NCBI GenBank assembly: GCA_001797675.1
Contig: MGQB01000001.1
Coordinates: 321,531-385,530 of the forward strand
Length of the DNA: 64,000 nucleotides
Reading direction: 5' to 3'
Source of the DNA: Deltaproteobacteria bacterium RBG_13_43_22
GTDB lineage: Bacteria > Desulfobacterota > RBG-13-43-22
Position 1 is the first letter of the stretch, and each line of letters begins with the position of its first letter. The position numbers were made by a program, and so were the translations under genes. Below are positions 1 through 64,000 of this stretch, in pieces. The notes beneath the pieces are model-generated. The model searched no databases. It was not told where the DNA came from and saw nothing but the letters and a program-made list of their open reading frames with translations.

Positions 1-68
1 ATGACCACATCGATATTTTTCAGGTTATGTTCCCTGGCCCCTTTGACCAGGATCCGGTCTAAGGCCAT
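1..68 (-). CDS. uvrA: UvrA excinuclease subunit A, N-terminal 22 codons only (gene continues beyond window start)
   Basis: Reverse-complement of 1..68 reads MALDRILVKGAREHNLKNIDVV, matching the UvrA N-terminal consensus (I.VRGAR.HNLKNI). The ATG overlaps the pdxA stop (TGATG). Confidence 0.55.
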   Translation of the reverse strand, partial: MALDRILVKGAREHNLKNIDVV

Positions 69-1078
69 CAGGGTTTCCTCCGGGCAAAAGCGGAGGCCAG
101 CAAAATAGACTGAATCAGGCTGTCCGGGTTGGCGATCCCTTTACCGGCGATATCAAAGGCCGTGCCGTGGTCCACCGAAGTGCGGATAAAGGGCAGGCCC
201 ATGGTGATATTGACGGCCTTATCGAAATGGAGAAGTTTTAGAGGGATGAGCCCCTGATCGTGATAGTGGGCCACCACCGCATCGTAACGGCCTTGGGCGG
301 CCCAATAAAAAAGGGTATCCGGTGGATAAGGGCCGGAGACGTTCATCCCCTGATCCCGGGCCGCCTGGATTGCCGGGCTAATAATCGTTTTTTCTTCCGA
401 ACCGAAGGCTCCCTGTTCTCCGGCATGTGGATTAAGCCCGGCCACGGCTATATGGGGAGCTTTGATCCCAAAAAAACCAGTCAAAGTGAAATGAGTCAGT
501 TCAATACTCCGGAAAATTTTTGTAGTATCCAATCTCCGAATGGCTTTTTTAAGGGAGAGGTGGATGGTCACCAGGCTGACCTTTAATTGCTCTCCGGCCA
601 GCATCATGCCAAAGGCCCTGGTTCGGGATAATTTTGCCAGTAACTCAGTATGGCCGGTAAAAGAGGGACGAAAGCGGCGGATCATTTCCTTGCTGACAGG
701 GCAGGTGACCAGGGCCTCAACCTGGCCTTTTAAAGCCGACTTTGCGGCCAGATGGATATATTGTATGGTCTGAGGCCCCCATTGAGGATCCGGTCGGCCC
801 GGGATCCATTGATCGACAGGCAAACAGGAGGCCTCATACAGCAGGGGTGATTCTTTCATGTCTTTGGCCTGTTCAATTGTTCGAATCGATTGGATATGAA
901 ACGACTTCCCCAATCTCCGGGCGGATGCTTCCAAGACCCGCCGGTCTCCGATAATCAGGGGGCGACAGGCTTTCAGGACCAGAGGATTATCCAGGGACTT
1001 GAGGATAATCTCCGGTCCGATTCCGGCCGGATCTCCCATGGTGATAGCTATAAGGGGTTTTTTCATTTTGGCTTTCAA
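68..1078 (-). CDS. pdxA: 4-hydroxythreonine-4-phosphate dehydrogenase PdxA
   Basis: 336 aa protein with PdxA family motifs (ITMGDPAGIGPEI, GHTELLA, GLNPHAGE, HGTAFDIAGKG). Confidence 0.85.
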   Translation of the reverse strand: MKAKMKKPLIAITMGDPAGIGPEIILKSLDNPLVLKACRPLIIGDRRVLEASARRLGKSFHIQSIRTIEQAKDMKESPLLYEASCLPVDQWIPGRPDPQWGPQTIQYIHLAAKSALKGQVEALVTCPVSKEMIRRFRPSFTGHTELLAKLSRTRAFGMMLAGEQLKVSLVTIHLSLKKAIRRLDTTKIFRSIELTHFTLTGFFGIKAPHIAVAGLNPHAGEQGAFGSEEKTIISPAIQAARDQGMNVSGPYPPDTLFYWAAQGRYDAVVAHYHDQGLIPLKLLHFDKAVNITMGLPFIRTSVDHGTAFDIAGKGIANPDSLIQSILLASAFARRKP

Positions 1079-1332
1079 AAATTAAAATTTGAATTAATCA
1101 TTTTAACCGAAAAGCTTTTTTTTCTCAAGTCCAATTTAAAAATGAAAAGAGGCAAGAAGCTATGGGCAAGGGGCTATGGTTAGTGTGAAAATACCCTATT
1201 TCATCCCCTTCCCTCCCCCCTCGGAGAGGGAGGGTTAGGGAGGGGGGGATATTTTCATGCTTCGTGGCGCCCCCAAGGGGCAAGAAAGGATTGTTAGTTA
1301 AATAACACCTCGGGCCTATGGCTTAATTTTCT

Positions 1333-1839
1333 TTAAGCCAGAAATTCCCGGCTGTCTCCCACGATGCTTTCCAAAGGCAGGGCGATCAGTCCTGTTCTGG
1401 CTAATTCCTTGATTTTAAAAGGGGCCAAGGCCATCAGCAGGGTGTTGACTCGGCGTTCGTTGCCGGAAAATTCCAGCGTGGCCGTTTGATCGGATATGTC
1501 CACAATGGCGGCCCCGAAGGAATTGGCCACTTGGATCAATTCAACGCGTTTTTCCGGCGGCAAATAGACGGTCATCAGGATCAATTCCCGGGTGATGGAT
1601 TGGGAATATTTCAAATCAATGACGCCGATGACATCAATCAATTTCCTGAGCTGCTTGGTCACCTGTTCCAGGATCGACTCGTCTCCGGTGACCACCATCG
1701 TAATCCGGGTGATGTCCGTCCTTTCGGTGACCCCGGCTACAATACTTTCAATATTATAAGCCCGCCGAGCGAAGAGGCCGGCCACATGGGACAGGACCCC
1801 GGGGTGGTTTCGAACCAAAACTGAAATGACCTGACGCAT
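1333..1839 (-). CDS. ilvN: Acetolactate synthase small (regulatory) subunit
   Basis: 168 aa protein with ACT-domain N-terminus (VLVRNHPGVLSHVAGLFARRAYNIESI). Sits immediately downstream of ilvB. Confidence 0.9.
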   Translation of the reverse strand: MRQVISVLVRNHPGVLSHVAGLFARRAYNIESIVAGVTERTDITRITMVVTGDESILEQVTKQLRKLIDVIGVIDLKYSQSITRELILMTVYLPPEKRVELIQVANSFGAAIVDISDQTATLEFSGNERRVNTLLMALAPFKIKELARTGLIALPLESIVGDSREFLA

Positions 1840-1841
1840 AA

Positions 1842-3530
1842 TTATTGCTCCTCGATAAATTCGCTGATGCCTTTTCCGGCCGGGACCATGGGAGTGACAT
1901 TTTCTTCCGGGGCCACCCTAAAGTCGATTAAATAGGGTTCAGGATACGACAAAGCCTCTTCCAGGGCCGGGATGACCTCTTCCGAGGTTCGAACGACCTT
2001 TCCTTTGATCCCATACCCTTCGGCAACTTTGACAAATTCTGGGTTGAATTCAAAATGGGTCTGGGAATAGCGTTTGTCGCAAAAAAATTCCTGCCATTGG
2101 CGGACCATGCCCAGATAGCCGTTATTGAAGAGACATATCTTGACCGGGATATTATAGGTCCGGGCCGTAGCCAGTTCCTGGATGTTCATCTGAAAACTGC
2201 CGTCTCCGGAAATCACGACCACGGTTTTGTCCGGGCAACCCACCTGGGCCCCGATGGCCGCCGGGAAACCAAAACCCATAGTTCCCAATCCCCCTGAAGA
2301 AATAAAGGATCTGGGTTTGGTCGAGGTGATATATTGGGCCGCCCACATCTGGTGCTGTCCTACATCGGTGGCTACAATCAGTTCAGGGGTTTTTAAAGCA
2401 TTAACGCATTCCAAAATATATTGGGGCTTGAGTTCCCCTTCTTTCTTATAATGCAGGGGAAACTCCTTCCTCCACTGAGCGATCCGGTCCAGCCACTTTT
2501 TCCGTTCGATAAATTTGATTTTCCCCTGGATTTGTCCAAGGACGGTTTTCAAATCGCCCACGATAGGAATGTCTATATTGACCCTTTTACCGATTTCCGC
2601 CGGATCGATATCCACATGGATGATCCTGGCCTGGGGGGAAAATTTATTGACATCACCGGCTACCCGGTCATCAAATCGCACCCCCAAGGCCAGGACCAGG
2701 TCCGAATGATAAACGGAATAGTTGGCATAGCGGGTCCCGTGCATACCGAGCATGCCCAGGGAAAGGGGATCGTCTTCCGGGAAACTTCCCTTTCCCATCA
2801 GGGTGGTGGTAATCGGGATATTGGCCGAGCGGATAAAGGCCGCCAGTTCTTCGGTAGCCCCGGCCGAGATGACGCCGCCCCCCACATAGGCTACCGGTCT
2901 TTCGGCTTCCTTGACGGCCCGGATCATGGCCTCGATCTGTTTGGGATGCCCTTTAACCGTCGGATGGTAACTGGGGAGCTGAACTTCCTTGACCGGTTTG
3001 TATTTGGTGCGGGCCTCCTGGATGTCCTTGGGTATGTCCACCAAGACAGGCCCGGGCCGGCCGGTCCGGGCGATATAAAAGGCCTCTTTAAGAATCCGGG
3101 CTAGATCGTTTAAGTCTTTGACCAGGTAATTATATTTGGTGATCGGGATACTGATCCCGTAAATATCGGCTTCTTGAAAGCTGTCGTTACCGATCATGGA
3201 GGTGGCGACTTGTCCGGTCAAGGCCACCATCGGCACGGAGTCCATATAGGCATTGGCCAGACCGGTTACCAGATTGGTCGCTCCCGGCCCGGAGGTGGCG
3301 ATACAGACCCCCACCTTTCCGGTGGCCCGGGCATAGCCGTCGGCCGCATGGGCCGCGCCCTGTTCATGGCGGGTGAGGATGTGCCGAATAGGGCAATGAT
3401 AAAGGGCGTCATAAAGGGGGATGACCGCTCCTCCGGGAAAACCAAAGAGGACATCCACCCCTTCTTCCTGTAAAACTTCGACGATAATTTCAGAACCTTT
3501 TTTTAATCCCGAAGACATAATGCTAGGCAT
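1842..3530 (-). CDS. ilvB: Acetolactate synthase large subunit (ThDP-dependent)
   Basis: 562 aa protein with a ThDP-binding motif (GDGSFQMNIQELAT) and AHAS-type N-terminus. Confidence 0.9.
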   Translation of the reverse strand: MPSIMSSGLKKGSEIIVEVLQEEGVDVLFGFPGGAVIPLYDALYHCPIRHILTRHEQGAAHAADGYARATGKVGVCIATSGPGATNLVTGLANAYMDSVPMVALTGQVATSMIGNDSFQEADIYGISIPITKYNYLVKDLNDLARILKEAFYIARTGRPGPVLVDIPKDIQEARTKYKPVKEVQLPSYHPTVKGHPKQIEAMIRAVKEAERPVAYVGGGVISAGATEELAAFIRSANIPITTTLMGKGSFPEDDPLSLGMLGMHGTRYANYSVYHSDLVLALGVRFDDRVAGDVNKFSPQARIIHVDIDPAEIGKRVNIDIPIVGDLKTVLGQIQGKIKFIERKKWLDRIAQWRKEFPLHYKKEGELKPQYILECVNALKTPELIVATDVGQHQMWAAQYITSTKPRSFISSGGLGTMGFGFPAAIGAQVGCPDKTVVVISGDGSFQMNIQELATARTYNIPVKICLFNNGYLGMVRQWQEFFCDKRYSQTHFEFNPEFVKVAEGYGIKGKVVRTSEEVIPALEEALSYPEPYLIDFRVAPEENVTPMVPAGKGISEFIEEQ

Positions 3531-4134
3531 CCCTTCTGCTGTCTAAAGCCATCTTGATCGTCCAGTTATCCATATATTTGAGATCCCCTCCCATGGGAAT
3601 CCCATAAGCAATCCTCGTTAATCTGATTTCCGGCCTTCTGGTCTTGATCTGTTCCACTAAAAAGGAAACGGTGGCTTCTCCCTCCGTGGTAGGATTGATC
3701 GCCAGAACGATTTCGGAAATTTTTTCCTTCTCAAGTCGTTCCAATAACTCCCGGATACGTAAATCCTTTGGGCCGACCCCGTCGATAGGAGACAAGGTCC
3801 CTTGAAGCACATGATACTTTCCTTTGAGGCCACCGGCCTTTTCCAGGGCCAGCAGATCACCGGGTCCTTCCACCACACACAAGATCCCTGATTCCCGACT
3901 ATGGTTTTCGCAAAGAGGACAGGGGTCTGCCTCGGTTAAATTAAAACAGACCGAACAGGAACGGATCTTCTCCTTAACGTCCGTCAGGGTGCGGGCCAAT
4001 TCGGCTACTTCCGCTTGGGGTCGTCGAAGGATATGCAAGGCCAGACGGGTGGCCGTTTTCTCACCCAATCCCGGAAGGCGGGAAAGAGAAGCAATCAACC
4101 GGGCCAAGGGTGGGGGATAGACCGCTGTTCCCAT
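3523..4134 (-). CDS. recR: Recombination protein RecR
   Basis: 203 aa protein with HhH motif (LPGLGEKTATRLALHIL), C4 zinc finger (CSVCFNLTE..CPLC) and Toprim domain. Confidence 0.9.
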   Translation of the reverse strand: MGTAVYPPPLARLIASLSRLPGLGEKTATRLALHILRRPQAEVAELARTLTDVKEKIRSCSVCFNLTEADPCPLCENHSRESGILCVVEGPGDLLALEKAGGLKGKYHVLQGTLSPIDGVGPKDLRIRELLERLEKEKISEIVLAINPTTEGEATVSFLVEQIKTRRPEIRLTRIAYGIPMGGDLKYMDNWTIKMALDSRRDA

Positions 4135-4136
4135 AA

Positions 4137-4448
4137 TTAAAATAGCCCGGGGATTTTAAGTCCCCCGGTAACCTTGGCCATTTCCGTGGCAGCCATTTCC
4201 TGGACCTTGCGCAGAGCGTCATTCACAGCGGCCTGGATCAGGTCCTGGAGCATCTCCACATCTTCCGGATTGACGACTTCTGGTTCTATCTTGACCGAAA
4301 GGATCTCCTGGCGGCCGTTGGCTGTTACGGTCACCATACCGCCCCCGGAGGAAGCCTCTACGGTTTTATTGCCCATTTCTTCTTGGATCTGGGCCAATCG
4401 ATTTTGCATCATCTTAGCCTGGTTCATAATGTTGCCTAAGTTTTTCAT
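4137..4448 (-). CDS. ybaB: Nucleoid-associated protein YbaB/EbfC
   Basis: 103 aa protein whose N-terminus ([18 protein letters not shown]) is typical of YbaB. Conserved recR-ybaB gene pair. Confidence 0.85.
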
Positions 4449-4653
4449 AGACCTTTCTCCTGTTTCCTGTTTCCCTGAACTTTTTTAATCAAAAGTCATT
4501 TTTTTTGTATTTTAAAAAAAAATCCATGAATTGTAAAGTATTCTTTGGTAGTTTCAAAACGTCTCGAAAAGGGAGCGCTTCGCTGGCAGGTCGATTCTTT
4601 TCCTGTTGCCTCCCTCCGCTCACCATCAAACTGGGGGAGGTTCAGGAGCCGTT

Positions 4654-5688
4654 TTAACGGAATACCTGCTTAAAGGCCTGCAGGGTTTTATCGACATCGG
4701 CATCGGAGATATCGAGATGGGTGACCAGACGGATCTGGGTCTTGCCGAAGGCATGGATTAAAACGCCCTTTCCCCTCATGGCCTCAGCTACCTGCAAAGG
4801 CGTTTTCCCGCTATCGGTCACATCAAAGATGACGATATTTGTTTCCACTTGGCCGGGATCGATGGAGACCCCCGGGCATTTGGAAAGACCGAGAGCCAGG
4901 TGTTTGGCCCGATCATGATCTAATTTTAGTCTTTCCAAATGATGGTCCAAGGCATAGATCCCCGCAGCCGCCAGGATTCCGGCCTGACGCATCCCCCCGC
5001 CGAACATTTTACGAAACCGGTGGACACGAGCAATAAAGTCCGAAGAACCGGCCACCAGGGACCCGACAGGGGCCCCCAATCCTTTTGAAAGGCAAACCGA
5101 TACAGAATCAGCCCATTGGGCATATTCTCCCGGTCCGACCCCCGAGGCCGCCGATGCGTTCCAAAGTCTCGCTCCGTCCAGATGGACCAGAAGGTCTTTG
5201 GATTTGGCCAGTTTGAAGATCTCGGATATGTTTTTTATGGGATAAACGGATCCGCCTCCCCGATTATGGGTGTTTTCGAGACAGACAAGCCTAGATACCG
5301 GAAAGTGGGCGTCAAAAGGTCGTATGGCTCCCTCGACCTGAGAAACATCCAGGATACCGCGGGTCCCCGGGAGACAGCAGAATTGGACTCCCGATAAAGC
5401 GGCCCCTGCCCCGCCTTCAAAATTGTAGGCATGGGAAAAATTTTCGAGGATAACCTCGTCTCCTGGTTGCGTGTGAGACTTAACGGATAACTGGTTAGCC
5501 ATCGTCCCGGAGGGAACAAAAATGGCCCTCTCCTTTCCCAGCAGTCCGGCCACTTTTTCCTGCAGGGTGTTAACCGTAGGGTCTTCCCCATAGACGTCAT
5601 CGCCTACCTCGGCCTTGGCCATCGCCTTTCGCATAGCCGGTGTGGGCTTGGTGACCGTATCACTTCTCAGATCGATCAAGGTCTTCAT
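4654..5688 (-). CDS. ltaE: Low-specificity L-threonine aldolase (PLP-dependent)
   Basis: [17 protein letters not shown]-terminus and beta-eliminating lyase fold. The ATG at 5688 is preceded by AGGAGG. The ORF track's 5712 start is a short upstream extension. Confidence 0.75.
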
Positions 5689-5776
5689 TTTTCCTCCTAT
5701 GGATTGACCCATTTAAAAGTTGCGGAGACTTGTTAATTAAAAAAAAGAAAGAATCGGAGCTGACAGAAAGAAGAAC

Positions 5777-6433
5777 TTAAAATGATTCTTTTTTATAAGC
5801 CATCCCGATGAGCGGGTAAACGACCATACCGGAGAGGACGGCAATATCCTCGGCCGACAGGTATTTCGAGATGCTGGCATCAAAGAGAAGGTTGCCGTCG
5901 GGCGGAAATTCATCGTCTCCGGCCCAGAGAATCAGACAGACGGAAATTCGGGGGAAAACCTGAAAGCCCAGGGAGGCATCCCCTTCTTCCCGTTGTACTC
6001 CGCCCAGGCCGGTTCCCAGTTCGATTAGCAGTCCTGGATTTTTCCCAAAGGTCTGAACCAGAGGATCCTTGGCCCTTTTGGCAAAAGCCGAATAATAAAA
6101 TTCCCCGGAAGGGATTTCGCGGAAGGTGACCCAGGTATTGGTCAGAGGAGCACCCGTGGCCTGAATCAGGTAATGCATGATCAGTCCCTGTTCCTGGAGC
6201 GAGAGTTCTTTTGTGCCTTCAGGGGTAATCACTTCCCCCTCAGGCCAAGTGATTTGGATCTTCCGGTTGAGAAAAGGTAATTCAAGGACGGCCCCTTTTG
6301 TTTCCAGCTGATAAACCGTTCCACTGTTCCGGGCCAGGGCTTGCGGGTCTTTTTGTTTGAATGCCTCCCGGGCAATCTCCAGAGTGTTCTTATAATCGTC
6401 TACTCGGGGCATCGGGCTTCCTTTTGGCTGCAT
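5777..6433 (-). CDS. Conserved hypothetical protein (possibly DUF3786-like)
   Basis: 218 aa ORF in consistent coding context. It overlaps the cysKS 3' end by 34 nt. No recognisable catalytic motifs. Confidence 0.4.
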   Translation of the reverse strand: MQPKGSPMPRVDDYKNTLEIAREAFKQKDPQALARNSGTVYQLETKGAVLELPFLNRKIQITWPEGEVITPEGTKELSLQEQGLIMHYLIQATGAPLTNTWVTFREIPSGEFYYSAFAKRAKDPLVQTFGKNPGLLIELGTGLGGVQREEGDASLGFQVFPRISVCLILWAGDDEFPPDGNLLFDASISKYLSAEDIAVLSGMVVYPLIGMAYKKESF

Positions 6434-8784
6434 TGGGTGCAGATGGTCTTGTCTTTGAGATCGATCAGACGATAGCCCCGGGCGCAGATCTGATCCCGCA
6501 GCCGGTCGGCCTCGGCGAACTCTTTCCGCCGGCGGGCCGTTTCCCGGCGATTTAACAGGTTTTGCACTTCCACCGGCAACCCCGTTTCCGGGAAGTCCAG
6601 GATCTGCAATACTGAATTGACATTTCGCAGGACCTGGTCGATTTCCGTAAATTCCGAGGCTGAGATCCTTTTTCCCACCAGGATGGGATTGATGGCCCGG
6701 ACTAGTTTGAATAAGGCCGACAGGGCCAGGGCAATGTTCAGGTCATCATCCATAGCCTCCTTAAACTGGGTCTTAAAAAGGAAAAGGGTTTCTCCCACCT
6801 CGGCGGTTTCCTCCGAACCGGGCTGAACCGTATAGAGTTTTTGAATAAATTCATCCAGACGTTTTAAGGTCTTCCGTGAGGCCTCCAGGGACTTCAGGGT
6901 AAAGGCCAGGGGTTTACGGTAGTGGGTGGAAAGGAGCCAGTAGCGGATCTCGCGTCCGGTAAACCCCTGCTCCAGGATATCCCGCAAGGTCCGGGCATTG
7001 CCGGCGGCCCTGGACATCTTCTTTCCATCCACCATGACCAATTCGCTGTGCAGCCAATAATTGACGAATTTTTTCCCGCTGGCGGCTTCGCTGATGGCGA
7101 TTTCATTTTCATGATGGGGGAAAATCAGATCCACGCCGCTGGTATGGATGTCAAAGGTCTCTCCCAGGTATTTCTGGGCCATGGCTGAACACTCGATATG
7201 CCACCCCGGACGGACATTACCCCATTCGCTGGCCACATAAATTCCTTTTTTCAGTTCCGCCAGATTGGAGCGCTTGAGCAGCGTAAAGTCCCTGGGGTTG
7301 TCCTTCTCATATTCATCCAGGTCCACGGTTTTTCCCACCTGGATCTGTTTTAAATCCACCCGGGAAAGACGGCCGTAATCCTTAAACCGGGAGATGTCAA
7401 AATATAAGGATCGGAGTTTTTCATAGGCAAAGCCTTTGTTCAGTAACGTCCGGGTCAGGGCGAGCATGTCTTCCACATGTTCACTGGCCTTGGGATAATG
7501 GGCGGCCCGCTTGATTCGCAGGGTATCGATGTCTTTTAAGAATTCTTCCGCATAATAACCGGTAAACTCGTTTAAAGGCTGCCCTGCGGCCTCGGCCCCA
7601 AAAATGGTCCGATCATGCAAATCAGTGATATTCATGATATGGAAAACTTCCAGGCCCTTGAATTCCAGATAACGGCGCAGCAGGTCGGCCATAACAAACC
7701 GTCGGCAAGGACCCAGATGAAGCAGATTATCCACCGTCGGACCGCAGGAATAGATGGAGACTTTCCCTTCTTTTATCGGGACAAAAGCTTCTTTTTCCCG
7801 GGTCAGGGTATTATAAAAGACCAAGCCGGCCTTTTCCTTTTCCGCAAACAGGGTTGTGCTCAGATACCGTTCTCCTCCGTCCGGGCAGATGACCACGATC
7901 AGCCCTTTTTTCATATTTTGGGCCTGATGCAGGGCTGCGGCGACAGCCGCTCCGGAACTCATCCCCACCAGGAGCCCTTCTTCCCGGGCCATCTTCCGGG
8001 CGATATCAAAGGCTTCCTCGTCTTCCACATGCATTACTTCGTCCAGGATGCTTTTATCATAGATCCCCGGTTTATAGGATTCTTTCATGTTTTTGAGTCC
8101 CTGTATCTTATGGCCCAGATAAGGTTCCACCCCGATGATTTTAATGGCCGGATTCAATTCTTTCAGCCGCCGGGTCATACCCATCAGGGTTCCGGTGGTC
8201 CCCATGGTGGCCACGACCATGGTCACCTTACCTTTGGTTTGTTCCCAGATTTCCAGCCCTGTGCCCTGGTAATGGGCGTCGATATTGTCCGGATTGTTAA
8301 ATTGATCGAGAAGGCAGTATTGGTCCGGATGCTCCCGGGCCATCTGATACACCGTTTCGATGGAACCGTCGGTCCCCTGGTGGGCCGGGGTCAAAAGGAG
8401 CCTGGCCCCGTAAGCCTTGAGGATCTTTTGCCGTTCCACACTGGCCGATTCAGGCATGGTCAACAGGAGAGGATAACCTTTGACGGCCGCCACCATGGCC
8501 AAACCGATTCCGGTGTTTCCGGAAGTGGCTTCGATGATGGTCTTGCCTCTGGTCAGGACTCCGCTTTTTTCCGCGGACTCGATCATAGACAGGGCGATGC
8601 GGTCCTTGACCGATCCCCCGGGATTAAAGGATTCTATTTTAGCCCAGAGGGTTACCTTTTTATTGGGATTCAACCGGTTCAATCGGACCAGGGGTGTATG
8701 ACCGATCAGTTTTAGGATGTCGGGATAAGCCTGTTTCATGACCTTACTGCTTTCTTTTGGTTTTCTTTTTATTGATTCGTTCAT
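6400..8784 (-). CDS. Fusion protein: cysteine synthase (O-acetylserine sulfhydrylase, PLP) N-terminal domain plus cysteinyl-tRNA synthetase-like C-terminal domain
   Basis: Residues 16-320 match CysK/CysM (GHTPLVRLN, PGGSVKDR, GNTG, SSGAAV). Residues 325-794 align end to end with CysRS, including zinc ligands (YSCGPT, WHIECSAM, HHENE) and the anticodon-binding region (DDDLNIALALSALF). The class-I motifs are altered: HIGH reads HLGP and KMSKS reads KMSRA. The probable start is the internal ATG at 8739 (MKQAYPDILKLIGHTPLV). Confidence 0.8.
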   Translation of the reverse strand: MNESIKRKPKESSKVMKQAYPDILKLIGHTPLVRLNRLNPNKKVTLWAKIESFNPGGSVKDRIALSMIESAEKSGVLTRGKTIIEATSGNTGIGLAMVAAVKGYPLLLTMPESASVERQKILKAYGARLLLTPAHQGTDGSIETVYQMAREHPDQYCLLDQFNNPDNIDAHYQGTGLEIWEQTKGKVTMVVATMGTTGTLMGMTRRLKELNPAIKIIGVEPYLGHKIQGLKNMKESYKPGIYDKSILDEVMHVEDEEAFDIARKMAREEGLLVGMSSGAAVAAALHQAQNMKKGLIVVICPDGGERYLSTTLFAEKEKAGLVFYNTLTREKEAFVPIKEGKVSIYSCGPTVDNLLHLGPCRRFVMADLLRRYLEFKGLEVFHIMNITDLHDRTIFGAEAAGQPLNEFTGYYAEEFLKDIDTLRIKRAAHYPKASEHVEDMLALTRTLLNKGFAYEKLRSLYFDISRFKDYGRLSRVDLKQIQVGKTVDLDEYEKDNPRDFTLLKRSNLAELKKGIYVASEWGNVRPGWHIECSAMAQKYLGETFDIHTSGVDLIFPHHENEIAISEAASGKKFVNYWLHSELVMVDGKKMSRAAGNARTLRDILEQGFTGREIRYWLLSTHYRKPLAFTLKSLEASRKTLKRLDEFIQKLYTVQPGSEETAEVGETLFLFKTQFKEAMDDDLNIALALSALFKLVRAINPILVGKRISASEFTEIDQVLRNVNSVLQILDFPETGLPVEVQNLLNRRETARRRKEFAEADRLRDQICARGYRLIDLKDKTICTQCSQKEARCPE

Positions 8785-9119
8785 ATAAAGCGATCTGTTC
8801 GGAAATTGAGAGCTTCTTATGAGCCGCTTTTTGGGGAGACCGGCACAGGCGACAACGATCCTGAGAACAGCCCTGACAAAAACGGCAGTCCGGACAAGGA
8901 CGTTTTTTCAAAACAACGGGGGCAAGGTTCAAGGGGCAAGGTTGAGGATTCAAGGGTCGAGGTTCAATCAATTGATAAGGAGGAAATACTTTTTTATGTT
9001 CCTTTTCCCTTTGGCCTATTGCCTCTTGCCTATCGCCTATTTCTTGTTTGCTTTTACTTCGCACCTTGCACCTTATCCCTTAAACCCTGGCCCTTTCCCC
9101 TTTCGCCTATTGCCTGTTT

Positions 9120-10949
9120 TTATTCCACCGTTACACTCTTGGCCAGGTTGCGGGGCTGATCTACGTCGGTCCCCCGCAAGACGGCAATATGATAAGCCAG
9201 CAATTGCATGGGGATAGAATAAATAATCGGGGAAAGCCCCCATCCCACCCTGGGGAGGCGGATTTGTTCCTGGGCTTTAAATTCCTGCCGAGTCCCTTTT
9301 TCTTCATCCGTAAAAGAGATAATGATCCCTCCGCGGGCCCTCACCTCTTCCATATTGCTGAACACCTTCTCCTGAATATCGTTTTGGGGGACCAGAAAAA
9401 CCGTGGGCATCTTCTCATCAATCAGAGCGATGGGACCATGTTTCATTTCACCGGCCGGATATCCTTCGGCATGGATATAAGAGATTTCTTTTAATTTCAA
9501 GGCCCCTTCCAGGGCAATGGGGTAATGGATGCCCCGGCCCAGAAATAAAAAATCCTGGGCCTGAAAATACTTCTGGGCAATAGCCTGAATCTGGTCTTCC
9601 CCCTCCAAAACCTGCTCGATTCCATGGGGGATGCGTAGCAATTCCTGGATCATGGCCAGCCGGTCTTTCCGGGTAATCTTTTTAAGAGTTTGACCGAAAT
9701 ATAGAGTCATCAGAAAAAGGGCCGTCAACTGGGTGGTAAAGGCCTTGGTCGAGGCCACTCCTATTTCCGGGCCGGCATGGGTATAGATCACCCCGTCGGC
9801 CTCCCGGGCAATACTGCTCCCTACGACATTACAGACAGCCAAAACCCTGGCCTTTTTCTTTTTGCCCTCCCGTAAGGCGGCCAGGGTATCGGCCGTCTCT
9901 CCGGATTGGGAAATCAGGATCAGCAGGGTCTTGGGATTGACGATCGGATTCCGGTAACGGTATTCCGAGGCATAATCCACGGCTGTGGGGATGCGGCAAT
10001 ATTCTTCCAGAAGAAATTTGCCGACCAGGGCTGCATGCCAGGCCGTTCCGCAGGCAACGATATGGACCTGATCGATCTCTTTTAATTCCTCGGCGGTCAA
10101 GCCGATTTCCGGCAGGAGGACCTCCCCTTTTTCCGGTGAAACCCGGCCGCGAAAGGTATCGATAATCGCCTGGGGTTGTTCGAAGATCTCTTTCTGCATG
10201 AAATGTTTATAGCCGGCCTTTTCGGCCATGACCGGGCTCCAGGTGATCTTCTGGACTTCCTTTTTAATTATTTTCTTTTTTAAAGAAAGGATCCGGGGAA
10301 AGGGTTTCTCAATTACAGCCATTTCTCCGTCTTCGAGATAAATGACCCGGCTGGTATGATGGAGAAAGGCCAGAACGTCGGAGGCAATAAAAAATTCCCC
10401 TTCCCCAATCCCCACGATCAAGGGACATTCTTTTCGGACGGCCACGATCCGATCCGGGTCCTGGCTGTCCATGATAACCAACGCATAAGAGCCTCGGATC
10501 TTTTCCTGGGCCGTTTGAACGGCTTGAACCAAATCCTGACCTTTTATATATTTGTCGATTAGATGAGCGACAATCTCAGAATCGGTTTCCGATGAAAATT
10601 GACAACCTTCAGCCGAGAGTTGTTTTTTAAGATCCAGATAATTTTCGATGATCCCGTTATGGACCAGAGCGATCCGTCCGGCTACATGGGGATGGGCATT
10701 GGTCTCCGAGGGCCGGCCGTGGGTGGCCCAGCGGGTATGTCCGATACCGATCCGGCCGGAAACAGGGCTTTGGGAAAGAAGACGGCCCAATTCACTGAGT
10801 TTGCCCTGGCTCCGACGCACCTCAAAGTGTTCGTTTTGGATCAGGGCGATTCCAGCCGAATCATAGCCCCGGTATTCCAATTTTTTTAACCCTTCAAAAA
10901 TGACCTCAACGGGATTTTGAGGACCGAGGTATCCGATAATACCGCACAT
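9120..10949 (-). CDS. glmS: Glutamine--fructose-6-phosphate aminotransferase
   Basis: 609 aa protein with MCGIIGY Ntn-amidotransferase start, two SIS domains and the C-terminal VTVE typical of GlmS. Confidence 0.95.
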   Translation of the reverse strand: MCGIIGYLGPQNPVEVIFEGLKKLEYRGYDSAGIALIQNEHFEVRRSQGKLSELGRLLSQSPVSGRIGIGHTRWATHGRPSETNAHPHVAGRIALVHNGIIENYLDLKKQLSAEGCQFSSETDSEIVAHLIDKYIKGQDLVQAVQTAQEKIRGSYALVIMDSQDPDRIVAVRKECPLIVGIGEGEFFIASDVLAFLHHTSRVIYLEDGEMAVIEKPFPRILSLKKKIIKKEVQKITWSPVMAEKAGYKHFMQKEIFEQPQAIIDTFRGRVSPEKGEVLLPEIGLTAEELKEIDQVHIVACGTAWHAALVGKFLLEEYCRIPTAVDYASEYRYRNPIVNPKTLLILISQSGETADTLAALREGKKKKARVLAVCNVVGSSIAREADGVIYTHAGPEIGVASTKAFTTQLTALFLMTLYFGQTLKKITRKDRLAMIQELLRIPHGIEQVLEGEDQIQAIAQKYFQAQDFLFLGRGIHYPIALEGALKLKEISYIHAEGYPAGEMKHGPIALIDEKMPTVFLVPQNDIQEKVFSNMEEVRARGGIIISFTDEEKGTRQEFKAQEQIRLPRVGWGLSPIIYSIPMQLLAYHIAVLRGTDVDQPRNLAKSVTVE

Positions 10950-11076
10950 AATAGGCTCCTTTCCGCAACGGCATTCTTTTGGCCAATAAGGGGCAAAGGC
11001 TCAACCATGCGTTAATCCAAGGTAAAGGTCGGGGTTCGGAATGGTGAGTTTAAGCTCCGAACTGATTACTCCAAAC

Positions 11077-12078
11077 TCAAACCGGCCCCTTTGAATCCTT
11101 CGCCCTAACCAGGCTTTTGTTGGTCCAGGAAAACGGAGGGACAATAGTCCCATCCTTAATCATAGCTGATTCTATAACAACATGAGAAGAAATGACACAG
11201 TTAGAACCGATCCGGGTCTTCCCCCGAATCAGCGTGAAGGGACCGATGACCGTATCAGATCCAATTTGGACCGAACTTTCAATATAAGTGGTCATCGGAT
11301 CGATAATATTGACCCCCCGGAGCATCCAGTCCTTGAGGATTCTTTGTCGAAGCACCTGACTGGAACGGGACAGTTCAGACCGGTCGTTGATCCCCAGGAC
11401 CTCTTCCGACTTGGGGTGAAAAATTGTCGACATGGGCAATTCCCGTTCCCGGGCCATTTGAACGAGGTCGGTCAGATAATATTCCTTTTGACTGTTTTTT
11501 CGCGTCAATCCGGAAAGGGATGAAAAAAGGAAGGCCGAATCGAAGCAATAAATCCCGGTGTTGATTTCCCGAATTTGCCTTTGCTGAGCTGTAGCATCTT
11601 TCTCTTCGACAATTTTAAGCAGGTGCCCTTGCGGGTCCCGGATAATCCGGCCGTATCCTTTTGGATTCTCCAATTCAGTGCTGATGAGGGTTAAAGCGGC
11701 CTTCCCGCGCCTATGGACTTGAAGCAATTTTTTCAAGGTTTCCTTTTCGATCAGAGGGACATCTCCGTAAAGGACCAACACCGTGCCCCGAAACGTTTTC
11801 ATTTTTTTTTGGGCCAGTTGAAGGGCATGTCCGGTTCCTAACTGGGGAACCTGGTTGACAAAAATTCCCGGCCAGTCCCTGAAGGCCGCAACGACTTTTC
11901 CCGATCGATGGCCCACAACCAGGAGACTTTTTTGGGGTCTCAAACTCCCGGCCGCGTCCAACACATAACTCAGCATCGGTTTCCCCACCAGAGGGTGGAG
12001 CACCTTCGGAAGGTCCGATTTCATCCGGGTCCCCTTCCCGGCGGCCAGGATAACCACAGCTAAAGATTTTCTCGTCAT
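11077..12078 (-). CDS. GlmU-like sugar-1-phosphate uridyltransferase, short form lacking the C-terminal acetyltransferase active-site region
   Basis: N-terminus (VVILAAGKGTRMKSDLPKVLHPLVGKPM) matches the GlmU pyrophosphorylase domain. Only about 70 aa of left-handed beta-helix follow before the stop, giving 333 aa against about 456 aa for GlmU. It sits directly upstream of glmS. Confidence 0.7.
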   Translation of the reverse strand: MTRKSLAVVILAAGKGTRMKSDLPKVLHPLVGKPMLSYVLDAAGSLRPQKSLLVVGHRSGKVVAAFRDWPGIFVNQVPQLGTGHALQLAQKKMKTFRGTVLVLYGDVPLIEKETLKKLLQVHRRGKAALTLISTELENPKGYGRIIRDPQGHLLKIVEEKDATAQQRQIREINTGIYCFDSAFLFSSLSGLTRKNSQKEYYLTDLVQMARERELPMSTIFHPKSEEVLGINDRSELSRSSQVLRQRILKDWMLRGVNIIDPMTTYIESSVQIGSDTVIGPFTLIRGKTRIGSNCVISSHVVIESAMIKDGTIVPPFSWTNKSLVRAKDSKGPV

Positions 12079-12369
12079 TGAAATTGAAATTCCTTTTTTT
12101 TCTCAATTTTTAATGATTATTGGGGGAAAAGGCAAGTCAAAAGACTGATAGATGGATAAAAAAACCCAAAAATTCAGGGAAACAGGATAATTATCTCGAA
12201 ACAATTCCATCACCGATCTTTTTTATCAACGCAACAAAGATGACAATAAATCAAAAAAATGGTATAGGAAATCCCAGACGAGCCTCGAATTTTTATCCTC
12301 AGGGTTAGAAAGGGAAAGGTCATGAAGAAAAGGACTTTGATTTAAAAAAAGAAGAGGAAATATTTTTTA

Positions 12370-13083
12370 ATGTTCAAAATAATTTTTTGTTTGTCGGTAC
12401 TGGTCTGGGCTTTTACGGCAAACGGATCCACAGAGGCCGAATTAAAAAAGATGACTTCCAATCTCCACTGGCTGGGGCATGATGCCTTTCGGATCGACGG
12501 GGATGGGGTGGTGATCTATCTGGATCCTTTTATGATTAAAGAAGGTCCCAAGGCCGATCTGATCCTGATTACTCATGATCATCCGGATCATTGTTCGCCG
12601 GCCGATGTGGCCAAAATTCAGAAGCCCGAGACCGTTATTGTCACCGTGGCCCAGGCCGCAGCTAAACTCAAGGGCCAGATCAAGACGGTAAAACCGGGAG
12701 ACGAATTAACGATTCAAGGAATCTCCATAAAGAGCATCCCGGCCTACAACGTGAATAAATTTCGCAGCCCCGGTGTACCCTTCCATCCCAGGGAATCGGG
12801 CTATGTCGGTTTTATAATAACGGTTAAAGGACAGCGTATTTACCATGCCGGAGATACGGACTTTATTCCGGAAATGAAGGGAATTGGGGCGGATATCGCC
12901 CTTCTACCTGTAAGCGGCATCTATGTCATGACCGCTGAAGAGGCGGTTGAAGCCGCCACGGCCATAAAACCCAAGCTGGCCGTCCCCATGCATGTGGGCG
13001 GTCCGGCGGGTTCTCTTTCCGTTGCCGGAACTTTTAAGGAAAGGGCTGCGGTTCCAGTGATGGTGCTGCCTGTAGAGAAATAG
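12370..13083 (+). CDS. Secreted metallo-beta-lactamase-fold hydrolase
   Basis: Signal peptide (MFKIIFCLSVLVWAFTANG) followed by an HxHxDH motif (ITHDHPDHC). Confidence 0.7.
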   Translation: MFKIIFCLSVLVWAFTANGSTEAELKKMTSNLHWLGHDAFRIDGDGVVIYLDPFMIKEGPKADLILITHDHPDHCSPADVAKIQKPETVIVTVAQAAAKLKGQIKTVKPGDELTIQGISIKSIPAYNVNKFRSPGVPFHPRESGYVGFIITVKGQRIYHAGDTDFIPEMKGIGADIALLPVSGIYVMTAEEAVEAATAIKPKLAVPMHVGGPAGSLSVAGTFKERAAVPVMVLPVEK

Positions 13084-13188
13084 ATAAAAAATCAGGCTAT
13101 AGGCAATGGGCTATAGGGATAGGCCATAAAACGTTCTTACTTCTTTATAACCCATTTTCTCGTGCCTATTTCCTTTTGCCTGACTTTT

Positions 13189-14403
13189 TTAATAAATCAC
13201 CTCTTCCTTTTCAAGCTCCGCCATCTCTTCCCCGGACAGGCCGAGCATCTGCCCAAAAATTTCTTCGTTGTGCTCCCCAAGCAATGGAGAATGACGCTGT
13301 ATCCGGGCCGGGGTTTCCGAAAACCGCCAGGGAGGGCCGACAACCCAATCCTTTCCCATAACAGGATGATCTACTTGGAAATATACTCCCCGTGCTTGTA
13401 GGTGAGGATCCTGAAAGAGCCCTTCCGAACTCAATGACGGGGCAGAACCTACCCCTGCTTCTTGTAATACTTTGGTGACTTCATAATAATCCCGGTCCAT
13501 GGTCCATTGGTTAATAATCTCGTCCAGTACCCCCTGATTTTTAAGTCTGCCTTTAGAAGAAGAAAACCTGGCATCCTCCATCAATTCCGGCTTCCCCATG
13601 ACCCGGCAAAGGGCCTGCCATTCCTCATCAGTGGCCACGGCAATACTGACCCAGTTATCCTCCCCTTGGCAGCGGTAGCAATTATGAGGCGCCAGGACCT
13701 CATCCTTATTGCCTTTTCGCCCGGCCACCCTGTGGTTCATGAAATAATCCAAAAATAAATCTCCGGCCAGAACCGCAATGGTCTCCTGAGAGGCCAAGTC
13801 GATATACTGTCCTTCCCCGGTCCTCTGACGATAGATCAAGGCGGCCAGTATAACAAAGGTTGAGGTGGTTGCGCTGCGAAGATCCATGGACCCCATAAAG
13901 TTGCTGGGCGGCCAGTCCTCATAGCCGGTAATATGGGAAACACCACCCAGGGCGGCAAAAGTCGGGGCGTAACCCACATATTCTCTCTCCGGTCCGGTTT
14001 GGCCGCAAGACGACGAGGAAAGGTAAATCAGGTCGGATTTGATATCCCTCAACACCTCATATCCCAAACCTAACCTCGGGATTACGCCGGGTCTCATATT
14101 CTCCATGACCACATCGCTTACCCGTACCAGTTGTTTGGCGATTTCAACCGCCTTCGGTTTGGACAAGTTCAGAGTAACGCTTTTTTTGTTCAGATTAAGA
14201 TTATTGAAAACGGAAGATTCATTCGGGCCTGAAAATCTTCTGCCGGTACTGAAGGAAAGATTTCTGGCGTGGTCCAGTCTCCTTCGACTTTCTACTTTAA
14301 TGACCTCGGCTCCAAGAAACCCCAACAAACAGGTGGCATAAGGGCCGGCCCAGGCCGAGGTGAATTCCGTAACACGAATTCCCGCTAACGGTCCATTATT
14401 CAT
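13189..14403 (-). CDS. CoA-transferase family III (CaiB/BaiF/Frc-like)
   Basis: 404 aa protein with N-terminal motif LAGIRVTEFTSAWAGPYATCLLGFLGAEVIKVE typical of family-III CoA-transferases. Confidence 0.8.
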   Translation of the reverse strand: MNNGPLAGIRVTEFTSAWAGPYATCLLGFLGAEVIKVESRRRLDHARNLSFSTGRRFSGPNESSVFNNLNLNKKSVTLNLSKPKAVEIAKQLVRVSDVVMENMRPGVIPRLGLGYEVLRDIKSDLIYLSSSSCGQTGPEREYVGYAPTFAALGGVSHITGYEDWPPSNFMGSMDLRSATTSTFVILAALIYRQRTGEGQYIDLASQETIAVLAGDLFLDYFMNHRVAGRKGNKDEVLAPHNCYRCQGEDNWVSIAVATDEEWQALCRVMGKPELMEDARFSSSKGRLKNQGVLDEIINQWTMDRDYYEVTKVLQEAGVGSAPSLSSEGLFQDPHLQARGVYFQVDHPVMGKDWVVGPPWRFSETPARIQRHSPLLGEHNEEIFGQMLGLSGEEMAELEKEEVIY

Positions 14404-14533
14404 TCATGGCTCCTTTATAAATCCCAAATTAGGTTTTTTAAAACGAAACAAAACGATTTTGAAATATTTTGGTTAACGGTTAAAATCGATTGTTTCAATC
14501 AACAACAACCCGAAACACGAAACCCGCAACGGG

Positions 14534-15748
14534 TTAAAAAACCCCCTCGTTTTTAAGGGCGGCCAGTTCTTCGTTGGAATATCCCAAATGACGGCCATAG
14601 ATCTCCTCATTGTGTTCACCCAGCATAGGGGCGGCCTGGACCAGTTGCCAGGGTGTTTTTGAAAAACGATAGGCCGAGGAAGGAAAGGGGATTTTTCCCA
14701 AGACCGGGTGCTCCAAATCAACAAAAAAATTTCTGGCCTTGAATTGTTCCGAATGATAAATGTCCTCCGCAGTATTTACCGGCGCGATGGGGCAGCTTAA
14801 AGCCTGCCCCCTGCGGAATATCTCTTCTTTGGTATGTTGCATGGTCCACTCCATAATCCATTCATTGATTTGGCCGGCATTCTCTGACCGGACTAAAGCA
14901 TTTTGACAACCATCCTCTTTGGCCCACTCCGGATCGCCGATTAGTTTAACCAGGGCCTGCCATTGATGCTCCTCCGGCATTACAACCACGATATAGCCGT
15001 CCTTACAAGGCATGATACCGCCGGGCATCCGTCTGACCTGATCGCCACCCCGGCTTATGACCACCTGGTCGTTAGCGAAGGTAACACTCTCCACCCGCTG
15101 CATGGACATCAGGGCCTCCTGTTTCGACATTTCGATGTACTGTCCCTTGCCGGTCAGGACCTTCCAATAGAAAGCGGCGGTGACGGCTACTACAGCCACG
15201 AGTCCTACGTCAAATCCGCTGCTGTGACCGCCGACCTTGACCGGTGGACGGTCCATGTCCAGAGCGGGGATGGGCAGCAAATATCCCTGGCCGCTGACGT
15301 GAACGGTGTTGAGTTGGTAGGCCTTATAATCCTTAAAGGGACCGCGATCTCCATAGGGGGTGATGGATATCATGATCAGACCGGGATTAAGGCTCTTGAG
15401 CTTTTCATAGCCCAGATCCAAGGCCTCCAGTTCACCCGGGGGCCGGTCCTCAATGAGCACATCCGTTTTTTCAACCAGTTTTTTAAAGATCTTTTTCCCT
15501 TCCGGTTTTTTAACGTCCAGCGTCAGGCCTTTTTTATTGCTGTTCAAATAGAGAAACAGTCCGCTTTTTTCCTGATGGGGGATATCTCCCGGGAACGGAC
15601 CCCGTCTTCTGGAATCATCACCGGTGTGGGGCGGCTCAATTTTAAGAACCTCGGCGCCCATATCGGCTAATAGTTTGGAACAATAGGGTCCGCTGACCAT
15701 ATTACAATATTCTACGATCTTCATGCCCTCCAGGGCCCTTGGGGTCAT
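14534..15748 (-). CDS. CoA-transferase family III (paralog)
   Basis: 404 aa protein with LEGMKIVEYCNMVSGPYCSKLLADMGAEVLKIEPP. Tandem paralog of the 13189..14403 gene. Confidence 0.8.
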   Translation of the reverse strand: MTPRALEGMKIVEYCNMVSGPYCSKLLADMGAEVLKIEPPHTGDDSRRRGPFPGDIPHQEKSGLFLYLNSNKKGLTLDVKKPEGKKIFKKLVEKTDVLIEDRPPGELEALDLGYEKLKSLNPGLIMISITPYGDRGPFKDYKAYQLNTVHVSGQGYLLPIPALDMDRPPVKVGGHSSGFDVGLVAVVAVTAAFYWKVLTGKGQYIEMSKQEALMSMQRVESVTFANDQVVISRGGDQVRRMPGGIMPCKDGYIVVVMPEEHQWQALVKLIGDPEWAKEDGCQNALVRSENAGQINEWIMEWTMQHTKEEIFRRGQALSCPIAPVNTAEDIYHSEQFKARNFFVDLEHPVLGKIPFPSSAYRFSKTPWQLVQAAPMLGEHNEEIYGRHLGYSNEELAALKNEGVF

Positions 15749-15867
15749 TGACTTCCTCCTTCAAACAAAATAATTCTCCGTCACATCGAAAATCTTTTCC
15801 GTGTGCCCGTTTTTGATGGTTGGCGATGCCTGCTTATCGTTCTTGTTTATAAGATTACCCCTCTTTT

Positions 15868-18123
15868 TTATACGGCCTCAACTCTGCATCGAATATAACG
15901 GTGATAAGGGGTCCCGGCCAGGCGATCCCGATGAGTGTTTTTAGCCAACCTGTTCGCATTCGCTCCATATACTTTCCCCTGATGCACCAGGCCGAATCCA
16001 TGGGGTATCACCAGGTAACCGGGCCTGGTCACTTCCGTGACTTCAAGTTCGATTGTTTCTTCCCCGGCTTCGGTGGTCACTTTAACCATCTGGCCGTCAC
16101 TGAATCCGAACTTCGCCGAATCCTTCGGGTGCATAGTCGCCGTACAAGCCCGTTTCCCTTTGTTCCAGTCGGGATCGCGCATCTGCGTATTGGCATTCAC
16201 ATCCCAGTGCCGTCCGGAGGACATGACCAATGGGTATGCTTCCCCGTCTTCACTCAGTCGGTTCAGTTCCGGTACCGGTTCAATTTCCTCAAGCCATTGT
16301 CCCATCTCGGGTACATCCAGGTTGATACGTCCATCCTCGGTAGCCAATGACTTAAAATGGTCCCATGTTTTAGAATCGACTGAACCAATCCACAAACCTT
16401 CGGGATGTTCAAGGGTCGCTTTAAAAATATCTTCCCCAAGAGTGGGGGTTGGCTTGAGCCCTTCCCGTTCGGCTATTTCCTGAAATGAGGTCGGCAGGCT
16501 TTGCAAAGACCCCCAAAGGGATGCCAAATGAACCGAATCCAATTTTTTCCCCAGGGTTTTCCCCAAAATATAGGGCAAACTTCTTACGACCGCAGGATTA
16601 GTTTTTAAATATTGTGTCAGAGCCATCCCAAATTTTAACCGGTCTCCGCTATCGACTGCTCTATACAGTGTTTCAGGAATGTCGGGGACCAAACCCAAAC
16701 GGTCGGCTATTCGCAGGAATATTTCTCCGGCTTCGAGTCGTTCTCCTTCCGGGGTGAGGGCCGGATGTCGAACCTGCATGAATATCTTTGGGAAATCTCT
16801 TCTCATGCCCCCATCCCAGGATTCATACCCTGACCGGACTGGAAGAATATAATGGGATAGGGTGGCCGTTTCGGTCATGGCCAATTCCATGGTAACCAAA
16901 AGGTCCAGACGTTTGAAGGCCTTTTCATAGACGGAGGTATCGGCATAGGATCTTAGTGGGTTGGCGGTGCTCACAATCACTGCACGAAGTCGTTCGGGGT
17001 GGTCCGACAATATCTCTTCGGGCATCGCATTCGGGGGATAAACATTGTTGATGGCCGGAAAATTCGTCACCAGGGTTCGCCACATACGAGCCTCGCGTTC
17101 ATCGGGAGTTTCCTTTTTTCTCCTGCCATCGCGCGTATTAGCTGGAAAAATATTACCACCCTCAACCCCAATCCGCCCGCTGACCGCCCGAAGCACATTC
17201 TCAAGATAGGAGATAAGCGTGCTGTGACGGTTCAAAAGTACACCCAGGTCGCTGTGATGGCTGGATTTACGGGTTGTAAACAGCCGGCAGATCTCTTTCA
17301 CCTTACCATAATCCAGTTCGCAGACCTCAAGGGCGGCTTTGGCGTCAAAACCGGCAAACCAGCTCTGAATCTTATCGAAGCCGTTAACGTGTTTTTCGAT
17401 ATATTCCTGGTCGTGCCACCCTTCTTTAAGAATGATGGATATCATCGCCCGGTAGAAAAGGGCATCCGTTCCCGGGCGGATGGGCAGGTGAATATGGGCG
17501 ATCTTGGCCGTCTCTGACAGGCGCGGATCAACGACCACCAACAACTTATCCGGGTCCTTACTGAATTTTGTGAGTACCCGGCGGGCCTGGGGGGTGTGAT
17601 GGCTCATCATCGGATTCCAGCCCACGAGTAAAAGCATATCGGTTTCATCAAGGTCCGGGTGGGTATGGAGGTTCTGATCGCCATAGGTTTTTCCATCCAC
17701 CCAAAATCTGCCGGTAAGCTCTTGAGCCAGGGCGGTATAAAAATACTGAGACCCCAACCCCCGAAGCAGATTAAACGCAAAGGGACCCTGCGCCGGACAA
17801 CCGATACTGCCGTTTCCCATCATCAAGGCCAGAGATCGCGGACCGTGTTCATTGACCATGTCGGAGAGTTTTGCGGCGATTTCGTCAATGGCCTGCTCCC
17901 AGGAGATTCTTTCAAATGAACCCCCCACCCTCTTAAGCGGATGCATCAGACGGTCGGCATGGTGCTGATAGAATTTGATGTTCAACCCCTTGCGGCAGGC
18001 ATACCCCTCGCTGAGCGGGTTGTCCTTGTCTCCGCGCACCTTAATGATTTGATTGTTCTCGACTCGAACCTCGAGTCCGCACTGATTGCCTCATAATACA
18101 CAGGATGTCTTTTTCCATTCCAT
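15868..18123 (-). CDS. Molybdopterin (MopB/DMSO reductase family) oxidoreductase, predicted selenoprotein with in-frame UGA at codon 11
   Basis: The ORF track starts at GTG 18039 (RGDKDNPLSEGYACRKG). The in-frame upstream sequence encodes MEWKKTSCVL-TGA-GNQCGLEVRVENNQIIKV, completing the N-terminal C-x2-[C/U]-x3-C-x27-C Fe-S motif of MopB proteins. The ATG at 18123 is preceded by a GAGGAGG ribosome-binding site. The TGA lies at 18091-18093. No Tat signal is present, so the protein is cytoplasmic. Confidence 0.75.
18058..18093 (-). promoter_or_regulatory. UGA codon plus SECIS-like stem-loop (GACUCGA-GGU-UCGAGUC) beginning 13 nt downstream of the UGA
   Basis: On the minus strand: TGA GGCAATCAGTGCG GACTCGA GGT TCGAGTC GAG. 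A perfect 7-bp stem with GGU in the apical loop, as in bacterial SECIS elements. Confidence 0.55.
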
Positions 18124-18207
18124 GGTAAAATCCTCCTCTTAATGGGATGATCTGGAGTGTGTCTTGGTTTTGATTAAATAGAATTTTAATCGGGCCTGTC
18201 CGTCATA

Positions 18208-18223
18208 GGTTTGTAGGCAAACA
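18208..18223. promoter_or_regulatory. Second related half-palindrome GGTTTGTAGGCAAACA (13/16 match to the 18700 site), candidate operator upstream of the MopB selenoprotein gene
   Basis: Located in the 5' leader/promoter region of the MopB gene (ATG 18123). Shares the TTTGTA..CAAACA half-sites with the 18700 palindrome. Confidence 0.4.
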
Positions 18224-18267
18224 TTAGAGTGATAACCATCCTTCCCCGTCCTTTCCCCGGCCTTTCC

Positions 18268-18690
18268 TTAGACGATCTCTAAAAGCAATCGCCGTAAAAG
18301 GATCCGTTCTTCCAGGGTGAATCGGGAAAGCAAAATTTCATTGGCTTTTTCCCGTTCTTTAACCAGTCTTTTTCTTAAATCATTCGCTTTCTTTGAGGGG
18401 AGGAGTCGAACAATCCGTTTATCCCCCTTATCCCGCTGCTTCTTTATCCAGCCACCCTCGTCCATCCGGTCAAGGATCCCGGAAAGAGTGGCCTTATCAA
18501 TACTGAGCAGTTCACCCAGTTCAGCAGCTTTTATTTTTTCCTTTTGCCAAAGAACCTCCAACACCAAATATTGAATATTGGTCAATTTGTAGGGTTTGAG
18601 GCGGGTCTGAACAAGTCCATGGGCCTTCTGATAGGCCTTGGCCAGGAGAAAAATATAGCAATCCGTATTGATCAGTAAATTTTCAGGCAT
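18268..18690 (-). CDS. MarR family transcriptional regulator
   Basis: 140 aa winged-helix protein (LTNIQYLVLEVLWQKEKIKAAELGELLSIDKATLSGILDRMDEGGWIKKQRDKGDKRIV). Confidence 0.85.
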   Translation of the reverse strand: MPENLLINTDCYIFLLAKAYQKAHGLVQTRLKPYKLTNIQYLVLEVLWQKEKIKAAELGELLSIDKATLSGILDRMDEGGWIKKQRDKGDKRIVRLLPSKKANDLRKRLVKEREKANEILLSRFTLEERILLRRLLLEIV

Positions 18691-18699
18691 AGCATGATT

Positions 18700-18715
18700 T
18701 GTTTGTATACAAACA
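18700..18715. promoter_or_regulatory. Perfect 16-bp palindrome TGTTTGTATACAAACA, candidate MarR operator
   Basis: Lies 10 bp upstream of the MarR start codon, in the divergent promoter region shared with the ACD-like gene. Confidence 0.5.
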
Positions 18716-18982
18716 TATCAAGGGGTTTACTCTAAGTCAATCCCAAAATCGGCCCATCCTGCAGCCGGTTTACGATTTTCCGAAAACCTGGATGTTTTGA
18801 ACCGTTCGGTAGAGTGGATCGCCGATGACCTTGATCCCGGATTTCTTATTTTTTCATTGACTCCGGTCCCTGATCCGATTAAATTTATTTCCTTCTCAAA
18901 AGAAACGTTATCACCTATTTCAAGAGGGTTATCAAAGGATACCGTTAGACTTCAGAAGAATTTGTATTAAAGGGACGTTTAT

Positions 18983-20425
18983 ATGTCTGAGCCTATTTTG
19001 CAGGAGTTACATTATCTTTTTCACCCCAAAAACATCGCCGTGGTCGGCGCATCCCCCAAGTCCGACCCCATGATGATGAATCAGGGGAACAACTATATCA
19101 AAGGTTCCATTGAACAGAATTTTTCAGGGAAAATATTTCCGGTTCACCCAGGGGCCAAAGCCATCCTTGGATTTCAGGCCTTTCCACGAGTCCGGGATAT
19201 CCCTGATTCGGTGGATCTGGTCATCTTCACCGTTCCGGCTGAGGCGTCTGTGGAGGTCATGAAGGATTGTGTCGAAAAAGGGGTGAAATTCGTCCATCTC
19301 TATACGGCGGGCTTCGGCGAATCCGGGCGGGAAGCTTTCGTGAAAATGGAAAAAAAACTGATCGATATGGCCCGAAAGAACGGCATACGGATTGTCGGAC
19401 CGAATTGTATGGGAATCTACTGCCCGGAAGGTGGTTTGGCTTTTCAGCCCTTTTTTCCTACGACACCCGGTCCGGTGGGATTTTTTTCCCAGAGCGGTCA
19501 AATGGCCGGGATGTTTGTCATGAATGCCGCGGCCCAAGGTTTGAGGTTCAGTAAGGTAGTCAGTTTTGGAAATGCCAGGGATTTAAAAGCCCATGATTTT
19601 CTAAACTACCTGGCCCAGGATGAGAAAACAAAAATCATCGGATCCTACCTGGAAGGATTGGAAGACGGAAGGTCCTTTATAGAAGCAGCCCGGAAAATAA
19701 CGCAAAAAAAGCCCATGGTTATTTTTAAAGGCGGGTTGACCGAAGGAGGATCCCGGGCGGCCATGTCTCATACGGCGGCGATCGCCGGTTCGTCCCGGAT
19801 TTGGAGGGCCTTATGCCGTCAGGCCGGGATCATTTCCGTGACCTCTCTGGAGGAGTTGGTTTTCACGCTTTCCGCTTTACAGAGGATGCCGTTACCCGGA
19901 GGAAAGAACATGGTCATTCTCGGCGGGGCCGGAGGCGGAAGCGTCACCATGACCGATCAAGCCGAAGCCGAAGGGCTTAAAGTACCCCAGCTTTCACCAG
20001 AGACTATCCGGCAGCTCGAAACCATCGTGCCCCCTCAGGGCACGAGTGTGAAAAATCCCCTGGACGTGGGAAGGCGTTTTTTCGCCGAGGGGAATTTTCC
20101 CAAAATTCTGGAACTGCTCCGGGACGATCCCAACGTCGATGCCCTGATCTTCATGCAGCCCATTGCCATGTTCAGTCGATTTGGCGGCCGGGCCGGAATA
20201 AGCATGCTCCTAAAAATGACCATTGCCGGGCAAAAAATTTTAAAGAAACCAATGGTTCTTGTGGTAGAAAAAAATGACGGGTTCGGCGGTGACCGTATTG
20301 TGAAAGAAGCAATTGAGCGGTATCATGCCGCCCATCTGGCCACCTTTCCCGATTTTCGGCTGGCCGTCCGGGTGACCGGTTATCTGGCCGAATATCAGGC
20401 CTTCTTGGATCGGCAGGAAGGTTAA
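18983..20425 (+). CDS. Acyl-CoA synthetase (NDP-forming) alpha-like, CoA-binding/ligase-CoA domain protein
   Basis: 480 aa protein with N-terminal CoA-binding Rossmann motif (NIAVVGASPKSDP..IFPVHPGAKAILGFQAFPRVRDIPDSVDLVIFTVPA..RIVGPNCMGIY), as in ADP-forming acetyl-CoA synthetase alpha subunits. Confidence 0.7.
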   Translation: MSEPILQELHYLFHPKNIAVVGASPKSDPMMMNQGNNYIKGSIEQNFSGKIFPVHPGAKAILGFQAFPRVRDIPDSVDLVIFTVPAEASVEVMKDCVEKGVKFVHLYTAGFGESGREAFVKMEKKLIDMARKNGIRIVGPNCMGIYCPEGGLAFQPFFPTTPGPVGFFSQSGQMAGMFVMNAAAQGLRFSKVVSFGNARDLKAHDFLNYLAQDEKTKIIGSYLEGLEDGRSFIEAARKITQKKPMVIFKGGLTEGGSRAAMSHTAAIAGSSRIWRALCRQAGIISVTSLEELVFTLSALQRMPLPGGKNMVILGGAGGGSVTMTDQAEAEGLKVPQLSPETIRQLETIVPPQGTSVKNPLDVGRRFFAEGNFPKILELLRDDPNVDALIFMQPIAMFSRFGGRAGISMLLKMTIAGQKILKKPMVLVVEKNDGFGGDRIVKEAIERYHAAHLATFPDFRLAVRVTGYLAEYQAFLDRQEG

Positions 20426-20549
20426 ATCCGGGAGAAAACAAGGTTGATAGGCTGAAGACTGAAGGTTGTTAGTGCCTTTAGCCTTTACTTTCGTTCTTCA
20501 GCCTTCAGTCTTGGATCATTTCTTCTCCCAACACATTCGGATTATAAAA

Positions 20550-21998
20550 ATGGAGACACGTATGTCCTTTCAGGAACTGGAAACCATTTTACACCCCCGG
20601 TCAGTGGCCGTAGTCGGCGCTTCGGTCAATACTTTTTCATTCGGTTACAGTTATGCCCATCATCTGGTGGAGTATGGTTTTAAGGGACCGATCTACCTGG
20701 TCAATCCCAACTATCCGGAAATCGTTGGATTGAAAACCTACCCCAGTGTGCGGGATATTCCGGGACCGGTTGATTTCGCCATTTCCTGCGTCAACGCTTC
20801 TCAGGTGACCGCTATGCTGGAAGATCTGGCGGAGAAAAACGTTAAATGTGTACACTTATACACCGCCCGCTTTAGTGAAACCGGCCGGCAAGATGCCGCC
20901 GAACTGGAACAAACCGTACTGACACTGGCTCGCCGCAAAGGTATTCGCCTCATCGGCCCGAACTGCATGGGTGTTTATTATCCCCAAATGGGGCTCTCTT
21001 TCGGTTTTAATCTCCCCAAGGATTCCGGCCCCGCAGGTATGATCTCCCAATCCGGAGGCGGTGCCTCCGGTTTTGTGCATCTGGCCTCTTTGCGGGGAAT
21101 CCGGTTCAGCAAGGTCATCAGCTACGGCAATGGCCTGGATCTGACTGAATGCGATTACCTGGATTATTTTATTCAGGATAGAGAAACCAAAATCGTCCTT
21201 CTTTATGTCGAAGGGGTAAAAGACGGCCGGCGGTTTTTTGATACGCTAAGTCGGGCCGCCCGGGTCAAACCGGTGATCGTTATGAAGGGCGGCCGGGGCC
21301 AGGCCGGCTCACGGATGACCTTTTCTCACACCGCATCTTTGGCCGGTTCTTTTCCGGTTTGGGAAGCCTTGGTCAAGCAGGCCGGGGCTGTTTCGGCGGG
21401 TGATTTTGATGAGTTGATCGACCTGACAGTAGCATTTCGTTTTTTGCCGCAGGTGACCGGAAAGCGGGTCGGTGTCATCGGCGGCGGGGGCGGTCCCAGC
21501 GTTATTGCCGCCGAAGAGTGTGAAGAATCGGGACTGGAAGTGATCCCTATCCCTCAGGATATGCGTAAAGAACTCAAGGACCGGGGAGTCAACATCTGGG
21601 ACTGGATCAGCAATCCTGTGGATCTCTCGATTGTCGCCGGTTCGGGAGTTACGGATATCGATATGCTTCACCTCATGGGCAAGCATCCGGCATTCGATAT
21701 ACTCATGGCCAATGTCAACGAATGGGTCTTCATGACCCTGGCCTCGGATGAAAGATTCCTGGGTATGAAAAACCAGGTAAAAAACCATATCAGCCTGAGG
21801 GATACCTACCCTAAACCTTTCGTGGTGATCTTCGGGGAACGGGGGGTCATCACTGGGGAACAGGATAACTGGCGCTGGAAAGTGATTGCCGAAGCGCGGG
21901 AAGAGTTGATCGGGGCCGGGATGGCCACTTTTCCGACTTTCAGACGGGCGGCCATCGCCGTACGAAAAGTGCAGGAGTACTTCGCCGGATTGGATTAA
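20550..21998 (+). CDS. Acyl-CoA synthetase (NDP-forming) alpha-like paralog
   Basis: METRMSFQELETILHPRSVAVVGAS...RLIGPNCMGVYYPQ. The start is moved to the ATG at 20550, in register with the paralog's N-terminus. The ORF track's 20466 start is an upstream extension. Confidence 0.7.
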   Translation: METRMSFQELETILHPRSVAVVGASVNTFSFGYSYAHHLVEYGFKGPIYLVNPNYPEIVGLKTYPSVRDIPGPVDFAISCVNASQVTAMLEDLAEKNVKCVHLYTARFSETGRQDAAELEQTVLTLARRKGIRLIGPNCMGVYYPQMGLSFGFNLPKDSGPAGMISQSGGGASGFVHLASLRGIRFSKVISYGNGLDLTECDYLDYFIQDRETKIVLLYVEGVKDGRRFFDTLSRAARVKPVIVMKGGRGQAGSRMTFSHTASLAGSFPVWEALVKQAGAVSAGDFDELIDLTVAFRFLPQVTGKRVGVIGGGGGPSVIAAEECEESGLEVIPIPQDMRKELKDRGVNIWDWISNPVDLSIVAGSGVTDIDMLHLMGKHPAFDILMANVNEWVFMTLASDERFLGMKNQVKNHISLRDTYPKPFVVIFGERGVITGEQDNWRWKVIAEAREELIGAGMATFPTFRRAAIAVRKVQEYFAGLD

Positions 21999-22112
21999 GG
22001 TTTTACAGCCCATCGGCCCCTAATAGCCAGTTTGATCAGCAGCACAAAAAGTTCGTCCTGATCTTGTAATACATTTTTTCTCCGCGCTGCTCATTCAGCA
22101 ATAGGATGAATC

Positions 22113-22634
22113 ATGATTTTATCCGGATTGGAAATTTGTTCAAAAATCGGCAAAGAAATTATTATTGACCCCTTTGACCGGGCCAAAGTCAATCCGAACA
22201 GCTACAACCTGTCCTTACATAATGAATTGATCACCTATACCGATTTTCCTTTGGATATGAAAAGAGAGAATCCTTTTACCGAGATCACCATACCGGAAGA
22301 TGGATTAGTGTTGGTGCCTAATCGTTTATATCTGGGAAGGACCGTGGAATATACGGAAACCCACGGTTATGTCCCCATGTTGGAAGGTCGATCTTCCATT
22401 GGGCGGCTCGGTATTTTTGTGCACGTTACCGCCGGATTCGGCGATGTCGGATTTAAAGGGTATTGGACCCTGGAAATTTTTTGCGTTCAACCGGTCCGAA
22501 TCTATACGGGGGTCGAGGTCTGCCAGATTTATTACCACACCATCGAAGGGCCGTATGAACCCTATTCAAGCCGGAAGTACCAGAACAACCGGGGCATTCA
22601 ACCCAGTTTTCTGTTTAAGGATTTTAAAAAATAG
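22113..22634 (+). CDS. dcd: dCTP deaminase
   Basis: 173 aa protein with C-terminal ICQIYYHTIEG...YSSRKYQNNRGIQPS typical of Dcd. Confidence 0.9.
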   Translation: MILSGLEICSKIGKEIIIDPFDRAKVNPNSYNLSLHNELITYTDFPLDMKRENPFTEITIPEDGLVLVPNRLYLGRTVEYTETHGYVPMLEGRSSIGRLGIFVHVTAGFGDVGFKGYWTLEIFCVQPVRIYTGVEVCQIYYHTIEGPYEPYSSRKYQNNRGIQPSFLFKDFKK

Positions 22635-22661
22635 GATCAAACCGGTCAAAAGGATATTTCA

Positions 22662-22716
22662 AATGTGATTAGAATTCAATTTAAAGGCCCAAAGCTTGCT
22701 GCCCAGGAAGTTACTT
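22662..22716 (-). pseudogene. 3'-terminal remnant (last ~17 codons) of a gtrA-like gene
   Basis: Reverse strand reads LSNFLGSKLWAFKLNSNHI*. This matches the C-terminus of the intact GtrA-like gene at 25790..26263 and is part of the 22517..22716 duplicated junction. Confidence 0.5.
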
Positions 22717-23400
22717 AATAAATGCGGTCTATAGGATGCAGAGGGAGCAGTTCGTCCAAACTTTGGAAGTCTGCCTCTTCTTTTCCCCTTATCCCCTTCT
22801 ATTTGTAAAGTCCAGACCTGCAAAGTCCTATTTTTCTCCTTGACCTTGCTTTTTTCTTTCTTTATATTCTTTCCATCAAAAAGCAAATTCTATCAAATCA
22901 AATATCGGAACGTACGATTCTTCCAAAAAAATTATAGAAAAATCAGATTGTTTCACATTAATCGGAAAAGATTCCAATGCCTGACAGGAAATCCTGCTGC
23001 TAAAAGAGGAATTCCCGGTTCCGGCGCTCATCCCTATTCCTATTTTATTGCAATTATTACTTAAAGTTATGATCAAGCAGGCAATTGGCTGTCAACGTTT
23101 TTATCATTGGGTGAACCCGTTCCGCATTCCGGGTTTAAACTGAAAAAACCCTGAGATAGGAGGAGACCATATGTTCGACCTGATGTCATGGAAAAAAAGA
23201 GACCCCAGAGCCTCGCCCGTTTTCGGGGGGAACTCGACAACCGGTTCAATTAAGAGGACCGATAATCATTACAGCAAGAAGATTTATCGATTGAGCTCCG
23301 GCTTAAATCCGATTTTTACCAGACGAGAGGTATAAATCTCGACGGGAAAGAGGTGACAGCCGGCAGGTGATCATCAACCATTTTGCAAAGGAGGATTAAA

Positions 23401-25155
23401 ATGGCAGAGACCAAACCTCAACCCACCTCAGACGACATCGTTGTCGACCAAGCTAAGGGAGACATTTCCGATTTGTGGAAAAAAGAGGACTACTGGGCCA
23501 TATGGCTCGGTTTTCTAATTCTGGCTGTGGGTCTTTTGATTTTTCTTCCGCGGCCGCCTGCAAAAATGGATGAGCAGTTCGCCAAATACAATGCCGCCAT
23601 GAAAGAGGAAGCGGCTAAAGCCCCTTTTAAAACCGTCGCTTGGCATGAAGCTTCCATGGCTAAAAAAAAGATTCGGGTCAGCAACGAAGGGTATGCAAAA
23701 AACATTAAAAATTTTCTGGCTGCGCCGGATCGATGGAAAGCCAACCCCGTCGATTCTCTGTATCGGAGCAAGGAAGCGGCCGATGCCATGAACGCCAAGG
23801 CGTTGCCCGGTTTTGAAAAAACAAAGGCAGCGGCAGGGGCGGCCCTTGCGTCGGCAAAAGCGGCTGAAAAGGATGCTGCAGATGCAGGTTTCAAAGACAA
23901 TGATCGAAATGAGAAGGCGAAGGAAAGCATTGCCGGATGGTTGAAAGCCGATCAGGCAGCTTCCAAAGCCAAGGCCAAAACAGCGAACAAGCCTTACAAC
24001 CGGATTCCGTATCTTATCGGCATTTCGATTATACTGGCGGTGCTGTTCGGCATCGGGAGTTCCATCATGGGAAATTCCTTTACAGCGTTCGTGAAAGGCT
24101 TCTTCTTTGTTTTCTTTCTGGCTGTTTTGGCCTACATGGCGGAAATGCAGGAAACTATCCGGTACTACGGGTTCGGGTTTCCGCTATGGGCCATCGTCTT
24201 CGGAATGCTGATCAGCAATACCATCGGTACGCCTAAATGGATCAAACCCGCCGTACAGACCGAATACTACATCAAAACCGGTCTGGTCCTGCTGGGGGCG
24301 GAGGTTCTATTCGGAAAAATTCTCGACATCGGCATCCCGGGCATCTTCGTGGCCTGGGTGGTCACCCCTATCGTGCTGATCTGCACATACTGGTTCGGGC
24401 AGCGGGTGTTGAATTTCCCGTCAAAGACGTTGAATATCACCATTTCCGCCGATATGTCGGTCTGCGGGGTGTCGGCAGCCATCGCCACAGCATCCGCTTG
24501 CCGGGCCAAAAAGGAAGAGTTGACCCTGGCCATCGGCCTTTCCATGGTGTTCACAGCCATTATGATGGTGGCCATGCCGGCGTTTATAAAGGCCGTGGGC
24601 ATGAATCACGTTTTGGGCGGAGCCTGGATGGGAGGCACCATCGATTCCACCGGGGCGGTGGCCGCGGCAGGGGCTTTCTTGAGCGACCGGGCACTCTATG
24701 TAGCGGCCACAGTGAAAATGATCCAGAATATTCTCATCGGCATCATCGCATTCGGTGTGGCGGTGTACTGGTGCGCTCGCGTGGAGTGTGCGCCGGGCCA
24801 GCAGGTGAGATGGATGGAGATCTGGTATCGTTTTCCAAAGTTCGTTCTCGGTTTTATAGCGGCCTCGATCATCTTCTCCCTGATCGACGGGGCTATGGCA
24901 AAAGATGCCGCTGCTGCGGTGCTGGATCAGGGTGTGCTGCGCGGTTTCAGCCGGCTGCTGAGGGAATGGTTCTTTGCGCTGGCTTTTACCTCCATCGGCC
25001 TTGCCACCAATTTCAGGGAGCTGGCCAAATATTTTAAAGGGGGCAAGCCGCTCATCCTTTATGTCTGCGGCCAGTCTTTCAACCTGATCCTGACGTTGCT
25101 GGTGGCCTATATCATGTTTTTTATCGTATTTCCTGAGATTACCTCGAGAATCTAA
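23401..25155 (+). CDS. Membrane protein: N-terminal TM plus Ala/Lys-rich extracytoplasmic domain fused to a YeiH/UPF0324 (putative sulfate exporter family) 10-TM domain
   Basis: The ATG at 23401 is preceded by AGGAGG. The C-terminal ~380 aa carry the YeiH-type SVCGVSAAIATASA motif and multiple TM helices. The ORF track's TTG start at 23383 is an upstream extension. Confidence 0.65.
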   Translation: MAETKPQPTSDDIVVDQAKGDISDLWKKEDYWAIWLGFLILAVGLLIFLPRPPAKMDEQFAKYNAAMKEEAAKAPFKTVAWHEASMAKKKIRVSNEGYAKNIKNFLAAPDRWKANPVDSLYRSKEAADAMNAKALPGFEKTKAAAGAALASAKAAEKDAADAGFKDNDRNEKAKESIAGWLKADQAASKAKAKTANKPYNRIPYLIGISIILAVLFGIGSSIMGNSFTAFVKGFFFVFFLAVLAYMAEMQETIRYYGFGFPLWAIVFGMLISNTIGTPKWIKPAVQTEYYIKTGLVLLGAEVLFGKILDIGIPGIFVAWVVTPIVLICTYWFGQRVLNFPSKTLNITISADMSVCGVSAAIATASACRAKKEELTLAIGLSMVFTAIMMVAMPAFIKAVGMNHVLGGAWMGGTIDSTGAVAAAGAFLSDRALYVAATVKMIQNILIGIIAFGVAVYWCARVECAPGQQVRWMEIWYRFPKFVLGFIAASIIFSLIDGAMAKDAAAAVLDQGVLRGFSRLLREWFFALAFTSIGLATNFRELAKYFKGGKPLILYVCGQSFNLILTLLVAYIMFFIVFPEITSRI

Positions 25156-25476
25156 ATGCAAAATACAGATCGACAACCGGACGGGCCCGCGGGCCCGTCC
25201 GCAAAGCTTAAATCCTGGCTTTACTTGCTCATCGGAGTCGCTATTCTGTGGGTGTTCATGCAGTGGGTGGGACCACTTATTTTCCAACTGCCCGGGTTTT
25301 CATCCATGGCGCGGTTGATCAAGGAACAAAACATCCACACCACGGGGTTCTTCTATACCGATATCGAAGAGTTTGCCCTTGCGGAATCGGTTATCAGGGA
25401 CCGGTTGGCCTATGCGCCTCAGATGGAGTCTCCGGCGGGAATTAGGGTGGAAGCCTTTGATAAACAAACCCCTTAA
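25156..25476 (+). CDS. Small membrane protein, translationally coupled to the YeiH-like gene
   Basis: The ATG directly abuts the upstream TAA (TAAATG). One predicted TM helix (LYLLIGVAILWVFMQWVGPLIF). Confidence 0.35.
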   Translation: MQNTDRQPDGPAGPSAKLKSWLYLLIGVAILWVFMQWVGPLIFQLPGFSSMARLIKEQNIHTTGFFYTDIEEFALAESVIRDRLAYAPQMESPAGIRVEAFDKQTP

Positions 25477-25533
25477 GGCCCTTAGCGGCGCACACGGCAT
25501 TTGCTGGTTTTGGTTCAGAGATGACGAGTGGAA

Positions 25534-25745
25534 GTCTGCCAGATTTATTACCACACCATCGAAGGGCCGTATGAACCCTATTGAAGCTCCCTGCACCAAG
25601 GTGCAGGGAATCTTCCAGGCAAGGAAAGGGTTTATTTGTTGTAGTTCGCTCGCTAACCCACGCAGCAAGCTGCGGGGAATGCGCTCGCTATTCCTGTTCA
25701 AGCCGGAAGTACCAGAACAACCGGGGCATTCAACCCAGTCTTCTG
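25534..25745 (+). pseudogene. Duplicated 3' fragment of dcd (last ~25 codons) interrupted by a dispersed repeat element
   Basis: 25534-25582 and 25700-25745 are near-identical to dcd 22517-22612. The 115-bp element is inserted between ...GAACCCTATT and CAAGCCGG. Confidence 0.55.
25581..25700 (+). repeat. Dual-hairpin dispersed repeat element, copy A (short form, ~118 bp)
   Basis: TTGAAGCTCCCTGCACCAAGGTGCAGGG...CCCACGCAGCAAGCTGCGGGG...CCTGTTCA. Near-identical copies at 30137, 35231 and 47551. Confidence 0.7.
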
Positions 25746-25789
25746 AATAAAGATTTAAAAAATAGGGTCTGACCGGGCAAAAGGATATT

Positions 25790-26263
25790 TTAATTATGAT
25801 TAGAATTCAATTTAAAGGCCCAGAGCTTGCTGCCCAGGAAGTTGCTTAAGGTGGTTATAAAAATGGCGGCCAATTGGGCGATGATCTTGTGCCAATGCTG
25901 AAGATCGACCAGAAACCATAAGACGGCTATATTGATTCCGTAGCTGACCAGGGTAACCATCGCATATTTCAGATATTGGTCGCGGATGGCCTTGATTCCC
26001 TGCTCGTGGGTTTTAAAAGTCCAGCGCAGATTCAGGAAAAAATTGCTGGACATGGCCGTTAAAAAAGAGAAGGTGGCTGCCAGCAGATAATGAACGTTCA
26101 GCAGGTAAATGGAGCCTGAATAAACGGCCAGATTAACCAATACCCCGCTGCTGCCCACCAGGGCGAAGCGGACAAACTGATTTCCGGTGTGGCCGCTGGT
26201 AATCAGACTATTGACCATATAGGCCCAATTGAGTTTCTCGGCATATCCCTTGAAGCGACTCAA
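25790..26263 (-). CDS. GtrA-family polysaccharide-synthesis membrane protein
   Basis: 157 aa protein with 4 TM helices and a GtrA-like N-terminus (VRFALVGSSGVLVNLAVY). Confidence 0.7.
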   Translation of the reverse strand: MSRFKGYAEKLNWAYMVNSLITSGHTGNQFVRFALVGSSGVLVNLAVYSGSIYLLNVHYLLAATFSFLTAMSSNFFLNLRWTFKTHEQGIKAIRDQYLKYAMVTLVSYGINIAVLWFLVDLQHWHKIIAQLAAIFITTLSNFLGSKLWAFKLNSNHN

Positions 26264-28581
26264 CGGCCCTCCAAAAACGGCGCCAGATGGACCTGCAGCC
26301 GTTCCTTATTTTTTTCCAGGGACAAATCCTTAAGCCTTTCCTTTTGACCGGCAATAAGGCTTTCTCGAAGCTCCCGATCCTCCAGTACCAGCGACATCAG
26401 TTCAGCAATGGCTTCGAAGTTTTTTTCGGGAATACCGATCCCGGCTCCTCCCAAAGTTTCAGGAATGCCCCCGGTCAGGTAAGCCATCACCGGCAGACCG
26501 AAAAACATGCTTTCCATCAAGGGGACACAAAATCCTTCGTGTTCGCTTAAACAAAGGTAGAGATGAGAGGCAGTATAATAGGTGATGAGTTCCCGGATAG
26601 AGGCAAAACCGGCAAATAGAACTTTTTCGGTTATGGCCAAATCTTCAACCATCCTTTTAACGGCCCGGCTGTAGTTGCGTACCCCGCTGTCCGTGCCGAC
26701 CAGAATCAGGCGGCTTTCGGGAAGAAGGCGTTTTTGAAAAAGATAAAAAACCTTGATCAGGTCCTCGATTTTTTTCTGAGGTACCAGCCGGCCTACATGA
26801 AGGATGTTGATCTTTCCGTCCTGAAGACTTTTCTTCAGGGGCGCCTCTTGGGCCAGATAATAATTATTGAAATCCAAAAAAATGGGTAGTACCCCGGTCT
26901 TCCTAAATCCCGCCCGTTCCAACTCCTGACGGTTAAAGTCGGACACGCCCAGAGCCAGGTCGAAATAGGGGGCCAGCTTTCTCAATTCCTCATACCCCCA
27001 GGCACAGCGCCTTTCCACTTCGGCATTGATCCCTTTGAAGAAGTGCGCAGGCGTGATATTGTGATAGATCAAAATCTTTCGATCCGGAAGCCGTTTGACA
27101 AACTCCGAAAGTTCGGAACCGATGGAGAAATGAAAGATCAAGATTTTATCGGGACCGCTGATTTCCTTATATTCCTGGAAAGGTCGTGCTGTACCGATTA
27201 ATCTGGAATGGACGTGCTGGGCGTAAATTTCAGAGTCATAACCCCAGTCTTTCAAGGCCTTTTGGATGCCCAGGACATCGTTGCCGATAGCGTCCCCATA
27301 ACTGAAATCAGGGAGCATCTGGTGAATAGCGATGTTGGACTGCTTTGGCCGGGTATTCATGGAATTCTCCTTTGGTCCGGGGTCCCTGGTGCCTTTTTCC
27401 AGAACCGGCCCGGTTTGATGGATCAATTGAATATACCGCCCGCTGATCAAATCCCAATGAAAATGGGACCAAACATATTCACGGCCGTTTCGGGCCATTT
27501 CCTCGGCCAGGTCGGGCTGAGCCCTCATTTCAAGGAGGCATTCTTCAAACTCCAGGTAATCTTTAAAAAACAATCCCCCCTGACTGTTTTGGCAGTGTTC
27601 TACGGTTACCGGACAATGGGCATTGACCAGGACCGGGGTCCCGCACAGCCAGGATTCCATAATGACAATGGAAAAACTTTCCATTACCGAAGGCTGGCAA
27701 AAAAGTTCAGCCCCGCCATAGGCATCATATTTATCTTGTCTGGAGACAAAGCCCAGGTCCAGAATGTCTTTCTGACCGTCGAGAGGGATCTGTACCGGCA
27801 GGTTACCGATTAAAACAAGCTTCAGATCGGAAGGATTCCGTTTTTTAAACAGGACAAAATAATGTATCAACAAAGGGGTGTTTTTCCCGGCGTCTCTTCG
27901 GCCGGCATAGAGAAGATAAGGGTCCTTTATTTGAAACTTCCGGCGAAATCTTTCCGGATCAGTCTGGATCTCCGTATCAATCCCTTCACCGAAAAGAAGG
28001 GCCTGGTCTTTAGTCAAACCATACAAACGCTGACCCAGGTTTTGCTCAAACCGGGTATGAAAAATCATGCCCCGCACCCGGTGAAACAAATCTCCCAGGA
28101 TTTCCATATGGGCATACCCTTCATCGTGAAGGCAGGGGATAATGTAAGAACGATCCGGAAATATCCGAGCCCCATAATAAGTGGTACTGAAAAGGTAGGG
28201 GATAAAGAATAAAAGCGTGTCAGAGCCATGACGCCGGATGTATTGGTAAAGCAAAGGGCTGTTGATCATGTGCTGGAAGAAGAGGTCTTCTTCCTGGCGG
28301 GAAAGTTTCTCTCCGGCCATGATCCGCCGGTTCAGGGAACTGAAAAGTTCCCCGTTTCGGGGACTGACCGGGAACCGTTTGACCGGGACACCGTTGACTT
28401 GAGCCTCTCCGGCCGGATAATCATTCCGCGACCAGTCTCCTTCAAAGTCTTTAACGCAGGTCGTCCAGACCTCCACCGGAATCCCTCTTTGATGGAGGTT
28501 TTCTACGGTTCTCCGGGCCTCGGCTTCAGCCCCTCCAGGGATATCCGGCCCGTACCAGGGGCAGATAAAGGCAATTTTCAT
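26260..28581 (-). CDS. Tandem (double) GT4-family glycosyltransferase
   Basis: 773 aa protein with two glycosyltransferase-group-1 halves (MKIAFICPWYGPDIPGGAE... and a second ...HVGRLVPQKKIEDLI...FCVPLMESMFFGLPVMAY). Confidence 0.8.
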   Translation of the reverse strand: MKIAFICPWYGPDIPGGAEAEARRTVENLHQRGIPVEVWTTCVKDFEGDWSRNDYPAGEAQVNGVPVKRFPVSPRNGELFSSLNRRIMAGEKLSRQEEDLFFQHMINSPLLYQYIRRHGSDTLLFFIPYLFSTTYYGARIFPDRSYIIPCLHDEGYAHMEILGDLFHRVRGMIFHTRFEQNLGQRLYGLTKDQALLFGEGIDTEIQTDPERFRRKFQIKDPYLLYAGRRDAGKNTPLLIHYFVLFKKRNPSDLKLVLIGNLPVQIPLDGQKDILDLGFVSRQDKYDAYGGAELFCQPSVMESFSIVIMESWLCGTPVLVNAHCPVTVEHCQNSQGGLFFKDYLEFEECLLEMRAQPDLAEEMARNGREYVWSHFHWDLISGRYIQLIHQTGPVLEKGTRDPGPKENSMNTRPKQSNIAIHQMLPDFSYGDAIGNDVLGIQKALKDWGYDSEIYAQHVHSRLIGTARPFQEYKEISGPDKILIFHFSIGSELSEFVKRLPDRKILIYHNITPAHFFKGINAEVERRCAWGYEELRKLAPYFDLALGVSDFNRQELERAGFRKTGVLPIFLDFNNYYLAQEAPLKKSLQDGKINILHVGRLVPQKKIEDLIKVFYLFQKRLLPESRLILVGTDSGVRNYSRAVKRMVEDLAITEKVLFAGFASIRELITYYTASHLYLCLSEHEGFCVPLMESMFFGLPVMAYLTGGIPETLGGAGIGIPEKNFEAIAELMSLVLEDRELRESLIAGQKERLKDLSLEKNKERLQVHLAPFLEGR

Positions 28582-28719
28582 CTTGGTTTGTCTGGCCTGT
28601 TTAGTCTGTTTAGTTTTTTGGGTCTATTTATTTTATTTCGTTTAGTGTGCGTCGTAAGGCATAAGGTATAAGAGTCATTGCACCTATTGCCCATAGTCTA
28701 TTGCCTATTGCCTGTTTTT

Positions 28720-29997
28720 TTATTTATATCCCACCACCGCATAATCCTGAAATCCATATATCAGGGCATTGAGACTTCGGACGTTCTCGTTTAAGATCCG
28801 GGCCAGTTCATCCTCATAAGAATCATCCTCCCGGCGGACCATCTCTTTGAGTTTCATCTCTTCGGGAAAAGGAGAGACATAGAGGAGTTCCATCTGCCTA
28901 AATCCAAAAGATTCCCAGAGATAGCGGGCCGCCTCGGGATGGATCGGATTTTTATGGGAAAGATCCAGATAAAAGGCCCCGCTGAAAGTACTTAGACACT
29001 GGGGATTAATAGTCTCCGCCAGCAGGATACCGCCCGGACGCAGTTTGGCAAAACTGACCCTGACCAGTTCCCGAAGCGCTTCCGGTTCCAGGTGTTCAAT
29101 AACCTGGGACAAAAAAATCCCGCCCAAACTCTGGTCCGGTAAACCCCTTAAATGGACCAGGCCGTCTTGGTGAACGGCCTCCAGGCCTTTTGCCCGGCAT
29201 TGGCGGACCATTTCCTGGTTGGTATCCACCCCCGAAGCCGGTATTCCGGCCTCTTTTAAAAGCTCTAGGAATTCCCCCCGGCCGCATCCAATATCCAAAA
29301 CCGGCCCCCGGTCTTTAAAATAGGAAAGAAAATTCTTCTGTTTCCACTTTACGGCCTCTTCACTGCCCCGATGCAACTCTTCGAAACGCACATATTCCGG
29401 TTCCCTGATTTTTGATTTCAGGTCATCCAGCCGGCTGTCCAGTTCAACCACCGGGTTTTTTATGGTTTTAATTTGGGATAAAACCTCTTCAAAAACATTT
29501 TTTTGTGTCTTGAGTTCCTGGGGGATTGCTTCAAGGGATTGGGTTACCTGTTCTCCCCTTTTTTGCAAAAGGGTCATTTCTTTTTCCAGGATAGACCAGC
29601 GATAACGAAAATCCAGGGTCATCTGATTTAGAAGGCGCACCAATTCCACGTTGAACTCCACCTGGCGTTTGAGGACCATCTGGATGTAAGGCTCGGTCAG
29701 TTTACGAAGGATTTTTTTGAATCCGGTAACCAGGGAACCGAGGACCTTGCGGTGAGAGGAGATTTCCGGGGGCCTTCCGGTGTCGCAGAGATAATTAATC
29801 TGGGACAACTGATATTGAATATCCCCTTCCTGCGGATCCGAATCTTCGGATTGTATCTGAAGGGTCATCCGATCGATTCTTTCCAACTCCTCGGAGGAAT
29901 ATTGACCGATCTTTTTTTTCTCTTCGATACGGGAGCGGACCTGCTCCATAATGCGACCCATGTCTACTTTTGGTTTCTCCTGGTTTTCGTGTTCCAT
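28720..29997 (-). CDS. Class I SAM-dependent methyltransferase with N-terminal coiled-coil region (WbdD-like candidate polysaccharide chain terminator)
   Basis: SAM motif VLDIGCGRGEFLELL in the C-terminal half. The N-terminal ~200 aa are heptad-rich and predicted coiled-coil. Adjacent to wzt/wzm. Confidence 0.7.
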   Translation of the reverse strand: MEHENQEKPKVDMGRIMEQVRSRIEEKKKIGQYSSEELERIDRMTLQIQSEDSDPQEGDIQYQLSQINYLCDTGRPPEISSHRKVLGSLVTGFKKILRKLTEPYIQMVLKRQVEFNVELVRLLNQMTLDFRYRWSILEKEMTLLQKRGEQVTQSLEAIPQELKTQKNVFEEVLSQIKTIKNPVVELDSRLDDLKSKIREPEYVRFEELHRGSEEAVKWKQKNFLSYFKDRGPVLDIGCGRGEFLELLKEAGIPASGVDTNQEMVRQCRAKGLEAVHQDGLVHLRGLPDQSLGGIFLSQVIEHLEPEALRELVRVSFAKLRPGGILLAETINPQCLSTFSGAFYLDLSHKNPIHPEAARYLWESFGFRQMELLYVSPFPEEMKLKEMVRREDDSYEDELARILNENVRSLNALIYGFQDYAVVGYK

Positions 29998-30136
29998 AAA
30001 AAATCTTTCAATTAAGATTTGAAGTTATATCTGACTCAATCCCTGGTCCGAGTTGCGGGCAGTTAAAAAAGGACTTGGTTTCTTAACCCGTAATGCGTAA
30101 CCCGTAACAAGGTTTTTCATCTATTTTGTTATGCTT

Positions 30137-30258
30137 ATTGAAGCTCCCTGCACCAAGGTGCAGGGAATCTTCCAGGCAAGGAAAGGGTTTATTTGTTGTA
30201 GTTCGCTCGCTAACCCACGCAGCAAACTGCGGGGAATGCGCTCGCTATTCCTGTTCAA
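30137..30258 (+). repeat. Dual-hairpin dispersed repeat element, copy B (short form)
   Basis: About 97% identical to copy A. Intergenic between the methyltransferase and wzt. Confidence 0.7.
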
Positions 30259-31492
30259 CTATCCAGCGATGGGGGATTCGATAGATCCCGGCGTCTTTTT
30301 TAGTCGAGCGGACGGCAAAGGACATACAACCGCTTTGATAATCGTAATTGTGGCCGTCGTGGGCATGAACCGCCACATCCAGCAAATAATTCCCTTCTAT
30401 CAAATGAACCTGCTCGAGCTTGATCTTGATTTGACCGGTTTCTTGAAAGGGAGGCAGCACCACCTCATCCAGGTCGGTGTTGGTCCCATAGCAACAGGTC
30501 CCTTTCCCGTCAAAAACACCTACGCCGAAAACGCAATCCAGAGTGGGACGATTAACTTGAAAATCCATCTCCACCAATATATCCTCTCCGTCTTGAAAGA
30601 CGTGTCTTTCCTGACCCCGGCTGTCACGGAGACGGACCCGGATAATTTCGATGTCTCCGTTACCCCACCGGTCTTTGGAAATCAATCTTTCTGTTCCGCT
30701 GGAGGCTGCTTTTGATTGTTCTTCTTTATAGCGTTCGTCATCCCTTCGGGCCACCGCTTGCCGGTAGGCGTCTATCACCTGACGGGGTTCTCCCTGGGCC
30801 TGGATACAACCCGAGTCCAGCCAGAGGGCCTGATCGCAAAACCGTTCCACGGTGGGCAGATCATGGGTCACCAGGACGATCGTCTTCCCCGACTTCTTGA
30901 AAGTCGTCATCCGGTCAATACATTTCCGGGAAAAGGATTCGTCTCCCACGGCCAGGACCTCATCGACCAGCAAAATATCCGGATCGACATTGACGGCCAC
31001 GGAAAACCCCAGGCGGACATACATGCCCGAGGAATAGGTCCGGACCGGTACATCAATAAAAGACTCCAACTCGGCAAAACGAACGATCCGGTCAAACCGT
31101 TTTTCAATTTCTTTGCGGCTCAATCCCAGAATGGTCCCGTTGATAAACACATTCTCCCGGCCGGTGAACTCCGGATGAAATCCGGCTCCTAATTCGATTA
31201 AAGAAGAAACCCGCCCGTTCATCTGAACCGTCCCGGAATCCGGTTTATAAATTCCGGTCATGACCTTGAGGAGTGTGCTTTTACCGGATCCGTTCCGGCC
31301 GATGACCCCCAGACTGATTCCCTGGGAAATTTCCAGATTCAGGTCCTGAAAAACAACCCTGGTTTCTTCTTTGGGTCGGCCCTTTCGTGAAAAGGGATTC
31401 AGGAACAGGGATTTTAAGGTAATGTAGTCGCGGCGCAAGGTGGTTTGTTTAAATCCTTTGGAGATCCCTTTTAAGATGACGGCTGGGGGCAT
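30245..31492 (-). CDS. wzt: O-polysaccharide ABC transporter ATP-binding protein Wzt with C-terminal carbohydrate-binding extension
   Basis: Walker A (GRNGSGKST), LSGG-like and Walker B motifs, plus a ~160 aa C-terminal extension as in Wzt/TagH. Confidence 0.85.
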   Translation of the reverse strand: MPPAVILKGISKGFKQTTLRRDYITLKSLFLNPFSRKGRPKEETRVVFQDLNLEISQGISLGVIGRNGSGKSTLLKVMTGIYKPDSGTVQMNGRVSSLIELGAGFHPEFTGRENVFINGTILGLSRKEIEKRFDRIVRFAELESFIDVPVRTYSSGMYVRLGFSVAVNVDPDILLVDEVLAVGDESFSRKCIDRMTTFKKSGKTIVLVTHDLPTVERFCDQALWLDSGCIQAQGEPRQVIDAYRQAVARRDDERYKEEQSKAASSGTERLISKDRWGNGDIEIIRVRLRDSRGQERHVFQDGEDILVEMDFQVNRPTLDCVFGVGVFDGKGTCCYGTNTDLDEVVLPPFQETGQIKIKLEQVHLIEGNYLLDVAVHAHDGHNYDYQSGCMSFAVRSTKKDAGIYRIPHRWIVEQE

Positions 31493-31498
31493 GGATGG

Positions 31499-32287
31499 TT
31501 ATACCTTCTCTGGAAAGGTTTCTTTATACCGTTCAAAAAAGAACATGCCGATTCCCAACAAAATCAGAGAAAGGGCCATAAAAACTAAAAGAATTCTTAG
31601 GTCCGGTGCGCGGTTATAAAAAAAAATGTCCTGATAAGACAAGGTGATTTGGGTCATGGGAATGAGTTTCACCCATTTATTAAAAGGGGGCGGTACCTGG
31701 GAAAGGGGATAGAGAATGGGGGTTAAAAAAAACAAAAGGGTTAAAAAATTAGCCAGGATATGTTGGACATCCCTGAAAAAGACATTGATAGTAGCCAGTA
31801 TCAAAACCAAACCTTCGATAAACAACAAATGGAGAAAAAGGATCAACGGCAGCCAGAGCAGGGGCCACCCTTGATAGACCCCCATAGCCCAAAGGAAACC
31901 AAAAAGAATCGGCAAACTCAACAGGTAGTTTAACAAGTTGGCTAAAATTTTAACTATCGGCAGGACCTGACTGGGAAAGAGGACCTTGGTAACAAGGCTG
32001 CCGCCGGCGGTAATCGAGTTGGTCCCCTCCAATAAAGAGGAAGAAAACCAGATCCAGGGGAGTAACCCGACAAACATGAATCCGGCATAATGTTCCATCC
32101 GAATTCTAAGATAAAAATTAAAAACCAGAGCATAGACCCCCAAGAGCAAAAGGGGATTTAGAAAAGTCCATAAGAACCCAAGGAAAGACCCTCGATAACG
32201 GGCTTTCAGTTCCCGGATCACGAGACTGTTCACCAGACTTCGGTAGCGAATCAATTCCTGAATATGTTGACGGATCAATGGGAACAT
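31499..32287 (-). CDS. wzm: ABC-2 type polysaccharide export permease Wzm
   Basis: 262 aa protein with 6 TM helices (ABC-2 family), immediately upstream of wzt. Confidence 0.8.
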   Translation of the reverse strand: MFPLIRQHIQELIRYRSLVNSLVIRELKARYRGSFLGFLWTFLNPLLLLGVYALVFNFYLRIRMEHYAGFMFVGLLPWIWFSSSLLEGTNSITAGGSLVTKVLFPSQVLPIVKILANLLNYLLSLPILFGFLWAMGVYQGWPLLWLPLILFLHLLFIEGLVLILATINVFFRDVQHILANFLTLLFFLTPILYPLSQVPPPFNKWVKLIPMTQITLSYQDIFFYNRAPDLRILLVFMALSLILLGIGMFFFERYKETFPEKV

Positions 32288-32413
32288 GTTTTTGACTCTA
32301 GGAATTCAGAAGCCAGAATTAAAACACAACAACGAGTTCGAATTACAAAGGCATTGGGAAGACATTTTTCATTCTCTATTCTGGATTCTGACTCCTGTCT
32401 TCTGGCTTCTGTT

Positions 32414-33811
32414 TTAATACGCTTCCTTGCTGAATACTCCCTTCCAAAGGGTCTTGATTAATATTTTTGAGTCCAAAGGGAGGGACCAGTTTTCAATATA
32501 ATACAGATCAAACTCGATTCGTTTTTCCAAAGAGGTGTTCCCCCGCCAGCCGTTAATTTGGGCCCATCCGGTCATCCCGGCCTTCATTTTATGGCGCAGC
32601 ATGTATTTGGGAATCTTGTCTTTGAAACTTTGAATCAACTCCGGACGCTCCGGCCGGGGGCCGACCAAGCTCATTTCCCCTTTGATAACATTAAAAAGTT
32701 GCGGCAGTTCATCCAAACTGAATCTTCTGATGATCCGTCCCACCAGGGTTCTTCTGGGGTCTTCTTTTTTTGCCCAAACCGGTCCGGTCTCCTTTTCCGC
32801 TCCGACCACCATGGAGCGAAACTTAAGCATTTCAAAGACACGACCATCCAGCCCCATCCGTATCTGACGATACAAGACCGGGCCTTTCGATGTGACTTTG
32901 ATGGTCAGGGCAATCAACAAGAGTAAAGGGGAAAACAAAATCAGAACCAGACAGGCCAGAAGGATGTCGAAGGACCTTTTCAGAATTCGATTCCAGCCGA
33001 CCATGGGGGATTCCCTTAAATTGATAAAGGGCAGGCCCTCAAATTCCTCAATCCCGCCCCGAAGACTGATAAACCGATATAAATCAGGAACAATCTTGAT
33101 ATCCACCATCTCGTCCCGAATCCGGTTCAGCAACTCTTCCAGTTTCTGATGAGCGGTTAAGGACAAAGCGAATATGACCAGATTGATCCCCTGATCTTGG
33201 ATCACCTGATCGATCTCTTCATACAATCCGAGCACCTCGATCCCCTGAATATGGGTTCCCACCTTTTGAGGCACCTGGGTTAAAAACCCACTGATCGTCA
33301 GGCCTAATTCAGGATGCTTCCGGATGGTTTCAGCGACACCCTGGGCTAATTCTCGAACTCCAACGATTAAGACCCGTTCTGATCTGAGATGCTTTTTTTG
33401 CAGGAAGAGGTAATAGCCTTTAAAAAAAAGACGGCTTAGAGAAAGAAACAGAAGACTCAGGAGACCAAAAAGGAGGAAGACCAAGCGTGAAAATTCGGTC
33501 CTTTTAAAGAAAAAGGTCAGAAAAACCAGGATCATCAAAGCGATGAAGTTGGCCTTAAACAGGGTCATGATTTCCTGGGTTCGATTAAAAAAACGGCGGT
33601 ACACCCCGGTTAGATGAAGGGTACCTATCCAGATGGTCAGAACAAAAACAAGCAGGATCAAATAATCGCTGAGGAGAGGGATGCCCTTGGTTACCGGGAT
33701 GAAGGGGGCATAAAATCTGAGATAAAAAGCAGCAATCCAACAAGCCGTGAGAATAAAGAGATCGTTAAAAAGAAGTAGGGATTGAAATAACTGCAATCTT
33801 TTTTTAAACAT
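32414..33811 (-). CDS. Undecaprenyl-phosphate hexose-1-phosphate transferase (WbaP/bacterial sugar transferase family)
   Basis: N-terminal TM bundle. The C-terminal catalytic domain carries DELPQLFNVIKGEMSLVGPRPERP and YYIENWSLPLDSKIL. Confidence 0.8.
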   Translation of the reverse strand: MFKKRLQLFQSLLLFNDLFILTACWIAAFYLRFYAPFIPVTKGIPLLSDYLILLVFVLTIWIGTLHLTGVYRRFFNRTQEIMTLFKANFIALMILVFLTFFFKRTEFSRLVFLLFGLLSLLFLSLSRLFFKGYYLFLQKKHLRSERVLIVGVRELAQGVAETIRKHPELGLTISGFLTQVPQKVGTHIQGIEVLGLYEEIDQVIQDQGINLVIFALSLTAHQKLEELLNRIRDEMVDIKIVPDLYRFISLRGGIEEFEGLPFINLRESPMVGWNRILKRSFDILLACLVLILFSPLLLLIALTIKVTSKGPVLYRQIRMGLDGRVFEMLKFRSMVVGAEKETGPVWAKKEDPRRTLVGRIIRRFSLDELPQLFNVIKGEMSLVGPRPERPELIQSFKDKIPKYMLRHKMKAGMTGWAQINGWRGNTSLEKRIEFDLYYIENWSLPLDSKILIKTLWKGVFSKEAY

Positions 33812-33878
33812 GTTTTAAAGGCCTCTTTACGGCTTAAAGGAGAAGGGGAGATCAGGCAGGAGAAAAAAAGGGCCTTTC

Positions 33879-34241
33879 TCAGTCCCCTCGAGCCTTTTCC
33901 ATGGCTTCTTCTCTTTTCTTGCAGTCTATACAGTGGGTAGTGACCGGACGGGCCTTTAAGCGCTGCTCGGAAATATCCTCGCCGCATTTTTCACAGATCC
34001 CAAAGCTCCCATCCTCGATCCGTTCCAGGGCTTCCTCAATCTTTAAAATGAGCTTTCGTTCCCGTCCCCTTATCCTGAGCAGAAAATTACGATCCGATTC
34101 CAGTGTGGCCCGGTCCGTCGGATCAGGGAAATTTTCTTTGGAATCAGTCATTCCACTGACCGTTTTTTGAGCTTCCAGAATCAAGACATTCCTTTGTTCC
34201 TTCAGGAGTTTCTTGAAATAGGCAATTTTTTTGGCGTTCAT
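33879..34241 (-). CDS. dksA: DksA/TraR-family C4 zinc-finger RNA polymerase-binding regulator
   Basis: 120 aa protein with coiled-coil N-terminus and CEKCGEDI...CIDC zinc finger. Confidence 0.8.
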   Translation of the reverse strand: MNAKKIAYFKKLLKEQRNVLILEAQKTVSGMTDSKENFPDPTDRATLESDRNFLLRIRGRERKLILKIEEALERIEDGSFGICEKCGEDISEQRLKARPVTTHCIDCKKREEAMEKARGD

Positions 34242-34275
34242 TACTCCTCTCCTATCTCTTGACTCACTTCTTTAC

Positions 34276-34824
34276 CTAAGCAAATATATTACTTAGATAA
34301 ACACCACTCTTCCCCCCTGATTTTCTAATCAACCCGATATCCGTAATCCGAATCCCTCGATCTATAGCCTTGCACATATCATAAATCGTTAGGGCGGCTG
34401 TGGCCACGGCTGCCAAGGCCTCCATTTCCACCCCGGTTCTGTCCTTGGCCTGCACTTTAGCCCGTATATCCACCCGGGGAGGTTCTTTTAACAAGGAAAA
34501 GGATAGTTCCACCCCGGTAATCTGAAGCGGATGGCACATGGGAATGAGATCATGGGTTTTTTTGGCTGCCATAATGGCCGAGACCTTAGCGACACTCAGG
34601 ACATCCCCTTTTTCTATTTGATTATCCTCTATTTTCTTTAAGGTTTCCGCCTGGAGCAGAACCGTTCCAGCGGCTATGGCTTCCCGCTGAGTTATCCTCT
34701 TGGTACTGACATTAACCATCCTGACCCGGCCCTTCGAATCCACATGGGTCCATTCCTTCACACCCCGGGAAGAATTCCGGTTGTCAGTTTGATTAGGGAA
34801 ACTATTCCCGGCCTTTTTCCGCAC
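34276..34824 (-). CDS. moaC: Cyclic pyranopterin monophosphate synthase MoaC
   Basis: MoaC core (MVNVSTK..TQREAIA..AKKTHDLIPMCHPL..TGVEMEAL). The annotated N-terminal ~35 aa extension is probably an over-called start. Confidence 0.8.
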   Translation of the reverse strand: MRKKAGNSFPNQTDNRNSSRGVKEWTHVDSKGRVRMVNVSTKRITQREAIAAGTVLLQAETLKKIEDNQIEKGDVLSVAKVSAIMAAKKTHDLIPMCHPLQITGVELSFSLLKEPPRVDIRAKVQAKDRTGVEMEALAAVATAALTIYDMCKAIDRGIRITDIGLIRKSGGKSGVYLSNIFA

Positions 34825-34833
34825 TATCCTTTC

Positions 34834-35052
34834 CTAATCTTTTTTCTTTACAAGGGGTAACTCTTTTTCGAATGGGAAATCCACTTTCCCGGCAGCGATT
34901 TCCCGGAGGGCGACAACCACTTCCTTATTCTTGGTCTGGACCCTTTGAGGATCTCCGGCCCGCAATTGCTTAACCCTTTGAAATGCTAAATGAATTAATG
35001 AAAACCGATTAGGAACTTGCTCAAGGCAATCTTCAACGGTAACTCTGGCCAC
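34834..35052 (-). CDS. rpoZ: DNA-directed RNA polymerase subunit omega
   Basis: 72 aa protein MARVTVEDCLEQVPNRFSLIHLAFQRVKQLRAG, canonical RpoZ. Confidence 0.8.
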   Translation of the reverse strand: MARVTVEDCLEQVPNRFSLIHLAFQRVKQLRAGDPQRVQTKNKEVVVALREIAAGKVDFPFEKELPLVKKKD

Positions 35053-35230
35053 GTTTGATCCTCCCCAAAGAATTATTCTAAATTAAATTAGGAAATATAA
35101 CTCATTCTGAGGGAAATGTAAATTGTTTTCTTCAAAAACCTATCCGCTTTAAATTGAATAACTTCCCTTGCAAAGATATCTTCTTTTTTCTATAATTTAT
35201 GGTAAAAGAGCTTTATCTATCAAAAATCAA

Positions 35231-35398
35231 TTGAAGCTCCCTGCACCAAGACTTCGGCGAGCTCAGTCGAGTCGGTGCAGGGAATCTTCCAGGCAAGGAA
35301 AAGGTCTATTTATTGTATTTCGCTCGCTAACCCACGCAGCAAGACTTCGACGAGCTCAGTCGAGACGCTGCGGGGAATGCGCTCGCTACACCTGTTCA
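35231..35398 (+). repeat. Dual-hairpin dispersed repeat element, copy C (long form, ~168 bp: both hairpin loops carry the same ~21-nt extension ACTTCGRCGAGCTCAGTCGAG)
   Basis: Same ends and spacer as copies A, B and D, but each hairpin loop is extended by an almost identical 21-nt palindromic insert. Confidence 0.7.
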
Positions 35399-35419
35399 GC
35401 AAAGGCCCAATAAAAGCCG

Positions 35420-36949
35420 ATGATCGCTAAAATTTTCAGTAGTGCCATCTCAGGGATTGATGCCTATATCGTTCAGGTTGAAGTCGATATTGCCAGGGGG
35501 TTACCGGCCTTTTCCACGGTTGGATTGCCGGAAGGGGCTGTCCGGGAAAGTAAAGATCGGGTCAAATCGGCCATTAAGAATTCAGGTTTTGAATTCCCCA
35601 GCCACCGAATTACCGTTAATCTGGCTCCGGCCGATATAAAAAAAGAAGGGTCGGCCTTTGACCTTCCTATAGCCATAGGTATTCTTACGGCTGAAGATTT
35701 AATTTCTTCCACCATCGTGTCGTCATACCTTATTTTAGGGGAGCTTTCTCTGAATGGGGAAATTAAGCCGATTCGAGGCACATTGCCCACCGCTTTATCG
35801 GTTAAGGATAACGGCTTTCGTGGACTGATTGTCCCCGAGGCCAATGCTCTTGAGGCCTCCGTGGTAGAAGGGATTGAGATCATTCCGGCGCAAACGCTTG
35901 GACAGGTGACTGAATTTCTTAGAGGCCTCTCACCGATCCAACCATTAAACCAGGAACCAAAACGGCCCTTTTCTCTTCTTCAGGATTATCCTTTTGATTT
36001 CAATGAGGTGAAAGGCCAGGAACAGGTCAAACGGGCACTGGAAATTGCAGCCGCCGGAGGTCATAACATCATTATGGTCGGACCTCCCGGTTCCGGAAAA
36101 ACCATGCTGGCCCAAAGGCTGCCCTCTATTTTGCCCGACCTGACTTTCGAAGAGGCCTTGGAAACCTCGAAAATTTACAGTGTCATCGGTCTGATGCCGA
36201 GAGATCAGGCCCTGATTACTTCCCGGCCCTTTCGATCCCCTCATCATACGGTTTCCGACGCCGGTCTGATTGGAGGCGGGCAAGTCCCCCGCCCCGGTGA
36301 AGTCAGCCTGGCCCATAACGGGGTTCTGTTTTTGGATGAATTACCTGAATTCAAAAAAAATGTCTTGGAGGTTCTTCGTCAGCCCCTCGAAGACGGTCGG
36401 GTGACCATTTCCCGGGCCATCACTTCCCTGACCTATCCGGCCCGCTTTATGCTGGTGGCGGCCATGAATCCCTGCCCCTGCGGGTTTCTCTCGGATCCCC
36501 AGCGGGAATGTCATTGCACCTATCCGCAGATCCAGCGCTATAAATCAAAAATATCCGGTCCCCTGTTGGACCGTATCGATCTCCACGTAGAGGTCCCTTC
36601 GGTGAAATTCAAAGAACTGGCTGGCCAGTCCGATGGAGAATCCTCGAACACCATCCGGGAACGGGTCAAAGCCGCCCGGGAAAGGCAAAAAACCCGCTTT
36701 CACAGCAAAACCCTTTTTTGTAACGCCCAGATGGGACCGAGGCTGATCAAAAAATATTGCACCCTGTCTCCGGACTCCCAAAACCTTCTGGAACAGGCCA
36801 TGGAATATCTGGGATTAAGTGCCCGGGCCTATCATCGCATATTAAAGATCTCCCGAACCATTGCGGATTTGGAGAATAGCGAGGATATTGCTCCTCATCA
36901 TATCTCGGAAGCCATCCAATACCGGAATTTGGACCGCCGTCTCCTTTAA
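35420..36949 (+). CDS. comM: YifB/ComM family Mg-chelatase-like AAA+ ATPase
   Basis: 509 aa protein with Lon-like N-terminus, Walker A (GPPGSGKTM) and a C-terminal Mg-chelatase ChlI-like domain. Confidence 0.85.
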
Positions 36950-37057
36950 TCAATGCCTCCACAACCTCCTAAATACCGGTCTCATCCCAAACCAAAAAAA
37001 TCGATAAACTATTTGGTCTGGTTTTTCGTCTTCCTGATGGCCTTTATGTTGATCACC
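36936..37057 (+). repeat. Direct repeat DR1: duplicated copy of the comM 3' end, mrcA promoter/RBS and mrcA codons 1-36
   Basis: About 92% identical over ~122 bp to 38651..38771, including the mrcA ATG context (ATGCCTCCACAA...CTATTTGGTCTGGTTTTTCGTCTT). Flanks the macB-like insertion. Confidence 0.7.
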
Positions 37058-37139
37058 ACCAATACCCCCCCGATAATCCATTTCAAGGATGGGGTGGTTA
37101 TGGATCCGGCCCGAGGGACCGGATAATAGGGTAAGTCCT

Positions 37140-38366
37140 ATGAAACCCATTTCAAGTCTCAAGGTGGCCCTTCGTGCCTTGCGGATCAACAAGATGCGCT
37201 CTTTTTTGACCATGCTGGGCATTATCATCGGTGTCGGAGCGGTCATTGTCATGGTGGCCTTAGGTTCCGGAGCCAGGGAAATGATCGCCCAGGTGATCGC
37301 CAATATGGGGTCGAATCTGCTTATTGTGGTTCCCGGTGCGACTACGGCCGGCGGGGCCCGTATGGGAGAAGGCAGCGCCCCCACTCTGACTTCCGATGAC
37401 GCCAAAGCCATCAAGGAGGAATGCCCGGCCGTCAAGACCGTAGCCGCCTTTTGGGGCGGGGTTACCCAAGTGGTTTATGGCAATCAAAATTGGAATACCA
37501 GTGTTTCCGGGATGACACCGTCTCATTTTGAAATCCGGGATTGGCCCATTGCCTCCGGCCGGAATTTTTCCGACCAGGAAGTCTACGGTGCGGTAAAAGT
37601 AGCCATAATCGGGAAATCAGTGGTTGAAAACCTCTTCGGATCGGAGGACCCGCTCGGGCAGATCATCCGGATTAAAAAAATACCTTTTACCGTTATCGGT
37701 GTCCTTTCTTCAAAAGGACAAACCCCGATGGGAACAGACCAGGACGATGTCGTTTATATCCCCTTGACCACCTCGCAAAAAAGAATCTTCGGAAGCCAGC
37801 TTCCCAACCGGGTTCGGCTGATCATGGTTCAGGCTAAAGATATCAGCCTGATGAATGATGCCGAAAACCAGGTCAACGACCTTTTAACGGAGAGACATCA
37901 TGTTCAGAATGGACAACTGGTTGATTTCACCATCCGGAACCTGACCGAACTCCTGGCCACGGCTGAAAAATCAGCCGGGGTTATGTCCCTTCTGCTGGGT
38001 TCTATCGCCCTGGTTTCCCTGCTGGTGGGAGGCATCGGGATTATGAATATCATGCTGGTTTCGGTTACGGAGCGCACCCGTGAAATCGGCATCCGCATGG
38101 CCGTGGGCGCCCGTGGAATCGATATCCTCCTTCAATTTCTGACCGAATCGGTGGTCATAAGCCTGGTGGGAGGACTGATCGGGATCGCCTTAGGGGCCCT
38201 GGGTGCCCAGGTGATCTCAAAATTCACCGGATGGAACGTCTTTATTTCAGTTTGGGCCCTGTTGATCTCTTTTTCTTTTGCCGCCGCCGTGGGTATCTTT
38301 TTCGGCTATTACCCGGCCCTCAAGGCCTCCCGCCTGAATCCGATCGATGCCTTGAGGTATGAATAG
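37140..38366 (+). CDS. MacB-like ABC transporter permease (MacB periplasmic domain plus FtsX), no adjacent ATPase
   Basis: 409 aa from the ATG at 37140 (MKPISSLKVALRALRINKMRSFLTMLGIIIGV). Four TM helices and a C-terminal FtsX motif region. The ORF track's 37089 start is an upstream extension. Confidence 0.75.
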   Translation: MKPISSLKVALRALRINKMRSFLTMLGIIIGVGAVIVMVALGSGAREMIAQVIANMGSNLLIVVPGATTAGGARMGEGSAPTLTSDDAKAIKEECPAVKTVAAFWGGVTQVVYGNQNWNTSVSGMTPSHFEIRDWPIASGRNFSDQEVYGAVKVAIIGKSVVENLFGSEDPLGQIIRIKKIPFTVIGVLSSKGQTPMGTDQDDVVYIPLTTSQKRIFGSQLPNRVRLIMVQAKDISLMNDAENQVNDLLTERHHVQNGQLVDFTIRNLTELLATAEKSAGVMSLLLGSIALVSLLVGGIGIMNIMLVSVTERTREIGIRMAVGARGIDILLQFLTESVVISLVGGLIGIALGALGAQVISKFTGWNVFISVWALLISFSFAAAVGIFFGYYPALKASRLNPIDALRYE

Positions 38367-38650
38367 GATCGACAGGACACCGAAGTCCAGATCTTTCTTT
38401 TCTCCCCGTTGTTCAATGAAAAGTAAAGCCTCATCCCTTTTCTGACCACTTAGCTTATCTCCATCCGCCGCACCGGCTGCGTCTGACAGCACCCTCCCGC
38501 AGTGGCTCTTTTATGCCCCTCCTTTAGAGTCGTTCCCAAAATTCGGCGGACCCTGATTATTCTTTCTCCAAGGCCTTCGTTTGTGGTATCATTCGGCTCA
38601 TATTCAAGAAACTCGATGACCTTGGGAATATAATACTGAAATTTAGATCG

Positions 38651-38771
38651 GCGTCTACTTTAATCAATGCCTCCACAAACCTCTAAATACCGGTCTCATC
38701 CCAAACCAAAAAAATCGATAAACTATTTGGTCTGGTTTTTCGTCTTTCTGATGGCTTTTATGCTGTTCACC
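38651..38771 (+). repeat. Direct repeat DR2 (native mrcA promoter and 5' end)
   Basis: Partner of DR1. Here it continues into the intact mrcA ORF. Confidence 0.7.
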
Positions 38772-40925
38772 TCTTTTCTGGCCGGCTTTTATTATCTGTC
38801 CCTGCTGTATCAATTACCGAACATAAAAACCCTGAACGATTACAATCCCCCACTGGCCACCCGGATTTTAGCCGCCGATGGAACGGTAATCGGATACCTT
38901 TTTAAAGAAAAAAGGACCCTGGTTCCCCTATCCGAATTACCCCCCCGTTTGATCCAGGCCTTTGTCGCATCGGAGGATGCCCGGTTTTTCAAGCATCGCG
39001 GTTTGGATTTTTGGGGTATCATTAGGGCCCTGTGGAAAAATATCTGGGCCGGCGAGATTGTCCAGGGCGGAAGCACCATAACCCAACAGGTTACCAAATC
39101 TCTGCTTCTTTCCCCTGAAAAAACCCTTTCCAGAAAGATCAAAGAGGCCGTCCTGGCCTATCGTTTGGACCAGAATCTTTCCAAAGCGGATATTCTCTAT
39201 ATCTATCTGAATCAGATTTATCTGGGGCATGGGGCTTATGGGGTGGAATCAGCGGCCCAGACCTATTTCGGGAAAAAAGCCCAGGACCTCACCCTGACCG
39301 AAAGTGCCCTGCTGGCCGGTCTTCCTCAAGCCCCCAGCCGGTATTCGCCCTTGCTGAATCCCCAAAAGGCCTTGGAAAGGCAGCGATATGTCCTCAAGAG
39401 AATGACCGAAGAGGGTTATATTTCCGAATCCGAGGCCCAAGCCGCTGCTGAAACCCCAATCTTTTATGCCAACATTCAAGACCCTAATTTGACTTTAGCC
39501 CCCCATTTTACAGATCTGGTTCGAAAATATTTATTTCAGACCTGGGGTTCGGAATTTGTATTGAAGGCCGGACTGGTGGTACAAACCACTTTGGACCCCT
39601 CTTTCCAGAAGGCAGCCCTGGAAGCCGTGCTCAAGGGAACACAGGCCGTTCAAAGTCGACATATATACACCAAAACCTTCGAAAAGGTTCCTCTGGAAAA
39701 AATACACGAATATTGTCCTAAACTGGACCAGCCCATCCCTAAAGAAAACAAGAAACGGCCTGAATTTTCCACCGGGGTTGTCGTTCAAGTGGATCCTATC
39801 GCCCAAACCGCTAAAGTTTGTATGGGCCAGGAGTGGGCGGTCTTGCCCCTGTCCAAGCCGGTTGTTTCTGCCTCCCAGATCAAAGGACAAAAGGATGATG
39901 AAGAACTGGCTAAAAATGAAACCTCTCCCCCGCCTTTAATGATTGGAGACGTCGTTCGTCTGCGTTGGGATCCGGTCCGCTACTCGCTGACGATCTTAGA
40001 TCAGAACCAGGTGGAAGCCGCCCTTCTTTGTGTCGAAGCCCGAACCGGATCAGTAAAGGCTCTGGTCGGGGGGAAAAATTACAACCAGACCGAATTTAAT
40101 CGAGCGGTGCAATCCAAACGTCAGCCGGGTTCCTCTTTTAAGCCGATTATTTATGCTGCCGCCATTGAAAAAGGGCTTACTCCGGCCATGATCGTTATGG
40201 ACAGCCCCCTCTATTTCGGAGGACCTCCTGCCTGGGTCCCGCAGAATTTCGACCATAAGTTTCTGGGACCAACCACCTTAAGAACCGGTCTAATCCAGTC
40301 TAGAAATATTGTTTCCATTAAGATCCTCCAACGAATCGGAATTCAATATGCCATTAACTTCGCCCAGCGGCTCGGCATTTCCTCCCCCTTATATCCCAAT
40401 CTATCCCTGGCCCTGGGTTCTTCCGGGATATCCTTATGGGAGATGGTTACGGCTTATAGCTGTTTCCCCAACTTGGGACAACGAGTACCCCCATATTATA
40501 TTCAACAAATCACCGATCGATATAAGCGAACCATCTATGCCTATCCTCCTAAAGCAGAACAGGTCATGCAAATTAATACCGCCTACACGATGAATCAGCT
40601 TCTTGAAGCCGTCGTCAAAGAAGGGACCGGCTGGAAGTTAAAGTCCCTCGGAAAACCCGTTGCCGGCAAGACCGGTACCACCAACGATTTTCGAGATGCC
40701 TGGTTTATCGGCTTCACACCCCAATATACGGCCGGAGTATGGGTAGGGATTGATGATCTAACCCCTTTAGGATCTGGGGAAACCGGAGCCCAGGCGGCCA
40801 GTCCAATCATTTTGGATTTTTTTCAGAAAGCCCTGTCCCAAACGGCGCCACAAGAATTTCCGGTTCCAAAAATCCAAGAAAAAGAGTCAGATTCATTTCA
40901 GGACGTGCAGGAAGAGGCTGAATAA
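38667..40925 (+). CDS. mrcA: Penicillin-binding protein 1A (bifunctional transglycosylase/transpeptidase)
   Basis: GT51 motifs (EDARFFKHRG, GGSTITQQVTK), a transpeptidase SxxK motif (SSFKP) and a KTG motif (KTGTT). Confidence 0.9.
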   Translation: MPPQTSKYRSHPKPKKSINYLVWFFVFLMAFMLFTSFLAGFYYLSLLYQLPNIKTLNDYNPPLATRILAADGTVIGYLFKEKRTLVPLSELPPRLIQAFVASEDARFFKHRGLDFWGIIRALWKNIWAGEIVQGGSTITQQVTKSLLLSPEKTLSRKIKEAVLAYRLDQNLSKADILYIYLNQIYLGHGAYGVESAAQTYFGKKAQDLTLTESALLAGLPQAPSRYSPLLNPQKALERQRYVLKRMTEEGYISESEAQAAAETPIFYANIQDPNLTLAPHFTDLVRKYLFQTWGSEFVLKAGLVVQTTLDPSFQKAALEAVLKGTQAVQSRHIYTKTFEKVPLEKIHEYCPKLDQPIPKENKKRPEFSTGVVVQVDPIAQTAKVCMGQEWAVLPLSKPVVSASQIKGQKDDEELAKNETSPPPLMIGDVVRLRWDPVRYSLTILDQNQVEAALLCVEARTGSVKALVGGKNYNQTEFNRAVQSKRQPGSSFKPIIYAAAIEKGLTPAMIVMDSPLYFGGPPAWVPQNFDHKFLGPTTLRTGLIQSRNIVSIKILQRIGIQYAINFAQRLGISSPLYPNLSLALGSSGISLWEMVTAYSCFPNLGQRVPPYYIQQITDRYKRTIYAYPPKAEQVMQINTAYTMNQLLEAVVKEGTGWKLKSLGKPVAGKTGTTNDFRDAWFIGFTPQYTAGVWVGIDDLTPLGSGETGAQAASPIILDFFQKALSQTAPQEFPVPKIQEKESDSFQDVQEEAE

Positions 40926-40933
40926 AAAATGAA

Positions 40934-40975
40934 AAGCCCCTTGACCACCATTGCTGATGGCCAAGGGGCTTTTCG
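40934..40975 (+). terminator. Rho-independent terminator (likely bidirectional) between convergent mrcA and the CBS-domain gene
   Basis: AAGCCCCTTG...CAAGGGGCTTTTC: a 10-bp GC-rich stem followed by a T-run, with an A-run on the other side. Confidence 0.6.
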
Positions 40976-40997
40976 AACTGCTTGGACTGGAAAAAGA

Positions 40998-41666
40998 TTA
41001 CACGTCTTGAAGCGTATCTTTAACCATATAAAGAAGGATAAAGTTTTTGTCCAGCTCTTCGGATAAGGCTTTTAATTTGTGCTCAGGTATTTCCTTGATC
41101 CGGATATACACGTGACGGCAATTCTCCTCACACATATCATAAGAGGTCAGGATACTGACCATTCGGCCTCCATGTTTTCGTATCACATCGGACACCTCTT
41201 TTATGGAGCCCGGCCGATCCTCCAGGTTAAAAGCAAATTGGATACCCCCTCGATAAATACCGGTCAGGGAAATCAGGACTTTGAAGATATCCCCCTGAGT
41301 GATGACTCCGACCACCTTTCCTTTGTCGTTGACGACCGGCAGTCCTGAAATCCTATGTTCCAGCATCTTAACGGCCGCCTTTTCCACCGTTTCTTCCGGC
41401 CCAACGCTGACTAAATTTTTGTTCATAAGATCTTTTATTTTTAATTCCGAAAGCAGGTAATACAGTTCATGAATATCTAAAGTGGTAGCCTTGGAAGGGG
41501 ATGCTTCTTTAATATCCCGATCAGTAATCATTCCAACCAGTTTCCCTTTACGCATGACCGGTAGGCGTCGGATATTATTTTCCTTCATTATCTGAGAGGC
41601 CTTCATCATGGAAGTATCTTCATCTACGGTTATGACATCGCTGGTCATCCATCCTTTAACTAACAT
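40998..41666 (-). CDS. CBS-pair plus ACT domain protein
   Basis: Two CBS motifs (VITVDEDTSMMKASQIMKENNIRRLPV; NLVSVGPEETVEKAAVKMLEHRISGLPV) followed by an ACT-like C-terminus. Confidence 0.7.
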   Translation of the reverse strand: MLVKGWMTSDVITVDEDTSMMKASQIMKENNIRRLPVMRKGKLVGMITDRDIKEASPSKATTLDIHELYYLLSELKIKDLMNKNLVSVGPEETVEKAAVKMLEHRISGLPVVNDKGKVVGVITQGDIFKVLISLTGIYRGGIQFAFNLEDRPGSIKEVSDVIRKHGGRMVSILTSYDMCEENCRHVYIRIKEIPEHKLKALSEELDKNFILLYMVKDTLQDV

Positions 41667-42019
41667 GGTTATCCTCCGCTGGTAAGAATTAAAAGCTCTG
41701 ACATCCCCAAATTACAACATCATGTTTGAATCCCCAATTCTTAGAAAATTTTATAGCAATTACCAACATTGTCAAGTTTTTTTTGGAACAAAGAGGGGTG
41801 TTTTTAAACCCCCTTTACAGAATGCAGTTCACCTCAGGAAGATTCCTTAGATAGTCCTGGGATCGTTTTCCTCTATTTCTTTTCATGCCTTCCTTCAAGA
41901 CCAAAGGGATTTAAAGAAAAGGGGCTTCCCCAAACCGCCGCCTCTTTGTATTGACCATGCCTTTCCCTTGAACTCTCAAATCATTCTATCATCGCCAATC
42001 CTATTGGTGATGAATCAAT

Positions 42020-42670
42020 TTAACTTTCCTCCCGGTTGTGATCGATCCAGTAAGCCCAGGCTACCAACAGCCATTGAAGGAAACCGATATAGACAATCGG
42101 TTTCACCGCCGGCGGCGGGGGACCGAAAAGATTGCCGAGATAAGTCATTATTAAAAAAGCCACTAATCCCCATAAGGCCCATCGGCCGGTTTTATTTTTG
42201 GCTTTGGTTGAGGTTGCATAAAGATAAACCCCGACAACAAACAACCCCCCTTCGACCAGGAGGGTCCCGATCAGGGAATTCCACAGACCAAGTCCCACTT
42301 TGGTATCCAGGCCGGGCAGCAAGGGCAGGTCCGGGCGATGGGTGAACAAATCCAGGATCCAGTGACCGACCACCAGAAGTCCAAGCCATAGGGCTGTTTT
42401 CAAATCTTTTTTGATGACCCAATAGATCCCTCCGAACAGCAACCCCCAGATAAGCACTGAAAGTAACCCATGGGAAATGGGATAATGGGTAAAATTAAGG
42501 GGGGTAACCGCCGTATTGCCGGGCTCGATCAACATCTGTTCCCAACCCAGTAAAAGCAGAAGCGGAAAAAGCAGATCGATGAACTGCGTTGCCAAAAACA
42601 AGGTTCCCAATGACGCTTTGGGTGCAACCTTCTTGGCTGCAAAACCCAGGGCATAATGACCGATATACAT
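42020..42670 (-). CDS. Integral membrane protein, possibly DUF457/YdjM-like metal-dependent hydrolase
   Basis: 216 aa protein with 5-6 TM helices and conserved His residues (HYPISHG, VGHWILDLFTHRPD). Confidence 0.4.
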   Translation of the reverse strand: MYIGHYALGFAAKKVAPKASLGTLFLATQFIDLLFPLLLLLGWEQMLIEPGNTAVTPLNFTHYPISHGLLSVLIWGLLFGGIYWVIKKDLKTALWLGLLVVGHWILDLFTHRPDLPLLPGLDTKVGLGLWNSLIGTLLVEGGLFVVGVYLYATSTKAKNKTGRWALWGLVAFLIMTYLGNLFGPPPPAVKPIVYIGFLQWLLVAWAYWIDHNREES

Positions 42671-42691
42671 GCCGTTTCCTTTCCATGTTTT

Positions 42692-43435
42692 TTATTGGCT
42701 TTCGATACGGAAAGCATACTGGATAACATCGGACGGACACCCGTCGATGCAGGTTCCGCAAAGGATACATTCGGAATTTTCCATTCTATCTTGATGGACC
42801 ATAGTTTCTACCGGAAGGCTCATCGGGCAGTTTTCGGTGCAGGTATGACAGTGCGTGCATTTCTCGGGTTCTGCTTGAAGCCGAAGAGAGGCCCAATGAA
42901 AAAGGTTTCTAATCTTCCTGCCAATTATCATAAAGGGGGCCATCCAGCAAAGATGATGGCAGAACGACCTTTTCCCGAAAATAAACGACGGCAGGACGAT
43001 TAAGAGGAGAACCACCAAATAGGCGATGAGGGCGGGAAGATCTCCGATAGAAAAGCCGTAATGGGTCTGGTAAAAAAAATCGACCTGGGAATATCCTCCC
43101 CCTATGATGGCCAGAATGACTATAGTACCTACCCAGGGGATCCAGATCAACCACTTGATAGAATCCCCTTTAAGGACCCTTTTCTCTCGGGCTGAAAATA
43201 GGGCCTCCTGACAGCCGGCACCCGGACAGACCCATCCGCAATAAGCCCGTCCAAGAAGCAAAGCGCTGAGAAACAGGAGCAGAAACAGGATGAAACTCCC
43301 GTTGATAATACCGCCCTGGGTGGCTTGAATAATCATTACCGGGGACAGATAATAGAAGAGTGCCGGAAACAAAAAAAATGAAGACAGAATAATTCCTTGT
43401 CTCAGCTTTTGTCTGGATTTCATGGTTCGACTCAA
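42692..43435 (-). CDS. Membrane-bound 4Fe-4S ferredoxin-type protein (NapH/MauN/CcoG-like)
   Basis: GRAYCGWVCP motif plus two CxxCxxCxxxCP clusters (CTHCHTCTENCP; CILCGTCIDGCP), with TM helices. Confidence 0.6.
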   Translation of the reverse strand: MSRTMKSRQKLRQGIILSSFFLFPALFYYLSPVMIIQATQGGIINGSFILFLLLFLSALLLGRAYCGWVCPGAGCQEALFSAREKRVLKGDSIKWLIWIPWVGTIVILAIIGGGYSQVDFFYQTHYGFSIGDLPALIAYLVVLLLIVLPSFIFGKRSFCHHLCWMAPFMIIGRKIRNLFHWASLRLQAEPEKCTHCHTCTENCPMSLPVETMVHQDRMENSECILCGTCIDGCPSDVIQYAFRIESQ

Positions 43436-43519
43436 AAAAGAAGTTTATTCGTTCAGCAGTTTTCCGGAAACCGATCGATCACTCGGTTGAGAATCTGATC
43501 CAACCGAGTCCTGCCCCTT

Positions 43520-43903
43520 TTAAGGGGCATAGCTGGACCGGGCTTGTATGCCCCAACGCCCGTCTTTCCTGGTAACGATCCACAGGGAATGATGAACCGC
43601 ATATCTGGAACCGTCCGCCTGGTAGCGGCTGAATTGGATATTAAAATGCACCTTCACCGGTGAAGCATGGATGACTTCCACCGAATCCAGAGTGCTATGG
43701 TGCCATCCCTCGTGCTTGGTCAGGTAGTTGAGTACCGAATCAAGGGGCAGGTATTCAGAGGCGTTTTGAACGATAGCGACCTGGCCTTTGTCGTTGATGC
43801 GGATATGAGGAAAATGATGGGTGTTCAGGTGTGCTTCACCGTCATGGGCGTTAAAGGCGTCAAAAAAGGCCTTAATGGCTTTGGCGGCTTCGACTTCAGA
43901 CAT
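43520..43903 (-). CDS. NTF2-like/SnoaL-like small protein
   Basis: 127 aa protein. Its N-terminus (AIKAFFDAFNAHDGEA) is typical of the SnoaL/NTF2 fold. Confidence 0.4.
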   Translation of the reverse strand: MSEVEAAKAIKAFFDAFNAHDGEAHLNTHHFPHIRINDKGQVAIVQNASEYLPLDSVLNYLTKHEGWHHSTLDSVEVIHASPVKVHFNIQFSRYQADGSRYAVHHSLWIVTRKDGRWGIQARSSYAP

Positions 43904-44126
43904 GGGCTCTCCTCCAAAATATTAATTATCTCGAAATAATGACTACTTTTCCGGGTAGCTACTAACCAACAATAATAGAAATTATTTGCTTACGAGTGGC
44001 GGGTTACGAGTTACCCGTTTTAAAGAAAGGGTTTCGATTTACAAACCCGCAACCCGTAAATAATTATTGGTGGAGATAAATTCTCGGACTTAACCAATTA
44101 AGAATCTACACTAAGACCGTTAATAA

Positions 44127-44528
44127 CTATTCCCACTTTCCCAAAAGGGCAAATACGGATTCAGGAATGCGTACCAATTTACCTTCCTGATCCAAACAGG
44201 CATGGACCGTGTATCCTTGAACCAAAAGATCGTTCTCCTGGTTCAAAATTCTATAGTCAAAGCGCATAGAGGCCTTGCGAACGAACCCCACACCGGTATT
44301 GATCAATAAAATATCATCATAGCGGGCCGATTTACTATATTTGCAAAAGGCCTCGGTAACCGGCAATAAATAGCCCATGGCCTCTATCTCGGCATAGGGA
44401 AGGCCCAAATGGCGGATCAATTCGGAACGGCCGATTTCAAACCAGCGCAGATAATTGGCATAATAGGCCATTTTCATGGAATCCACATCACCGTAAATAA
44501 CCCGGTAAGTCGTCTGAAAAAATTTCAT
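44127..44528 (-). CDS. Acyl-CoA thioesterase, 4HBT/YbgC family
   Basis: 133 aa protein with a hotdog-fold motif (YRVIYGDVDSMKMAYYANYLRWFEIGR). Confidence 0.75.
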   Translation of the reverse strand: MKFFQTTYRVIYGDVDSMKMAYYANYLRWFEIGRSELIRHLGLPYAEIEAMGYLLPVTEAFCKYSKSARYDDILLINTGVGFVRKASMRFDYRILNQENDLLVQGYTVHACLDQEGKLVRIPESVFALLGKWE

Positions 44529-44820
44529 TTGGTTACTCCTGAACTCGAAAAAAGTGAAGGCCGAGGAATCCTCTTTTCAGTGTTGTCCACTTAAATGCCC
44601 TTAGCTTCTCTGCCGGGCCAAATCTCAAATTATGTTTCAGGAGCAGGCCCCTGGGGGCCTCCAGGACCAAAGCTGGAAATTGACCCAGGTGAAGGCTCTA
44701 TTCCCGATTAACTTAGCTTTTGGGCCGGGTTGGGGCGAGAGATTACCTTTTGGACAACTTTGAAAAGAGGACCCCTCGGCCCCTGTACACTGGAGGTTAA
44801 CTTTTAAATGGTTATCATCC

Positions 44821-46044
44821 CTAACGGACTCCTAAAAACCAGGGCATCAGTTGATCCCCATTTATAAAAGCGACCTCTCCCTCAAAAGCCGATCTTTCCG
44901 AAAAACCCCTTTTTCGAACCGGCCGGGACCGGTCTTCAGAGCAGAAGATCGAAAAAGGGACCGGTTCCCTGGTGTGGGTCATCACCTGGACAGGCGTGAA
45001 ATGATCGGTAACAATCATCAGGGAATAGGCTTCAAAATGGTTCAATCCTTCCAGGACCGGCCCCACGACCTCCCGATCGAAGGCTTCAATGGCCTGGATC
45101 TTCTTTTCCCGGCTTCCTTCATGAGAAGCCTCATCCGGGGCCTCCACATGAACATAGACCAGGTCTTTCTCGGCCAGGAAGGCCAAGGCCTTTTCAGCCT
45201 TCCCCCGGAAATTGGTGTCTAAATATCCGGTTATCCCTTCCACAAAAATGGATTCCAACCCGGCAGACAATCCTATCCCTTTCAAAAGATCCACGGCGGA
45301 AATCACTCCCCCTCGAAGGCCGAATCTTTTCAGGAAAGAGGGCATGGCCGGAGTTTTTCCTTGACCCCACAACCAAATGGAATTGGCTGGAACCAGGCCT
45401 CGGCCCTGCCTTGACTGATTAACCGGGTGTTGGCTCAAAAAGGACCAGGAACGGCGCATAAGATCCACAATCGGTCCCAACTCCCCCTGGGTATTCAAAT
45501 AGCCCGTCACATCCTGCCCGGTCAGGTCATGCGGCGGTGTGGTCTTGACCGATGGATCAGCCCCGGTCCAGACCAGGATATGCCGATAACTGACCCCTGG
45601 ATAGAAAGATAAATTGGGGTGAGCTAAGAATCCCTTGAGGTCGTTGATTAAAATCTTGGCTTCTTCCGTAGAAATATGCCCGGCGCTGTATGAGTTCATC
45701 CTTACCGTCTCATTTTCCCGGTGGTCCAGGCAAACCAGATTACAGCGGAAGGCCACGTCCTCTTCCTTTAGTCGGATCCCCATACTAACCGCTTCCAAGG
45801 GCGCACGGCCTGAATGGTAGACCAATGGGTCATATCCCAGGAGGGAAAGATTGGCAATATCACTTCCCGGTTCACAGGCTGAGGGTACGGTTTGGGCCCA
45901 CCCCATAATCCCCCGGGAGGCCGCGGTATCCATATTGGGCGTATGAGCCGCTTCCAAGGGAGTCTTTCCGTCCAGGGCCTCCTGAGGGTAATCCCCCATC
46001 CCGTCCCCGACCAAAATAATATATTTTCTGTCTTTCGATTTCAT
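44821..46044 (-). CDS. Cofactor-independent phosphoglycerate mutase, archaeal-type (ApgM family), candidate non-orthologous homoserine kinase
   Basis: 407 aa protein. The N-terminus (YIILVGDGMGDYP) and metalloenzyme domain are typical of ApgM. Located immediately downstream of hom. Confidence 0.75.
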   Translation of the reverse strand: MKSKDRKYIILVGDGMGDYPQEALDGKTPLEAAHTPNMDTAASRGIMGWAQTVPSACEPGSDIANLSLLGYDPLVYHSGRAPLEAVSMGIRLKEEDVAFRCNLVCLDHRENETVRMNSYSAGHISTEEAKILINDLKGFLAHPNLSFYPGVSYRHILVWTGADPSVKTTPPHDLTGQDVTGYLNTQGELGPIVDLMRRSWSFLSQHPVNQSRQGRGLVPANSIWLWGQGKTPAMPSFLKRFGLRGGVISAVDLLKGIGLSAGLESIFVEGITGYLDTNFRGKAEKALAFLAEKDLVYVHVEAPDEASHEGSREKKIQAIEAFDREVVGPVLEGLNHFEAYSLMIVTDHFTPVQVMTHTREPVPFSIFCSEDRSRPVRKRGFSERSAFEGEVAFINGDQLMPWFLGVR

Positions 46045-46144
46045 AAAAAAATACAGATCTCTTTAGATGGATCAAAGTTACGGGTTGGGTGTTTCGGGTT
46101 TGAAAACCAAAAGCCTTTAACCGGCAACCCGTAACCCGTCACTT

Positions 46145-47449
46145 TTAATTTTCCACCCGGACAATCACCGTTCGATCGGTTATCACCGCTAGACGGTCAA
46201 TCTCCTGGATGGCCTTCTGAACGTCTGATTCTCTGGCCTCGTGGGTCATCATGACAATAGGAACGGATCCTTCAATCTCTCTGCCTTTTTGGATCACCGA
46301 GGCCACACTGATTTGATTGGCCCCAAGGATGCCGGCGATGGTCGAAAGGACCCCGGGTCGATCCAGGGCGGAAAATCGAAAATAATAGTGGGTCATCACT
46401 TCCTGAAAGGGTTTAAAGGACAAACCTTTTTCTTTAAATCGTTGAATCGAAAGATTCTGGGGTATTCTTTGGGCAATCCCCTTGTTGATATTTCGTCCCA
46501 TATTGACCAGGTCACTGACTACCGCGCTTCCGGTCGGCATCATTCCGGCGCCCTGTCCGTAGAGCAAAATATCCCCCACCGAATCTCCTTTGATATGAAG
46601 GGCATTATAGGCCCCTTGAACATTGGCCAACATATGGCTTTTAGGGATCATGGTCGGGTGGACCCGGGCTTCCAACAGACTCCCCTCCTTTCGGCAGATA
46701 GCCAGAAGTTTGATGGAGTATCCGAATTCCCTGGCAAAGGCAATGTCCAATGCCCCGATTCGAGTGATGCCTTCCACAAATACCGCTTCGGGGTTTAATG
46801 GAGCTCCATAGGCCAGATACATCAAAATGGAAAGTTTATGAACCGTGTCCAACCCTTCTACATCCAGGGTCGGATCGGCCTCGGCATAGCCCATTTGTTG
46901 GGCCTCCTTTAGGGCCGCTGAATAAGGCAGTTCTTGTTCGGTCATCCGGGTCAGGATAAAATTGGAGGTCCCATTGAAGATCCCAAAAATGCTTTCAATT
47001 TCATTGGCCACCAACCCCTGTTGCAGGGCCAGAATAACCGGGATACCACCGCAGACGCTGGCTTCAAAGCCGACATCCAATTTACTGTCCATGGCCTTCT
47101 TGAAAATCTCATTCCCTTTGTGAGCCAGCAAGGCCTTGTTGGCCGTAACCACATGTTTCCCTTTTTCCAAAGCCTTTAAAATAAAACTACGGGCCGGTTC
47201 CAGACCCCCGATCAATTCTATGACAATGGATATATCCGGATCTTCAAGAATTTGTTCCACTTGATCCGTCAGAACCCCTTTGGGAACCGGGACACCCCGA
47301 TCCCGATTCAAATCCTGATCGGCGATCCGTTTTAATTTTATCGGAACCCCGACCAGGGAACTAAGAAGGTCGCCTTTTTCACGTAAAATCTTTACCACCC
47401 CGGTTCCTACGGTGCCAAAACCGATTAAACCTACCTGAATTTCTTTCAT
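46145..47449 (-). CDS. hom: Homoserine dehydrogenase
   Basis: 434 aa protein with NAD-binding motif (GLIGFGTVG), catalytic domain and a C-terminal ACT domain. Confidence 0.9.
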   Translation of the reverse strand: MKEIQVGLIGFGTVGTGVVKILREKGDLLSSLVGVPIKLKRIADQDLNRDRGVPVPKGVLTDQVEQILEDPDISIVIELIGGLEPARSFILKALEKGKHVVTANKALLAHKGNEIFKKAMDSKLDVGFEASVCGGIPVILALQQGLVANEIESIFGIFNGTSNFILTRMTEQELPYSAALKEAQQMGYAEADPTLDVEGLDTVHKLSILMYLAYGAPLNPEAVFVEGITRIGALDIAFAREFGYSIKLLAICRKEGSLLEARVHPTMIPKSHMLANVQGAYNALHIKGDSVGDILLYGQGAGMMPTGSAVVSDLVNMGRNINKGIAQRIPQNLSIQRFKEKGLSFKPFQEVMTHYYFRFSALDRPGVLSTIAGILGANQISVASVIQKGREIEGSVPIVMMTHEARESDVQKAIQEIDRLAVITDRTVIVRVEN

Positions 47450-47550
47450 GATCCCCTCACACGATTCTATAGGTTGGATTCAAAGATCCTTTTTAAACCC
47501 TCATGCCCGCCTGGACGGGTGCTACAAAACACAATGATTAAATTTTAGGA

Positions 47551-47670
47551 TTGAAGCTCCCTGCACCAAGGTGCAGGGAATCTTCCAGGCAAGGAAAGGG
47601 GTTATTTGTTGTAGTTCGCTCGCTAACCCACGCAGCAAGCTGCGGGGAATGCGCTCGCTATTCCTGTTCA
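47551..47670 (+). repeat. Dual-hairpin dispersed repeat element, copy D (short form)
   Basis: About 98% identical to copy A. Intergenic between hom and the aminotransferase. Confidence 0.7.
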
Positions 47671-47777
47671 AGGGACCACGGGGTCAAGGACCGCGGGGCG
47701 GAGTGAAAGACATGGAAGTTAAAACCCTCGAACCCTTGAATCCTGGAACCCTTGAACCCTATTTTGAATTTTAGCTA

Positions 47778-48953
47778 TTACCCTTTATTTAAGGCCTTTT
47801 TGATGCCCCTAACGGCCTGTTGGATTCGGTGAGAGTTTTCGACCAGAGCGAACCGGACATATTCATCCCCGTATTCACCAAAACCCCGGCCGGGCGCTAC
47901 GGCCACTTTTCCCTCGCGGATAAGAAACTTGGAAAATTCCACCGAACCCATTTTTCTGAAGGGTTCCGGGATCCTGGACCAGACAAACATCGTCCCTTTG
48001 GGTTTCTCCATCTTCCAACCGATCCGGTTAAGCCCCTGAATCAGGGTATCCCTTCTTTCTTTATAGGTGCTGACGATCTCCTGTACACATTCCTGAGGCC
48101 CGTTTAAGGCAATAATGGAGGCGATCTGGATCGGCTGAAAGACCCCATAATCCAAATAGCTTTTAATTCGGGTCAGGGCATGAATCAATTGTGGATTCCC
48201 GACAGCAAACCCCACCCGCCAGCCGGCCATGCTGTAACTTTTGGATAAAGAAAAGAGTTCCACCCCGACATCCTTAGCCCCGGGAATCTGCAAAAAGCTG
48301 GGGGCCTTGTACCCGTCAAAAACCAGATCGGCATAGGCGAAGTCATGGACGACCATCAGGTGATGCTCTTGGGCAAAGGCCACGATATTCTTAAAAAAAT
48401 CCTTATCCACCACCATGGTGGTGGGGTTGTGGGGAAAGGAGATGATCAGCATTTTCGGACTAGGCCAGGTCTGCTTGGTGGCGGCTAGCAGGTCCTCAAA
48501 GAAATCCCGATCATGACTCATGGGGATACTTCTCAAGTCCCCTCCGGCAATGATAACCGAAAAGGGGTGAATCGGGTAGGTGGGGTCAGGCGCAAAGACC
48601 ACATCGCCGGGACTGGTGGTGGCCAAAATCAAATGAGATATCCCCTCTTTGGCCCCTATGGTCACAATGGCTTCGGTTTCCGGGTCCAGCTCCACCTGGT
48701 AACGCCGCTTATACCAATCACAGATGGCTGTTCGGAGCCGGGTGATCCCTTTGGAAGCCGAATATCGGTGGTTATGGGATTTAAGAGAGGCTTCCCGGAG
48801 TTTATCCACGATATGTTTAGGAGTGGCCAAATCCGGATTCCCCATCCCCAGATCGATAATATCTTCCCCCTGACGCCGTAATTCCATTTTCAGGGTGTTG
48901 ACTGTAGCAAAAACATAAGGGGGGAGGCGGGTCATGCGTCTGAATTCTTCCAT
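47778..48953 (-). CDS. PLP-dependent aminotransferase class I (AlaA/aspartate aminotransferase-like)
   Basis: 391 aa protein with fold-type I motifs ([20 protein letters not shown]). Confidence 0.8.
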
Positions 48954-49128
48954 ATCAATCTCCTCTTTTTTATGGTAAAATAGACATTAAACTAAAAATA
49001 CCCTTAAAGTCAAAATTTTTCCTCCGGATTTTTTGTAGGTATTGACAATCACGCTAAAGGGATTTAGAATTCTTCTACCTTTTTATTATCCTAACGGGTT
49101 AACCAAAGAATTATGGAAGGGAGAGATC

Positions 49129-49458
49129 ATGGGTGAAAAAAATATTACCGAAGTAACCGATGAAAATTTCCAAACGGAAATTTTGGAAAGTTCCACGCCG
49201 GTTCTGGTTGATTTTTGGGCCGTCTGGTGCGGTCCCTGCAAGGCGATTGCCCCGACCGTGGAAGAATTAGCCGTTCAATTTCAAGGGCAGGTCAAAATAG
49301 GCAAATTGAATGTGGATGAAAATCCTAAAACACCAGGCCAGTATGGGATTCGAGCCATCCCCACCCTGATCCTCTTTAAAAACGGAACCGTAGTCGAACA
49401 GATCACCGGAGCAGTTTCCAAAAGCACCCTGGAAACCGCTATCAAAAAGACCCTTTAG
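49129..49458 (+). CDS. trxA: Thioredoxin
   Basis: WCGPCK active site. The ATG at 49129 is preceded by GGAAGGGAG. The ORF track's 49042 start is an upstream extension. Confidence 0.9.
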   Translation: MGEKNITEVTDENFQTEILESSTPVLVDFWAVWCGPCKAIAPTVEELAVQFQGQVKIGKLNVDENPKTPGQYGIRAIPTLILFKNGTVVEQITGAVSKSTLETAIKKTL

Positions 49459-49465
49459 TGCGTCT

Positions 49466-50389
49466 GTGGAACATCCTGTTTACGATCTTATAATCGTGGG
49501 GGGAGGTCCAGCCGGACTAACCGCAGGGCTGTACGCCCGGCGTTCCCGTCTTAACACCCTTCTCATAGAGAAGCTCATCCCCGGGGGCCAGGTTTTGACC
49601 ACCGACTGGGTGGACAATTACCCCGGGTTTCCCGAAGGAATTTCCGGGTTTGACCTGGTGGAAAAGATGCGCCGGCAGACCGAACGGTTTGAATTGCCGG
49701 TTATCAATGATGAAATCCTCTCCCTGTCTCTGCAAGATCCGGATAAAATCATCAAGGGAACCCAAGGAACTTATACGGCCAAGGCCTTGATTATCGCCAG
49801 CGGGGCTGCCCATAAAAAACTGGGGGTCCCCGGAGAGGATCTTCTTGGCGGCAAAGGGGTTTCTTATTGCGCCACCTGTGACGGCCCCTTTTTCAGGGAT
49901 CAGGAAATCGCCGTGGTCGGCGGCGGGGACACCGCCGTTCAAGAAGCCCTTTATTTGACCCGTTTTGCAAAAAAAATTTATCTGATCCATCGAAGGGATC
50001 AGCTTAGGGCCACCCGAATCCTTCAAGAGAAAGCCCTGGCCCATACGGCTATTCAACCGGTTTGGAATTCTATGGTGGAATCCATCCAGGGCACAGATCA
50101 AGTGGAGGGTGTTAGTATCAAGAATAAAGACGGTTCTTCCGGCCGGACGCTTTCGGTTGAAGGGGTTTTTATTCTGGTCGGGACCCTGCCCAATACCGAG
50201 TGGTTGAAACCGGTGGTACCGTTGGACCCTCAAGGATTTATTCAAACCGATCCCCATATGGCAACTCCCATCCCGGGAATCTTTGCCGCCGGAGATGTTC
50301 GCCAAAAGCTGTTAAGACAAATATCTACGGCCGTTGGAGATGGGGCCACCGCCGTTTTCGCCGCTGAAAGATACCTGGAGGCCTTATGA
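49466..50389 (+). CDS. trxB: Thioredoxin-disulfide reductase
   Basis: FAD motif (GGGPAGLTAG), redox CATC motif and NADPH motif (GGGDTA). Confidence 0.9.
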   Translation: MEHPVYDLIIVGGGPAGLTAGLYARRSRLNTLLIEKLIPGGQVLTTDWVDNYPGFPEGISGFDLVEKMRRQTERFELPVINDEILSLSLQDPDKIIKGTQGTYTAKALIIASGAAHKKLGVPGEDLLGGKGVSYCATCDGPFFRDQEIAVVGGGDTAVQEALYLTRFAKKIYLIHRRDQLRATRILQEKALAHTAIQPVWNSMVESIQGTDQVEGVSIKNKDGSSGRTLSVEGVFILVGTLPNTEWLKPVVPLDPQGFIQTDPHMATPIPGIFAAGDVRQKLLRQISTAVGDGATAVFAAERYLEAL

Positions 50390-51117
50390 AGGAATTTACC
50401 CTGTTTACCCGATCTCCAATAAAACACACCCTGTTTTTATTAATCATGGCCTGGATCTTATTATCCCTGGCGGGATGTGGGTTGTACGAGTGGTTCAAAA
50501 GCAAAGATTCCAAAGAACTGGAAAAGACCGCTGAAGCCTTGATTATGGAAGGTCTGGATGCCTACCAGCGGAAAAAATATGAAAAGGCCGCTGACGCCTT
50601 TCAGAAACTGAAAGATCGTTTTCCTTACAATCAATATGCCATCGTGGCCGAGCTGAAATTGGCCGACAGTTATTTTTTGAAGAAGGATTATCTTTTGGCT
50701 GCCACGGCCTATAAGGAATTCGAAAAAATGCACCCCACCAATGAAATCACCCCCTATGTGATTTTTCAAACGGCCCTGTGTTACTTTAAACAGATGCCCA
50801 CGATCGACCGGGACCAGAGTTACGCTTTTCAGGCGGTTCAGGAATTTGAACGATTGATCAAAAACTATCCCCAGAGCGAATATGTCTCCCAAGCCCAAAC
50901 CCATCTGATAACCGCCCAAAAAAACCTGGCCTTCCATGAATTTGCTATAGGGGAATACTACTTTAATGAAAAAAAATATGAGGCTGCTCTGGGCAGGTTT
51001 GAAATTATCGCGCAACAGTTCCCCGACGCCGCTCACCCGCCTAACTTAAAAAAATATATCGAGATCTGCAAGGAAAAACTGGCTCAAGCCCAGGCTCAAA
51101 AATCAAAAACCCCTTGA
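50386..51117 (+). CDS. bamD: Outer-membrane protein assembly factor BamD (TPR lipoprotein)
   Basis: Lipobox (LSLAGC) followed by TPR repeats. ATGA overlap with the trxB stop. Confidence 0.7.
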   Translation: MKEFTLFTRSPIKHTLFLLIMAWILLSLAGCGLYEWFKSKDSKELEKTAEALIMEGLDAYQRKKYEKAADAFQKLKDRFPYNQYAIVAELKLADSYFLKKDYLLAATAYKEFEKMHPTNEITPYVIFQTALCYFKQMPTIDRDQSYAFQAVQEFERLIKNYPQSEYVSQAQTHLITAQKNLAFHEFAIGEYYFNEKKYEAALGRFEIIAQQFPDAAHPPNLKKYIEICKEKLAQAQAQKSKTP

Positions 51118-51308
51118 TGCCGGATATTTTGGGAGATGTTTTCTTGTTACCATTCGGGAGAAGAAAAACGAAAGGGTAAATATTCTTATCTTTTTCTACC
51201 TGGTTGGATTAGGTTCATTTAACCGGAATCCGCAATCGGAAATCCAAATTTGAAAGTGGCGCCCAAAATACGTTGAGTTTAGGGCAGCCATGAACCTTAC
51301 CTGGTTCA

Positions 51309-51401
51309 TGGCGGAGAGAGAGGGATTCGAACCCTCGGTAGAGGTTTCCCCCTACACTCGCTTAGCAGGCGAGCACCTTAAGCCTACTCGGTCATCTCTC
51401 C
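51309..51401 (-). tRNA. tRNA-Ser (anticodon GCU)
   Basis: Reverse-complement folds as GGAGAGA acceptor stem, anticodon loop CUGCUAA, long variable arm, T-loop GGTTCGAAT and a genomically encoded CCA. Confidence 0.85.
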
Positions 51402-51517
51402 GTAATGCAGTCGCAGTCCTTTTCCAACAAAACCCTCTTCCCTCTTAGAACACTCCTAAGCAACATCTCAGGGTTTGTGGATTCCGAAATCCGCAATCCG
51501 ATATCGGAAATAATGGA

Positions 51518-51609
51518 TGGCGGAGGGAGAGGGATTCGAACCCCCGTTCCCCGGAAGGAAAGCGGTTTTCAAGACCGCCGCCTTAAACCACTCGGCCATC
51601 CCTCCCTCC
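51518..51609 (-). tRNA. tRNA-Ser (anticodon UGA)
   Basis: Reverse-complement folds as GGAGGGA acceptor stem, anticodon loop CUUGAAA, long variable arm, T-loop GGTTCGAAT and an encoded CCA. Confidence 0.85.
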
Positions 51610-51951
51610 TTAAATTAGTATCTTTTTACCATTCTCCTCTCTTTCTGTCAACCACAAGCAATTTTACCTTGGCAGGAAATTTTCTTCACCGGTCCCGGTT
51701 TCTTGGACAAAAGATCCCGCTGAAACCCGGGAAGTTTTTTTGGTGGTGGTCTTTGACAATTTATCCATATTAGACGAATTTCGGTTTTGCTCCATATCAT
51801 AAGAAACGATGTCCTTTTTATCGATAATTATTGGTTAATATGACAATTTTCCCTATTACCAATATTTAAAGTATGTTATAATATATAATATAGATACATT
51901 GGGAAATAGAGAACTTCGTATGTTAATTGTTAGCCGTTACGAACATTAATT

Positions 51952-52329
51952 ATGACCGAACAGTCATCCCCAAGCTCTCGCAATATCCCATTGCCGATTC
52001 AGCGGGAGGTGCGGCGGCGCTGCGGCTTTGGCTGCGTTATTTGTGGCATGCCGCTATATGAATTCGAGCACATGCTTGGTTGGGCCAAGGTCCAAAGGCA
52101 TGTCACAGAGGAAATCACTCTATTGTGCGATCAACATCACCGAGAACGCACGGCAGGCCTTCTTCCAATTGAGGCCGTAAGCGAGGCAAACGCCAATCCC
52201 TACAATTTGCGCGGGGAGTATCAAAACCCTATGACCTCCATTTCGCGGGGAATAAATGCGAAGCTGTACTCGGTTCGAATACCTTCACCTTTGAGTATCT
52301 CGGCGTGCCAACATTTACCGTCCCTGTAG
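51952..52329 (+). CDS. HNH-family endonuclease-like protein
   Basis: RRCGFGCVIC...YEFEHMLGW...LLCDQHHRE matches the HNH C-x2-C / E-H / C-x2-H architecture. Sits in an AT-rich islet next to the tRNA-Ser genes. Confidence 0.5.
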   Translation: MTEQSSPSSRNIPLPIQREVRRRCGFGCVICGMPLYEFEHMLGWAKVQRHVTEEITLLCDQHHRERTAGLLPIEAVSEANANPYNLRGEYQNPMTSISRGINAKLYSVRIPSPLSISACQHLPSL

Positions 52330-52387
52330 GTGTTGATGGCGTACCTCTCCTAGCCTTTCTGCTTGATGATGATCACCTGCTTCTGCT

Positions 52388-52801
52388 TTGCGACTCTTCG
52401 ACGAGGTAAATAATCCGGTCCTTCAGATCATCAACAATCAACTCATTTACTCAGTTGCACCTTGGGACATTCATCTCGTCGGCACGAATCTGGTAATTAG
52501 GGATGCACCACGAAAAATACTCGTGGATATCACGTTTGGCGTACCGAACAGGATCGTGATTAATCGAGGTCGATTTCTCTTCAATGGCGTGGAGATCTTG
52601 TTAACGCCAGAGTATTTTCTTGTCGTTAACAACGCGACGATGATGTCTCAATGTCATATGGAGAATTGTCATGGAGGAATCATCATCGGCTCGCAAGATT
52701 TTGGGGGCGGAACGGCATTCCGAATCGCCGGGGTTTCGCGGTACCTCGGCGACCGGACTGCGGCAATTCAGTGGGCCGAACAATCGCTTGGTAACGGCTA
52801 A
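52388..52801 (+). CDS. Hypothetical protein (no canonical ATG start; possibly a decayed or frameshifted partner of the HNH gene)
   Basis: 137 aa ORF opening at TTG. The next frame is open across the gap to the HNH ORF. No recognisable motifs. Confidence 0.3.
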   Translation: MRLFDEVNNPVLQIINNQLIYSVAPWDIHLVGTNLVIRDAPRKILVDITFGVPNRIVINRGRFLFNGVEILLTPEYFLVVNNATMMSQCHMENCHGGIIIGSQDFGGGTAFRIAGVSRYLGDRTAAIQWAEQSLGNG

Positions 52802-52941
52802 CCCCCAATTCGAGAAGGATGCTTCGCGAGCAGCACTTCGTGCGCTCGCTCGCGCCTCTCAATTGGACCGTTCGCCATAATTAACTTGACACTGCCAAAT
52901 ATTAAGCGTACCATATGTGGTACGTTTAGGAGGTGAAAGAT

Positions 52942-53184
52942 ATGACAGCATTGTCCGCATCAGAAGCAAGAAAGCGTTTATATACTCTGGTGGATGAAGT
53001 AAAAGAGACCCACCAACCGGTACAAATCGTCGGCAAGAGAAGTTCTGCGGTTCTTGTATCCGAAGAAGACTGGAAAGCAATTGAAGAAACACTCTTCCTT
53101 ACGTCAATTCCCGGCATGAGGGAATCCATTAAGAAGGGTCTTAAGACACCCGTAGAAAAGTGCTCGAAGGAGCCCGGCTGGTGA
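52942..53184 (+). CDS. yefM: Type II antitoxin, Phd/YefM family
   Basis: MTALSASEARKRLYTLVDEV...PVQIVGKRSSAVLVSEEDWKAIEETL is canonical YefM. An AGGAGG ribosome-binding site lies 8 nt upstream of the ATG at 52942. Confidence 0.8.
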   Translation: MTALSASEARKRLYTLVDEVKETHQPVQIVGKRSSAVLVSEEDWKAIEETLFLTSIPGMRESIKKGLKTPVEKCSKEPGW

Positions 53185-53444
53185 GTTGGCGATTGAGGTA
53201 TACCAAACAGGCTCAAAAAGACGCAAAGAAAATCGCACAGTCTGGTCTTAAGCCCCAATCATCAAAGCTATTAGAAATAATCCAAAATAATCCTTACCAA
53301 AACCCTCCGCCTTACGAGAAGCTGGTCGGTGATCTCACTGAGGCGTTGTCCCGAAGAATCAATATTCAACATCGTCTTATCTATCAGGTTCTTGAAGACA
53401 TCAAAACTGTGAAAGTGCTACGTATGTGGACACATCATGAATAA
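53181..53444 (+). CDS. yoeB: Type II toxin, YoeB/Txe (RelE superfamily)
   Basis: C-terminus (RRINIQHRLIYQVLEDIKTVKVLRMWTHHE) matches YoeB (RRITEEHRLVY...RYHY). The GTG start overlaps the yefM stop (GTGA). Confidence 0.75.
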   Translation: MSWRLRYTKQAQKDAKKIAQSGLKPQSSKLLEIIQNNPYQNPPPYEKLVGDLTEALSRRINIQHRLIYQVLEDIKTVKVLRMWTHHE

Positions 53445-53527
53445 AACGGCGAACAAGTCATTCCACCGGATCGGCCAAAAGGCGGGCCTCCCGGTGAACT
53501 CGCCGTTGACCTGAGGTGTTTCCAACT

Positions 53528-54709
53528 TTATTTTCTTTTTACAATCCTGAGCCCGTCCTTGATCTGATTGGAGGGATGGAGAAAGACCTCCTCCCCTTCC
53601 TTCAATCCTTTTACGATCTCCGCCTCAAAGGTTCCCTGTCGGCCCACTTCGACCACACGCCGCCTGGCCCGGCCCTCCTGGTTAACGAAAACCGCCCAAT
53701 TCTGTCCAATCCTGAAAAGTGCACTGGCGGGAATTTTCAGGACCTCTTCTCCCTTCCAGATAACGATCCGGGCCTCGACCCGAAAACCGTCTCCCAGGGA
53801 AGCCGGCGGGTCCACAAAGTCGGCAATGACATTGACCCGTTTTTCTTCCACACCCAAAGCCGACACCTTGGTAAACCCCCAGGGTTCCACCAGCCTCACC
53901 CTGGCCTCAAGCGGTTGATTCCCTCCCCAGTTGTCCAGCAAAACCGTATGGCCCGGTTTGACCTTAACGGCCTCCGTAGTCAGCAGGTCGATCACCACTT
54001 CGAGTTGAGAAGGATTCCCAAGCACCAACAGCGGTGTTCCGGGTGCGACGACCTGCTCGTTTTTTTCCAGGACTTTGAGCACCCGACCGGACACAGGAGA
54101 ACGAACAGCGATGGTTTGAGGCTCTCCTTTTACTTCTTCCAGGGCCAGCAGACCGGCCTGGATGGCCTTAACCTCAAAGGCCGCGGCCTGGGCCTTCATT
54201 TGGACGGCACGGAGTTCCTCATTTCGCAGCTTTTCCGCATCCCTGGAGAATTCCATTTCCTGCTGGGTGGCCAAACCGTTTTTTTGCAGCTGCTCCATCC
54301 GCTGTCTCTCCCGCCGGGACTTTTCAACATTAATCCGGGTCTGCTCGATCAGGACCTCCGTTTCCCGGTGCAAGGCTTCGGCGGCCTGGAGCCTGGCCCG
54401 AATCTCGGTCGATTCCCGCCTTCCCAGGGGCAGGGGGTGGATCACGGCGATCGATTGATTGAATCCCACGGGATCCCCTTCTTTAAGTCGGATACGGGTC
54501 AATCGACCGGCTACAGGAGAAGCAACGATAAAGCGATCCTTGGCCCGGGTTTCACCTTCCTCATCCACCGTGACCATCAAAGGGCCTTTCTGGGCCCGTT
54601 GCAGATCCACTTCGACCGGAGAAGGAAGAAAGACCCAAATGATAACGCCTAATAAAATGACGGCCGAAATGATATAGAGTAGTCCCTTTTTTCTGTTTTT
54701 TTTCATCAT
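53528..54709 (-). CDS. HlyD-family periplasmic adaptor (DevB/MacA-like) of the ABC efflux system
   Basis: Start moved to the ATGATG at 54709 (MMKKNRKKGLLYIISAVILLGVIIW) with a GAGG ribosome-binding site. The upstream ORF-track extension runs through a structured repeat. Coiled-coil and beta-barrel adaptor domains are present. Confidence 0.75.
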   Translation of the reverse strand: MMKKNRKKGLLYIISAVILLGVIIWVFLPSPVEVDLQRAQKGPLMVTVDEEGETRAKDRFIVASPVAGRLTRIRLKEGDPVGFNQSIAVIHPLPLGRRESTEIRARLQAAEALHRETEVLIEQTRINVEKSRRERQRMEQLQKNGLATQQEMEFSRDAEKLRNEELRAVQMKAQAAAFEVKAIQAGLLALEEVKGEPQTIAVRSPVSGRVLKVLEKNEQVVAPGTPLLVLGNPSQLEVVIDLLTTEAVKVKPGHTVLLDNWGGNQPLEARVRLVEPWGFTKVSALGVEEKRVNVIADFVDPPASLGDGFRVEARIVIWKGEEVLKIPASALFRIGQNWAVFVNQEGRARRRVVEVGRQGTFEAEIVKGLKEGEEVFLHPSNQIKDGLRIVKRK

Positions 54710-54727
54710 AGATGACCTCACATTGTT

Positions 54728-54925
54728 CACCGCAAAGACGCAAAGGGCGCAAAGGGCGCAAAGAAGAACCTTTATCAATTGCCGGTGAGAGGCCGGCAAT
54801 CGATAAACTACGCTACCCTCCGGGTAATTATTCGGCCAGAAGCCAAAGTTGCTTTGTTCAATCCCGAATTTCACGGGATTGAACAAAAAAATGGTTTTCT
54901 TAGCGTTCTTTGCGTCTTTGCGGTG
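54728..54925. repeat. ~200 bp inverted-repeat-bounded structured element between the permease and adaptor genes
   Basis: Terminal inverted repeats CACCGCAAAGACGCAAAG...(GGGCGCAAAG x2) and CTTTGCGTCTTTGCGGTG. Two internal perfect hairpins (TTGCCGG..CCGGCAA; GTTCAATCCCG..CGGGATTGAAC). Confidence 0.45.
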
Positions 54926-54998
54926 AAAGATTTTTACCAATAAAAAATTAAAAACTATCAACCAGTTGACGTGATTGAACCAATTTCCAAATCCGAAA

Positions 54999-57362
54999 TT
55001 ACTCCCTGGTCTTCAACACGGCGATGAGATCCAAGTGTTTTAACCGTCGGCGAACGAAGAGACCGGAAATAAAAGCAGCCAGGACAGTGACGCCCAATGA
55101 ATAAATTACACTTTTCCCGGTCAGAACCAGCGGGAAACGGTAAAGCTCCGTTTCCAGGGCCTTGGACATGAGCCAGCAAAAATAATATCCGATGATCAGC
55201 CCGACGGGAAGGGCCGTTAAGGTGAGGAAGGCCTGTTCCCCCAGGAGAATACGGGCGATCTCCTGCTCGGTGAACCCCAGGACCCTGAGGGAGGCCATTT
55301 CATGACCCCGTTCCGAAAGAGAGATCCGGGCGCTGTTATAAACCAGTCCGAAGGCAATGACCGAGGCGAAAATGATCAAGACGAACGTTGAAATATACAT
55401 GCTCTGGGCAATGGTGTCCCGAAAGCCCTGAACCATGTGTTTACGGAAGGCTACCCCGGCTACGGCCGGAACCTTTTTGATTTTGGTAAAAAAGTCCGGT
55501 TCCTGAAGGGGGTCCACGGTTAAAAAAGCCCCGGAAACAGCCGGGCCTTCATGCATATGTTTATTTAAAGACCGGAGGTCCATATAAGCGGAGATCCCCA
55601 GCAGTTCATCAATAATTCCGGCAACGGGTATGGTCAGGACCGGTCGTTTCCCCTCCAGGACTTCGACCGACAGTAAATATCCGGGCCTGACCTGGAGTGA
55701 ATCGGCCAACTGTTTGGTCAGCACCAGACCCTCTGATGGAAGGTTCACCGGCCGCAGGTCCTTGTCCAGAAGCTGTCTCAATCGGCCGGTGGGTGATATC
55801 CCCTGGATGCCGATCCGCCTGCTGCGATGTTCGAAGCGCAGGCGGGCGGGAACCAGACGAAAGGACTCCACACTGCGCACTCCGGGCAAACGGGTGGTGT
55901 CATAACGGGCACCCGAACCGACAGGATGGTTAAAAATCAGCATGGCATCCTCCCGCTGGATGGTCTCAAACTGGACCCGTATCAGGTACTCAACGGAATC
56001 GAAGCTGTATCGCCCCACCAGGAGAATGGCCACGGCAAAGGCGATACCGAGCAGGGTAAAACCGGCCTTGGCCCGGTTTCGCCCCAGGTTGCGGATAATC
56101 ATGCGCAACGCCGGCGAGATAAACCGCTGGAGACCGATTCGTTCAATCAATCCCGGACGAAAACGGGCCGGGGGTTCAGGGCGCATAGCCTCGGCCGGAG
56201 GCAGGGAAACGGCCTTCCGGACCGAAAGTAGGGCCCCCAACCCGGCGGCCGCAAAGCTGATGAAAATGACCAGCACCAGCAAGTCCGGACGAATTCGGGA
56301 ATAAAAAACCGGGAAACGATAAAACTGCTGATAGATTTCGGCGATCAAACTCCCCAGCCAGAGCCCCAGAACGGTGCCCGGTAAGGACCCGGCGAAAATC
56401 ACCACCAGGGCAAACTTCAGGTAGTGAAAACCAATGGCGCTGCTGCTGTAACCGAAAGCCTTCAACAGGGCGATCTGGTTGCGCTGCAGGATGATCAGGC
56501 GGGACAGAACGATGTGAATCAGGAAAACGGCGACGCCCAAAAAGATGGAAGGGACGATCATACCGGAAACCCGGTTCTGGGCGATCTCATCGGACAGGAA
56601 ACGGTTGGAAAGCTGGTCGCTCCGTCCATAGGCCCCCAGTCCCCCATAGGGTTCGAGAACACGATCCAGCCGGGCAATGACCTCGGCTTCCTGGGTTCCG
56701 GGGGCCAGGGTCAAGGACAGATCGTTAAAGGCCCCTTTCATTTGAAAGGCCGGCCCCATGGCCTCCCGGCTCATCCACAAGACCCCGAACCGTTTGCTGT
56801 CCGGCAGTATGGTGCCGCTGGGAATTTCAATGACATATTCCGGGGAAAGGGCCACCCCGACAATGAGCAGGTGCTCCCAGCGGCCGTTGATAATCGCCCC
56901 CAGCGTGTTCCCGGGTTTGAGCTGATTGGCCTGGGCGAAGGCCTCACTGATGATGACCTCGTTTCTTCTTCCGGGTTCGATGGTTCGGCCTTGCCGCAAG
57001 GCCAGGTCGTTGAGTAAAGGTTTGCCTGATCCCGGGATAGAAACCAGCCGGCCCGTAGCCGGTTCCTTCAAACCGGGTACGTCCAGGATCACTTCAAAGA
57101 CAATCCGCGTTTGAAGGGCCGTGACGCCGGGGATGGCGGCGATAGACGAAGTCAAGGATTCAGGTGCCCGTTTAAGCTGGGCAAAGACCTCGGCGAAACG
57201 GTATTCGCTGTAATAGGCCGACTGGGAAACCACCAGGGACTGAAAGGTGTTGTGCATGGTTACAAAGGCCGAAAGACCGCAAAGCACCACCAGGGCCACG
57301 GCTATGGCCTGTCCCCGGTAGTGGATGAGGTCGCGGAGAAGTTTTCGGTCAAGGGAGGTCAT
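54999..57362 (-). CDS. ABC efflux permease with duplicated FtsX domains (DevC/MacB-like, 787 aa)
   Basis: Two MacB-periplasmic-plus-FtsX 4-TM modules. ABC ATPase upstream and HlyD adaptor downstream. Confidence 0.8.
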   Translation of the reverse strand: MTSLDRKLLRDLIHYRGQAIAVALVVLCGLSAFVTMHNTFQSLVVSQSAYYSEYRFAEVFAQLKRAPESLTSSIAAIPGVTALQTRIVFEVILDVPGLKEPATGRLVSIPGSGKPLLNDLALRQGRTIEPGRRNEVIISEAFAQANQLKPGNTLGAIINGRWEHLLIVGVALSPEYVIEIPSGTILPDSKRFGVLWMSREAMGPAFQMKGAFNDLSLTLAPGTQEAEVIARLDRVLEPYGGLGAYGRSDQLSNRFLSDEIAQNRVSGMIVPSIFLGVAVFLIHIVLSRLIILQRNQIALLKAFGYSSSAIGFHYLKFALVVIFAGSLPGTVLGLWLGSLIAEIYQQFYRFPVFYSRIRPDLLVLVIFISFAAAGLGALLSVRKAVSLPPAEAMRPEPPARFRPGLIERIGLQRFISPALRMIIRNLGRNRAKAGFTLLGIAFAVAILLVGRYSFDSVEYLIRVQFETIQREDAMLIFNHPVGSGARYDTTRLPGVRSVESFRLVPARLRFEHRSRRIGIQGISPTGRLRQLLDKDLRPVNLPSEGLVLTKQLADSLQVRPGYLLSVEVLEGKRPVLTIPVAGIIDELLGISAYMDLRSLNKHMHEGPAVSGAFLTVDPLQEPDFFTKIKKVPAVAGVAFRKHMVQGFRDTIAQSMYISTFVLIIFASVIAFGLVYNSARISLSERGHEMASLRVLGFTEQEIARILLGEQAFLTLTALPVGLIIGYYFCWLMSKALETELYRFPLVLTGKSVIYSLGVTVLAAFISGLFVRRRLKHLDLIAVLKTRE

Positions 57363-57368
57363 GCGGTC

Positions 57369-58082
57369 CTACCAACTTAAATCTTTGGGAGAGGCTTTTG
57401 TCAGATTTTGCTGCAGATCAATAATCCTGCCGCTGCTGATGCGGATGACCCGGTCGGCCATGGAAGCGATGGCCGCATTGTGGGTAATAACGGCCGTGGT
57501 GGTGCCCAGCTGCTCATTGACCTGCTGAAGGGCCTCCAAAACCCGGATGCCGGTGGTGATGTCCAGGGCGCCGGTGGGTTCATCACACAGCAGGACATCT
57601 GGGCGTTTGACAATCGCCCGGGCAATGGCGATACGCTGTTGCTCGCCTCCGGAAAGCTGGGCCGGGAAATGGTGGAGCCGGTCCCCCAGGTCGACTAAAT
57701 TCAGGGCCTCTGCTGGCTCCATGGGATTTTCGGCAATCTCGGCCACCAGGGCCACATTTTCCAAAGCGGTGAGGCTGGGAATCAGGTTGTAGAATTGGAA
57801 GACGAAGCCCACATGTTCGCGCCTGAATCGGGTCAGCTCTTTATCGTCGTATCGGGAAAGGTTGTGATCGAAATAAAAAACCTCGCCGGCAGTAGGCACA
57901 TCCAGGCCGCCCAGGATGTTGAGCAGGGTGGACTTACCGCTTCCGGAAGGCCCCAGAAGAACCGCGAATTCCCCTTCAAAGAGATCCAGATCCACGCCGT
58001 TTAAGGCGCGCACCTCCACCTCACCCACCTGATAGAACTTGGTGACTCCATGGATATGAAAGACGGCCTTGGGGTTTTTCAC
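57369..58082 (-). CDS. ABC transporter ATP-binding protein (MacB/LolD-type)
   Basis: Walker A (GPSGSGKST), signature (LSGGEQQR) and Walker B (LLCDEPT). Confidence 0.9.
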
Positions 58083-58231
58083 CTGAGGGAGTATTTCCTT
58101 AGAGAATCAGTTCATAGGGTTAACTTTTTAATAATATTATCGGAATGATTATTTTCTGTCAAATTAATTGAAAATGGTTGATCGGTTAGTCGTTGAGACA
58201 AAACCTCTTTCAAAATCCAACCAGCGCCAAC

Positions 58232-58262
58232 AAAAAAAAGGCAAGTCCGAAGGACTTGCCTT
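58232..58262 (-). terminator. Rho-independent terminator downstream of atpC
   Basis: On the minus strand: GGCAAGTCC-TTCG-GGACTTGCC followed by T8. Confidence 0.7.
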
Positions 58263-58291
58263 TTCAGGAGTAATTGATGTGCGGTTAAAAG

Positions 58292-58708
58292 TTACCGGCC
58301 CTTTTCGGCAATGCGCAGGCGCAGCAGGGACCGCTTTAAGGCCGATTCCGCCCGCAGGAAATCAATGGCCTCGGTCCTGGCTATGGCCAGACGTTTTTCC
58401 GCCCGTTCCCTGGCCCGTGTGGCCCGGTCGATGTCAATCTCCCTCGCCCGTTCAGCCGCCTCGGCCAGAATGGTGACTTTATTATCGGAAACCTCGGCAA
58501 ACCCGCCGGTAACCGCCAAATATTCCAGTTGATTGTCTTTGCGATAACGCAGCTCTCCGGGCTGAAGGGTGGTCAGGAAGGGGATATGATTGGGCAGGAT
58601 GCCGAATTCCCCCAAGGCACCCGTGGCCATGACAATATCCACCTTCTCTTGGACCACCAGCCGGTCCGGGGTAACCACTTCTAATTCTAACTCCAGTTTT
58701 TCGGCCAT
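58292..58708 (-). CDS. atpC: F0F1 ATP synthase epsilon subunit
   Basis: 138 aa protein. [12 protein letters not shown]...[14 protein letters not shown] is canonical. Confidence 0.9.
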
Positions 58709-58735
58709 TTTCTTTTTTCCGTCTCTTATAGTTTG

Positions 58736-60199
<1,464 letters not shown>

Positions 60200-60317
60200 T
60201 TATACAATAAATTTAGGGTTCAAAGATTCCGGGATTCAAGGGTTCAAGTTTTTATTCAATTGGTTTTTGATTTATCACTTGAATCCTTGAACCCTTGGCT
60301 CCTTGAATCCTTTTTAA

Positions 60318-61187
60318 TTATTTCTTTAAAGCCTCAGCCCCGCCGACGATATCCATCAGTTCCTTGGTAATCGCGCTCTGGCGGGCCTTGTTATAAATTA
60401 AGGACAAGCTTGTAATCAGTTCCTTGCAATTACGAGTGGCATTGTCCATAGCCGTCATCCGGGCGGCCTGTTCGCTGGCCGCGTTTTCCAGCATGCCCCG
60501 GTAGATTTGAACATTGATATAACGGGGCAACAAGTCGTTGAAAATACCTTCCACCGACGGTTCATAGAGATATTCCAGTCCTTGTTCTTCTTCCCCTTTT
60601 TGGGTCAAAGGGGCGATGGGCAGGAGGCGAAGCACTTTGGGCCTCTGAACCCCCATATTGATAAATTCTCCGTAGAGGATATGGACCTCATCCGATCCGC
60701 CGGCCAGGAAGTTTTCAATCACATCCCGGCCGATACCGGCGGCTGTAACCATATCAAAGGAATTGAAAATATCTGTGTACCGGGAGCGAACGTCATATTT
60801 CCTGCGCTTATAATATTCGGCCCCTTTTTTACCCACCGGAACCAAAGTTGTTTCCACCTGTTCCTGTTTCCGGGCTTTAATAAACTTTTCCCCGGTATTG
60901 ATCAGGTTGACATTGAAACTTCCGCACAGACCCCGGTCCGCGGTAAGCGAAATCAATTCCACTTTTTTCACCGGCCTCTGGGCCATCAATGGGAAGGCCT
61001 CGGGATCGATCCGGGAGGAAAGATTATTGATGACTTCCAGAAATTTTCCGGCATAGGGGCGAAAATTTTCCATCCGGATCTGGGCGCCCCGCAGTTTGGC
61101 CGCCGCCACCATGTTCATGGCCTTGGTAATCTGCTGAGTCTTTTTGACTCCCCCGATTTTTCTTCTGATATCCTGAAGTGTCGCCAT
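60318..61187 (-). CDS. atpG: F0F1 ATP synthase gamma subunit
   Basis: 289 aa protein. N-terminus (MATLQDIRRKIGGVKKTQQITKAM) and C-terminus (AITKELMDIVGGAEAL) are canonical. Confidence 0.9.
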   Translation of the reverse strand: MATLQDIRRKIGGVKKTQQITKAMNMVAAAKLRGAQIRMENFRPYAGKFLEVINNLSSRIDPEAFPLMAQRPVKKVELISLTADRGLCGSFNVNLINTGEKFIKARKQEQVETTLVPVGKKGAEYYKRRKYDVRSRYTDIFNSFDMVTAAGIGRDVIENFLAGGSDEVHILYGEFINMGVQRPKVLRLLPIAPLTQKGEEEQGLEYLYEPSVEGIFNDLLPRYINVQIYRGMLENAASEQAARMTAMDNATRNCKELITSLSLIYNKARQSAITKELMDIVGGAEALKK

Positions 61188-61261
61188 GTTTAAGACTCTC
61201 TATTATTTTCAGCCTTCAGCCTTCAGCCTTCAGCCTGATTTTTTTTGCTATGCGCTATAAG

Positions 61262-62779
61262 CTATTTACTTTGTGCCTGGAATTGAGTCTTGAATTCCCC
61301 AATGGCCTTTTTCAATTTTTCTTCCAATTCCGGGCTGATTTCCTTCTTTTCTTTGATCTCGGAAAGAAGGGCCTGATGTTTGGATTCCAGAAAGGCGATC
61401 ATTTGGGGTTCAAAATCCTTCAGCACATCAACCGGGAGATCATCCAGAAAGCCCCTGGCCCCGGCAAAGAGGCTGGTAATCATCTTTTCCATGGGCATGG
61501 GTTGATACTGGGGCTGTTTCAGGATTTCCACCAGGCGGACCCCGCGGTTCAACTGGGCCTGGGTAGACTTATCGAGCTCACTCCCGAACTGGGCAAAGGC
61601 CGCCAGTTCCCGGTACTGGGCCATGTCCAACCGCAGGCTTCCGGCCACCTGTTTCATGGCTTTGACCTGGGCATTGCCGCCGACCCGGGAGACGGAAAGA
61701 CCGACGTTGATGGCCGGACGGACCCCGGAGAAGAACAGACTCGGTTCCAGATAAACCTGGCCGTCGGTAATGGAAATAACGTTGGTCGGAATATAGGCCG
61801 AAACGTCGCCCGCCTGGGTTTCAATGATGGGCAAAGCGGTTAAACTGCCGCCGCCCAGGTCTTCTCGAACCTTGGCCGCCCGTTCGAGCAGACGGGAATG
61901 GTTGTAAAAAATATCCCCGGGAAAGGCCTCCCGTCCGGGAGGACGACGAAGGAGCAGAGAAAGCTGCCGATAGGCCACGGCCTGTTTAGACAGATCATCA
62001 TAGATGACCAGGGCATGGCGGCCCGAATCCCGGAAATATTCTCCCATGGTGCAGCCGGCAAAGGCGGCGACATACTGCATGGGGGCCGGGTCGCTGGCAC
62101 AGGCGGCCACCACCACGGTTTTCTCTAAGACCCCGTTGCGCCGGAAGGCCTCAACCACCTGGGCCACGGTGGATTTCTTCTGGCCGATGGCCACATAGAT
62201 ACAAAAAATATCCGAATCTTTCTGGTTGATGATGGCGTCTACGCACAGGGCGGTTTTACCGATCTGGCGGTCGCCGATGATCAGTTCCCGCTGGCCCCGG
62301 CCGATGGGGGTCATGGCGTCAATGGCCTTATACCCGGTATACATGGGCTCCTTGACCGGCTGGCGATCGATAACCCCGGGGGCCTTCAGCTCGATCTTCC
62401 TGAATTCCTTGGCATTGAGCGGGCCCAGACCGTCGATGGGTTGTCCTACGGCGTCAATAACCCGGCCCAGGATAGCCTCGCCCACCGGGACTTCAGCAAT
62501 TCGGCCGGTCCGTTTGACCACATCCCCTTCCTTAATATGGAAGTCTTCCCCCAGGATGGCGCAACCGACATTGTCTTCCTCCAGGTTCAGGGCAATGCCG
62601 TAAATACCCCCGGGAAACTCCAGGAGCTCCATGGCCATGGTCTTTTCCACCCCATAAACCCGGGCAATACCATCCCCGACGGAAAGCACGGTTCCCGTCT
62701 CGCTGAGTTCCACTTTTTTATCAAAATCTTGAATCTGCTGTCTTATGACCTGACTGATTTCTTCGGCTCTGATTTCCAT
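61262..62779 (-). CDS. atpA: F0F1 ATP synthase alpha subunit
   Basis: Walker A (GDRQIGKT). 505 aa. Confidence 0.95.
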
Positions 62780-62781
62780 AC

Positions 62782-63333
62782 TTAGACACCCTCACCCCTT
62801 CTTAAGGATTCCTTTAAACTCTTAAGTTGAGTTCGTAAACTTCCATCCAAGGTCAAATCCCCCACCTGGGCGACAATCCCGCCGATAATGGAAGGGTCTT
62901 GATTGACCGTAACCACCACTTCTTTTTGAACGACCTCTTTCAAGGCCGCCTGAATTCTTTGAATAATATCATCGCTAAGCCGGACCGCTGCGGTGACCAT
63001 GGCCCTCTTGATATTGGAAAGATCATCGGTCAATTGGGCATAGTAGATACTGATATCTTCCAGATAACGGATGCGACCCTTGGTCAAGAGAAGTTGAATA
63101 AAATTGTTAACGGTTGGGGAGAACCCGGCCTTTCCCAATATCGCTTTCAATAGTTTATCCCGACTGGCAAAATCATAGATCGGACTTTGGAGGATATAAC
63201 GGGCCTGGGTTTCTCTCTTCAATAACTCACTGAAGGCGTTCAACTCTTCCCCATACTGCAGATAGTTTCCATCTTCTTTTCCCAGGGAGAGGAGCGCCCT
63301 TGCATATCTTCGGGAAATAGTAAAATTTCTCAA
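62782..63333 (-). CDS. atpH: F0F1 ATP synthase delta subunit (OSCP)
   Basis: 183 aa protein in conserved operon position, with OSCP-like helices. Confidence 0.85.
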
Positions 63334-63993
63334 TTAATGGGTCACCACCTTTGCTAAATATTCACCGATTAAAAGTTTCTGGTCGTTCTCGGTGATGTTC
63401 TTTTTCAATAGTTCTTCGGCCATCCGGACGGCCGTTTCAGACATTTCCTGCCTCAGGGATTGGCCGGCCTTCTGTATTTCCTGCTGGATGGTATTTTGGG
63501 CCTGATCGACGATTCGTGAAGCCATTTTTTGGGCGTTGTCTATGATCTTCTGCTTTTCTTTTTCCGCCTCGGCCTTATATTCGGCCAGGATGGCCTCTCG
63601 TTCCTCTTTGATATTGGAAATCCGTTTTTCCAGGGCCTGAAATTCCCGGTTGGCCTCTTCTTTTTTGGCCTCTAAATCCTGCAATTCTTTTTGGATGGAA
63701 TCCCGTCGGTTGGCCAAAAATTGTTTCAAGGGTTTCCTAAGCAGGAAAAAAAGGACCCCGAAAAAGATGATAAAATTAATTGACCGGTATAAAAGGTCCA
63801 ACAACCGGGCGGTTGTTTCCCCGCCGTGGGCTGCAGCAGCCCCGTGTTCGGTGGCCCCGCCTTCACCGCCTGAAGAGGCATAGGCCAATCCCCCATAAAG
63901 AATCAGAAAGACAATTAAAGGGAGATTGGTTACGATGTATTTTAACAAGGTATGACAAAAGGTTTTTAAAGAAGAAAAATGAGGAGAAAACAT
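63334..63993 (-). CDS. atpF: F0F1 ATP synthase b (or b') subunit with N-terminal extension; start uncertain and may lie outside the window
   Basis: Single TM (INFIIFFGVLFFLL) followed by a long charged coiled-coil typical of subunit b. The window ends 7 nt upstream of the called start. Confidence 0.65.
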   Translation of the reverse strand: MFSPHFSSLKTFCHTLLKYIVTNLPLIVFLILYGGLAYASSGGEGGATEHGAAAAHGGETTARLLDLLYRSINFIIFFGVLFFLLRKPLKQFLANRRDSIQKELQDLEAKKEEANREFQALEKRISNIKEEREAILAEYKAEAEKEKQKIIDNAQKMASRIVDQAQNTIQQEIQKAGQSLRQEMSETAVRMAEELLKKNITENDQKLLIGEYLAKVVTH

Positions 63994-64000
63994 TTAAATG

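What the first reader, a model, noticed from the sequence alone, without database searches (positions are those of the whole stretch)
22517..25849. YeiH-like transporter cassette inserted between dcd and gtrA, flanked by a 200-bp duplication of the junction; one duplicate carries the dispersed element
- 22517-22716 (dcd 3' end plus the last 17 codons of gtrA) is repeated at 25534-25849.
- At the left copy dcd is intact and gtrA is reduced to an 18-aa remnant. At the right copy gtrA is intact and dcd is a fragment.
- Between the repeats lie a 585-aa YeiH/UPF0324-family membrane protein fused to an Ala/Lys-rich N-terminal domain, a translationally coupled 106-aa membrane protein, and a 54-codon sORF with a strong ribosome-binding site.
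- Flanking direct repeats of the target junction are the signature of Campbell-type single-crossover integration of a circular DNA, or of a site-directed insertion. Either way this is a recently acquired cassette.
- The right-hand duplicate additionally contains the 115-bp dual-hairpin element inserted precisely between CCCTATT and CAAGCCGG.
- In the left duplicate that site is empty. This gives a clean empty/filled site pair and shows the element is, or was, mobile.
Basis: seen in the sequence. Interest (0 to 1): 0.65.

Follow-up and report, generated by a model that had tools for sequence, protein, structure and literature searches.

The report
Old gene-block insertion flanked by duplicated junction
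A 2.8-kb block carrying a conserved membrane-transporter gene pair sits between two diverged 207-base copies of the dcd/gtrA gene junction in an uncultured deltaproteobacterium; it is an old, fixed rearrangement at a recombination-prone spot, and a small mobile hairpin element landed in one copy later.

Summary
A 207-nt segment (22512-22718: dcd 3' end, spacer, gtrA 3' end) recurs at 25528-25849, split there by a 116-nt element (25583-25698). Between the copies lie an AT-rich leader, a non-conserved sORF, a 584-aa PF03601/YeiH-like protein and a conserved 106-aa partner.

"Recently acquired" is not supported.
- The copies differ at 16 of 207 positions.
- Every conspecific contig that reaches the repeats shows the same arrangement. 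The four contigs spanning both copies are 99.2-99.95% identical to the window.
- Composition is native-like.
- No recombinase, replicon or att-like feature is present.

No relative has dcd next to gtrA. The sequence after dcd and after gtrA differs in each related lineage examined. The block's first 165 nt also occur beside gtrA in a sister lineage.

My best reading is recombination between two versions of one variable locus. That could be a Campbell-type circle or homology-facilitated illegitimate recombination.

The element inserted later and independently:
- Its copies are at least 99% identical.
- Insertions are polymorphic between strains.
- The target is CCTATT^CAAG.
- It has no terminal inverted repeats.

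Its target and architecture resemble elements moved by HUH transposases (IS91- or IS200/IS605-like). Overall interest is modest.

The parts
22113..22634 (+). Intact dcd (dCTP deaminase), 173 aa
   Evidence: PF22769 E=1.4e-38; TIGR02274 103.7 bits against a cut-off of 92.8. Synteny with L013/L014 ends at its stop codon.
22512..22718 (.). Left copy of the duplicated junction (J): dcd codons ~134-173 plus stop, a 24-nt spacer, and gtrA codons 139-157 plus stop
   Evidence: It has 16 differences from the right copy, and a 90-nt identical run at 22518-22607.
22659..22718 (-). gtrA 3' remnant (LSNFLGSKLWAFKLNSNHI*)
   Evidence: It shares the lineage-specific TTA/AAC codons and LNSNH tail with the resident gtrA. 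Its two coding differences are derived relative to all relatives.
22561..22570 (+). Unoccupied element target CCTATT^CAAG inside the functional dcd
   Evidence: This is the only occurrence of the 10-mer in the window.
22719..22734 (.). 16-nt junction or filler sequence between the gtrA remnant and segment H
   Evidence: It has no convincing match in L123 or elsewhere.
22735..22899 (+). Segment H: a non-coding, pyrimidine-rich 165 nt with a promoter-like TTGACC-17-TATATT. It is homologous (77-88%) to a segment about 95 nt downstream of the gtrA stop in sister lineage L123-L127.
22900..23170 (.). Unique AT-rich non-coding leader (about 36-37% GC)
   Evidence: no match elsewhere; no Rfam match; no Pfam match for its ORFs.
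23171..23335 (+). 54-codon sORF with an AGGAGG ribosome-binding site. It is not conserved outside the species.
   Evidence: no tblastn hit in L009-L012; no Pfam.
23401..25155 (+). 584-aa YeiH/PSE-family membrane protein with a conserved ~230-aa N-terminal extension
   Evidence: PF03601 158 bits, residues 232-553. TIGR00698 only 70 bits against a cut-off of 232.6. The 120 best-scoring homologues listed, of ~7970 significant hits, are 571-624 aa long and cover 98-100% of the query.
25156..25476 (+). 106-aa small membrane-protein partner whose start abuts the upstream stop codon
   Evidence: A homologous 100-108-aa ORF follows the YeiH-like gene in L009-L012, at 36-43% identity. No Pfam family.
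25528..25849 (.). Right copy of J, interrupted by the element: a dcd pseudogene fragment, the spacer, and the 3' end of the intact gtrA
   Evidence: The left boundary is ambiguous within 25528-25534.
25583..25698 (+). 116-nt two-hairpin non-autonomous element. Its insertion is polymorphic between strains.
   Evidence: L008 has the allelic empty site. L001-L004, L007, L121 and L130 are filled.
25790..26263 (-). Intact gtrA, the last gene of a polysaccharide cluster with an ABC-transporter export system that extends to about 33811
   Evidence: PF04138. Cluster genes are, and the cluster is conserved in L093-L102, L122-L129.
30140..30255 (+). Second element copy, inserted in the last codons of wzt and supplying its stop codon
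   Evidence: L093 has the orthologous empty site GTTG^AATAA.
47553..47668 (+). Third element copy (intergenic)
35233..35396 (+). Divergent longer element copy with 24-nt extra tips in both hairpins
18914..18924 (+). Empty target CCTATTTCAAG. It is occupied by an element copy in conspecific contigs L002/L003.

Best explanation
What is shown: dcd and gtrA were once convergent neighbours separated by a 24-nt spacer. A 2.8-kb block is now joined into that junction so that 207 nt of it (the J segment) is present on both sides, and both genes remain intact. The block is a 16-nt filler, segment H, an AT-rich leader, the sORF, the YeiH-like gene and its 106-aa partner. It carries no mobility genes.

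What is inferred: the structure arose by recombination between two versions of the same variable locus from closely related genomes.
- One version had intact dcd next to gtrA.
- The other had the H-plus-transporter block abutting its own dcd fragment and gtrA end.
- The recombination was either a single crossover of a circularised fragment (Campbell-type) or homology-facilitated illegitimate recombination of a linear fragment.
- It left one illegitimate joint at 22718|22719.

Timing: the event predates the diversification of all sampled strains. Since then the non-functional halves of the two copies have decayed.

Function: by family membership, the two genes probably encode a secondary transporter of a sulfur oxyanion such as sulfite or sulfate, plus a single-pass accessory subunit. 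This is untested.

The element: much later, a 116-nt non-autonomous element inserted at the CCTATT^CAAG motif of the pseudogene copy. Its features resemble those of elements moved by a single-strand (HUH-type) transposase.
For: Duplication and gene integrity.

Real and found in every conspecific contig that reaches the repeats: four contigs from four samples span both repeats at 99.2-99.95% identity, with the same inter-copy differences. Other conspecific contigs show one junction or break inside the repeats.

Both copies derive from this lineage:
- The gtrA remnant shares lineage-specific codons and the C-terminal tail with the resident gtrA, and its changes are derived.
- The dcd fragment is far closer to the resident dcd than to L013/L014.

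Variable locus:
- L013 has dcd then convergent pyrF.
- L014's downstream sequence resembles L013's pyrF 3' end by eye, not checked with Pfam.
- A 91%-identical dcd is followed by GT2, LAB_N, a 547-aa gene and pyrF.
- gtrA is followed by a relE-like remnant plus the CoA-binding gene in L094 (the remnant read by eye), by other genes in L095, L096, L122 and L129, and by S-H-PHO4-PhoU-CoA-binding genes in L123.

Segment H, the leftmost conserved part of the block, is next to gtrA in L123-L127 but absent upstream of YeiH-like genes elsewhere.

The YeiH-like/p106 pair is conserved at unrelated loci.

No recombinase or replicon. Native-like composition.

Element inserted later: copies are at least 99% identical and polymorphic between strains.

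YeiH function: PMC12880088.
Against: - No relative shows either postulated parental arrangement: neither an intact dcd-gtrA junction, nor the block abutting a truncated dcd. The two-version model is therefore inferred only from the product and from segment H.
- Sequence to the left of H and to its right differs between L123 and the window. H could be an independently moving or recombinogenic module.
- A 90-nt run of perfect identity inside otherwise ~13% diverged repeat copies (P about 0.001) is not predicted. It needs an extra assumption such as gene conversion.
- A one-step duplicative insertion would be more parsimonious in number of events.
Confidence: 0.5

Rival explanations
1. One-step duplicative insertion. 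The 2.8-kb block was copied or ligated from an unrelated locus into a break at the dcd/gtrA junction. Either nicks staggered 207 nt apart were filled in, or a replication template switch (MMBIR-like) copied the block. Both would create the 207-nt target duplication directly.
For: - A single event keeps both genes intact.
- The gene pair sits at unrelated loci in relatives.
- A 16-nt unmatched filler lies at the left joint.
- No recombinase is needed.
Against: - It does not explain why H, the block's first conserved segment, is linked to gtrA in another lineage and not to YeiH-like genes elsewhere.
- Target duplications of 200 nt are rare in bacteria (general knowledge).
- No second copy of the block is known.
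Confidence: 0.22
2. One reading: recent Campbell-type or site-directed integration of a foreign circular cassette.
For: Direct repeats of the target junction flank the insert. A 90-nt identical core would suffice for RecA-mediated crossover.
Against: - The repeats are 8% diverged, and the divergence is the same in all four conspecific contigs that span both copies.
- Composition and codon usage are native-like.
- There is no integrase, replication or att feature.
- No cassette-free strain was found among about a dozen conspecific contigs.
- A circle must already have carried the junction, so an earlier event is required anyway.
Confidence: 0.1
3. The dispersed hairpin element created the structure by read-through (one-ended, rolling-circle) transposition that dragged the adjacent block along.
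For: - The hairpin-bearing end of the element, which corresponds to terIS if the element is read as IS91-like, faces the block.
- The next perfect nick or target motif in that direction is the empty site in the left copy. So 22568-25698 is bracketed in the correct orientation.
- IS91/IS801 elements mobilise flanking DNA this way (PMC13181058, PMC3189936).
Against: - Timing is wrong. Element copies are 99-100% identical and the insertion here is absent in strain L008, whereas the duplication is 8% diverged and is present in every conspecific contig that reaches it.
- The duplication boundaries (22718, about 25528) are not at the element target.
Confidence: 0.04
4. Assembly artefact of a metagenome-assembled genome.
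For: The source is a metagenome bin (Deltaproteobacteria bacterium RBG_13_43_22). Short contigs break inside the repeats.
Against: Four independent assemblies from different samples and pipelines span both repeats colinearly, and copy-specific SNPs are maintained.
Confidence: 0.02

Closest known systems
Campbell-type (single-crossover) integrants and homology-facilitated illegitimate recombination products
   Same: The insert is bracketed by direct repeats of a chromosomal segment, so the interrupted genes are reconstituted. One joint shows no homology.
   Different: No plasmid, phage or integrase functions are in the insert. The repeats are old and diverged. No empty site or circular form is known. 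Part of the insert (H) is native to the same neighbourhood in a sister lineage.
Variable cell-envelope gene islets between conserved flanking genes, such as O-antigen or capsule loci exchanged by flank recombination (general knowledge)
   Same: The interval between the CoA-binding genes/dcd and the gtrA end of a polysaccharide cluster has different contents in every related lineage sampled.
   Different: Here the exchange left overlapping 207-nt copies of the junction. The inserted genes are a transporter pair, not glycosylation genes.
YeiH / PSE family (PF03601, TIGR00698; TC 2.A.98); Salmonella YeiH is required for sulfite stress resistance (PMC12880088)
   Same: A full-length PF03601 domain at residues 232-553.
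   Different: It scores far below the TIGR00698 cut-off. It carries a conserved ~230-aa N-terminal extension with one predicted transmembrane helix and an Ala/Lys-rich region. It is always paired with a ~100-aa membrane protein. No LysR (YeiE-like) regulator is adjacent.
IS91-family rolling-circle elements and their miniature one-ended derivatives (IS91, IS801; PMC13181058, PMC3189936)
   Same: - No terminal inverted repeats and no clear target duplication.
- Subterminal palindromes at both ends.
- The insertion abuts 5'-CTTG (3 of 5 sites), GTTG or GCTG on the minus strand.
- The opposite end finishes in a similar tetranucleotide (CTTC) directly after a hairpin.
   Different: - Only 116 nt long.
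- The other flank is also conserved (AAT), giving a ~10-nt target CCTATT^CAAG.
- The two hairpins are homologous to each other.
- No Y2 transposase is seen in the window.
- End sequences were not compared with IS91 ends.
IS200/IS605 palindrome-associated transposable elements (PATEs; PMC7290912)
   Same: - Ends-only element with a hairpin near each end.
- No inverted repeats.
- Read on the plus strand, it inserts 3' of a conserved short sequence (…ATT^), and its own right end is similar (…GTT^).
- All five insertions are on one strand.
   Different: The 3' flank is also conserved, which IS200/IS605 does not require. The guide/cleavage-site pairing rule is not evident. No TnpA was found in the window.

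Membership tests
Campbell-type / site-specific integrated element | Direct repeats of the target flank the insert | tested here: met
   207-nt repeats at 22512-22718 and 25528-25849.
Campbell-type / site-specific integrated element | The insert encodes an integrase/recombinase or replicon functions, or has att-like core sites | tested here: not met
   Pfam finds only PF03601 in the block. The leader ORFs, sORF and p106 have no recombinase hits. No terminal repeats were found at the block ends.
Campbell-type / site-specific integrated element | An uninterrupted target (empty site) exists in related genomes | tested here: not met
   No dcd-gtrA neighbours in 80 genome loci, 23 metagenome loci, or the contexts of the closest GtrA and dcd homologues.
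Campbell-type / site-specific integrated element | Excised circular form | not testable with these tools
   This needs reads or PCR.
YeiH / PSE transporter family | PF03601 domain above the gathering score | tested here: met
   158.2 bits against a cut-off of 24.5, profile positions 1-303 of 304.
YeiH / PSE transporter family | TIGR00698 subfamily cut-off | tested here: not met
   70 bits against 232.6. It is a distant, longer subfamily.
YeiH / PSE transporter family | Sulfite/sulfate-related transport activity | not testable with these tools
   Inferred only from Salmonella YeiH (PMC12880088).
dCTP deaminase (left copy) | TIGR02274 equivalog cut-off | tested here: met
   103.7 bits against 92.8.
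IS91-family-derived miniature element | No target-site duplication | tested here: inconclusive
   Three empty/filled pairs fit insertion of 116 nt with no duplication. However, a run of 2-3 T is present on both sides, and the L002 site has one extra T.
IS91-family-derived miniature element | 5'-CTTG or 5'-GTTC tetranucleotide abutting the oriIS end | tested here: met
   Minus-strand flanks are CTTG three times, GTTG once and GCTG once. The rule is taken from PMC13181058.
IS91-family-derived miniature element | Subterminal palindromes at both ends, the ter-side one adjacent to the cleavage site | tested here: met
   A 9-bp stem inside a GAAG/CTTC-extended hairpin starts at nt 1-6. A second hairpin lies at nt ~78-104.
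IS91-family-derived miniature element | Cognate Y2 HUH transposase with matching ends in the genome | not testable with these tools
   None among the ORFs flanking the copies. The rest of the genome was not available.
IS200/IS605 PATE | No terminal inverted repeats; a hairpin at each end; insertion 3' of a conserved 4-5-nt sequence | tested here: met
   The ends GAAGCTCCC… and …CTATTCCTGTT are not inverted repeats. All sites are preceded by ATT (CCTATT in two of them).
IS200/IS605 PATE | Only the 5' flank is specified | tested here: not met
   The 3' flank is CA(A/G)(G/C) in all five sites, and it is present in the empty sites.
Classical (DDE-type) MITE | Terminal inverted repeats and a fixed-length target duplication | tested here: not met
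   No inverted repeats at the termini. There is no consistent duplication.

The most novel reading that the evidence does not exclude
The 116-nt element would be a previously undescribed family of miniature single-strand (HUH-type, IS91-like) transposons with an unusually long ~10-nt target, CCTATT^CAAG. As it now sits, its replication-start end and the perfect empty target in the left repeat bracket the whole transporter block (22568-25698) in the correct orientation. The block could therefore now be mobilisable by read-through rolling-circle transposition. The 90-nt identical core centred on the target would then be a gene-conversion scar of element activity.
Probability: 0.12. Interest if true: 0.6.

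Novelty: new member of a known kind. Interest (0 to 1): 0.3.

Why it matters
The rearrangement itself is an ordinary, if neatly documented, example of how a gene module without its own mobility genes gets lodged between two intact genes. It happened at a locus that is remodelled in every related lineage.

It cautions against reading long flanking repeats as evidence of recent mobile-element integration.

The more useful by-product is the small hairpin element. It has three empty/filled site pairs, a long specific target and between-strain polymorphism. That makes it a tractable candidate for a new non-autonomous single-strand transposon family in uncultured Desulfobacterota.

The widespread ~585-aa YeiH-like protein and its small partner form an uncharacterised transporter pair. 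It is worth noting now that enterobacterial YeiH has been tied to sulfite resistance.

Tried and rejected
- **Rfam.** Searches at gathering threshold over the whole window and at E<=1 over 22400-25900 found nothing relevant: two tRNAs elsewhere and one chance miRNA hit.
- **Promoter and terminator scan.** Counts were at background level.
The YeiH-like gene has GC3 0.643 against a window mean of 0.578 (sd 0.048). Its codon distance is slightly high but typical of membrane proteins. There is no foreign signature.
- **Recombinase remnants.** Pfam on all ORFs in the leader and on the N-terminal domain gave no hits.
- **Cassette-free conspecific strain.** Exact-protein look-ups for dcd, two GtrA start variants, and 99% and 97% GtrA variants returned only contigs that carry the block or break within the repeats.
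- **Relatives with dcd adjacent to gtrA.** Searched through a genome scan with dcd, a metagenome scan with the 773-aa glycosyltransferase, and the contexts of the closest GtrA and dcd homologues. None was found.
- **Homology of the leader and tail to other loci.** Only segment H matched, in L123-L127.
- **Synteny between the window and other YeiH-like loci.** None.
- **Element-driven origin of the duplication.** Rejected on timing (see rivals).
- **Tandem duplication followed by deletions.** Considered and rejected because it needs more events and predicts a gtrA139|dcd134 joint that is not present.
- **Transposase genes next to element copies.** None.

Full report
**1. Observation**

Positions 22512-22718 recur at 25528-25849. 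In the right copy a 116-nt insertion occupies 25583-25698. With the insertion removed, the copies differ at 15 substitutions and 1 indel in 207 columns, about 92% identity.

The segment, called J here, has three parts:
- the last ~40 codons of dcd;
- a 24-nt spacer;
- the last 19 codons plus stop of gtrA on the opposite strand.

At the left copy dcd is complete (173 aa; PF22769; TIGR02274 above its cut-off) and gtrA is a stub. At the right copy gtrA is complete (PF04138) and dcd is a frameshifted fragment split by the element.

The large protein has 584 residues, not 585, and the gtrA stub has 19 codons.

**2. Contents of the 2809 nt between the copies (22719-25527)**

- A 16-nt stretch without matches.
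- A 165-nt pyrimidine-rich segment, H (22735-22899), containing a promoter-like TTGACC-17-TATATT.
- 271 nt of unique AT-rich sequence (36-37% GC over H and this stretch).
- A 54-codon sORF with an AGGAGG ribosome-binding site.
- A 584-aa membrane protein with a PF03601 domain at residues 232-553. It scores 158 bits there, but only 70 bits against the TIGR00698 cut-off of 232.6.
- A 106-aa ORF whose ATG abuts the upstream TAA.

The long architecture is not a local fusion. The 120 best homologues are all 571-624 aa, cover 98-100% of the query, and are 66-81% identical, out of about 7970 significant hits.

At 79-81% identity (L009-L012) the gene is again followed by a 100-108-aa ORF, homologous to the 106-aa one at 36-43%. 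The sORF and leader are not conserved there, and the genomic neighbourhoods are unrelated.

The block contains no recombinase, replication or att-like feature and no Rfam match.

**3. Real, and found in every conspecific contig that reaches it**

The sequence comes from Deltaproteobacteria bacterium RBG_13_43_22. Four contigs assembled independently from four samples span both repeats. They are 99.2-99.95% identical to the window and show the same inter-copy differences.

Further conspecific contigs, including strains with 97-99% GtrA, show one junction or break in the repeats. No cassette-free strain was found.

**4. Age**

The gtrA stub shares lineage-specific codons (TTA, AAC) and the LNSNH tail with the resident gtrA. 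Its two coding differences are derived relative to ten related sequences.

The dcd fragment carries derived changes and a 1-nt deletion, judged against L013/L014.

So both copies stem from this lineage, and their non-functional halves have decayed by several percent. Strains differ by only 0.05-0.8%.

GC3 and codon usage of the two genes are within the range of the window. "Recently acquired" is therefore not supported.

**5. Relatives: a variable locus**

No sampled relative has dcd next to gtrA.

What follows dcd:
- L013 (dcd 87% aa, about 81% nt) is syntenic upstream through the dcd stop, then has convergent pyrF.
- L014 shows the same upstream synteny. Its downstream sequence resembles the L013 pyrF end by eye, not checked with Pfam.
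- The closest dcd (91%) is followed by GT2, LAB_N, a 547-aa gene and then pyrF.

What follows gtrA (the Wzm-Wzt-methyltransferase-glycosyltransferase-GtrA cluster itself is conserved):
- L094: a relE-like remnant (my reading, not checked with Pfam), then the CoA-binding gene.
- L095, L096 and L129: unrelated genes.
- L122 and L123: a 95-nt segment S.
- L123-L127: S-H-PHO4-PhoU-CoA-binding genes.

The interval between the CoA-binding genes/dcd and the gtrA end is thus remodelled in every lineage.

**6. Segment H**

H is the first conserved part of the block. It is 77-88% identical to a segment lying about 95 nt beyond the gtrA stop in L123-L127. It is absent from all other loci, including the regions upstream of other YeiH-like genes.

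In the window it lies 16 nt from the broken end of the gtrA stub. Sequence on each side of H differs between the two lineages.

This links part of the "cassette" to the gtrA neighbourhood itself, rather than to the transporter genes. It argues against a self-contained foreign cassette.

**7. Mechanism (inference)**

Any J-X-J structure can be written as insertion of a circularly permuted X+J at any point in J. The product alone therefore cannot identify the route.

A homologous route needs DNA that already joined the block to a dcd fragment and gtrA end. That route could be Campbell crossover of a circle, or homology-facilitated illegitimate recombination of a linear fragment anchored in the polysaccharide cluster or the CoA-binding genes.

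Such a second version of the locus is plausible given the variability above and the H-gtrA linkage. This model has one illegitimate joint at 22718|22719 and an older breakpoint in dcd at about 25528. I rate this class at about 0.5.

A one-step duplicative insertion (staggered break or template switch) gets about 0.2.

One feature remains unexplained. Ninety consecutive identical nucleotides (22518-22607) sit within otherwise ~13% diverged repeat copies, and the run is roughly centred on the element's target (P about 0.001 under uniform placement). Gene conversion is the simplest guess.

**8. The dispersed element**

It has four copies in the window, all on the plus strand. Three are 116 nt and at least 99% identical. 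The fourth is a longer, older variant with 24-nt extra tips in both hairpins. That variant shows that the two hairpins are homologous units.

There are now three proper empty/filled pairs:
- Conspecific L008 has the right-hand repeat copy, carrying all its diagnostic alleles, without the element: CCCTATT|CAAGCC.
- L002/L003 carry a copy at CACCTATTT|CAAGAGG, where the window (18914) and L001 are empty.
- The copy at 30140-30255 sits in the last codons of wzt and supplies its stop codon. The closest relative, L093, has the uninterrupted …GTTG^AATAA.

The two polymorphic sites share CCTATT(T)CAAG. CCTATTCAAG occurs once in the 64 kb; CCTATTTCAAG occurs at the site that is filled in L002/L003 and once more on the minus strand, at 34212.

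The element has no terminal inverted repeats and no consistent duplication, although a run of 2-3 T is ambiguous and the L002 site has one extra T.

Read on the minus strand, every copy is (C/G)(T/C)TG^AACAGG…GAGCTTC^AAT. This matches the IS91-family rule:
- a 5'-CTTG or GTTC target next to oriIS;
- a similar tetranucleotide at terIS;
- subterminal palindromes;
- no duplication (PMC13181058; the miniature one-ended IS801 derivatives are described in PMC3189936).

Read on the plus strand, it also fits IS200/IS605 PATE logic (PMC7290912), except that the 3' flank is conserved too.

No transposase gene is in the window next to the copies. A degenerate half copy exists in L097.

Element copies are near-identical and polymorphic, while the J duplication is old and present in every conspecific contig that reaches it. 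The element therefore arrived later and did not create the structure. It occupies the pseudogene copy, and the same motif inside the functional dcd remains empty. That pattern is what selection would produce.

**9. Function of the genes (inference)**

PF03601/PSE proteins are secondary transporters. Salmonella YeiH is needed for sulfite stress resistance (PMC12880088).

The long subfamily and its ~100-aa partner are uncharacterised. A sulfur-oxyanion export role is a reasonable but untested guess.

**10. Verdict**

The structure is right. Recency and the "mobile cassette" reading are not supported, and the Campbell route is unproven.
- The rearrangement is an ordinary kind of event at a recombination-prone locus.
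- The hairpin element is a new member of the HUH-type miniature elements, with good evidence of recent mobility.
- Overall interest is about 0.3.

Noticed in passing
window 30140-30255 (wzt 30245-31492, minus strand): An element copy is inserted in the penultimate codon of wzt. Wzt now ends …RWIVEQE*, with QE* encoded by the element. L093 has the uninterrupted …RWIVE* (GTTG^AATAA).
   Followed up: yes
window 35233-35396: This longer element variant has nearly identical 24-nt insertions (GACTTCGRCGAGCTCAGTCGAGWC) at the CAA|G loop of both hairpins. Either the short form lost both tips or a mini-insertion hit both loops. Both loops read CAAG, which matches the 3' half of the element's own target.
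   Followed up: partly
window 18914-18924; L002 6688-6803; L003 6076-6191: Strain-specific element insertion between the MarR-like gene and the first CoA-binding gene. The filled site has one more T than the empty site plus a 116-nt element would predict.
   Followed up: partly
window 22518-22607 versus 25534-25582 plus 25699-25735: A 90-nt perfectly identical core lies within otherwise ~13% diverged repeat copies. It is roughly centred on the element target, which suggests a possible gene-conversion tract.
   Followed up: partly
L094 3195-3478: Between gtrA and the CoA-binding gene lies what reads as a frameshifted relE/parE-type toxin remnant (…YRLRQGRFRTVYSLQDDEVTIWIVKVE…). There is no dcd at this locus in that lineage.
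   Followed up: no
L013 7530-7570 and 7667-7700: Two copies of a ~35-nt palindromic repeat (AAACCGCCATGCCCCG…GGCGTGGCACCAC) lie in the dcd-pyrF spacer of the closest genome. This is a different small repeat family.
   Followed up: no
L097 1360-1424: A degenerate right half of the element (81% identity) lies immediately upstream of the methyltransferase gene of a relative with 70% glycosyltransferase identity. The element family is therefore older than this species.
   Followed up: partly
window 25156-25582: The dcd fragment is in the same reading frame as the 106-aa ORF. It is separated from it by TAA, two codons and a TAG. This is probably coincidence.
   Followed up: no
window 22659-22886 (minus strand): A 75-codon chimeric ORF starts in segment H and reads into the gtrA stub. 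One source calls it a gene (L006). It has no family match and is probably spurious.
   Followed up: partly
contig of P0205 (JGI 3300075153; no DNA available): In the closest dcd relative (91% identity), three envelope-glycosylation-type genes (GT2, LAB_N, a 547-aa gene) lie between dcd and pyrF. This is another variant of the same hotspot.
   Followed up: no

Follow-up and report, generated by a model that had tools for sequence, protein, structure and literature searches.

A short dispersed repeat in the uncultured deltaproteobacterium RBG_13_43_22 consists of real, recently mobile copies of a 116-nt element. This element is very probably a non-autonomous, protein-less derivative of the IS200/IS605 family and resembles the palindrome-associated transposable elements (PATEs), which are defined by their derivation from IS200/IS605-type transposons (PMC3119063). 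It represents a new family of a known class, the PATE-type members of the single-strand 'peel-and-paste' IS200/IS605 group, and not a new class. It is presumably mobilised in trans by a Y1 TnpA.

The window, a 64-kb stretch of the RBG_13_43_22 genome, contains four copies (c1 to c4, Table 1), all on one strand (minus) and located where the preliminary description had placed four near-identical repeats of the same orientation. Copies c1, c2 and c4 are mutually 98–100% identical over about 120 nt, and c3 represents the same element but carries 24 extra nt in each hairpin loop, so that both hairpin tips are lengthened by a nearly identical palindromic module. A sensitive BLAST search of the window detected no others, whether complete or partial. 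The master sequence of 116 nt is matched exactly by c1 only among these four; variants range from 71 to 164 nt. The host site of c1 is a duplicated 3' fragment of dcd. All copies had been thought to be intergenic, which does not apply to c2: this copy separates the stop codon of a Wzt-like ABC ATPase gene (30245-31492, minus strand) from its last sense codon. It was inserted after GTT GAA and before the original TAA stop, and the gene now ends in GTT GAA CAG GAA TAG. The end of c3 is found ~22 nt upstream of the ATG of a Mg-chelatase/ComM-like gene at 35420. The ORFs that run across the copies are by-products of the repeat, as had been suspected, and public gene calls omit them.

Table 1. Positions of the element copies, of the parts of copy c1 and of unoccupied sites in the window
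Feature	Position	Strand	Remarks
Copy c1	25581..25696	-	116 nt; reads CAGG...GCTTCAA on the putative top (minus) strand
c1 target TTGAA	25697..25701	-	directly 5' of the c1 left end; core tetranucleotide TGAA
c1 left guide CATT (plus: AATG)	25678..25681	-	4 nt 5' of the left hairpin foot
c1 left-end subterminal hairpin (hairpin 2 of the preliminary description)	25657..25677	-	CCCCGCAGC TT GCTGCG(T)GGG
c1 right guide GATT (plus: AATC)	25609..25612	-	
c1 right-end subterminal hairpin (hairpin 1 of the preliminary description)	25589..25608	-	CCCTGCACC TT GGTGCAGGG
Copy c2	30138..30253	-	one substitution, in the left hairpin
Copy c3 (long variant)	35231..35394	-	164 nt; target CTGAA
Copy c4	47551..47666	-	site empty in a contig of another sample (L018)
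Unoccupied paralogue of the c1 site	22564..22569	-	ATTCAA on plus, TTGAAT on minus; within intact dcd (22113-22634)
Unoccupied site, MarR / CoA-ligase intergene	18918..18923	-	TTTCAA on plus

We could identify three precise empty sites, of which one is a paralogue within the window and two are polymorphic between strains. All of them read ATT(T)CAAG, and occupation adds a net 116 or 117 nt. At the c4 site, contig L018 carries the empty sequence TTTTAGGATTCAAGGGACC in otherwise identical surroundings, the window being longer by 116 nt. Samples L002 and L003 harbor an extra copy at the MarR / CoA-ligase site, with a net gain of 117 nt, the one nucleotide above 116 being an extra A/T at the junction. 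At least two polymorphic insertions lie within 30 kb of the window. The preliminary description had projected hundreds of copies per genome; in the one genome sampled, the RBG_13_43_22 MAG, an exact-seed search yielded at least 33, of which 19/33 are identical to the master over 116 nt. Metagenome and MAG loci together gave about 84 insertion sites that can be told apart by their flanks, and the identical 116-nt master is present at 37 of these. One stretch (L028, 181-450) carries a tandem array with right-end/left-end junctions.

The TT and CA that had been reported to flank the copies are indeed present and extend to 83 independent sites. On the plus strand, positions -2 and -1 are TT in 83/83 sites and position -3 is A (71 sites) or T (12 sites), followed on the right side by C at +1 (72), A at +2 (80) and A at +3 (72). 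Read on the minus strand, which we treat as the top strand for reasons given below, conservation is asymmetric: T at -5 (72), T at -4 (80) and G at -3 (72 of 83) on one side, and on the other a single constrained position, +1 (T in 71 and A in 12 of the 83 sites). The three empty sites fit an insertion after TTGAA on this strand with nothing duplicated, one insert measuring 117 nt and not 116. They also place CAA in the target, outside the element, and the terminal inverted repeats TTGAA...TTCAA proposed before are therefore not part of it. In none of three possible registers do the actual ends, GAAGCTCC... and ...TTCCTG(TT), resemble each other in inverted form. What looks like a pair of repeats is due to the likeness of the target TTGAA to the element's own 3' cleavage site TTCAA, just as the AA/TT shared by both junctions results from the overlap of the target TGAA with the element end TCAA.

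Both hairpins of the preliminary description could be recovered, hairpin 1 as CCCTGCACC/GGTGCAGGG and hairpin 2 as the bulged stem CCCaCGCAGC/GCTGCGGGG, around which the CGCTCGCTA direct repeat is found. The two are similar, imperfect and in direct orientation, at 19 nt (left) and 8 nt (right) from the cleavage sites. The top-strand layout is target TTGAA, left boundary, CAGGAATAGCGAGCG-CATT, bulged hairpin, about 55 nt, GGAA-GATT, hairpin, AGC-TTCAA, right boundary. In c1, the left hairpin has one extrahelical T and its foot is 19 nt from the cleavage site, and AGCTTCAA spans the 8 nt between the right hairpin and its cleavage site. The hairpins are under constraint: pairing holds in 95.6% of cells, and 6 pairs have changed on both sides (1.5 in shuffles), a number reached by 0/500 shuffles.

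In IS608, position 1 of a guide sequence pairs with -3 of the cleavage site and position 2 with -4, as in C-3:G-35 and T-4:A-34 at the right end and A+16:T-3 and A+17:T-4 at the left end (PMC3201880, PMC5934647); the pairing of position 4 with -1 we read from the IS608 sequences themselves. This scheme (1:-3, 2:-4, 4:-1) is satisfied at both ends of the element, CATT matching TGAA and GATT matching TCAA. In c1, the left guide CATT pairs with TGAA through C:G(-3), A:T(-4) and T:A(-1), and the right guide GATT with the terminal TCAA of the element through G:C(-3), A:T(-4) and T:A(-1). The two cleavage sites differ in just one base (G or C), for which the guides compensate, and cleavage after TGAA/TCAA is the only register in which all six pairs form. 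The earlier suggestion to look for hairpin recognition by an IS200/IS605-type TnpA thus proved fruitful, as both the end architecture and the guide pairing of IS608 are reproduced, which is consistent with such recognition.

The left guide also covaries with the target in nature. Where it is CATT, TGAA adjoins at 71/77 sites, and where it is AATT, TTAA adjoins at 4/4 independent sites (Fisher p = 9.5e-6 for the association); pair 12/30 of the alignment is GC in 12 cases and UA in 4. Engineered IS608 guides are reported to shift target choice in the same way (PMC3201880). Variants in which the right guide GATT is replaced by a small hairpin module, TCCCGC...GCGGGA, are still located at several different sites, and this is not predicted by a simple guide model. 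Hairpin-tip modules are inserts of 15–24 nt; they occur almost solely inside their own element family, for which reason we discarded the idea that they are independent mobile hairpins. Module swaps affect the hairpins of both ends and in some variants put a module in place of the right guide; in c3, the two hairpins have the same 24-nt tip.

The active (top) strand is most likely the minus strand of the window, opposite to the one read in the preliminary description, if the IS608 scheme applies. With the plus strand active under this scheme, the distance from cleavage site to hairpin would be 6 nt only, the guide AGCT could not pair with the ATT flank, and the conserved CAA 3' flank would be left without explanation. 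Counts of G.T against A.C mismatches (7 against 7) single out no strand, and for the right hairpin they are skewed by the seed with which the copies were found. The first impression that copies are co-oriented did not hold on proper counting: 35 lie in one orientation to local genes against 29 in the other, no bias relative to GC skew was seen on these contigs, and neighbour pairs on the RBG_13_43_22 contigs are of the same orientation in 11 cases and of opposite orientation in 8. An orientation bias, with the top strand on the lagging-strand template, has been reported for IS608 and ISDra2; for our element none was detected by these counts.

The likeness to IS608 goes beyond the guides. Both elements lack inverted repeats and target duplication and insert 3' of a tetranucleotide, and both have two similar subterminal hairpins in direct orientation, which are imperfect and 20–21 nt long in our element and 21–22 nt long in IS608, where the spacings are 19 nt (left) and 10 nt (right) (PMC3201880). 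The left cleavage site again lies 19 nt 5' of the hairpin foot and the right one a few nucleotides 3' of the second hairpin, the 4-nt guides 5' of the hairpins again pair with -3, -4 and -1, T-4 and A-2 are kept, and the two elements agree exactly in the right cleavage site TCAA and in the AG that follows the right hairpin. In contrast to IS608, the element comprises 116 nt in total without tnpA or tnpB, its target is TGAA (TTGAA) instead of TTAC, its right spacing is 8 nt instead of 10 nt, and only its left hairpin has an extrahelical base. Its guides CATT/GATT have T at position 3, where IS608 has the activating A.

The element also shares features with the PATEs of Haloquadratum walsbyi and the PATE-like elements of Geobacillus stearothermophilus. 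These, too, are below transposase-coding length and have neither ITRs nor target duplications (PMC3119063, PMC10055086); their near-terminal palindromes are alike, with a greater end-to-palindrome distance at the 5' than at the 3' end (PMC3119063). Strain-specific insertions, 'homogeneous' families of near-identical copies, terminal-only versions formed by recombination between the palindromes, and foreign sequence inside palindromes are likewise common to both (PMC3119063, PMC10055086). We found terminal-only recombinants between the two hairpins in three stretches (L025, L102, L078) and deletions between direct repeats in three others (L083, L049, L125), decay products that are typical of PATEs and match their repeat-mediated core deletions (PMC3119063). 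Unlike PATEs, the element resides in bacterial hosts of a deltaproteobacterial lineage including RBG_13_43_22, with a relative in Nitrospirota; it is unrelated in sequence to the families described so far, a linked IS605-type parent was not found, and no omega-RNA-like part was detected in it. Its palindrome inserts are tip modules of 15–24 nt, as opposed to the independent repeats of about 110 bp in PATEs. The Nitrospirota relative, in Candidatus Manganitrophus, is diverged, but guides, spacings, bulge position and AGCTTCAA are kept, and its stems differ through compensatory changes. The preliminary description had assigned the repeat to a MITE/ERIC/REP-like family. It is dispersed and mobile, non-coding in the manner of MITEs, and has two related hairpins, but it is no new kind of repeat, since it falls under the definition of a PATE.

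A Y1 transposase gene with matching ends was found neither in the window, which has no transposase genes at all, nor in the 111 metagenome stretches and the MAG loci, which amount to about 1 Mb. Every match to the terminal 20-mer in these stretches and loci was a short element, and a search of orphan ends for a full-length element returned decayed or truncated copies only. There were no tblastn matches in any locus to IS608 and IS200 TnpA queries, no transposase on the complete 37-kb Manganitrophus replicon, and 0 matches both in viral contigs (four patterns) and in phage records. RAYT-like Y1 genes do occur near some copies, with inverted repeats of their own (GGGGAC/GGGGTC) that are unlike the element ends and flank the genes in L105, L021, L133 and L134. 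Those in L099 and L059 are fragments, and homologues of the L099 fragment have the same unrelated GGGGTCGGGCCAC ends in three contexts. As partners of the element we therefore rejected the genes in L105, L021, L099 and L059, each of which is associated with its own unrelated inverted repeats.

The presence of such genes on the contigs of L099, L105, L021 and L059, in one case 145 nt from a copy, nevertheless suggests a reading in which the repeat is a domesticated REP/BIME-like unit handled by a RAYT (TnpA_REP) and not a true transposon derivative. REP/BIME repeats are short, palindromic and intergenic as well, with mosaic variants and RAYT-like genes in the same genomes, and the enzyme that acts on them is a Y1 HUH protein from the superfamily of TnpA; the many modular variants of our element, a mosaic of palindromic units, are reminiscent of BIMEs. 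Unlike REPs and BIMEs, it has defined ends, a specific target of 4–5 nt, seamless insertion and guide-target pairing with covariation, which are features of IS200/IS605 elements and are not known from REPs. REP units typically form inverted pairs beside the RAYT gene, with a conserved tetranucleotide head at the stem. The hairpins of our element are direct and not inverted, within an asymmetric 116-nt unit, and no GTAG-type head abuts the stems. With the local RAYT-like genes bounded by inverted repeats of their own, we regard the domesticated repeat as distinctly unlikely. A conservative site-specific recombinase (serine, tyrosine or IS110-type DEDD) would act by a TT crossover between a circle CCTG-TT-GAAG and a target A-TT-CAA, leaving TT on both sides. 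TT (once TTT) does flank every copy on both sides and occurs once per empty site, target and putative circle junction are alike (TT-C-AA and TT-G-AA), and no partner enzyme is known for the element. We still give this explanation a low probability, because it does not account for the covariation of a base 20 nt inside (AATG/AATT) with the first flanking base, or for the IS608-like spacings of 19 and 8 nt and the guide/cleavage complementarity at two ends. The hairpins are moreover direct repeats instead of inverted binding sites, and no recombinase gene lies beside any copy.

The same TT/TTT on both sides could be read as a target-site duplication of variable length (2–3 bp) made by a DDE transposase on a classical MITE, in keeping with the net gains of 116 and 117 nt. 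That interpretation is most improbable given that terminal inverted repeats are absent in any register, the target is conserved in a strongly one-sided way, the apparent duplication varies between 2 and 3 nt where a fixed length would be expected, no DDE transposase with shared ends was found, and the guide-target covariation is left unexplained. It is just as hard to believe that the hairpins are kept for an RNA function, in a structured small RNA or a cis-regulatory family, even if they are conserved with compensatory changes and some copies occupy untranslated positions, 5' of a gene for c3 (22 nt from the ATG) and 3' for c2 (at the stop codon). The preliminary description recognised no matching family, and Rfam 15 agrees, with no matches at the copies at the gathering threshold and, at E up to 10, as best result a chance match to CRISPR-DR7 of 16.9 bits against a threshold of 37. 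Position and orientation relative to genes are inconsistent (neighbour configurations 19/14/12/9), no T-run follows either hairpin on either strand, and the presence/absence polymorphism with identical copies at dozens of sites points to selfish spread. We also considered and rejected integron attC sites, whose RYYYAAC/GTTRRRY ends do not fit and for which the copy spacing of 4.5–12 kb is wrong, as judged from sequence alone, and bridge-RNA systems of the IS110 type, from which the element departs in its hairpins without internal loops and its target of just 5–6 nt.

For the preferred reading, a PATE-like IS200/IS605 derivative, the IS608 analogy predicts the following course. A Y1 HUH transposase (TnpA) supplied from elsewhere would bind both of the similar subterminal hairpins on single-stranded DNA. 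At the left end the guide CATT, just 5' of its hairpin, would pair with the cleavage site TGAA in the flank, and at the right end GATT, in the corresponding position, would pair with the cleavage site TCAA that terminates the element itself. The top strand would then leave as a single-stranded circle with the predicted junction GGGAGCTTCAA-CAGGAATAGCG and the donor would be closed seamlessly. Joining of this circle 3' of another TGAA would create neither duplications nor inverted repeats. It is possible, but unlikely, that the element spreads without a canonical IS200/IS605 TnpA by means of a RAYT-like Y1 enzyme, of which these genomes have many, or another host HUH enzyme, and that the swaps of hairpin modules reflect switching between enzymes. 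If true, the family would offer a natural instance of 'orphan' single-strand transposons that re-tool the hairpins by which they are recognised.

For annotation, the analysis accounts for a prominent repeat of RBG_13_43_22 and its relatives, an uncultured lineage of deltaproteobacteria; it flags spurious ORFs and supplies exact boundaries, strand (at the likelihood given above) and target (TGAA) for masking and strain typing. For the IS200/IS605 family, the element provides a natural case of guide-directed target choice, in which a C-to-A change in the left guide accompanies the shift from TGAA to TTAA, with an end logic that is kept across two phyla.

Re-reading the window confirmed the four copies of the repeat where the preliminary description had placed them. 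The repeat scan placed all four in one family, with 98–100% identity among c1, c2 and c4; c3 aligns as the same element, its two hairpin loops each enlarged by an insertion of 24 nt. A permissive BLAST search revealed no further full or partial copies in the window. Rfam gave no match at the copies, neither at gathering thresholds nor with E up to 10, in line with the earlier failure to recognise a known family. No transposase gene was found in the window, which is ordinary chromosome carrying dcd, O-antigen-type ABC transporter genes, ATP synthase, amino-acid biosynthesis genes and two tRNAs.

Coordinates of the element and of other features (window positions unless a locus or accession is named; L numbers are metagenome or MAG loci)
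Feature	Location	Sequence or context	Length or change
Copy c1 (-)	25581-25696	identical to master (most frequent sequence)	116 nt
Copy c2 (-)	30138-30253		
Copy c3 (-)	35231-35394		164 nt
Copy c4 (-)	47551-47666		
Empty site (a)	22512-22718, duplicated at 25528-25849 with c1	CCCTATTCAAGCC -> CCCTATT[GAAGC...CCTGTT]CAAGCC	net +116 nt
Empty site (b)	18918-18923	MarR/CoA-ligase intergenic; CACCTATTTCAAGAGG	net +117 nt in filled contigs
Empty site (c)	sample ERZ27256953	c4 absent from otherwise identical site; TTTTAGGATTCAAGGGACC	net +116 nt
Polymorphic insertion	L002 6686-6808, L003 6074-6196	vs window 18916-18924	117 nt
Second-subfamily array	L028 181-450	three units, head to tail	
Manganitrophus relative	L135 3985-4106 = CP114557.1 17602-17706; also CP114554.1, CP114562.1	between TMEM165/GDT1 and TPR genes	
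RAYT-like genes	L105 6120-7231; L021 11700-12790; L133 1330-2040; L134 240-260		
Bracketed genes	23383-25155; 25156-25476	first is PF03601 family	
Wzt-like ABC ATPase gene (-)	30245-31492	c2 junction at 30245-30258	
Mg-chelatase/ComM-like gene	35420-36949	c3 junction at 35395-35420	
PALP/cysteinyl-tRNA synthetase ORF (-)	6400-8784		794 aa
GAACCCTTGAA-type repeats	47722-47761, 60214-60253, 60286-60312	intergenic, both orientations	

Three independent empty sites show that the element is mobile and that its boundaries are exact. At site (b), two other samples contain contigs of the window's organism that carry the extra copy, and the window and a third sample are empty. This polymorphic insertion does not fit a simple scheme: its junction contains a single additional A/T, giving TTT on both sides versus TT elsewhere. 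It is possible that this reflects imprecise cleavage, homopolymer slippage or an assembly difference.

The flanks of 83 sites, read in the orientation of the preliminary description, bear out the TT on the left and CA on the right described before: positions -2 and -1 are TT in every case and -3 is A (71) or T (12), while +1 to +3 are C (72), A (80) and A (72). No conservation was seen outside -3 to +3. The supposed terminal inverted repeats TTGAA...TTCAA, on the other hand, take in the flanking CAA that is already present at empty sites; the element has no inverted termini.

On the minus strand, the element reads TTGAA / CAGGAATAGCGAGCG-CATT-[CCCCGCAGC TT GCTGCG(T)GGG]-TTAGCGAGCGAA...GGAA-GATT-[CCCTGCACC TT GGTGCAGGG]-AGC-TTCAA / T, which is the layout of IS608. 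There, cleavage at the left end follows TTAC and leaves 19 nt before the left hairpin, cleavage at the right end follows TCAA and leaves 10 nt after the right hairpin, and a 4-nt guide immediately 5' of each hairpin base-pairs with the cleavage site (PMC3201880). In the IS608 structures, guide position 1 pairs with -3 and position 2 with -4 (right end C-3:G-35, T-4:A-34; left end A+16:T-3, A+17:T-4); the IS608 sequences AAAG/TTAC and GAAT/TCAA themselves imply a further pair of position 4 with -1. Transferred to the element, this scheme gives C:G, A:T and T:A for CATT/TGAA and G:C, A:T and T:A for GATT/TCAA. The cleavage sites differ solely at -3 (G or C), and the guides differ solely by the matching base (C or G). 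The element also has T-4 and A-2, which interact in IS608, and shares with IS608 the TCAA of the right cleavage site and the AG that follows the right hairpin. A 2-nt ambiguity allows three registers, but only cleavage after TGAA/TCAA meets all pairs, and the 19-nt spacing results from it too. For the conserved T/A directly after the target, the +1 selectivity of IS608 and ISDra2 provides a precedent. The active strand would be the minus strand, judging from this architecture and the flank asymmetry; wobble counting did not single out a strand.

Natural variation in the guides agrees with this pairing. Copies with the left guide AATT (A at position 1) have a TTAA target at 4/4 independent sites from two subfamilies, and those with CATT a TGAA target at 71/77 (Fisher p = 9.5e-6). 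The same behaviour has been described for engineered IS608 guides (PMC3201880). In an alignment of 18 sequences including flanks, guide position 1 and its target form G:C in 12, U:A in 4 and no pair in 2, and pairing over the proposed structure as a whole reaches 95.6%. The covariation proposed earlier as a check was found: both partners had changed in 6 pairs, versus 1.5 in shuffles (0/500 reached 6). Variants lacking the GATT guide still occur at several sites, again a misfit to the simple scheme.

The copies also vary in a modular way. Small hairpin modules (GTCCCGC-loop-GCGGGAC and GTCACGCC-loop-GGCGTGAC) substitute for parts of the left or right end hairpin and are almost confined to the element. 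One module can occupy both end hairpins of a copy: in c3 this is the 24-nt tip, in L044 and L099 it is TCCCGC-loop-GCGGGA; shared tip modules are listed for c3, L044, L055, L091, L099 and L115. Recombinants between the two hairpins yield 50–71-nt "terminal-only" forms (L025, L102, L078), and recombination between the AGCGAGCG direct repeats deletes the left hairpin (L083, L049, L125). In the second-subfamily array, right ends join left ends, which resembles a circle junction that became fixed in the chromosome. The left end of the element, at the 3' end on the plus strand, reads CGCTCGCTCCTGGATT, and the first unit is a 46-nt single-hairpin form. Terminal-only forms and insertions into palindromes have likewise been described for PATEs (PMC3119063), and PATE-like elements of Geobacillus are mobilised in trans (PMC10055086).

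A cognate TnpA was not found in 111 metagenome stretches and the MAG loci, where all seed matches were short elements, and IS608 and IS200 TnpA queries (approximate sequences) had no match in ~1 Mb of loci. Y1 genes near some copies were rejected as partner, being RAYT-like and associated with unrelated GGGGAC/GGGGTC inverted repeats. They form a multi-copy Y1_Tnp family with many truncated members, each bounded by inverted GGGGACATAATAC.../GGGGACGCTGTTAAC.../GGGGTCGGGCCAC repeats, and make up another HUH-type repeat system of these genomes that is unrelated to the element.

The shared orientation of the four window copies is probably due to chance (p = 1/8), since no orientation bias was seen overall. 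Copy c1 lies within the second of two direct repeats of ~200 nt (dcd 3' end plus downstream DNA, 91–95% identical), which bracket two genes, an arrangement suggestive of a gene insertion bounded by the duplication. Copy c2 precisely separates the last sense codon of the Wzt-like gene from its original stop, changing GTT GAA/TAA to GTT GAA CAG GAA TAG and thereby adding Gln-Glu and a new stop that comes from the element. Copy c3 ends ~22 nt before the start codon (ATG) of the Mg-chelatase/ComM-like gene and therefore lies within its promoter or 5' leader. The short GAACCCTTGAA-type repeats may be a separate small family; similar strings adjoin element copies elsewhere (e.g. L035, L049). We also noted an unusual fusion, a single ORF joining a PALP domain (cysteine-synthase-like, PLP-dependent) to a complete cysteinyl-tRNA synthetase.

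Among 185,579 species representatives, an internal 20-mer matched only two "uncultured delta proteobacterium" MAGs, apart from two chance matches; viral and phage collections gave none. A terminal 20-mer retrieved 111 stretches of metagenome sequence, sampled in wetland, peat, aquifer and sediment. The MAG RBG_13_43_22 (contig set Ga0154639) holds at least 33 exact-seed copies, 19 of them identical to the 116-nt master, which falls short of showing the hundreds per genome proposed before. Extraction by flanks gave 84 sites, including a few cases of a site counted again with a SNP. The identical master at 37 sites, among 44 distinct sequences, indicates a recent burst of spread.

A 73%-identical element occurs once in each of three replicons of Candidatus Manganitrophus (Nitrospirota). 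It keeps ATGAA before the left cleavage point, the 19-nt spacer ending in CATT, the bulge position, TTAG, GAAGATT and the terminal AGCTTCAA, and both stems differ by compensatory changes. Its left hairpin is flanked by ACGCGCG repeats instead of AGCGAGCG, which may be meaningful or a GC-rich coincidence.

The IS200/IS605 check suggested at the outset appears to supply the explanation, through IS608-like ends and guide pairing, and we consider it likely that the repeat is a non-autonomous IS200/IS605-type (PATE-like) element. The "novel MITE/REP-like family" of the preliminary description stands as a mobile repeat with a new sequence, but its kind was already known. It is a new sequence family within this kind, recently active in an uncultured deltaproteobacterial lineage.

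Follow-up and report, generated by a model that had tools for sequence, protein, structure and literature searches.

Copy C of a dispersed two-hairpin repeat, found in the analysed stretch of 64,000 nt (the window), very probably consists of two nested mobile sequences: an old mobile repeat lying in the comM leader, and a mini-element of 24 nt that invaded it twice. As proposed here, the host repeat would have landed between a promoter-like site of comM and its start codon, and the mini-element would later have entered the CAAG tetraloop of each of the two hairpins. The resulting "long form" is neither a repeat subfamily nor a co-evolved hairpin pair, and the finding itself is real and non-random.

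Alignment of the four repeat copies in the window showed that copy C (35230–35398, plus strand, 169 nt; recovered in two assemblies) consisted of the 123-nt two-hairpin repeat seen in copies A, B and D with exactly 24 nt added in each hairpin loop. Its core was located at 35233–35394 (plus strand), with TT on either side. In the predicted fold of hairpin 1, the 5' arm CCCTGCAC and the original tetraloop CAAG, whose last G is the insertion point, occupied 35239–35250; the first mini-element copy (ACTTCGGCGAGCTCAGTCGAGTCG, the G7/T22 variant, absent from A, B and D) followed the CAAG at 35251–35274, and the 3' arm GTGCAGGG lay at 35275–35282. Hairpin 2 was predicted to fold with the 5' arm CCCACGCAG and its original CAAG at 35331–35343, followed by the second mini-element copy (ACTTCGACGAGCTCAGTCGAGACG, A7/A22) at 35344–35367 and the 3' arm CTGCGGGG at 35368–35375, all features being on the plus strand. 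The two inserts were 93 nt apart, in the same orientation and at the same loop position. Their mismatches were confined to unit positions 7 and 22, and the A7/A22 of the second insert was the sole A-A combination in 145 copies among the matches listed.

The near-identical extension of both hairpins that the first-pass annotation had described was confirmed (22/24 identical, in two assemblies), and folding of the short and long hairpins bore out its view that the stems are lengthened. Its insert length of 21 nt gave way to 24 nt, with the placement ambiguous by one G, and the distance from the end of copy C to the comM ATG (35420), given there as 22 bp, was corrected to 21 nt. The spacer between the hairpins, reported as unchanged apart from a few SNPs, indeed carried only four differences from A, B and D, but three more lay at the 3' end of the element. 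A search with the insert 22-mer, allowing up to three mismatches, found no further site in the 64-kb window, where 0 were expected by chance; a suspected relic of the mini-element at 28621–28640 was a chance match. A CRISPR-like reading of the two hairpins was rejected because the "spacer" was conserved between repeat copies.

The long copy C was base-for-base identical in the ENA contig and the JGI contig, two independent assemblies, and is therefore not an assembly artefact. Hairpins are hard sequencing templates, and adaptor or chimeric hairpin read-through would be a conceivable source of such an insert. A sequencing or assembly artefact is nevertheless wholly improbable, since finished plasmids from cultured Picosynechococcus strains carried the same unit at an orthologous site, and since the unit left reading frames open in real genes and occurred in covarying variants.

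The other repeat copies in the window, A (25580–25702), B (30137–30259) and D (47550–47672), were identified by alignment as short forms of 123 nt on the plus strand and were 98–99% alike. A minus-strand wzt-like gene takes its final codons and its stop from the 3' end of copy B. Copy A split a duplicated segment whose paralogue (22500–22720) was empty, reading CCTA-TT-CAAG at 22560–22580, and the insert measured 116 nt. At 18917–18920 (plus strand), the target site CCTA-TTT-CAAG was empty both in the window and in contig L144, and was filled in contig L145, from another sample, by a fifth short plus-strand copy of 117 nt, the flanks of which were 100% identical to both empty sequences; the TTT of the site was found on each side of this insert. 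From these two filled/empty comparisons, the core of the host repeat was determined as about 114 nt (GAAGCTCCC...TTCCTG), with no terminal inverted repeats and with one hairpin near each end. The flanking T-run of 2–3 nt matched the target in length, which resembles a duplication or may be ambiguous.

All five copies of the host repeat lay on the plus strand, where the GC skew was negative throughout the window. Short copies were also found in two "uncultured delta proteobacterium" MAGs, and diverged relatives in further metagenome contigs. As judged from sequence comparison, the host repeat is a non-autonomous, recently mobile element that targets A-TT(T)-CAAG-like sites, and it is apparently still mobile in the population. 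Subterminal hairpins, the lack of terminal inverted repeats and strand bias, by which it was compared with IS200/IS605-derived or REP/RAYT-type elements, were all found in it, and no cognate Y1/HUH transposase was detected in the roughly 85 kb covered around the window. One frame of the repeat was open in this genome; copies in the related MAGs contained a stop, as judged by eye, and a protein-coding reading was rejected.

The gene downstream of copy C was identified from Pfam domains and homologue names as comM/yifB (35420–36949, plus strand), encoding an Mg-chelatase-like AAA ATPase, whose homologues pointed to Thermodesulfobacteriota. A promoter-like site, TTGCAA-17-TATAAT (35168–35196, plus strand), was located upstream of copy C by a consensus scan and comparison of orthologous spacers. 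Four orthologous rpoZ-comM spacers (ComM 85–93% identical) were without the repeat and kept the promoter-like motif; copy C was therefore placed as an insertion between this site and the comM start codon. By this comparison copy C is a lineage-specific insertion, which is probably transcribed in the presumed comM 5' leader. It was also the most diverged copy, with about seven differences from A, B and D, which differed mutually by about 1%, and so is most simply explained as the oldest in the window.

The extension corresponds to a separate unit, ACTTCG-N7-CGAGCTCAGTCGAG-N22-CG, which its distribution marks as foreign to the repeat family. A metagenome scan found its 21-mer core ACTTCGNCGAGCTCAGTCGAG in at least 120 stretches, and a scan of viral contigs found the core at 14 loci. 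BLAST analysis revealed a 25-mer in four finished Picosynechococcus plasmids of cultured strains, at an orthologous site in the two that were inspected; the 5,426 E. coli genomes and the cultured phages searched yielded no copy, and neither did 72 kb from related species. The mini-element was present in Thermodesulfobacteriota-, Chloroflexota- and Planctomycetota-like contigs, the host taxonomy of most loci being assigned from few proteins. Among the matches listed, its flanks represented at least 140 distinct contexts, at loci of 40–73% GC. Two copies were present in the 64-kb window, and five in about 4 kb on contig L123.

Among the matches listed, 22 of the 24 positions were nearly invariant across phyla, and decayed copies were nearly absent (1–2 among 155 matches, roughly 0.9 Mb retrieved), although a collection of exact 21-mer matches inflates the apparent invariance and hides diverged relatives. 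At the two variable positions, the N7:N22 combination was G-C in 90 copies, G-T in 29, A-T in 18 and T-A in 2, with 6 non-pairs, so that 139/145 copies had a Watson-Crick or G-T pair; the A7-T22 association was significant (Fisher p = 5e-7, among the matches listed). This covariation is consistent with a C5-G24...G11-C18 helix that includes tandem G-A pairs, and an alternative end pairing of ACT-T-CG with CG-AGT was favoured by energy folding and by a 27-nt relative of the unit. At the gathering threshold, an Rfam search of the window, in which two tRNAs were found, and of 10 mini-element loci gave no match to the element or the loci; with a further search of the element at a permissive threshold, all that appeared besides the tRNAs was one chance snoRNA match. 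Searches with the exact sequence, the encoded peptides, and the literature on SDRs, hairpins and palindromic elements returned no description of the mini-element, which, within the literature searched, appears undescribed.

Filled and empty sites differed by exactly 24 nt in six comparisons. These included both hairpins of copy C against A, B and D, and three unrelated host repeat families, each compared on single contigs (L086, L116 and L073). In a CopA-like gene, the empty sequence of L149 read GGAGAC directly followed by TGGGAC, and the filled sequence of L056 carried the 24 nt between the same two hexamers, adding GSTELAEV (+8 aa) in frame to a P-type ATPase. This insert was absent from 26/30 of the closest CopA-like homologues; 3/30 had other short inserts there, and the remaining one (P0001) had the same 8-aa insert plus a further nested insert. 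It was also absent from the CopA structures in the PDB. A GH32 enzyme (L009) carried the same eight residues, which 24/24 aligned homologues were without, and so did a probable phage terminase, its identity being judged by eye. Homologue names suggested that the CopA-like and GH32 hosts are Chloroflexota-like and Planctomycetota-like.

About 30% of the mini-elements lay in long open frames, among the matches listed, and occupied five of the six possible frames, which are all the stop-free ones; 21 of these copies were on the same strand as the frame and 22 on the opposite strand, again among the matches listed. Insertions in the stop-containing frame were considered as a sign of removal at the RNA level, and could be accounted for by open frames that overlap where the DNA is GC-rich.

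The mini-element had also inserted into itself, in forward as well as reverse orientation, at the sites GAG^CTC and CTCAG^T. In L148, it contained a related unit of 27 nt (CCTTCGTCCCGCGCCTCAGGCCGAGGG); at this site L056 has the mini-element alone and L149 has no insert, and the 27-nt relative covaried at its end-pairing positions. A related unit of 30 nt lay inside the mini-element in L053 and L060. Examined as a possible MITE, the mini-element had ends (ACT-T-CG and CG-AGT) that can pair, and its junctions showed no target duplication of 2 bp or more, a single G being ambiguous. No parent insertion sequence and no split unit halves flanking a gene were found in the loci collected, just nested small units. 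As read from its junctions, the mini-element inserts adjoining a G and without target duplication.

This G stood directly 5' of the mini-element in 117/120 copies, among the matches listed, and at the junction of every empty site examined. Among the matches listed, 10% of sites had an uninterrupted stem of 8 bp or more next to the junction, against 1.1% of G-matched controls; for stems of 6 bp or more the values were 21% and 9%, and a folding-based measure gave 72% versus 47% (p = 1e-7). The commonest geometry, among the matches listed, was four unpaired nucleotides 5' and none 3' of the junction, so that the mini-element lies between a G-ending tetraloop and the 3' arm, on the strand reading ACTTCGG. 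In 20 cases the junction fell at the 3' side of the loop, against 6 at its 5' side, among the matches listed. This coupling of orientation and dyad side would be expected of a folded single-strand target. A clean stem stood beside the junction at about a fifth to a third of the sites among the matches listed, and some coding-sequence sites, e.g., that of L056, were not hairpins.

The two hairpins of an element were not always filled together. Among homologous two-hairpin elements, L045 carried the mini-element in hairpin 2 only, in reverse, and L095 in hairpin 2 only, in forward orientation; in L017 it was reversed in hairpin 2, and hairpin 1 held a small insert of another kind. In L073, L122 and L094, it occupied single hairpins, that of L073 being one hairpin of a tandem pair. 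Co-occurrence of the extensions, which the first-pass annotation had proposed to check as a rule, is therefore not obligatory, and the single-hairpin cases were not the random indels that it had named as the refuting alternative. In an unbiased host sample of 10 copies with 20 hairpins (A–D, L003–L007 and L145), 2/20 hairpins were filled, both in copy C; the chance of this is 10/190 = 0.05, and a dependence between the two events is therefore possible.

That the second insert arose from the first by template switching, gene conversion or local hopping, after one invasion, would agree with this chance value of about 0.05 and with the position of the only two units in 64 kb, so close together and alike in orientation and loop position. 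It would agree also with L036, where two mini-elements lay 80 nt apart in both arms of an inverted host repeat, and with the similarity of the two hairpins as substrates, both of which read ...GCA-C/G-CAAG before and ...TGC-A/G-GGGAAT after the junction. However, the two units differ exactly at the family-variable positions 7 and 22, which two random mutations after copying would hit with a probability of about 0.4%; source variants of both kinds, G7/T22 and A7/T22, are common among the matches listed, and the left flanking homology available for conversion is only 4 nt. Such local copying is thus rather unlikely. Of the suggestion that the hairpins were copied from a common template, the common origin of the extensions stands, but the templating does not, as the same foreign sequence recurs in about 140 unrelated contexts among the matches listed. 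The double fill would most simply reflect two separate insertions into a host copy that is old and belongs to a favoured target type.

The matched change in both hairpins of one copy had also been attributed to long and short subfamilies with loop deletions. In IS200/IS605 elements, one transposase reads the hairpins at both ends of single-strand transposons, and by analogy the hairpins of copy C might have co-evolved through one protein, or the short forms might have arisen by loop deletion, or the long form from another master. These readings are very improbable: 9/9 other copies, in this lineage and in the related MAGs, were short; the identical 24-nt filled/empty difference occurred in unrelated host repeats and in a conserved gene; the 24-mer stood in its many unrelated contexts, including coding sequence, among the matches listed; and homologous elements were single-filled, in either orientation. 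Selection on RNA or DNA structure, the remaining suggestion of the first-pass annotation, is not needed to explain the longer stems, because the unit is itself a hairpin, and by folding extends any host stem that it enters.

Rather than selfish DNA, the 24-mer could be a module selected by its hosts, such as a hairpin bound by a protein or RNase or a sequence that stabilises DNA or RNA structure, and spread by recruitment. Its near-invariance at 22/24 positions and the scarcity of decayed copies (both among the matches listed) would fit such a module, as would the G-T combinations in the N7:N22 covariation, which pair on one strand only, and the probable transcription of copy C within the comM leader. 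On the other hand, among the matches listed the unit faced either way with respect to genes and used each of the five stop-free frames; it nested in itself, sat at surface-loop positions in enzymes, and matched no Rfam family. A role of this kind, which would in any case be compatible with mobility, is therefore considered improbable.

Under the preferred reading, in which the mini-element moved into copy C as a foreign unit, it must be moved in trans because it encodes nothing. The target would be a folded single strand, and cutting and joining of the mini-element would fall to a single-strand DNA enzyme that recognises hairpins, e.g., an HUH/Y1-type transposase. HUH/Y1 transposases and RAYTs are known hairpin-recognising DNA enzymes, and such a step is put forward only tentatively for the mini-element. 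When the 2607 ORFs of 134 loci were compared all against all, no recurrent neighbour family emerged (at most six loci, among the matches listed), and the families shared among mini-element loci were only common kinases, dehydrogenases and ABC transporters, among the matches listed. No transposase was seen around the window. The orientation of the mini-element was not significantly related to local GC skew in a weak test, and an IS608-like lagging-strand mechanism would predict a link. An RNA-target route is unlikely because copies were about equally frequent on the coding strand and opposite it (21 vs 22). Simple selfish spread does not account for the constancy of 22/24 positions across phyla.

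The genomes of Nostoc punctiforme and relatives reportedly contain SDR1–8, described in 2008 as dispersed, self-folding repeats of 21–27 nt whose mobility was seen from filled and empty sites, and these SDRs are said to have no encoded function. Compared by description, they would be the closest precedent of the mini-element, which at 24 nt falls within the same size class and is likewise self-folding, non-coding and nested in repeats or palindromes. Length, mobility between filled and empty sites (in repeats, in L056 versus L149 and in protein families) and nesting were all found in the mini-element. According to PMC5861425, SDR5 occurs in HIP1, and SDR-like repeats were not found outside the Nostocaceae. 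The mini-element, by contrast, spans several phyla, Picosynechococcus plasmids and viral contigs. A search of the plasmid collection showed that the mini-element was absent from the Nostoc punctiforme plasmid pNPUN01.

To our knowledge, the description of the SDRs in one cyanobacterial family raised the question of how DNA units move that are too small for conventional transposon ends, and no answer has been given since. The mini-element and its 27–30-nt relatives may represent an undescribed, cross-phylum class of minimal mobile DNA that targets the 3' edge of single-stranded hairpin loops and is spread by a horizontally moving trans activity, possibly phage-borne, although we hold this wider proposal with less than even confidence. 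If it is true, the mini-element would be among the smallest transposable units known, and in environmental bacteria generally would reshape REP-like hairpins, the leaders of mRNAs and loops in proteins. The mechanism becomes testable through a searchable sequence in several phyla, clean filled/empty pairs, a simple target rule and a covarying pair, and Picosynechococcus PCC 7002, which like PCC 8807 carries the unit, is genetically tractable. The mini-element explains "long/short" repeat variants, adds 8-residue inserts to enzymes and can alter mRNA leaders, in this case the one of comM. In annotation and repeat classification it should be treated as a nested element and not as a subfamily marker.

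Rickettsia palindromic elements (RPEs), reportedly described in 2000, are said to be about 100–150 bp long and confined to Rickettsia. Like them, the mini-element was inserted in frame in proteins, with +8 aa in the CopA-like ATPase, the GH32 enzyme and the probable terminase; unlike them, it is 24 nt long, crosses phyla and lies mostly in the hairpin loops of intergenic repeats.

The host repeat resembles REP/REPIN-RAYT systems and other IS200/IS605-derived elements (PMC3116915; PMC6006769) in its end hairpins, the lack of terminal inverted repeats and its one-strand copies, and the mini-element resembles them as a single short hairpin with a short tag, present on either strand and preferring the 3' side of the host loop. 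In contrast to these systems, no Y1/HUH gene was found near the window or the mini-element loci. The duplicated TT or TTT of the host repeat would be unexpected for IS200/IS605, and the mini-element differs from that family in having no skew-linked orientation bias. It is also without the GTAG/CGTC tags of REP superfamilies (PMC3733652).

IS1397 and ISKpn1 are reported to target REP hairpins (Tobes and Pareja 2006, among the references listed in PMC3116915). Like the mini-element, they prefer to enter repeated extragenic palindromes at the loop or the centre, which nests one repeat in another. They are, however, complete insertion sequences of about 1.4 kb with transposase genes, terminal inverted repeats and 3–4-bp target duplications, and the mini-element has 24 nt, encodes nothing and makes no duplication. 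The mini-element is 5 to 50 times smaller than RPEs or these REP-targeting insertion sequences.

Comparison of the window with the fetched locus L145 showed an empty site at 18907-18930 of the window and a filled site at about 18277-18400 of L145 (minus strand). The two samples differed by the presence or absence of the 123-nt two-hairpin host repeat, and the remaining flanks were 100% identical. The insert in L145 was 117 nt and was bordered by TTT on either side. This presence/absence polymorphism between samples with identical flanks indicates that the host repeat is currently mobile in the population sampled. The window itself held another empty/filled pair: a segment of ~207 nt, in which the 3'-terminal part of an ORF of 173 aa is followed by downstream sequence, occurred twice, 3 kb apart, at 22512-22718 and 25528-25849 (91-95% identity), and the second occurrence was interrupted by host-repeat copy A. 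The 3' end of copy B (30245-30259) provided the final codons and the TAG stop of a wzt-like ABC ATPase gene on the minus strand; the protein was 415 aa in the window versus 412-414 aa in relatives.

The 24-nt mini-element carried by each hairpin of copy C had other mini-units nested within it at other loci: a 27-nt unit, CCTTCGTCCCGCGCCTCAGGCCGAGGG, in L148 (2060-2230; ERZ936117 contig), and a 30-nt unit, TCTTCGAGCCTGAGCCTCAGAGCCGAAGGC, in L053 and L060. The 24-mer and these nested units had the common layout xCTTCG...CTCAG...CGAGx, and the common host repeats of the form CCCTTCGACAAG^CTCAGGGC also had the core CTTCGRCRAGCTCAG. The like layout and the common core suggest a wider superfamily. 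In the homologous host element of L017, the hairpin 1 loop (about 1315-1345) held a different small hairpin insert, TCCCAATAAATCGGGA, and hairpin 2 held the 24-mer in reversed orientation. Exact 25-mer copies were found in the Picosynechococcus plasmids pAQ5 (L142, 1501-1525) and unnamed5 (L143, 1501-1525) at an orthologous site, intergenic or at an ORF end; one copy has T and the other C at unit position 22, the sole difference between them. The host strains are cultured cyanobacteria, and these plasmid-bearing Picosynechococcus could serve as an experimental system.

Upstream of comM, a TTGCAA-17-TATAAT motif (35168-35196) was also present in the orthologous spacers of L150-L153; motif and flanks (CTTCCCTTGCAAA...TTTTCTATAATTTA) were kept in five related lineages, and the motif is likely the comM promoter. 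Downstream, a 140-nt direct repeat (36918-37057 and 38632-38771, 91% identical), spanning the comM end or spacer and the 5'-most ~105 nt of the PBP gene, lay on either side of a MacB/FtsX-like gene (37089-38366). Since the PBP gene directly follows comM in three related species, the FtsX gene appears to have been inserted here, with duplication of the PBP 5' region.

Two tRNA genes (51312-51401 and 51521-51605; minus strand, Rfam RF00005) were spaced 120 nt apart; at 85-90 nt, they are of a size suggestive of types with a long variable arm. An 8-nt unit (AACCCTTG / AATCCTTG and its complement) formed short arrays in two intergenic regions of the window (47722-47761, 60214-60253, and 60274-60312), one of them 50 nt downstream of host-repeat copy D.

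Follow-up and report, generated by a model that had tools for sequence, protein, structure and literature searches.

The stretch of DNA analyzed here, hereafter the window, spans 64,000 nucleotides of a metagenome-assembled genome (MAG) of Deltaproteobacteria bacterium RBG_13_43_22. It contains an intact comM gene (35420–36949, + strand), which encodes a Mg-chelatase-like AAA+ protein (Pfam PF01078/PF13541/PF13335, Mg_chelatase/ChlI), and an intact mrcA gene (38667–40925, + strand), which encodes a class A penicillin-binding protein 1A with Pfam Transgly and Transpeptidase domains (NCBI record A2Y79_13780, Deltaproteobacteria bacterium RBG_13_43_22). Between the two lie a short chimeric ORF, an intact permease gene, a spacer, and a fragment of a helix-turn-helix gene, and the whole is bracketed by a long direct repeat.

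The repeat is a 140-nt ungapped match between 36918–37057 and 38632–38771 (13 mismatches, 90.7% identity; self-blastn E=1e-49), each copy comprising roughly 32 nt of the comM 3′ end, a TAA-TCA-ATG junction, and mrcA codons 1–35. The preliminary description had placed this duplication at 36936–37057 and 38651–38771 with about 92% identity; that interval does hold 9 mismatches in 122 nt (92.6%), and the true extent is slightly longer. In the upstream copy a functional comM tail and TAA-TCA spacer precede a non-functional set of mrcA codons 1–35. In the downstream copy a decayed comM tail (38632–38663, with two in-frame stops) and the spacer precede the functional mrcA start. Two runs are perfectly identical between the copies, one of 21 nt starting at 36944 and one of 64 nt starting at 36969. 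The repeat structure is genuine and no assembly artefact, because the window and an independently assembled JGI contig (L002) agree at every position across 36800–38900 (100% identity). Mismatches fall at 6 of 35 positions in the comM-tail part and at 7 of 105 in the mrcA part; a greater divergence of the former was left unused (Fisher p=0.09), and a donor from another lineage for the comM remnant, to which an excess of third-codon-position changes might have pointed, was dropped given the small sample (hand count, p~0.04).

Gene fragments and an orphan permease between the repeats

The islet enclosed by the repeats has its left junction at 37057/37058, with about 4 nt of microhomology (CACC) as judged against the proxy donors L083 and L084 only. 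A chimeric ORF of 57 codons (36953–37126, + strand) runs across this junction. Its first part, mrcA codons 1–35, encodes a basic tail and a membrane anchor, and the reading frame then continues into the final 22 codons of an ABC ATPase gene. Its second part, which includes TPPIIHFKDGVVMD, aligns to the ATPase C-termini of L083 and L084 (86% over 36 nt against L083), and the ATPase 3′ remnant, of the MacB/LolD type, occupies 37058–37139 (+ strand) together with a short spacer preceding the permease. The fusion of an mrcA start to a sequence that stops after about 60 codons had been recognized earlier, but this sequence, then called unrelated, is an in-frame MacB-type ATPase C-terminus. Because of that identity the insert is evidently an operon fragment and not a designed single-gene cassette, as had been proposed.

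The permease itself (37140–38366, + strand) is an intact MacB-type (type VII ABC) protein of 408 aa with full-length matches to both the MacB periplasmic core (MacB_PCD, PF12704, E=1.9e-56) and FtsX (PF02687, E=7.4e-20). Its ATG lies 13 nt past the stop of the 57-codon ORF and 82 nt past the end of the repeat, in agreement with the roughly 80 bp first estimated. Close homologues are all 408–410 aa long and share the N-terminus MKPISS; the stored gene call for P0001 is a 425-aa version. Against operon-linked relatives the permease has a dN/dS of 0.09–0.11. Relatives occur natively in the order HisKA-adaptor-ATPase-permease, with an adaptor in every native context examined. Here, as the preliminary description had noted, the permease has no ATPase partner: no ATPase gene adjoins it except the 22-codon stump, and no MacA/HlyD-like adaptor lies between comM and mrcA.

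A full adaptor-ATPase-permease operon is present elsewhere in the same MAG (locus prefix A2Y79; OGP51011/51012, the ATPase being OGP51012), the assignment of both loci to one genome being that of metagenomic binning, and another intact ATPase is encoded in the window at 57369–58082. The orphan and the resident permease are 93–95% identical in their cytoplasm-facing parts and 80% identical in the periplasmic domain. The closest relative of the orphan, P0002 (JGI 3300075153, 93%), sits in a different context, next to an esterase gene, so the permease may still travel as part of a whole mobile unit. A scan of metagenome contigs with the permease returned relatives of at most 64% identity and did not recover the 93% relative. 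The tetranucleotide compositions of the insert, the contig with the paralogous operon, and the relatives are not separable, so composition neither points to a distant foreign source nor proves a common genome.

Downstream of the permease, a 153-nt spacer (38367–38519) has no similarity above shuffled controls to the compared loci or to L175, a more distant species considered below. The last 112 nt of the insert (38520–38631, − strand) are a pseudogene, the 5′ fragment of an XRE-type helix-turn-helix gene, and form a block conserved with L175, where the corresponding ORF matches HTH_3 at E=8e-4, under Pfam's cut-off. Together these make up a 265-nt tail whose only similarity among the compared loci is to L175. 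Its 59-codon minus-strand ORF has no match among 1.84 billion representatives, and by comparison with L175 only its first ~25 codons are true helix-turn-helix sequence. Viral contigs contain nothing that matches the conserved block. The spacer and tail region has no Rfam match (20–42 kb of the window searched) and no excess of structure over shuffles (z=+1.3).

The junction in related genomes

L170 and L003 are the nearest relatives among those compared at the DNA level, and both keep the gene order moaC-rpoZ-comM-mrcA-cbs with nothing inserted. Their empty junctions consist of a comM stop, 3 nt, and the mrcA ATG (TAA-GTA-ATG in L003, whose comM protein is 90% identical to that of the window, and TAG-AAA-ATG in L170). 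In the more distant L009, comM also abuts mrcA directly. Since comM abuts mrcA in L170 and L003, the 1.57-kb segment between the repeats is, on this comparative evidence, a lineage-restricted insertion. The permease thus lies inside an insertion, as first proposed, and the comM-macB-mrcA arrangement with both repeats is not universal among relatives.

The right end has a different distribution. L175 (JGI 3300027896), which branches outside the group formed by the window and L170 in a PBP1A tree, matches window positions 38520–38666 at 118 of 147 positions (80%), with a core of 41 of 42, although control intergenic DNA in the same comparison is only 51–52% identical and dS is 0.87–0.96. The match extends into the comM remnant, where the derived changes ATA, TAA (a stop), xGA, and CGG are common to both. 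The L175 contig reaches 722 nt upstream of mrcA, and neither permease nor comM is found in those 722 nt. Because both the helix-turn-helix fragment and the decayed comM tail also stand upstream of mrcA in L175, the right junction must either predate the left one or have arisen independently of it. These shared features do not fit one recent insertion of a cassette with duplication of its target, as put forward in the preliminary description. The two mrcA heads in the window are 93% identical, whereas window and L175 are about 70% identical there; if the duplication is old, either gene conversion must have acted on the repeats or the islet must have re-integrated recently. The similarity of the block itself could stem from recent horizontal exchange instead of promoter function.

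No terminator was found from comM to the end of mrcA, and the first convincing one 3′ of comM is a strong, bidirectional terminator-like hairpin after mrcA (40931–40974; inverted repeat I4, a 20-pair stem followed by a T run). The insert holds no good consensus promoter. The duplicated stretch was said to copy the mrcA promoter, but it is made up of comM codons, 3 nt of spacer, and the start of mrcA, and contains no promoter. A candidate extended −10 element for mrcA, TGGTATCAT (38584–38592, + strand), was read in the conserved right-end block. It is more likely that this block, rather than the duplication, supplies the mrcA promoter, and mrcA, now 1.7 kb away from comM, is probably driven from it. 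comM, the 57-codon leader ORF, and the permease would probably form a single transcript, in which the leader, opening with the copied mrcA start 3 nt past the comM stop and ending 13 nt short of the permease ATG, may keep the permease translated. Of the suggestion that the permease uses duplicated mrcA expression signals, the part that concerns translation would hold and the part that concerns the promoter, absent from the repeat, does not.

Origin of the islet and a second repeat-flanked locus

The window holds a second locus of the same repeat-insert-repeat layout, as the preliminary description had pointed out. Copy A (22512–22720) consists of the intact 3′ end of dcd, intergenic DNA, and a fragment of a gtrA-like 3′ end; in copy B (25528–25851) a 116-nt repeat element splits the fragment of the dcd 3′ end, and intergenic DNA and an intact gtrA-like 3′ terminus follow. 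The copies are 91–95% identical over about 207 nt. They enclose an insert (22721–25527, + strand) with roughly 660 nt of non-coding DNA followed by two ORFs, a YeiH-like Cons_hypoth698 gene (23401–25155) and a coupled ORF of 106 aa (25156–25476). No clean empty site for this insert was seen among the Dcd relatives compared, because the region 3′ of dcd differs between genomes. The closest Dcd relative is P0127 (JGI 3300075153).

A shared mechanism of single-gene acquisition, as earlier proposed for the two loci, is possible, but they have no common end motif, no inverted repeat, and no repeat similarity between them, and the YeiH insert has two ORFs. No integrase or transposase occurs among the genes called between roughly 15 and 45 kb of the window. 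A bolder reading is that this lineage repeatedly lodges small DNA segments at gene–gene junctions with a 140–200-bp duplicate of the junction, the segments acting as mobile islets that need no recombinase and that, once so flanked, would leave as circles and enter vacant junctions in related species through host recombination alone. We regard this as improbable; it draws on two cases in 64 kb with neither recombinase nor end signals. Were it true, it would constitute a homology-based route of single-gene transfer that spares tightly packed or essential flanking genes.

The reading that we favor, and hold at about even confidence, is that the comM|mrcA locus is an islet lacking a recombinase, built as a patchwork in more than one step within a tight junction. 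Both flanking genes are intact because the 140-bp junction duplicate brackets the islet. In an older step, foreign DNA would have been inserted or the region rearranged, with duplication of the junction, so that a cut-off helix-turn-helix gene and a defunct comM tail came to stand directly 5′ of mrcA, the right end that L175 also has. In one or more later steps the interior would have been remodeled through illegitimate, microhomology-level joins, the visible outcome being that mrcA codon 35 runs straight into the final 22 codons of a MacB-type ATPase. This fusion is most likely a deletion scar, left when the adaptor gene and the bulk of the ATPase gene were lost and the permease was orphaned. 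If active, the permease would have to use the ATPase, and perhaps the adaptor, of the paralogous operon elsewhere in the genome. The identical runs of 64 and 21 nt could let host recombination excise and re-integrate the islet, and this would account for the empty sites in close relatives. On this reading the locus looks like an ordinary multi-step genome scar and not a new kind of gene cassette.

Several other origins deserve consideration. The islet could be the remnant of a decayed site-specific integrative element, such as a prophage, whose attL and attR are the repeats and whose integrase and most cargo have been deleted; the element would have carried its own copy of the comM end and mrcA start. 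Long imperfect repeats are known from elements that rebuild the end of their target gene, such as e14 in icd. Presence and absence of the islet among relatives, the same right end in two species, and the XRE/CI-like helix-turn-helix remnant at that end (a weak match; Phage_CI_repr E=0.1) all agree with such an origin. Yet no integrase, excisionase, or transposase lies in or near the islet, its ends cut genes (the ATPase at its 3′ end, the helix-turn-helix gene at its 5′ end), and the conserved block is unmatched in viral contigs. Moreover, the mrcA head brought by the element would need to be 93% identical to the host's fast-evolving version, and the repeat at the YeiH locus takes in the ends of a convergent gene pair, more than an att site would need. 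We consider this origin unlikely.

Somewhat less probable in our estimation is that the islet is itself mobile without a recombinase, spreading horizontally as a circle with one repeat copy that enters relatives at their empty comM|mrcA junctions, through homologous recombination of the host or RecA-independent recombination between repeats (Campbell-type). The identical runs kept in the repeats would serve such re-entry. The patchy distribution, in which a closer relative is empty and a more distant one occupied, is what such spread would leave, as is a block far more alike between window and L175 than neutral DNA. The microcin H47 island (PMC3191183, PMC5426353) offers a precedent established by experiment. 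But both assemblies of the population carry the islet, and no circular junction or polymorphism was observed in these consensus contigs; mrcA next to the block shows no unusual similarity between window and L175, and the islet contents differ between the two species.

A single recent event, essentially the cassette model of the preliminary description, seems more doubtful still. A fragment consisting of the ATPase tail, the permease, and 265 nt would have been taken up at a staggered break, or through template switching during replication, producing the 140-bp target-site duplication directly. Such an event would explain the layout that leaves both flanking genes whole, the empty sites in close relatives, the ~4 nt of microhomology at the left junction, and a repeat divergence of 9%, far under the dS of 0.7–1.0 to the relatives with empty sites; the YeiH locus offers a parallel with the same layout and similar repeat divergence. 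It is strongly weakened by the right junction, the adjacent 112 nt, and the four derived comM-remnant substitutions common to L175, since a recent remnant of the window's own comM cannot match L175 unless L175 imported the segment from the window lineage. Retroposition of an mRNA fragment was also considered and rejected, as neither a terminator nor a tail signature is present at the 3′ end. That the structure is a false repeat or chimeric join has a negligible probability and is refuted for practical purposes, even though the source is a short-read metagenome assembly: the same structure occurs in two independent assemblies from different projects, the NCBI protein set of the MAG includes the same permease and PBP1A, and copies with 13 differences between them neither collapse nor chimerize in the manner of identical repeats.

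Known systems and wider meaning

Target duplications made by known bacterial transposons and insertion sequences are roughly 2–15 bp long. They likewise form direct target repeats around the insert; the repeats here measure 140 bp and, at the YeiH locus, about 207 bp. The genes called in the ~10 kb to each side of the islet include no transposase Pfam family, and for terminal inverted repeats its ends score no better than shuffled controls. Compared with integrase-type islands, the islet has the direct repeats and the empty sites (L003, L170) but no recombinase gene within it or among the genes listed for its neighbourhood. As for integron cassettes, the 3′ tail folds like its shuffles (z=+1.3), and neither significant inverted repeats nor an integrase were found.

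Campbell-type insertion-duplication leaves a homologous segment duplicated as direct repeats around an insert and preserves the flanking genes if the segment spans their junction. Its product has a layout identical to that of the islet, but it leaves unexplained how a natural circle came to hold exactly the 140-bp junction and an operon fragment, unless a repeat-flanked structure pre-existed. The model would therefore account for the spread of the islet and not for its origin.

The closest analogue is the microcin H47 island of Escherichia coli, a 13-kb unit of coherent function for which excision and integration have been shown experimentally (Azpiroz, Bascuas and Lavina 2011, PMC3191183; Azpiroz and Lavina 2017, PMC5426353). 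Relatives carry the island with both repeats, a partial island with the right repeat only, or an empty hybrid site, and recombination occurs inside the identity segments of the repeats. Like that island, the islet is small, is flanked by long imperfect repeats in direct orientation, encodes no recombinase, and has empty or partial sites as counterparts in relatives; the three H47 states mirror the window, L175, and L170/L003, respectively. The islet differs in being 1.6 kb of gene fragments plus one gene and in having repeats that duplicate two host gene ends, in contrast to the dispersed att sequence of H47.

MacAB-type tripartite (type VII ABC) efflux systems and LolCDE are treated in a review (PMC5985334). 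The islet permease shares the MacB periplasmic core and FtsX domains with MacAB-type systems, and its relatives sit in adaptor-ATPase-permease operons, whereas it stands alone beside a 22-codon ATPase stump. One may speculate, by analogy with LolC/LolE, that the orphan and resident permeases form a mixed pair.

At a modest practical level, the analysis is of use for annotating the permease start codon, the chimeric ORF, and the two pseudogene fragments. More generally, the locus shows that an islet flanked by repeats may combine parts of differing age, a reason for caution with simple target-site-duplication readings. If our reading is right, the locus would be a natural example of a tightly coupled gene pair, with a 3-nt spacer and a cell-wall synthase gene, that tolerates an insertion: the duplicated junction would spare the end of each gene, the copied start codon would serve translation of the newcomer, and the insert would give mrcA a replacement promoter. 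It would also offer a testable case of recombinase-independent islet mobility in uncultured Thermodesulfobacteriota-like bacteria.

Insertion at the comM-mrcA junction

An ungapped direct repeat of 140 nt, with copies at 36918-37057 and 38632-38771 (13 mismatches, 90.7% identity, E=1e-49 in a self-blastn of the window), brackets an islet between comM (35420-36949) and mrcA (38667-40925; both assigned with Pfam). The repeat comprises the final ~32 nt of comM, the TAA-TCA-ATG junction and mrcA codons 1-35. A preliminary description had reported this duplication at about 92%; it is real, and within the narrower coordinates used there identity is 92.6%. The window belongs to ENA contig ERZ27256953:k141_5474365, from the MAG Deltaproteobacteria bacterium RBG_13_43_22. 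JGI contig 3300031949, from an independent assembly, agrees with it at 100% identity across 36800-38900, which rules out an assembly artefact.

Relatives were found by a ComM scan of species-representative genomes, followed by a PBP1A search. Two of them, L003 (ComM 90% identical) and L170 (PBP1A 82% identical), have the synteny of the window, moaC-rpoZ-comM-mrcA-cbs, with no gene separating comM from mrcA; their junctions read ...CTC TAA GTA ATG and ...CTT TAG AAA ATG, respectively. In a more distant relative, L009, comM likewise directly precedes mrcA. These empty junctions bear out the proposed insertion of a permease gene between comM and mrcA, and they indicate that the ancestral spacer was 3 nt and that 37058-38631 (1,574 nt) is additional DNA. 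The mrcA gene of L003 is broken into two reading frames around 10919-10928, the first stop falling at codon 504; a frameshift introduced in sequencing or assembling that MAG is a more probable cause than a true pseudogene.

Contents and expression of the islet

The islet carries an intact gene for a MacB-type permease (37140-38366, 408 aa). All close homologues are 408-410 aa long with the N-terminus MKPISS, so the 425-aa version annotated by ENA and JGI is overlong. Upstream, the copied mrcA start opens a 57-codon ORF whose tail (..TPPIIHFKDGVVMD..) matches, in native frame, the C-termini of ABC ATPases from related operons. For instance, the ATPase at locus L083 has the C-terminus ..RRKIHFKDGVVRQD.., and 36 nt are 86% identical to the ORF tail; what had been taken for unrelated sequence after the mrcA start is an in-frame ATPase remnant. 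In the related operons these ATPase genes immediately precede the permease gene, and all native contexts examined share the order sensor kinase, MacA-like adaptor, ATPase, permease; by this comparison, the left end of the islet interrupts an ATPase gene 22 codons short of its stop. The remnant is fused in frame to mrcA codon 35, with ~4 nt (CACC) common at the join as judged from proxy donors. On the 3' side of the permease, 153 nt have no detectable relatives in comparisons with other loci and with L175, a JGI contig from another species, and the following 112 nt are, on the minus strand, the 5' portion of an XRE-type helix-turn-helix gene.

A consensus scan, which returned 14 promoter sites against 6.4 expected, placed a promoter-like site at 35168-35196, upstream of comM, and detected no terminator from comM as far as the strong hairpin that follows mrcA (40931-40974). 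The chimeric ORF starts at the mrcA start position, 3 nt past the comM stop, and finishes 13 nt short of the permease ATG; at L083 and L084, where the operon is native, the stop codon of the ATPase gene adjoins or overlaps the start codon of the permease gene. Given this placement, the start copied from mrcA and the surviving ATPase stump would plausibly keep translation coupled into the permease. The idea that the permease uses duplicated mrcA expression signals may therefore hold for the start but not for a promoter, since the duplicated stretch is made of coding sequence and spacer and contains none. A weaker hybrid site, TTGATC-17-GATAAT, lies across the left junction at 37049-37077; the mrcA-head remnant provides its -35 and the ATPase remnant its -10. 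It might act as a fusion promoter for the permease or, equally, be a chance match.

The orphaned permease and its relatives

The permease has kept 408 codons without a stop or frameshift, while the 32-nt comM remnant has gained two stops. Its pairwise dN/dS against operon-linked relatives is 0.09-0.11, compared with 0.065-0.088 among those relatives; because most of the divergence (dS 0.8-1.0) is older than the insertion, this is weak evidence for function since then. The orphan and its closest relative, P0002 (93%), form their own branch, with nine common changes at otherwise conserved columns. P0002 comes from another metagenome (JGI 3300075153, 2,763-bp contig), where the gene 158 nt upstream of it encodes an alpha/beta-hydrolase (esterase) and no ATPase gene precedes it, and its sample also contains a Dcd 91% identical to that of the window. 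A close relative thus carries the orphan permease in another genomic context.

Another contig of the same MAG (locus-tag prefix A2Y79, as in the window) encodes a complete adaptor-ATPase-permease operon, OGP51011/OGP51012, which is found together with the window in both metagenomes and whose permease is 85% identical to the orphan. With region boundaries set by general MacB topology, identity between the two permeases is 93-95% in the parts that should face the ATPase and 80% in the periplasmic domain, so it is plausible that the orphan could borrow the resident ATPase. The window also contains a second type VII ABC-like set (53528-58082, minus strand). Its ATPase (57369-58082) shares 41% identity with the MacB-type ATPase of L084, its permease (54999-57362) is 787 aa long and has two FtsX domains, and its adaptor (53528-54961) belongs to the HlyD family.

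History of the islet

L175 (PBP1A 80% identical) falls outside the group of the window and the empty-site genome L170 in a PBP1A tree. Upstream of its mrcA lie a helix-turn-helix fragment and then a dead comM tail, as at the right end in the window. Window 38520-38666 and L175 577-722 match at 118 of 147 positions (80%); other intergenic DNA is 51-52% identical (two regions compared), and the dS values of mrcA and cbs are 0.96 and 0.87. Judged against functional comM tails, the two comM remnants have four derived changes in common (ATC->ATA, CAA->stop TAA, CGG->xGA, CGC->CGG), so both descend from one remnant. This sharing refutes a one-step model in which the right junction arose by recent duplication of the genome's own comM tail. 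The shared block is either under functional constraint or was exchanged between lineages after the genomes diverged. The helix-turn-helix ORF of L175 is longer but frameshifted (HTH_3 E=8e-4, under Pfam's cut-off), with part of a CCG-domain gene beyond it, and neither the permease nor comM occurs in the 722 nt available upstream of mrcA.

Within the shared block, 41 of 42 positions match in a core (38552-38592 vs L175 609-649). At the end of the most conserved part of the block stands TGGTATCAT (38584-38592), which has the form of an extended -10 motif and precedes the mrcA ATG by ~75 nt. By its consensus match it is proposed as the promoter now serving mrcA; the site is absent from the list of the consensus scan because its -35 is weak. 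The 42-nt core is a candidate promoter or operator made from the dead helix-turn-helix gene.

An old duplication of the junction sits in tension with the 93% identity of the two mrcA-head copies in the window, as the mrcA head is fast-evolving (its identity is about 70% with L175 and about 60% with L170). It would require gene conversion between the repeats or recent re-entry of the islet via the repeat, for either of which the identical runs of 64 and 21 nt kept by the copies would in principle suffice.

The preliminary description likened the islet to the YeiH locus, where ~207 nt (dcd 3' end, intergenic DNA, gtrA-like 3' end) are duplicated at 91-95% around a 2.8-kb insert, an arrangement unchanged in three more samples of the same population. 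The repeat-insert-repeat layout is indeed the same, but the YeiH insert has two ORFs and ~660 nt of non-coding DNA rather than a single gene, and the two loci share no end motif, terminal inverted repeat or repeat-to-repeat similarity. No recombinase gene lies within ~10 kb of either. Because gene content downstream of dcd varies among the relatives, they offer no clean empty site for the YeiH insert. From the common geometry, one process behind both loci is possible.

YeiH repeat copy B (25528-25851) was later invaded by a 116-nt repeat element. Three copies of this structured element, about 119-123 nt long and 98-99% identical, lie in intergenic or remnant DNA at 25579-25701 (inside copy B), 30136-30258 and 47549-47671, and run from TTGAAGC through two GC-rich hairpins to CTGTTCAA; a longer variant with expanded hairpin loops occupies 35243-35400, just upstream of comM. 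The element looks MITE- or REP-like. In the non-coding leader of the YeiH insert, 23172-23260 contains a short ORF starting MFDLMSWKKRDP.. and, in a shifted frame, ..LARFRGELDNRFN; this may be the 5' part of a small heat-shock (Hsp20-type) gene, broken by a frameshift, and in that case the YeiH insert too would bear a piece of a neighbouring donor gene. A perfect 24-nt palindrome (25178-25201) occurs close to where the 106-aa ORF coupled to the YeiH-like gene begins.

Among known systems, the best-documented analogue is the microcin H47 island of E. coli, which is small, has extensive imperfect direct repeats and no recombinase of its own, excises and integrates via identity segments of the repeats without RecA, and is found across genomes as full, partial (right repeat only) and empty hybrid-site states (PMC3191183, PMC5426353). 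Campbell-type insertion-duplication yields the same geometry and could account for the spread of an existing structure, but not for its origin. Integrase-type islands resemble the islet in their presence/absence pattern and in the helix-turn-helix remnant, but the islet lacks a recombinase and both its ends cut through genes. The target duplications of transposons are some tenfold shorter than these repeats, and the genes and ends required of a transposon are missing. We give recombinase-free mobile islets a low probability. The islet is real, lineage-restricted and repeat-flanked, with an orphaned MacB-type permease; it is a multi-step mosaic and not a cassette brought in by a dedicated mechanism.
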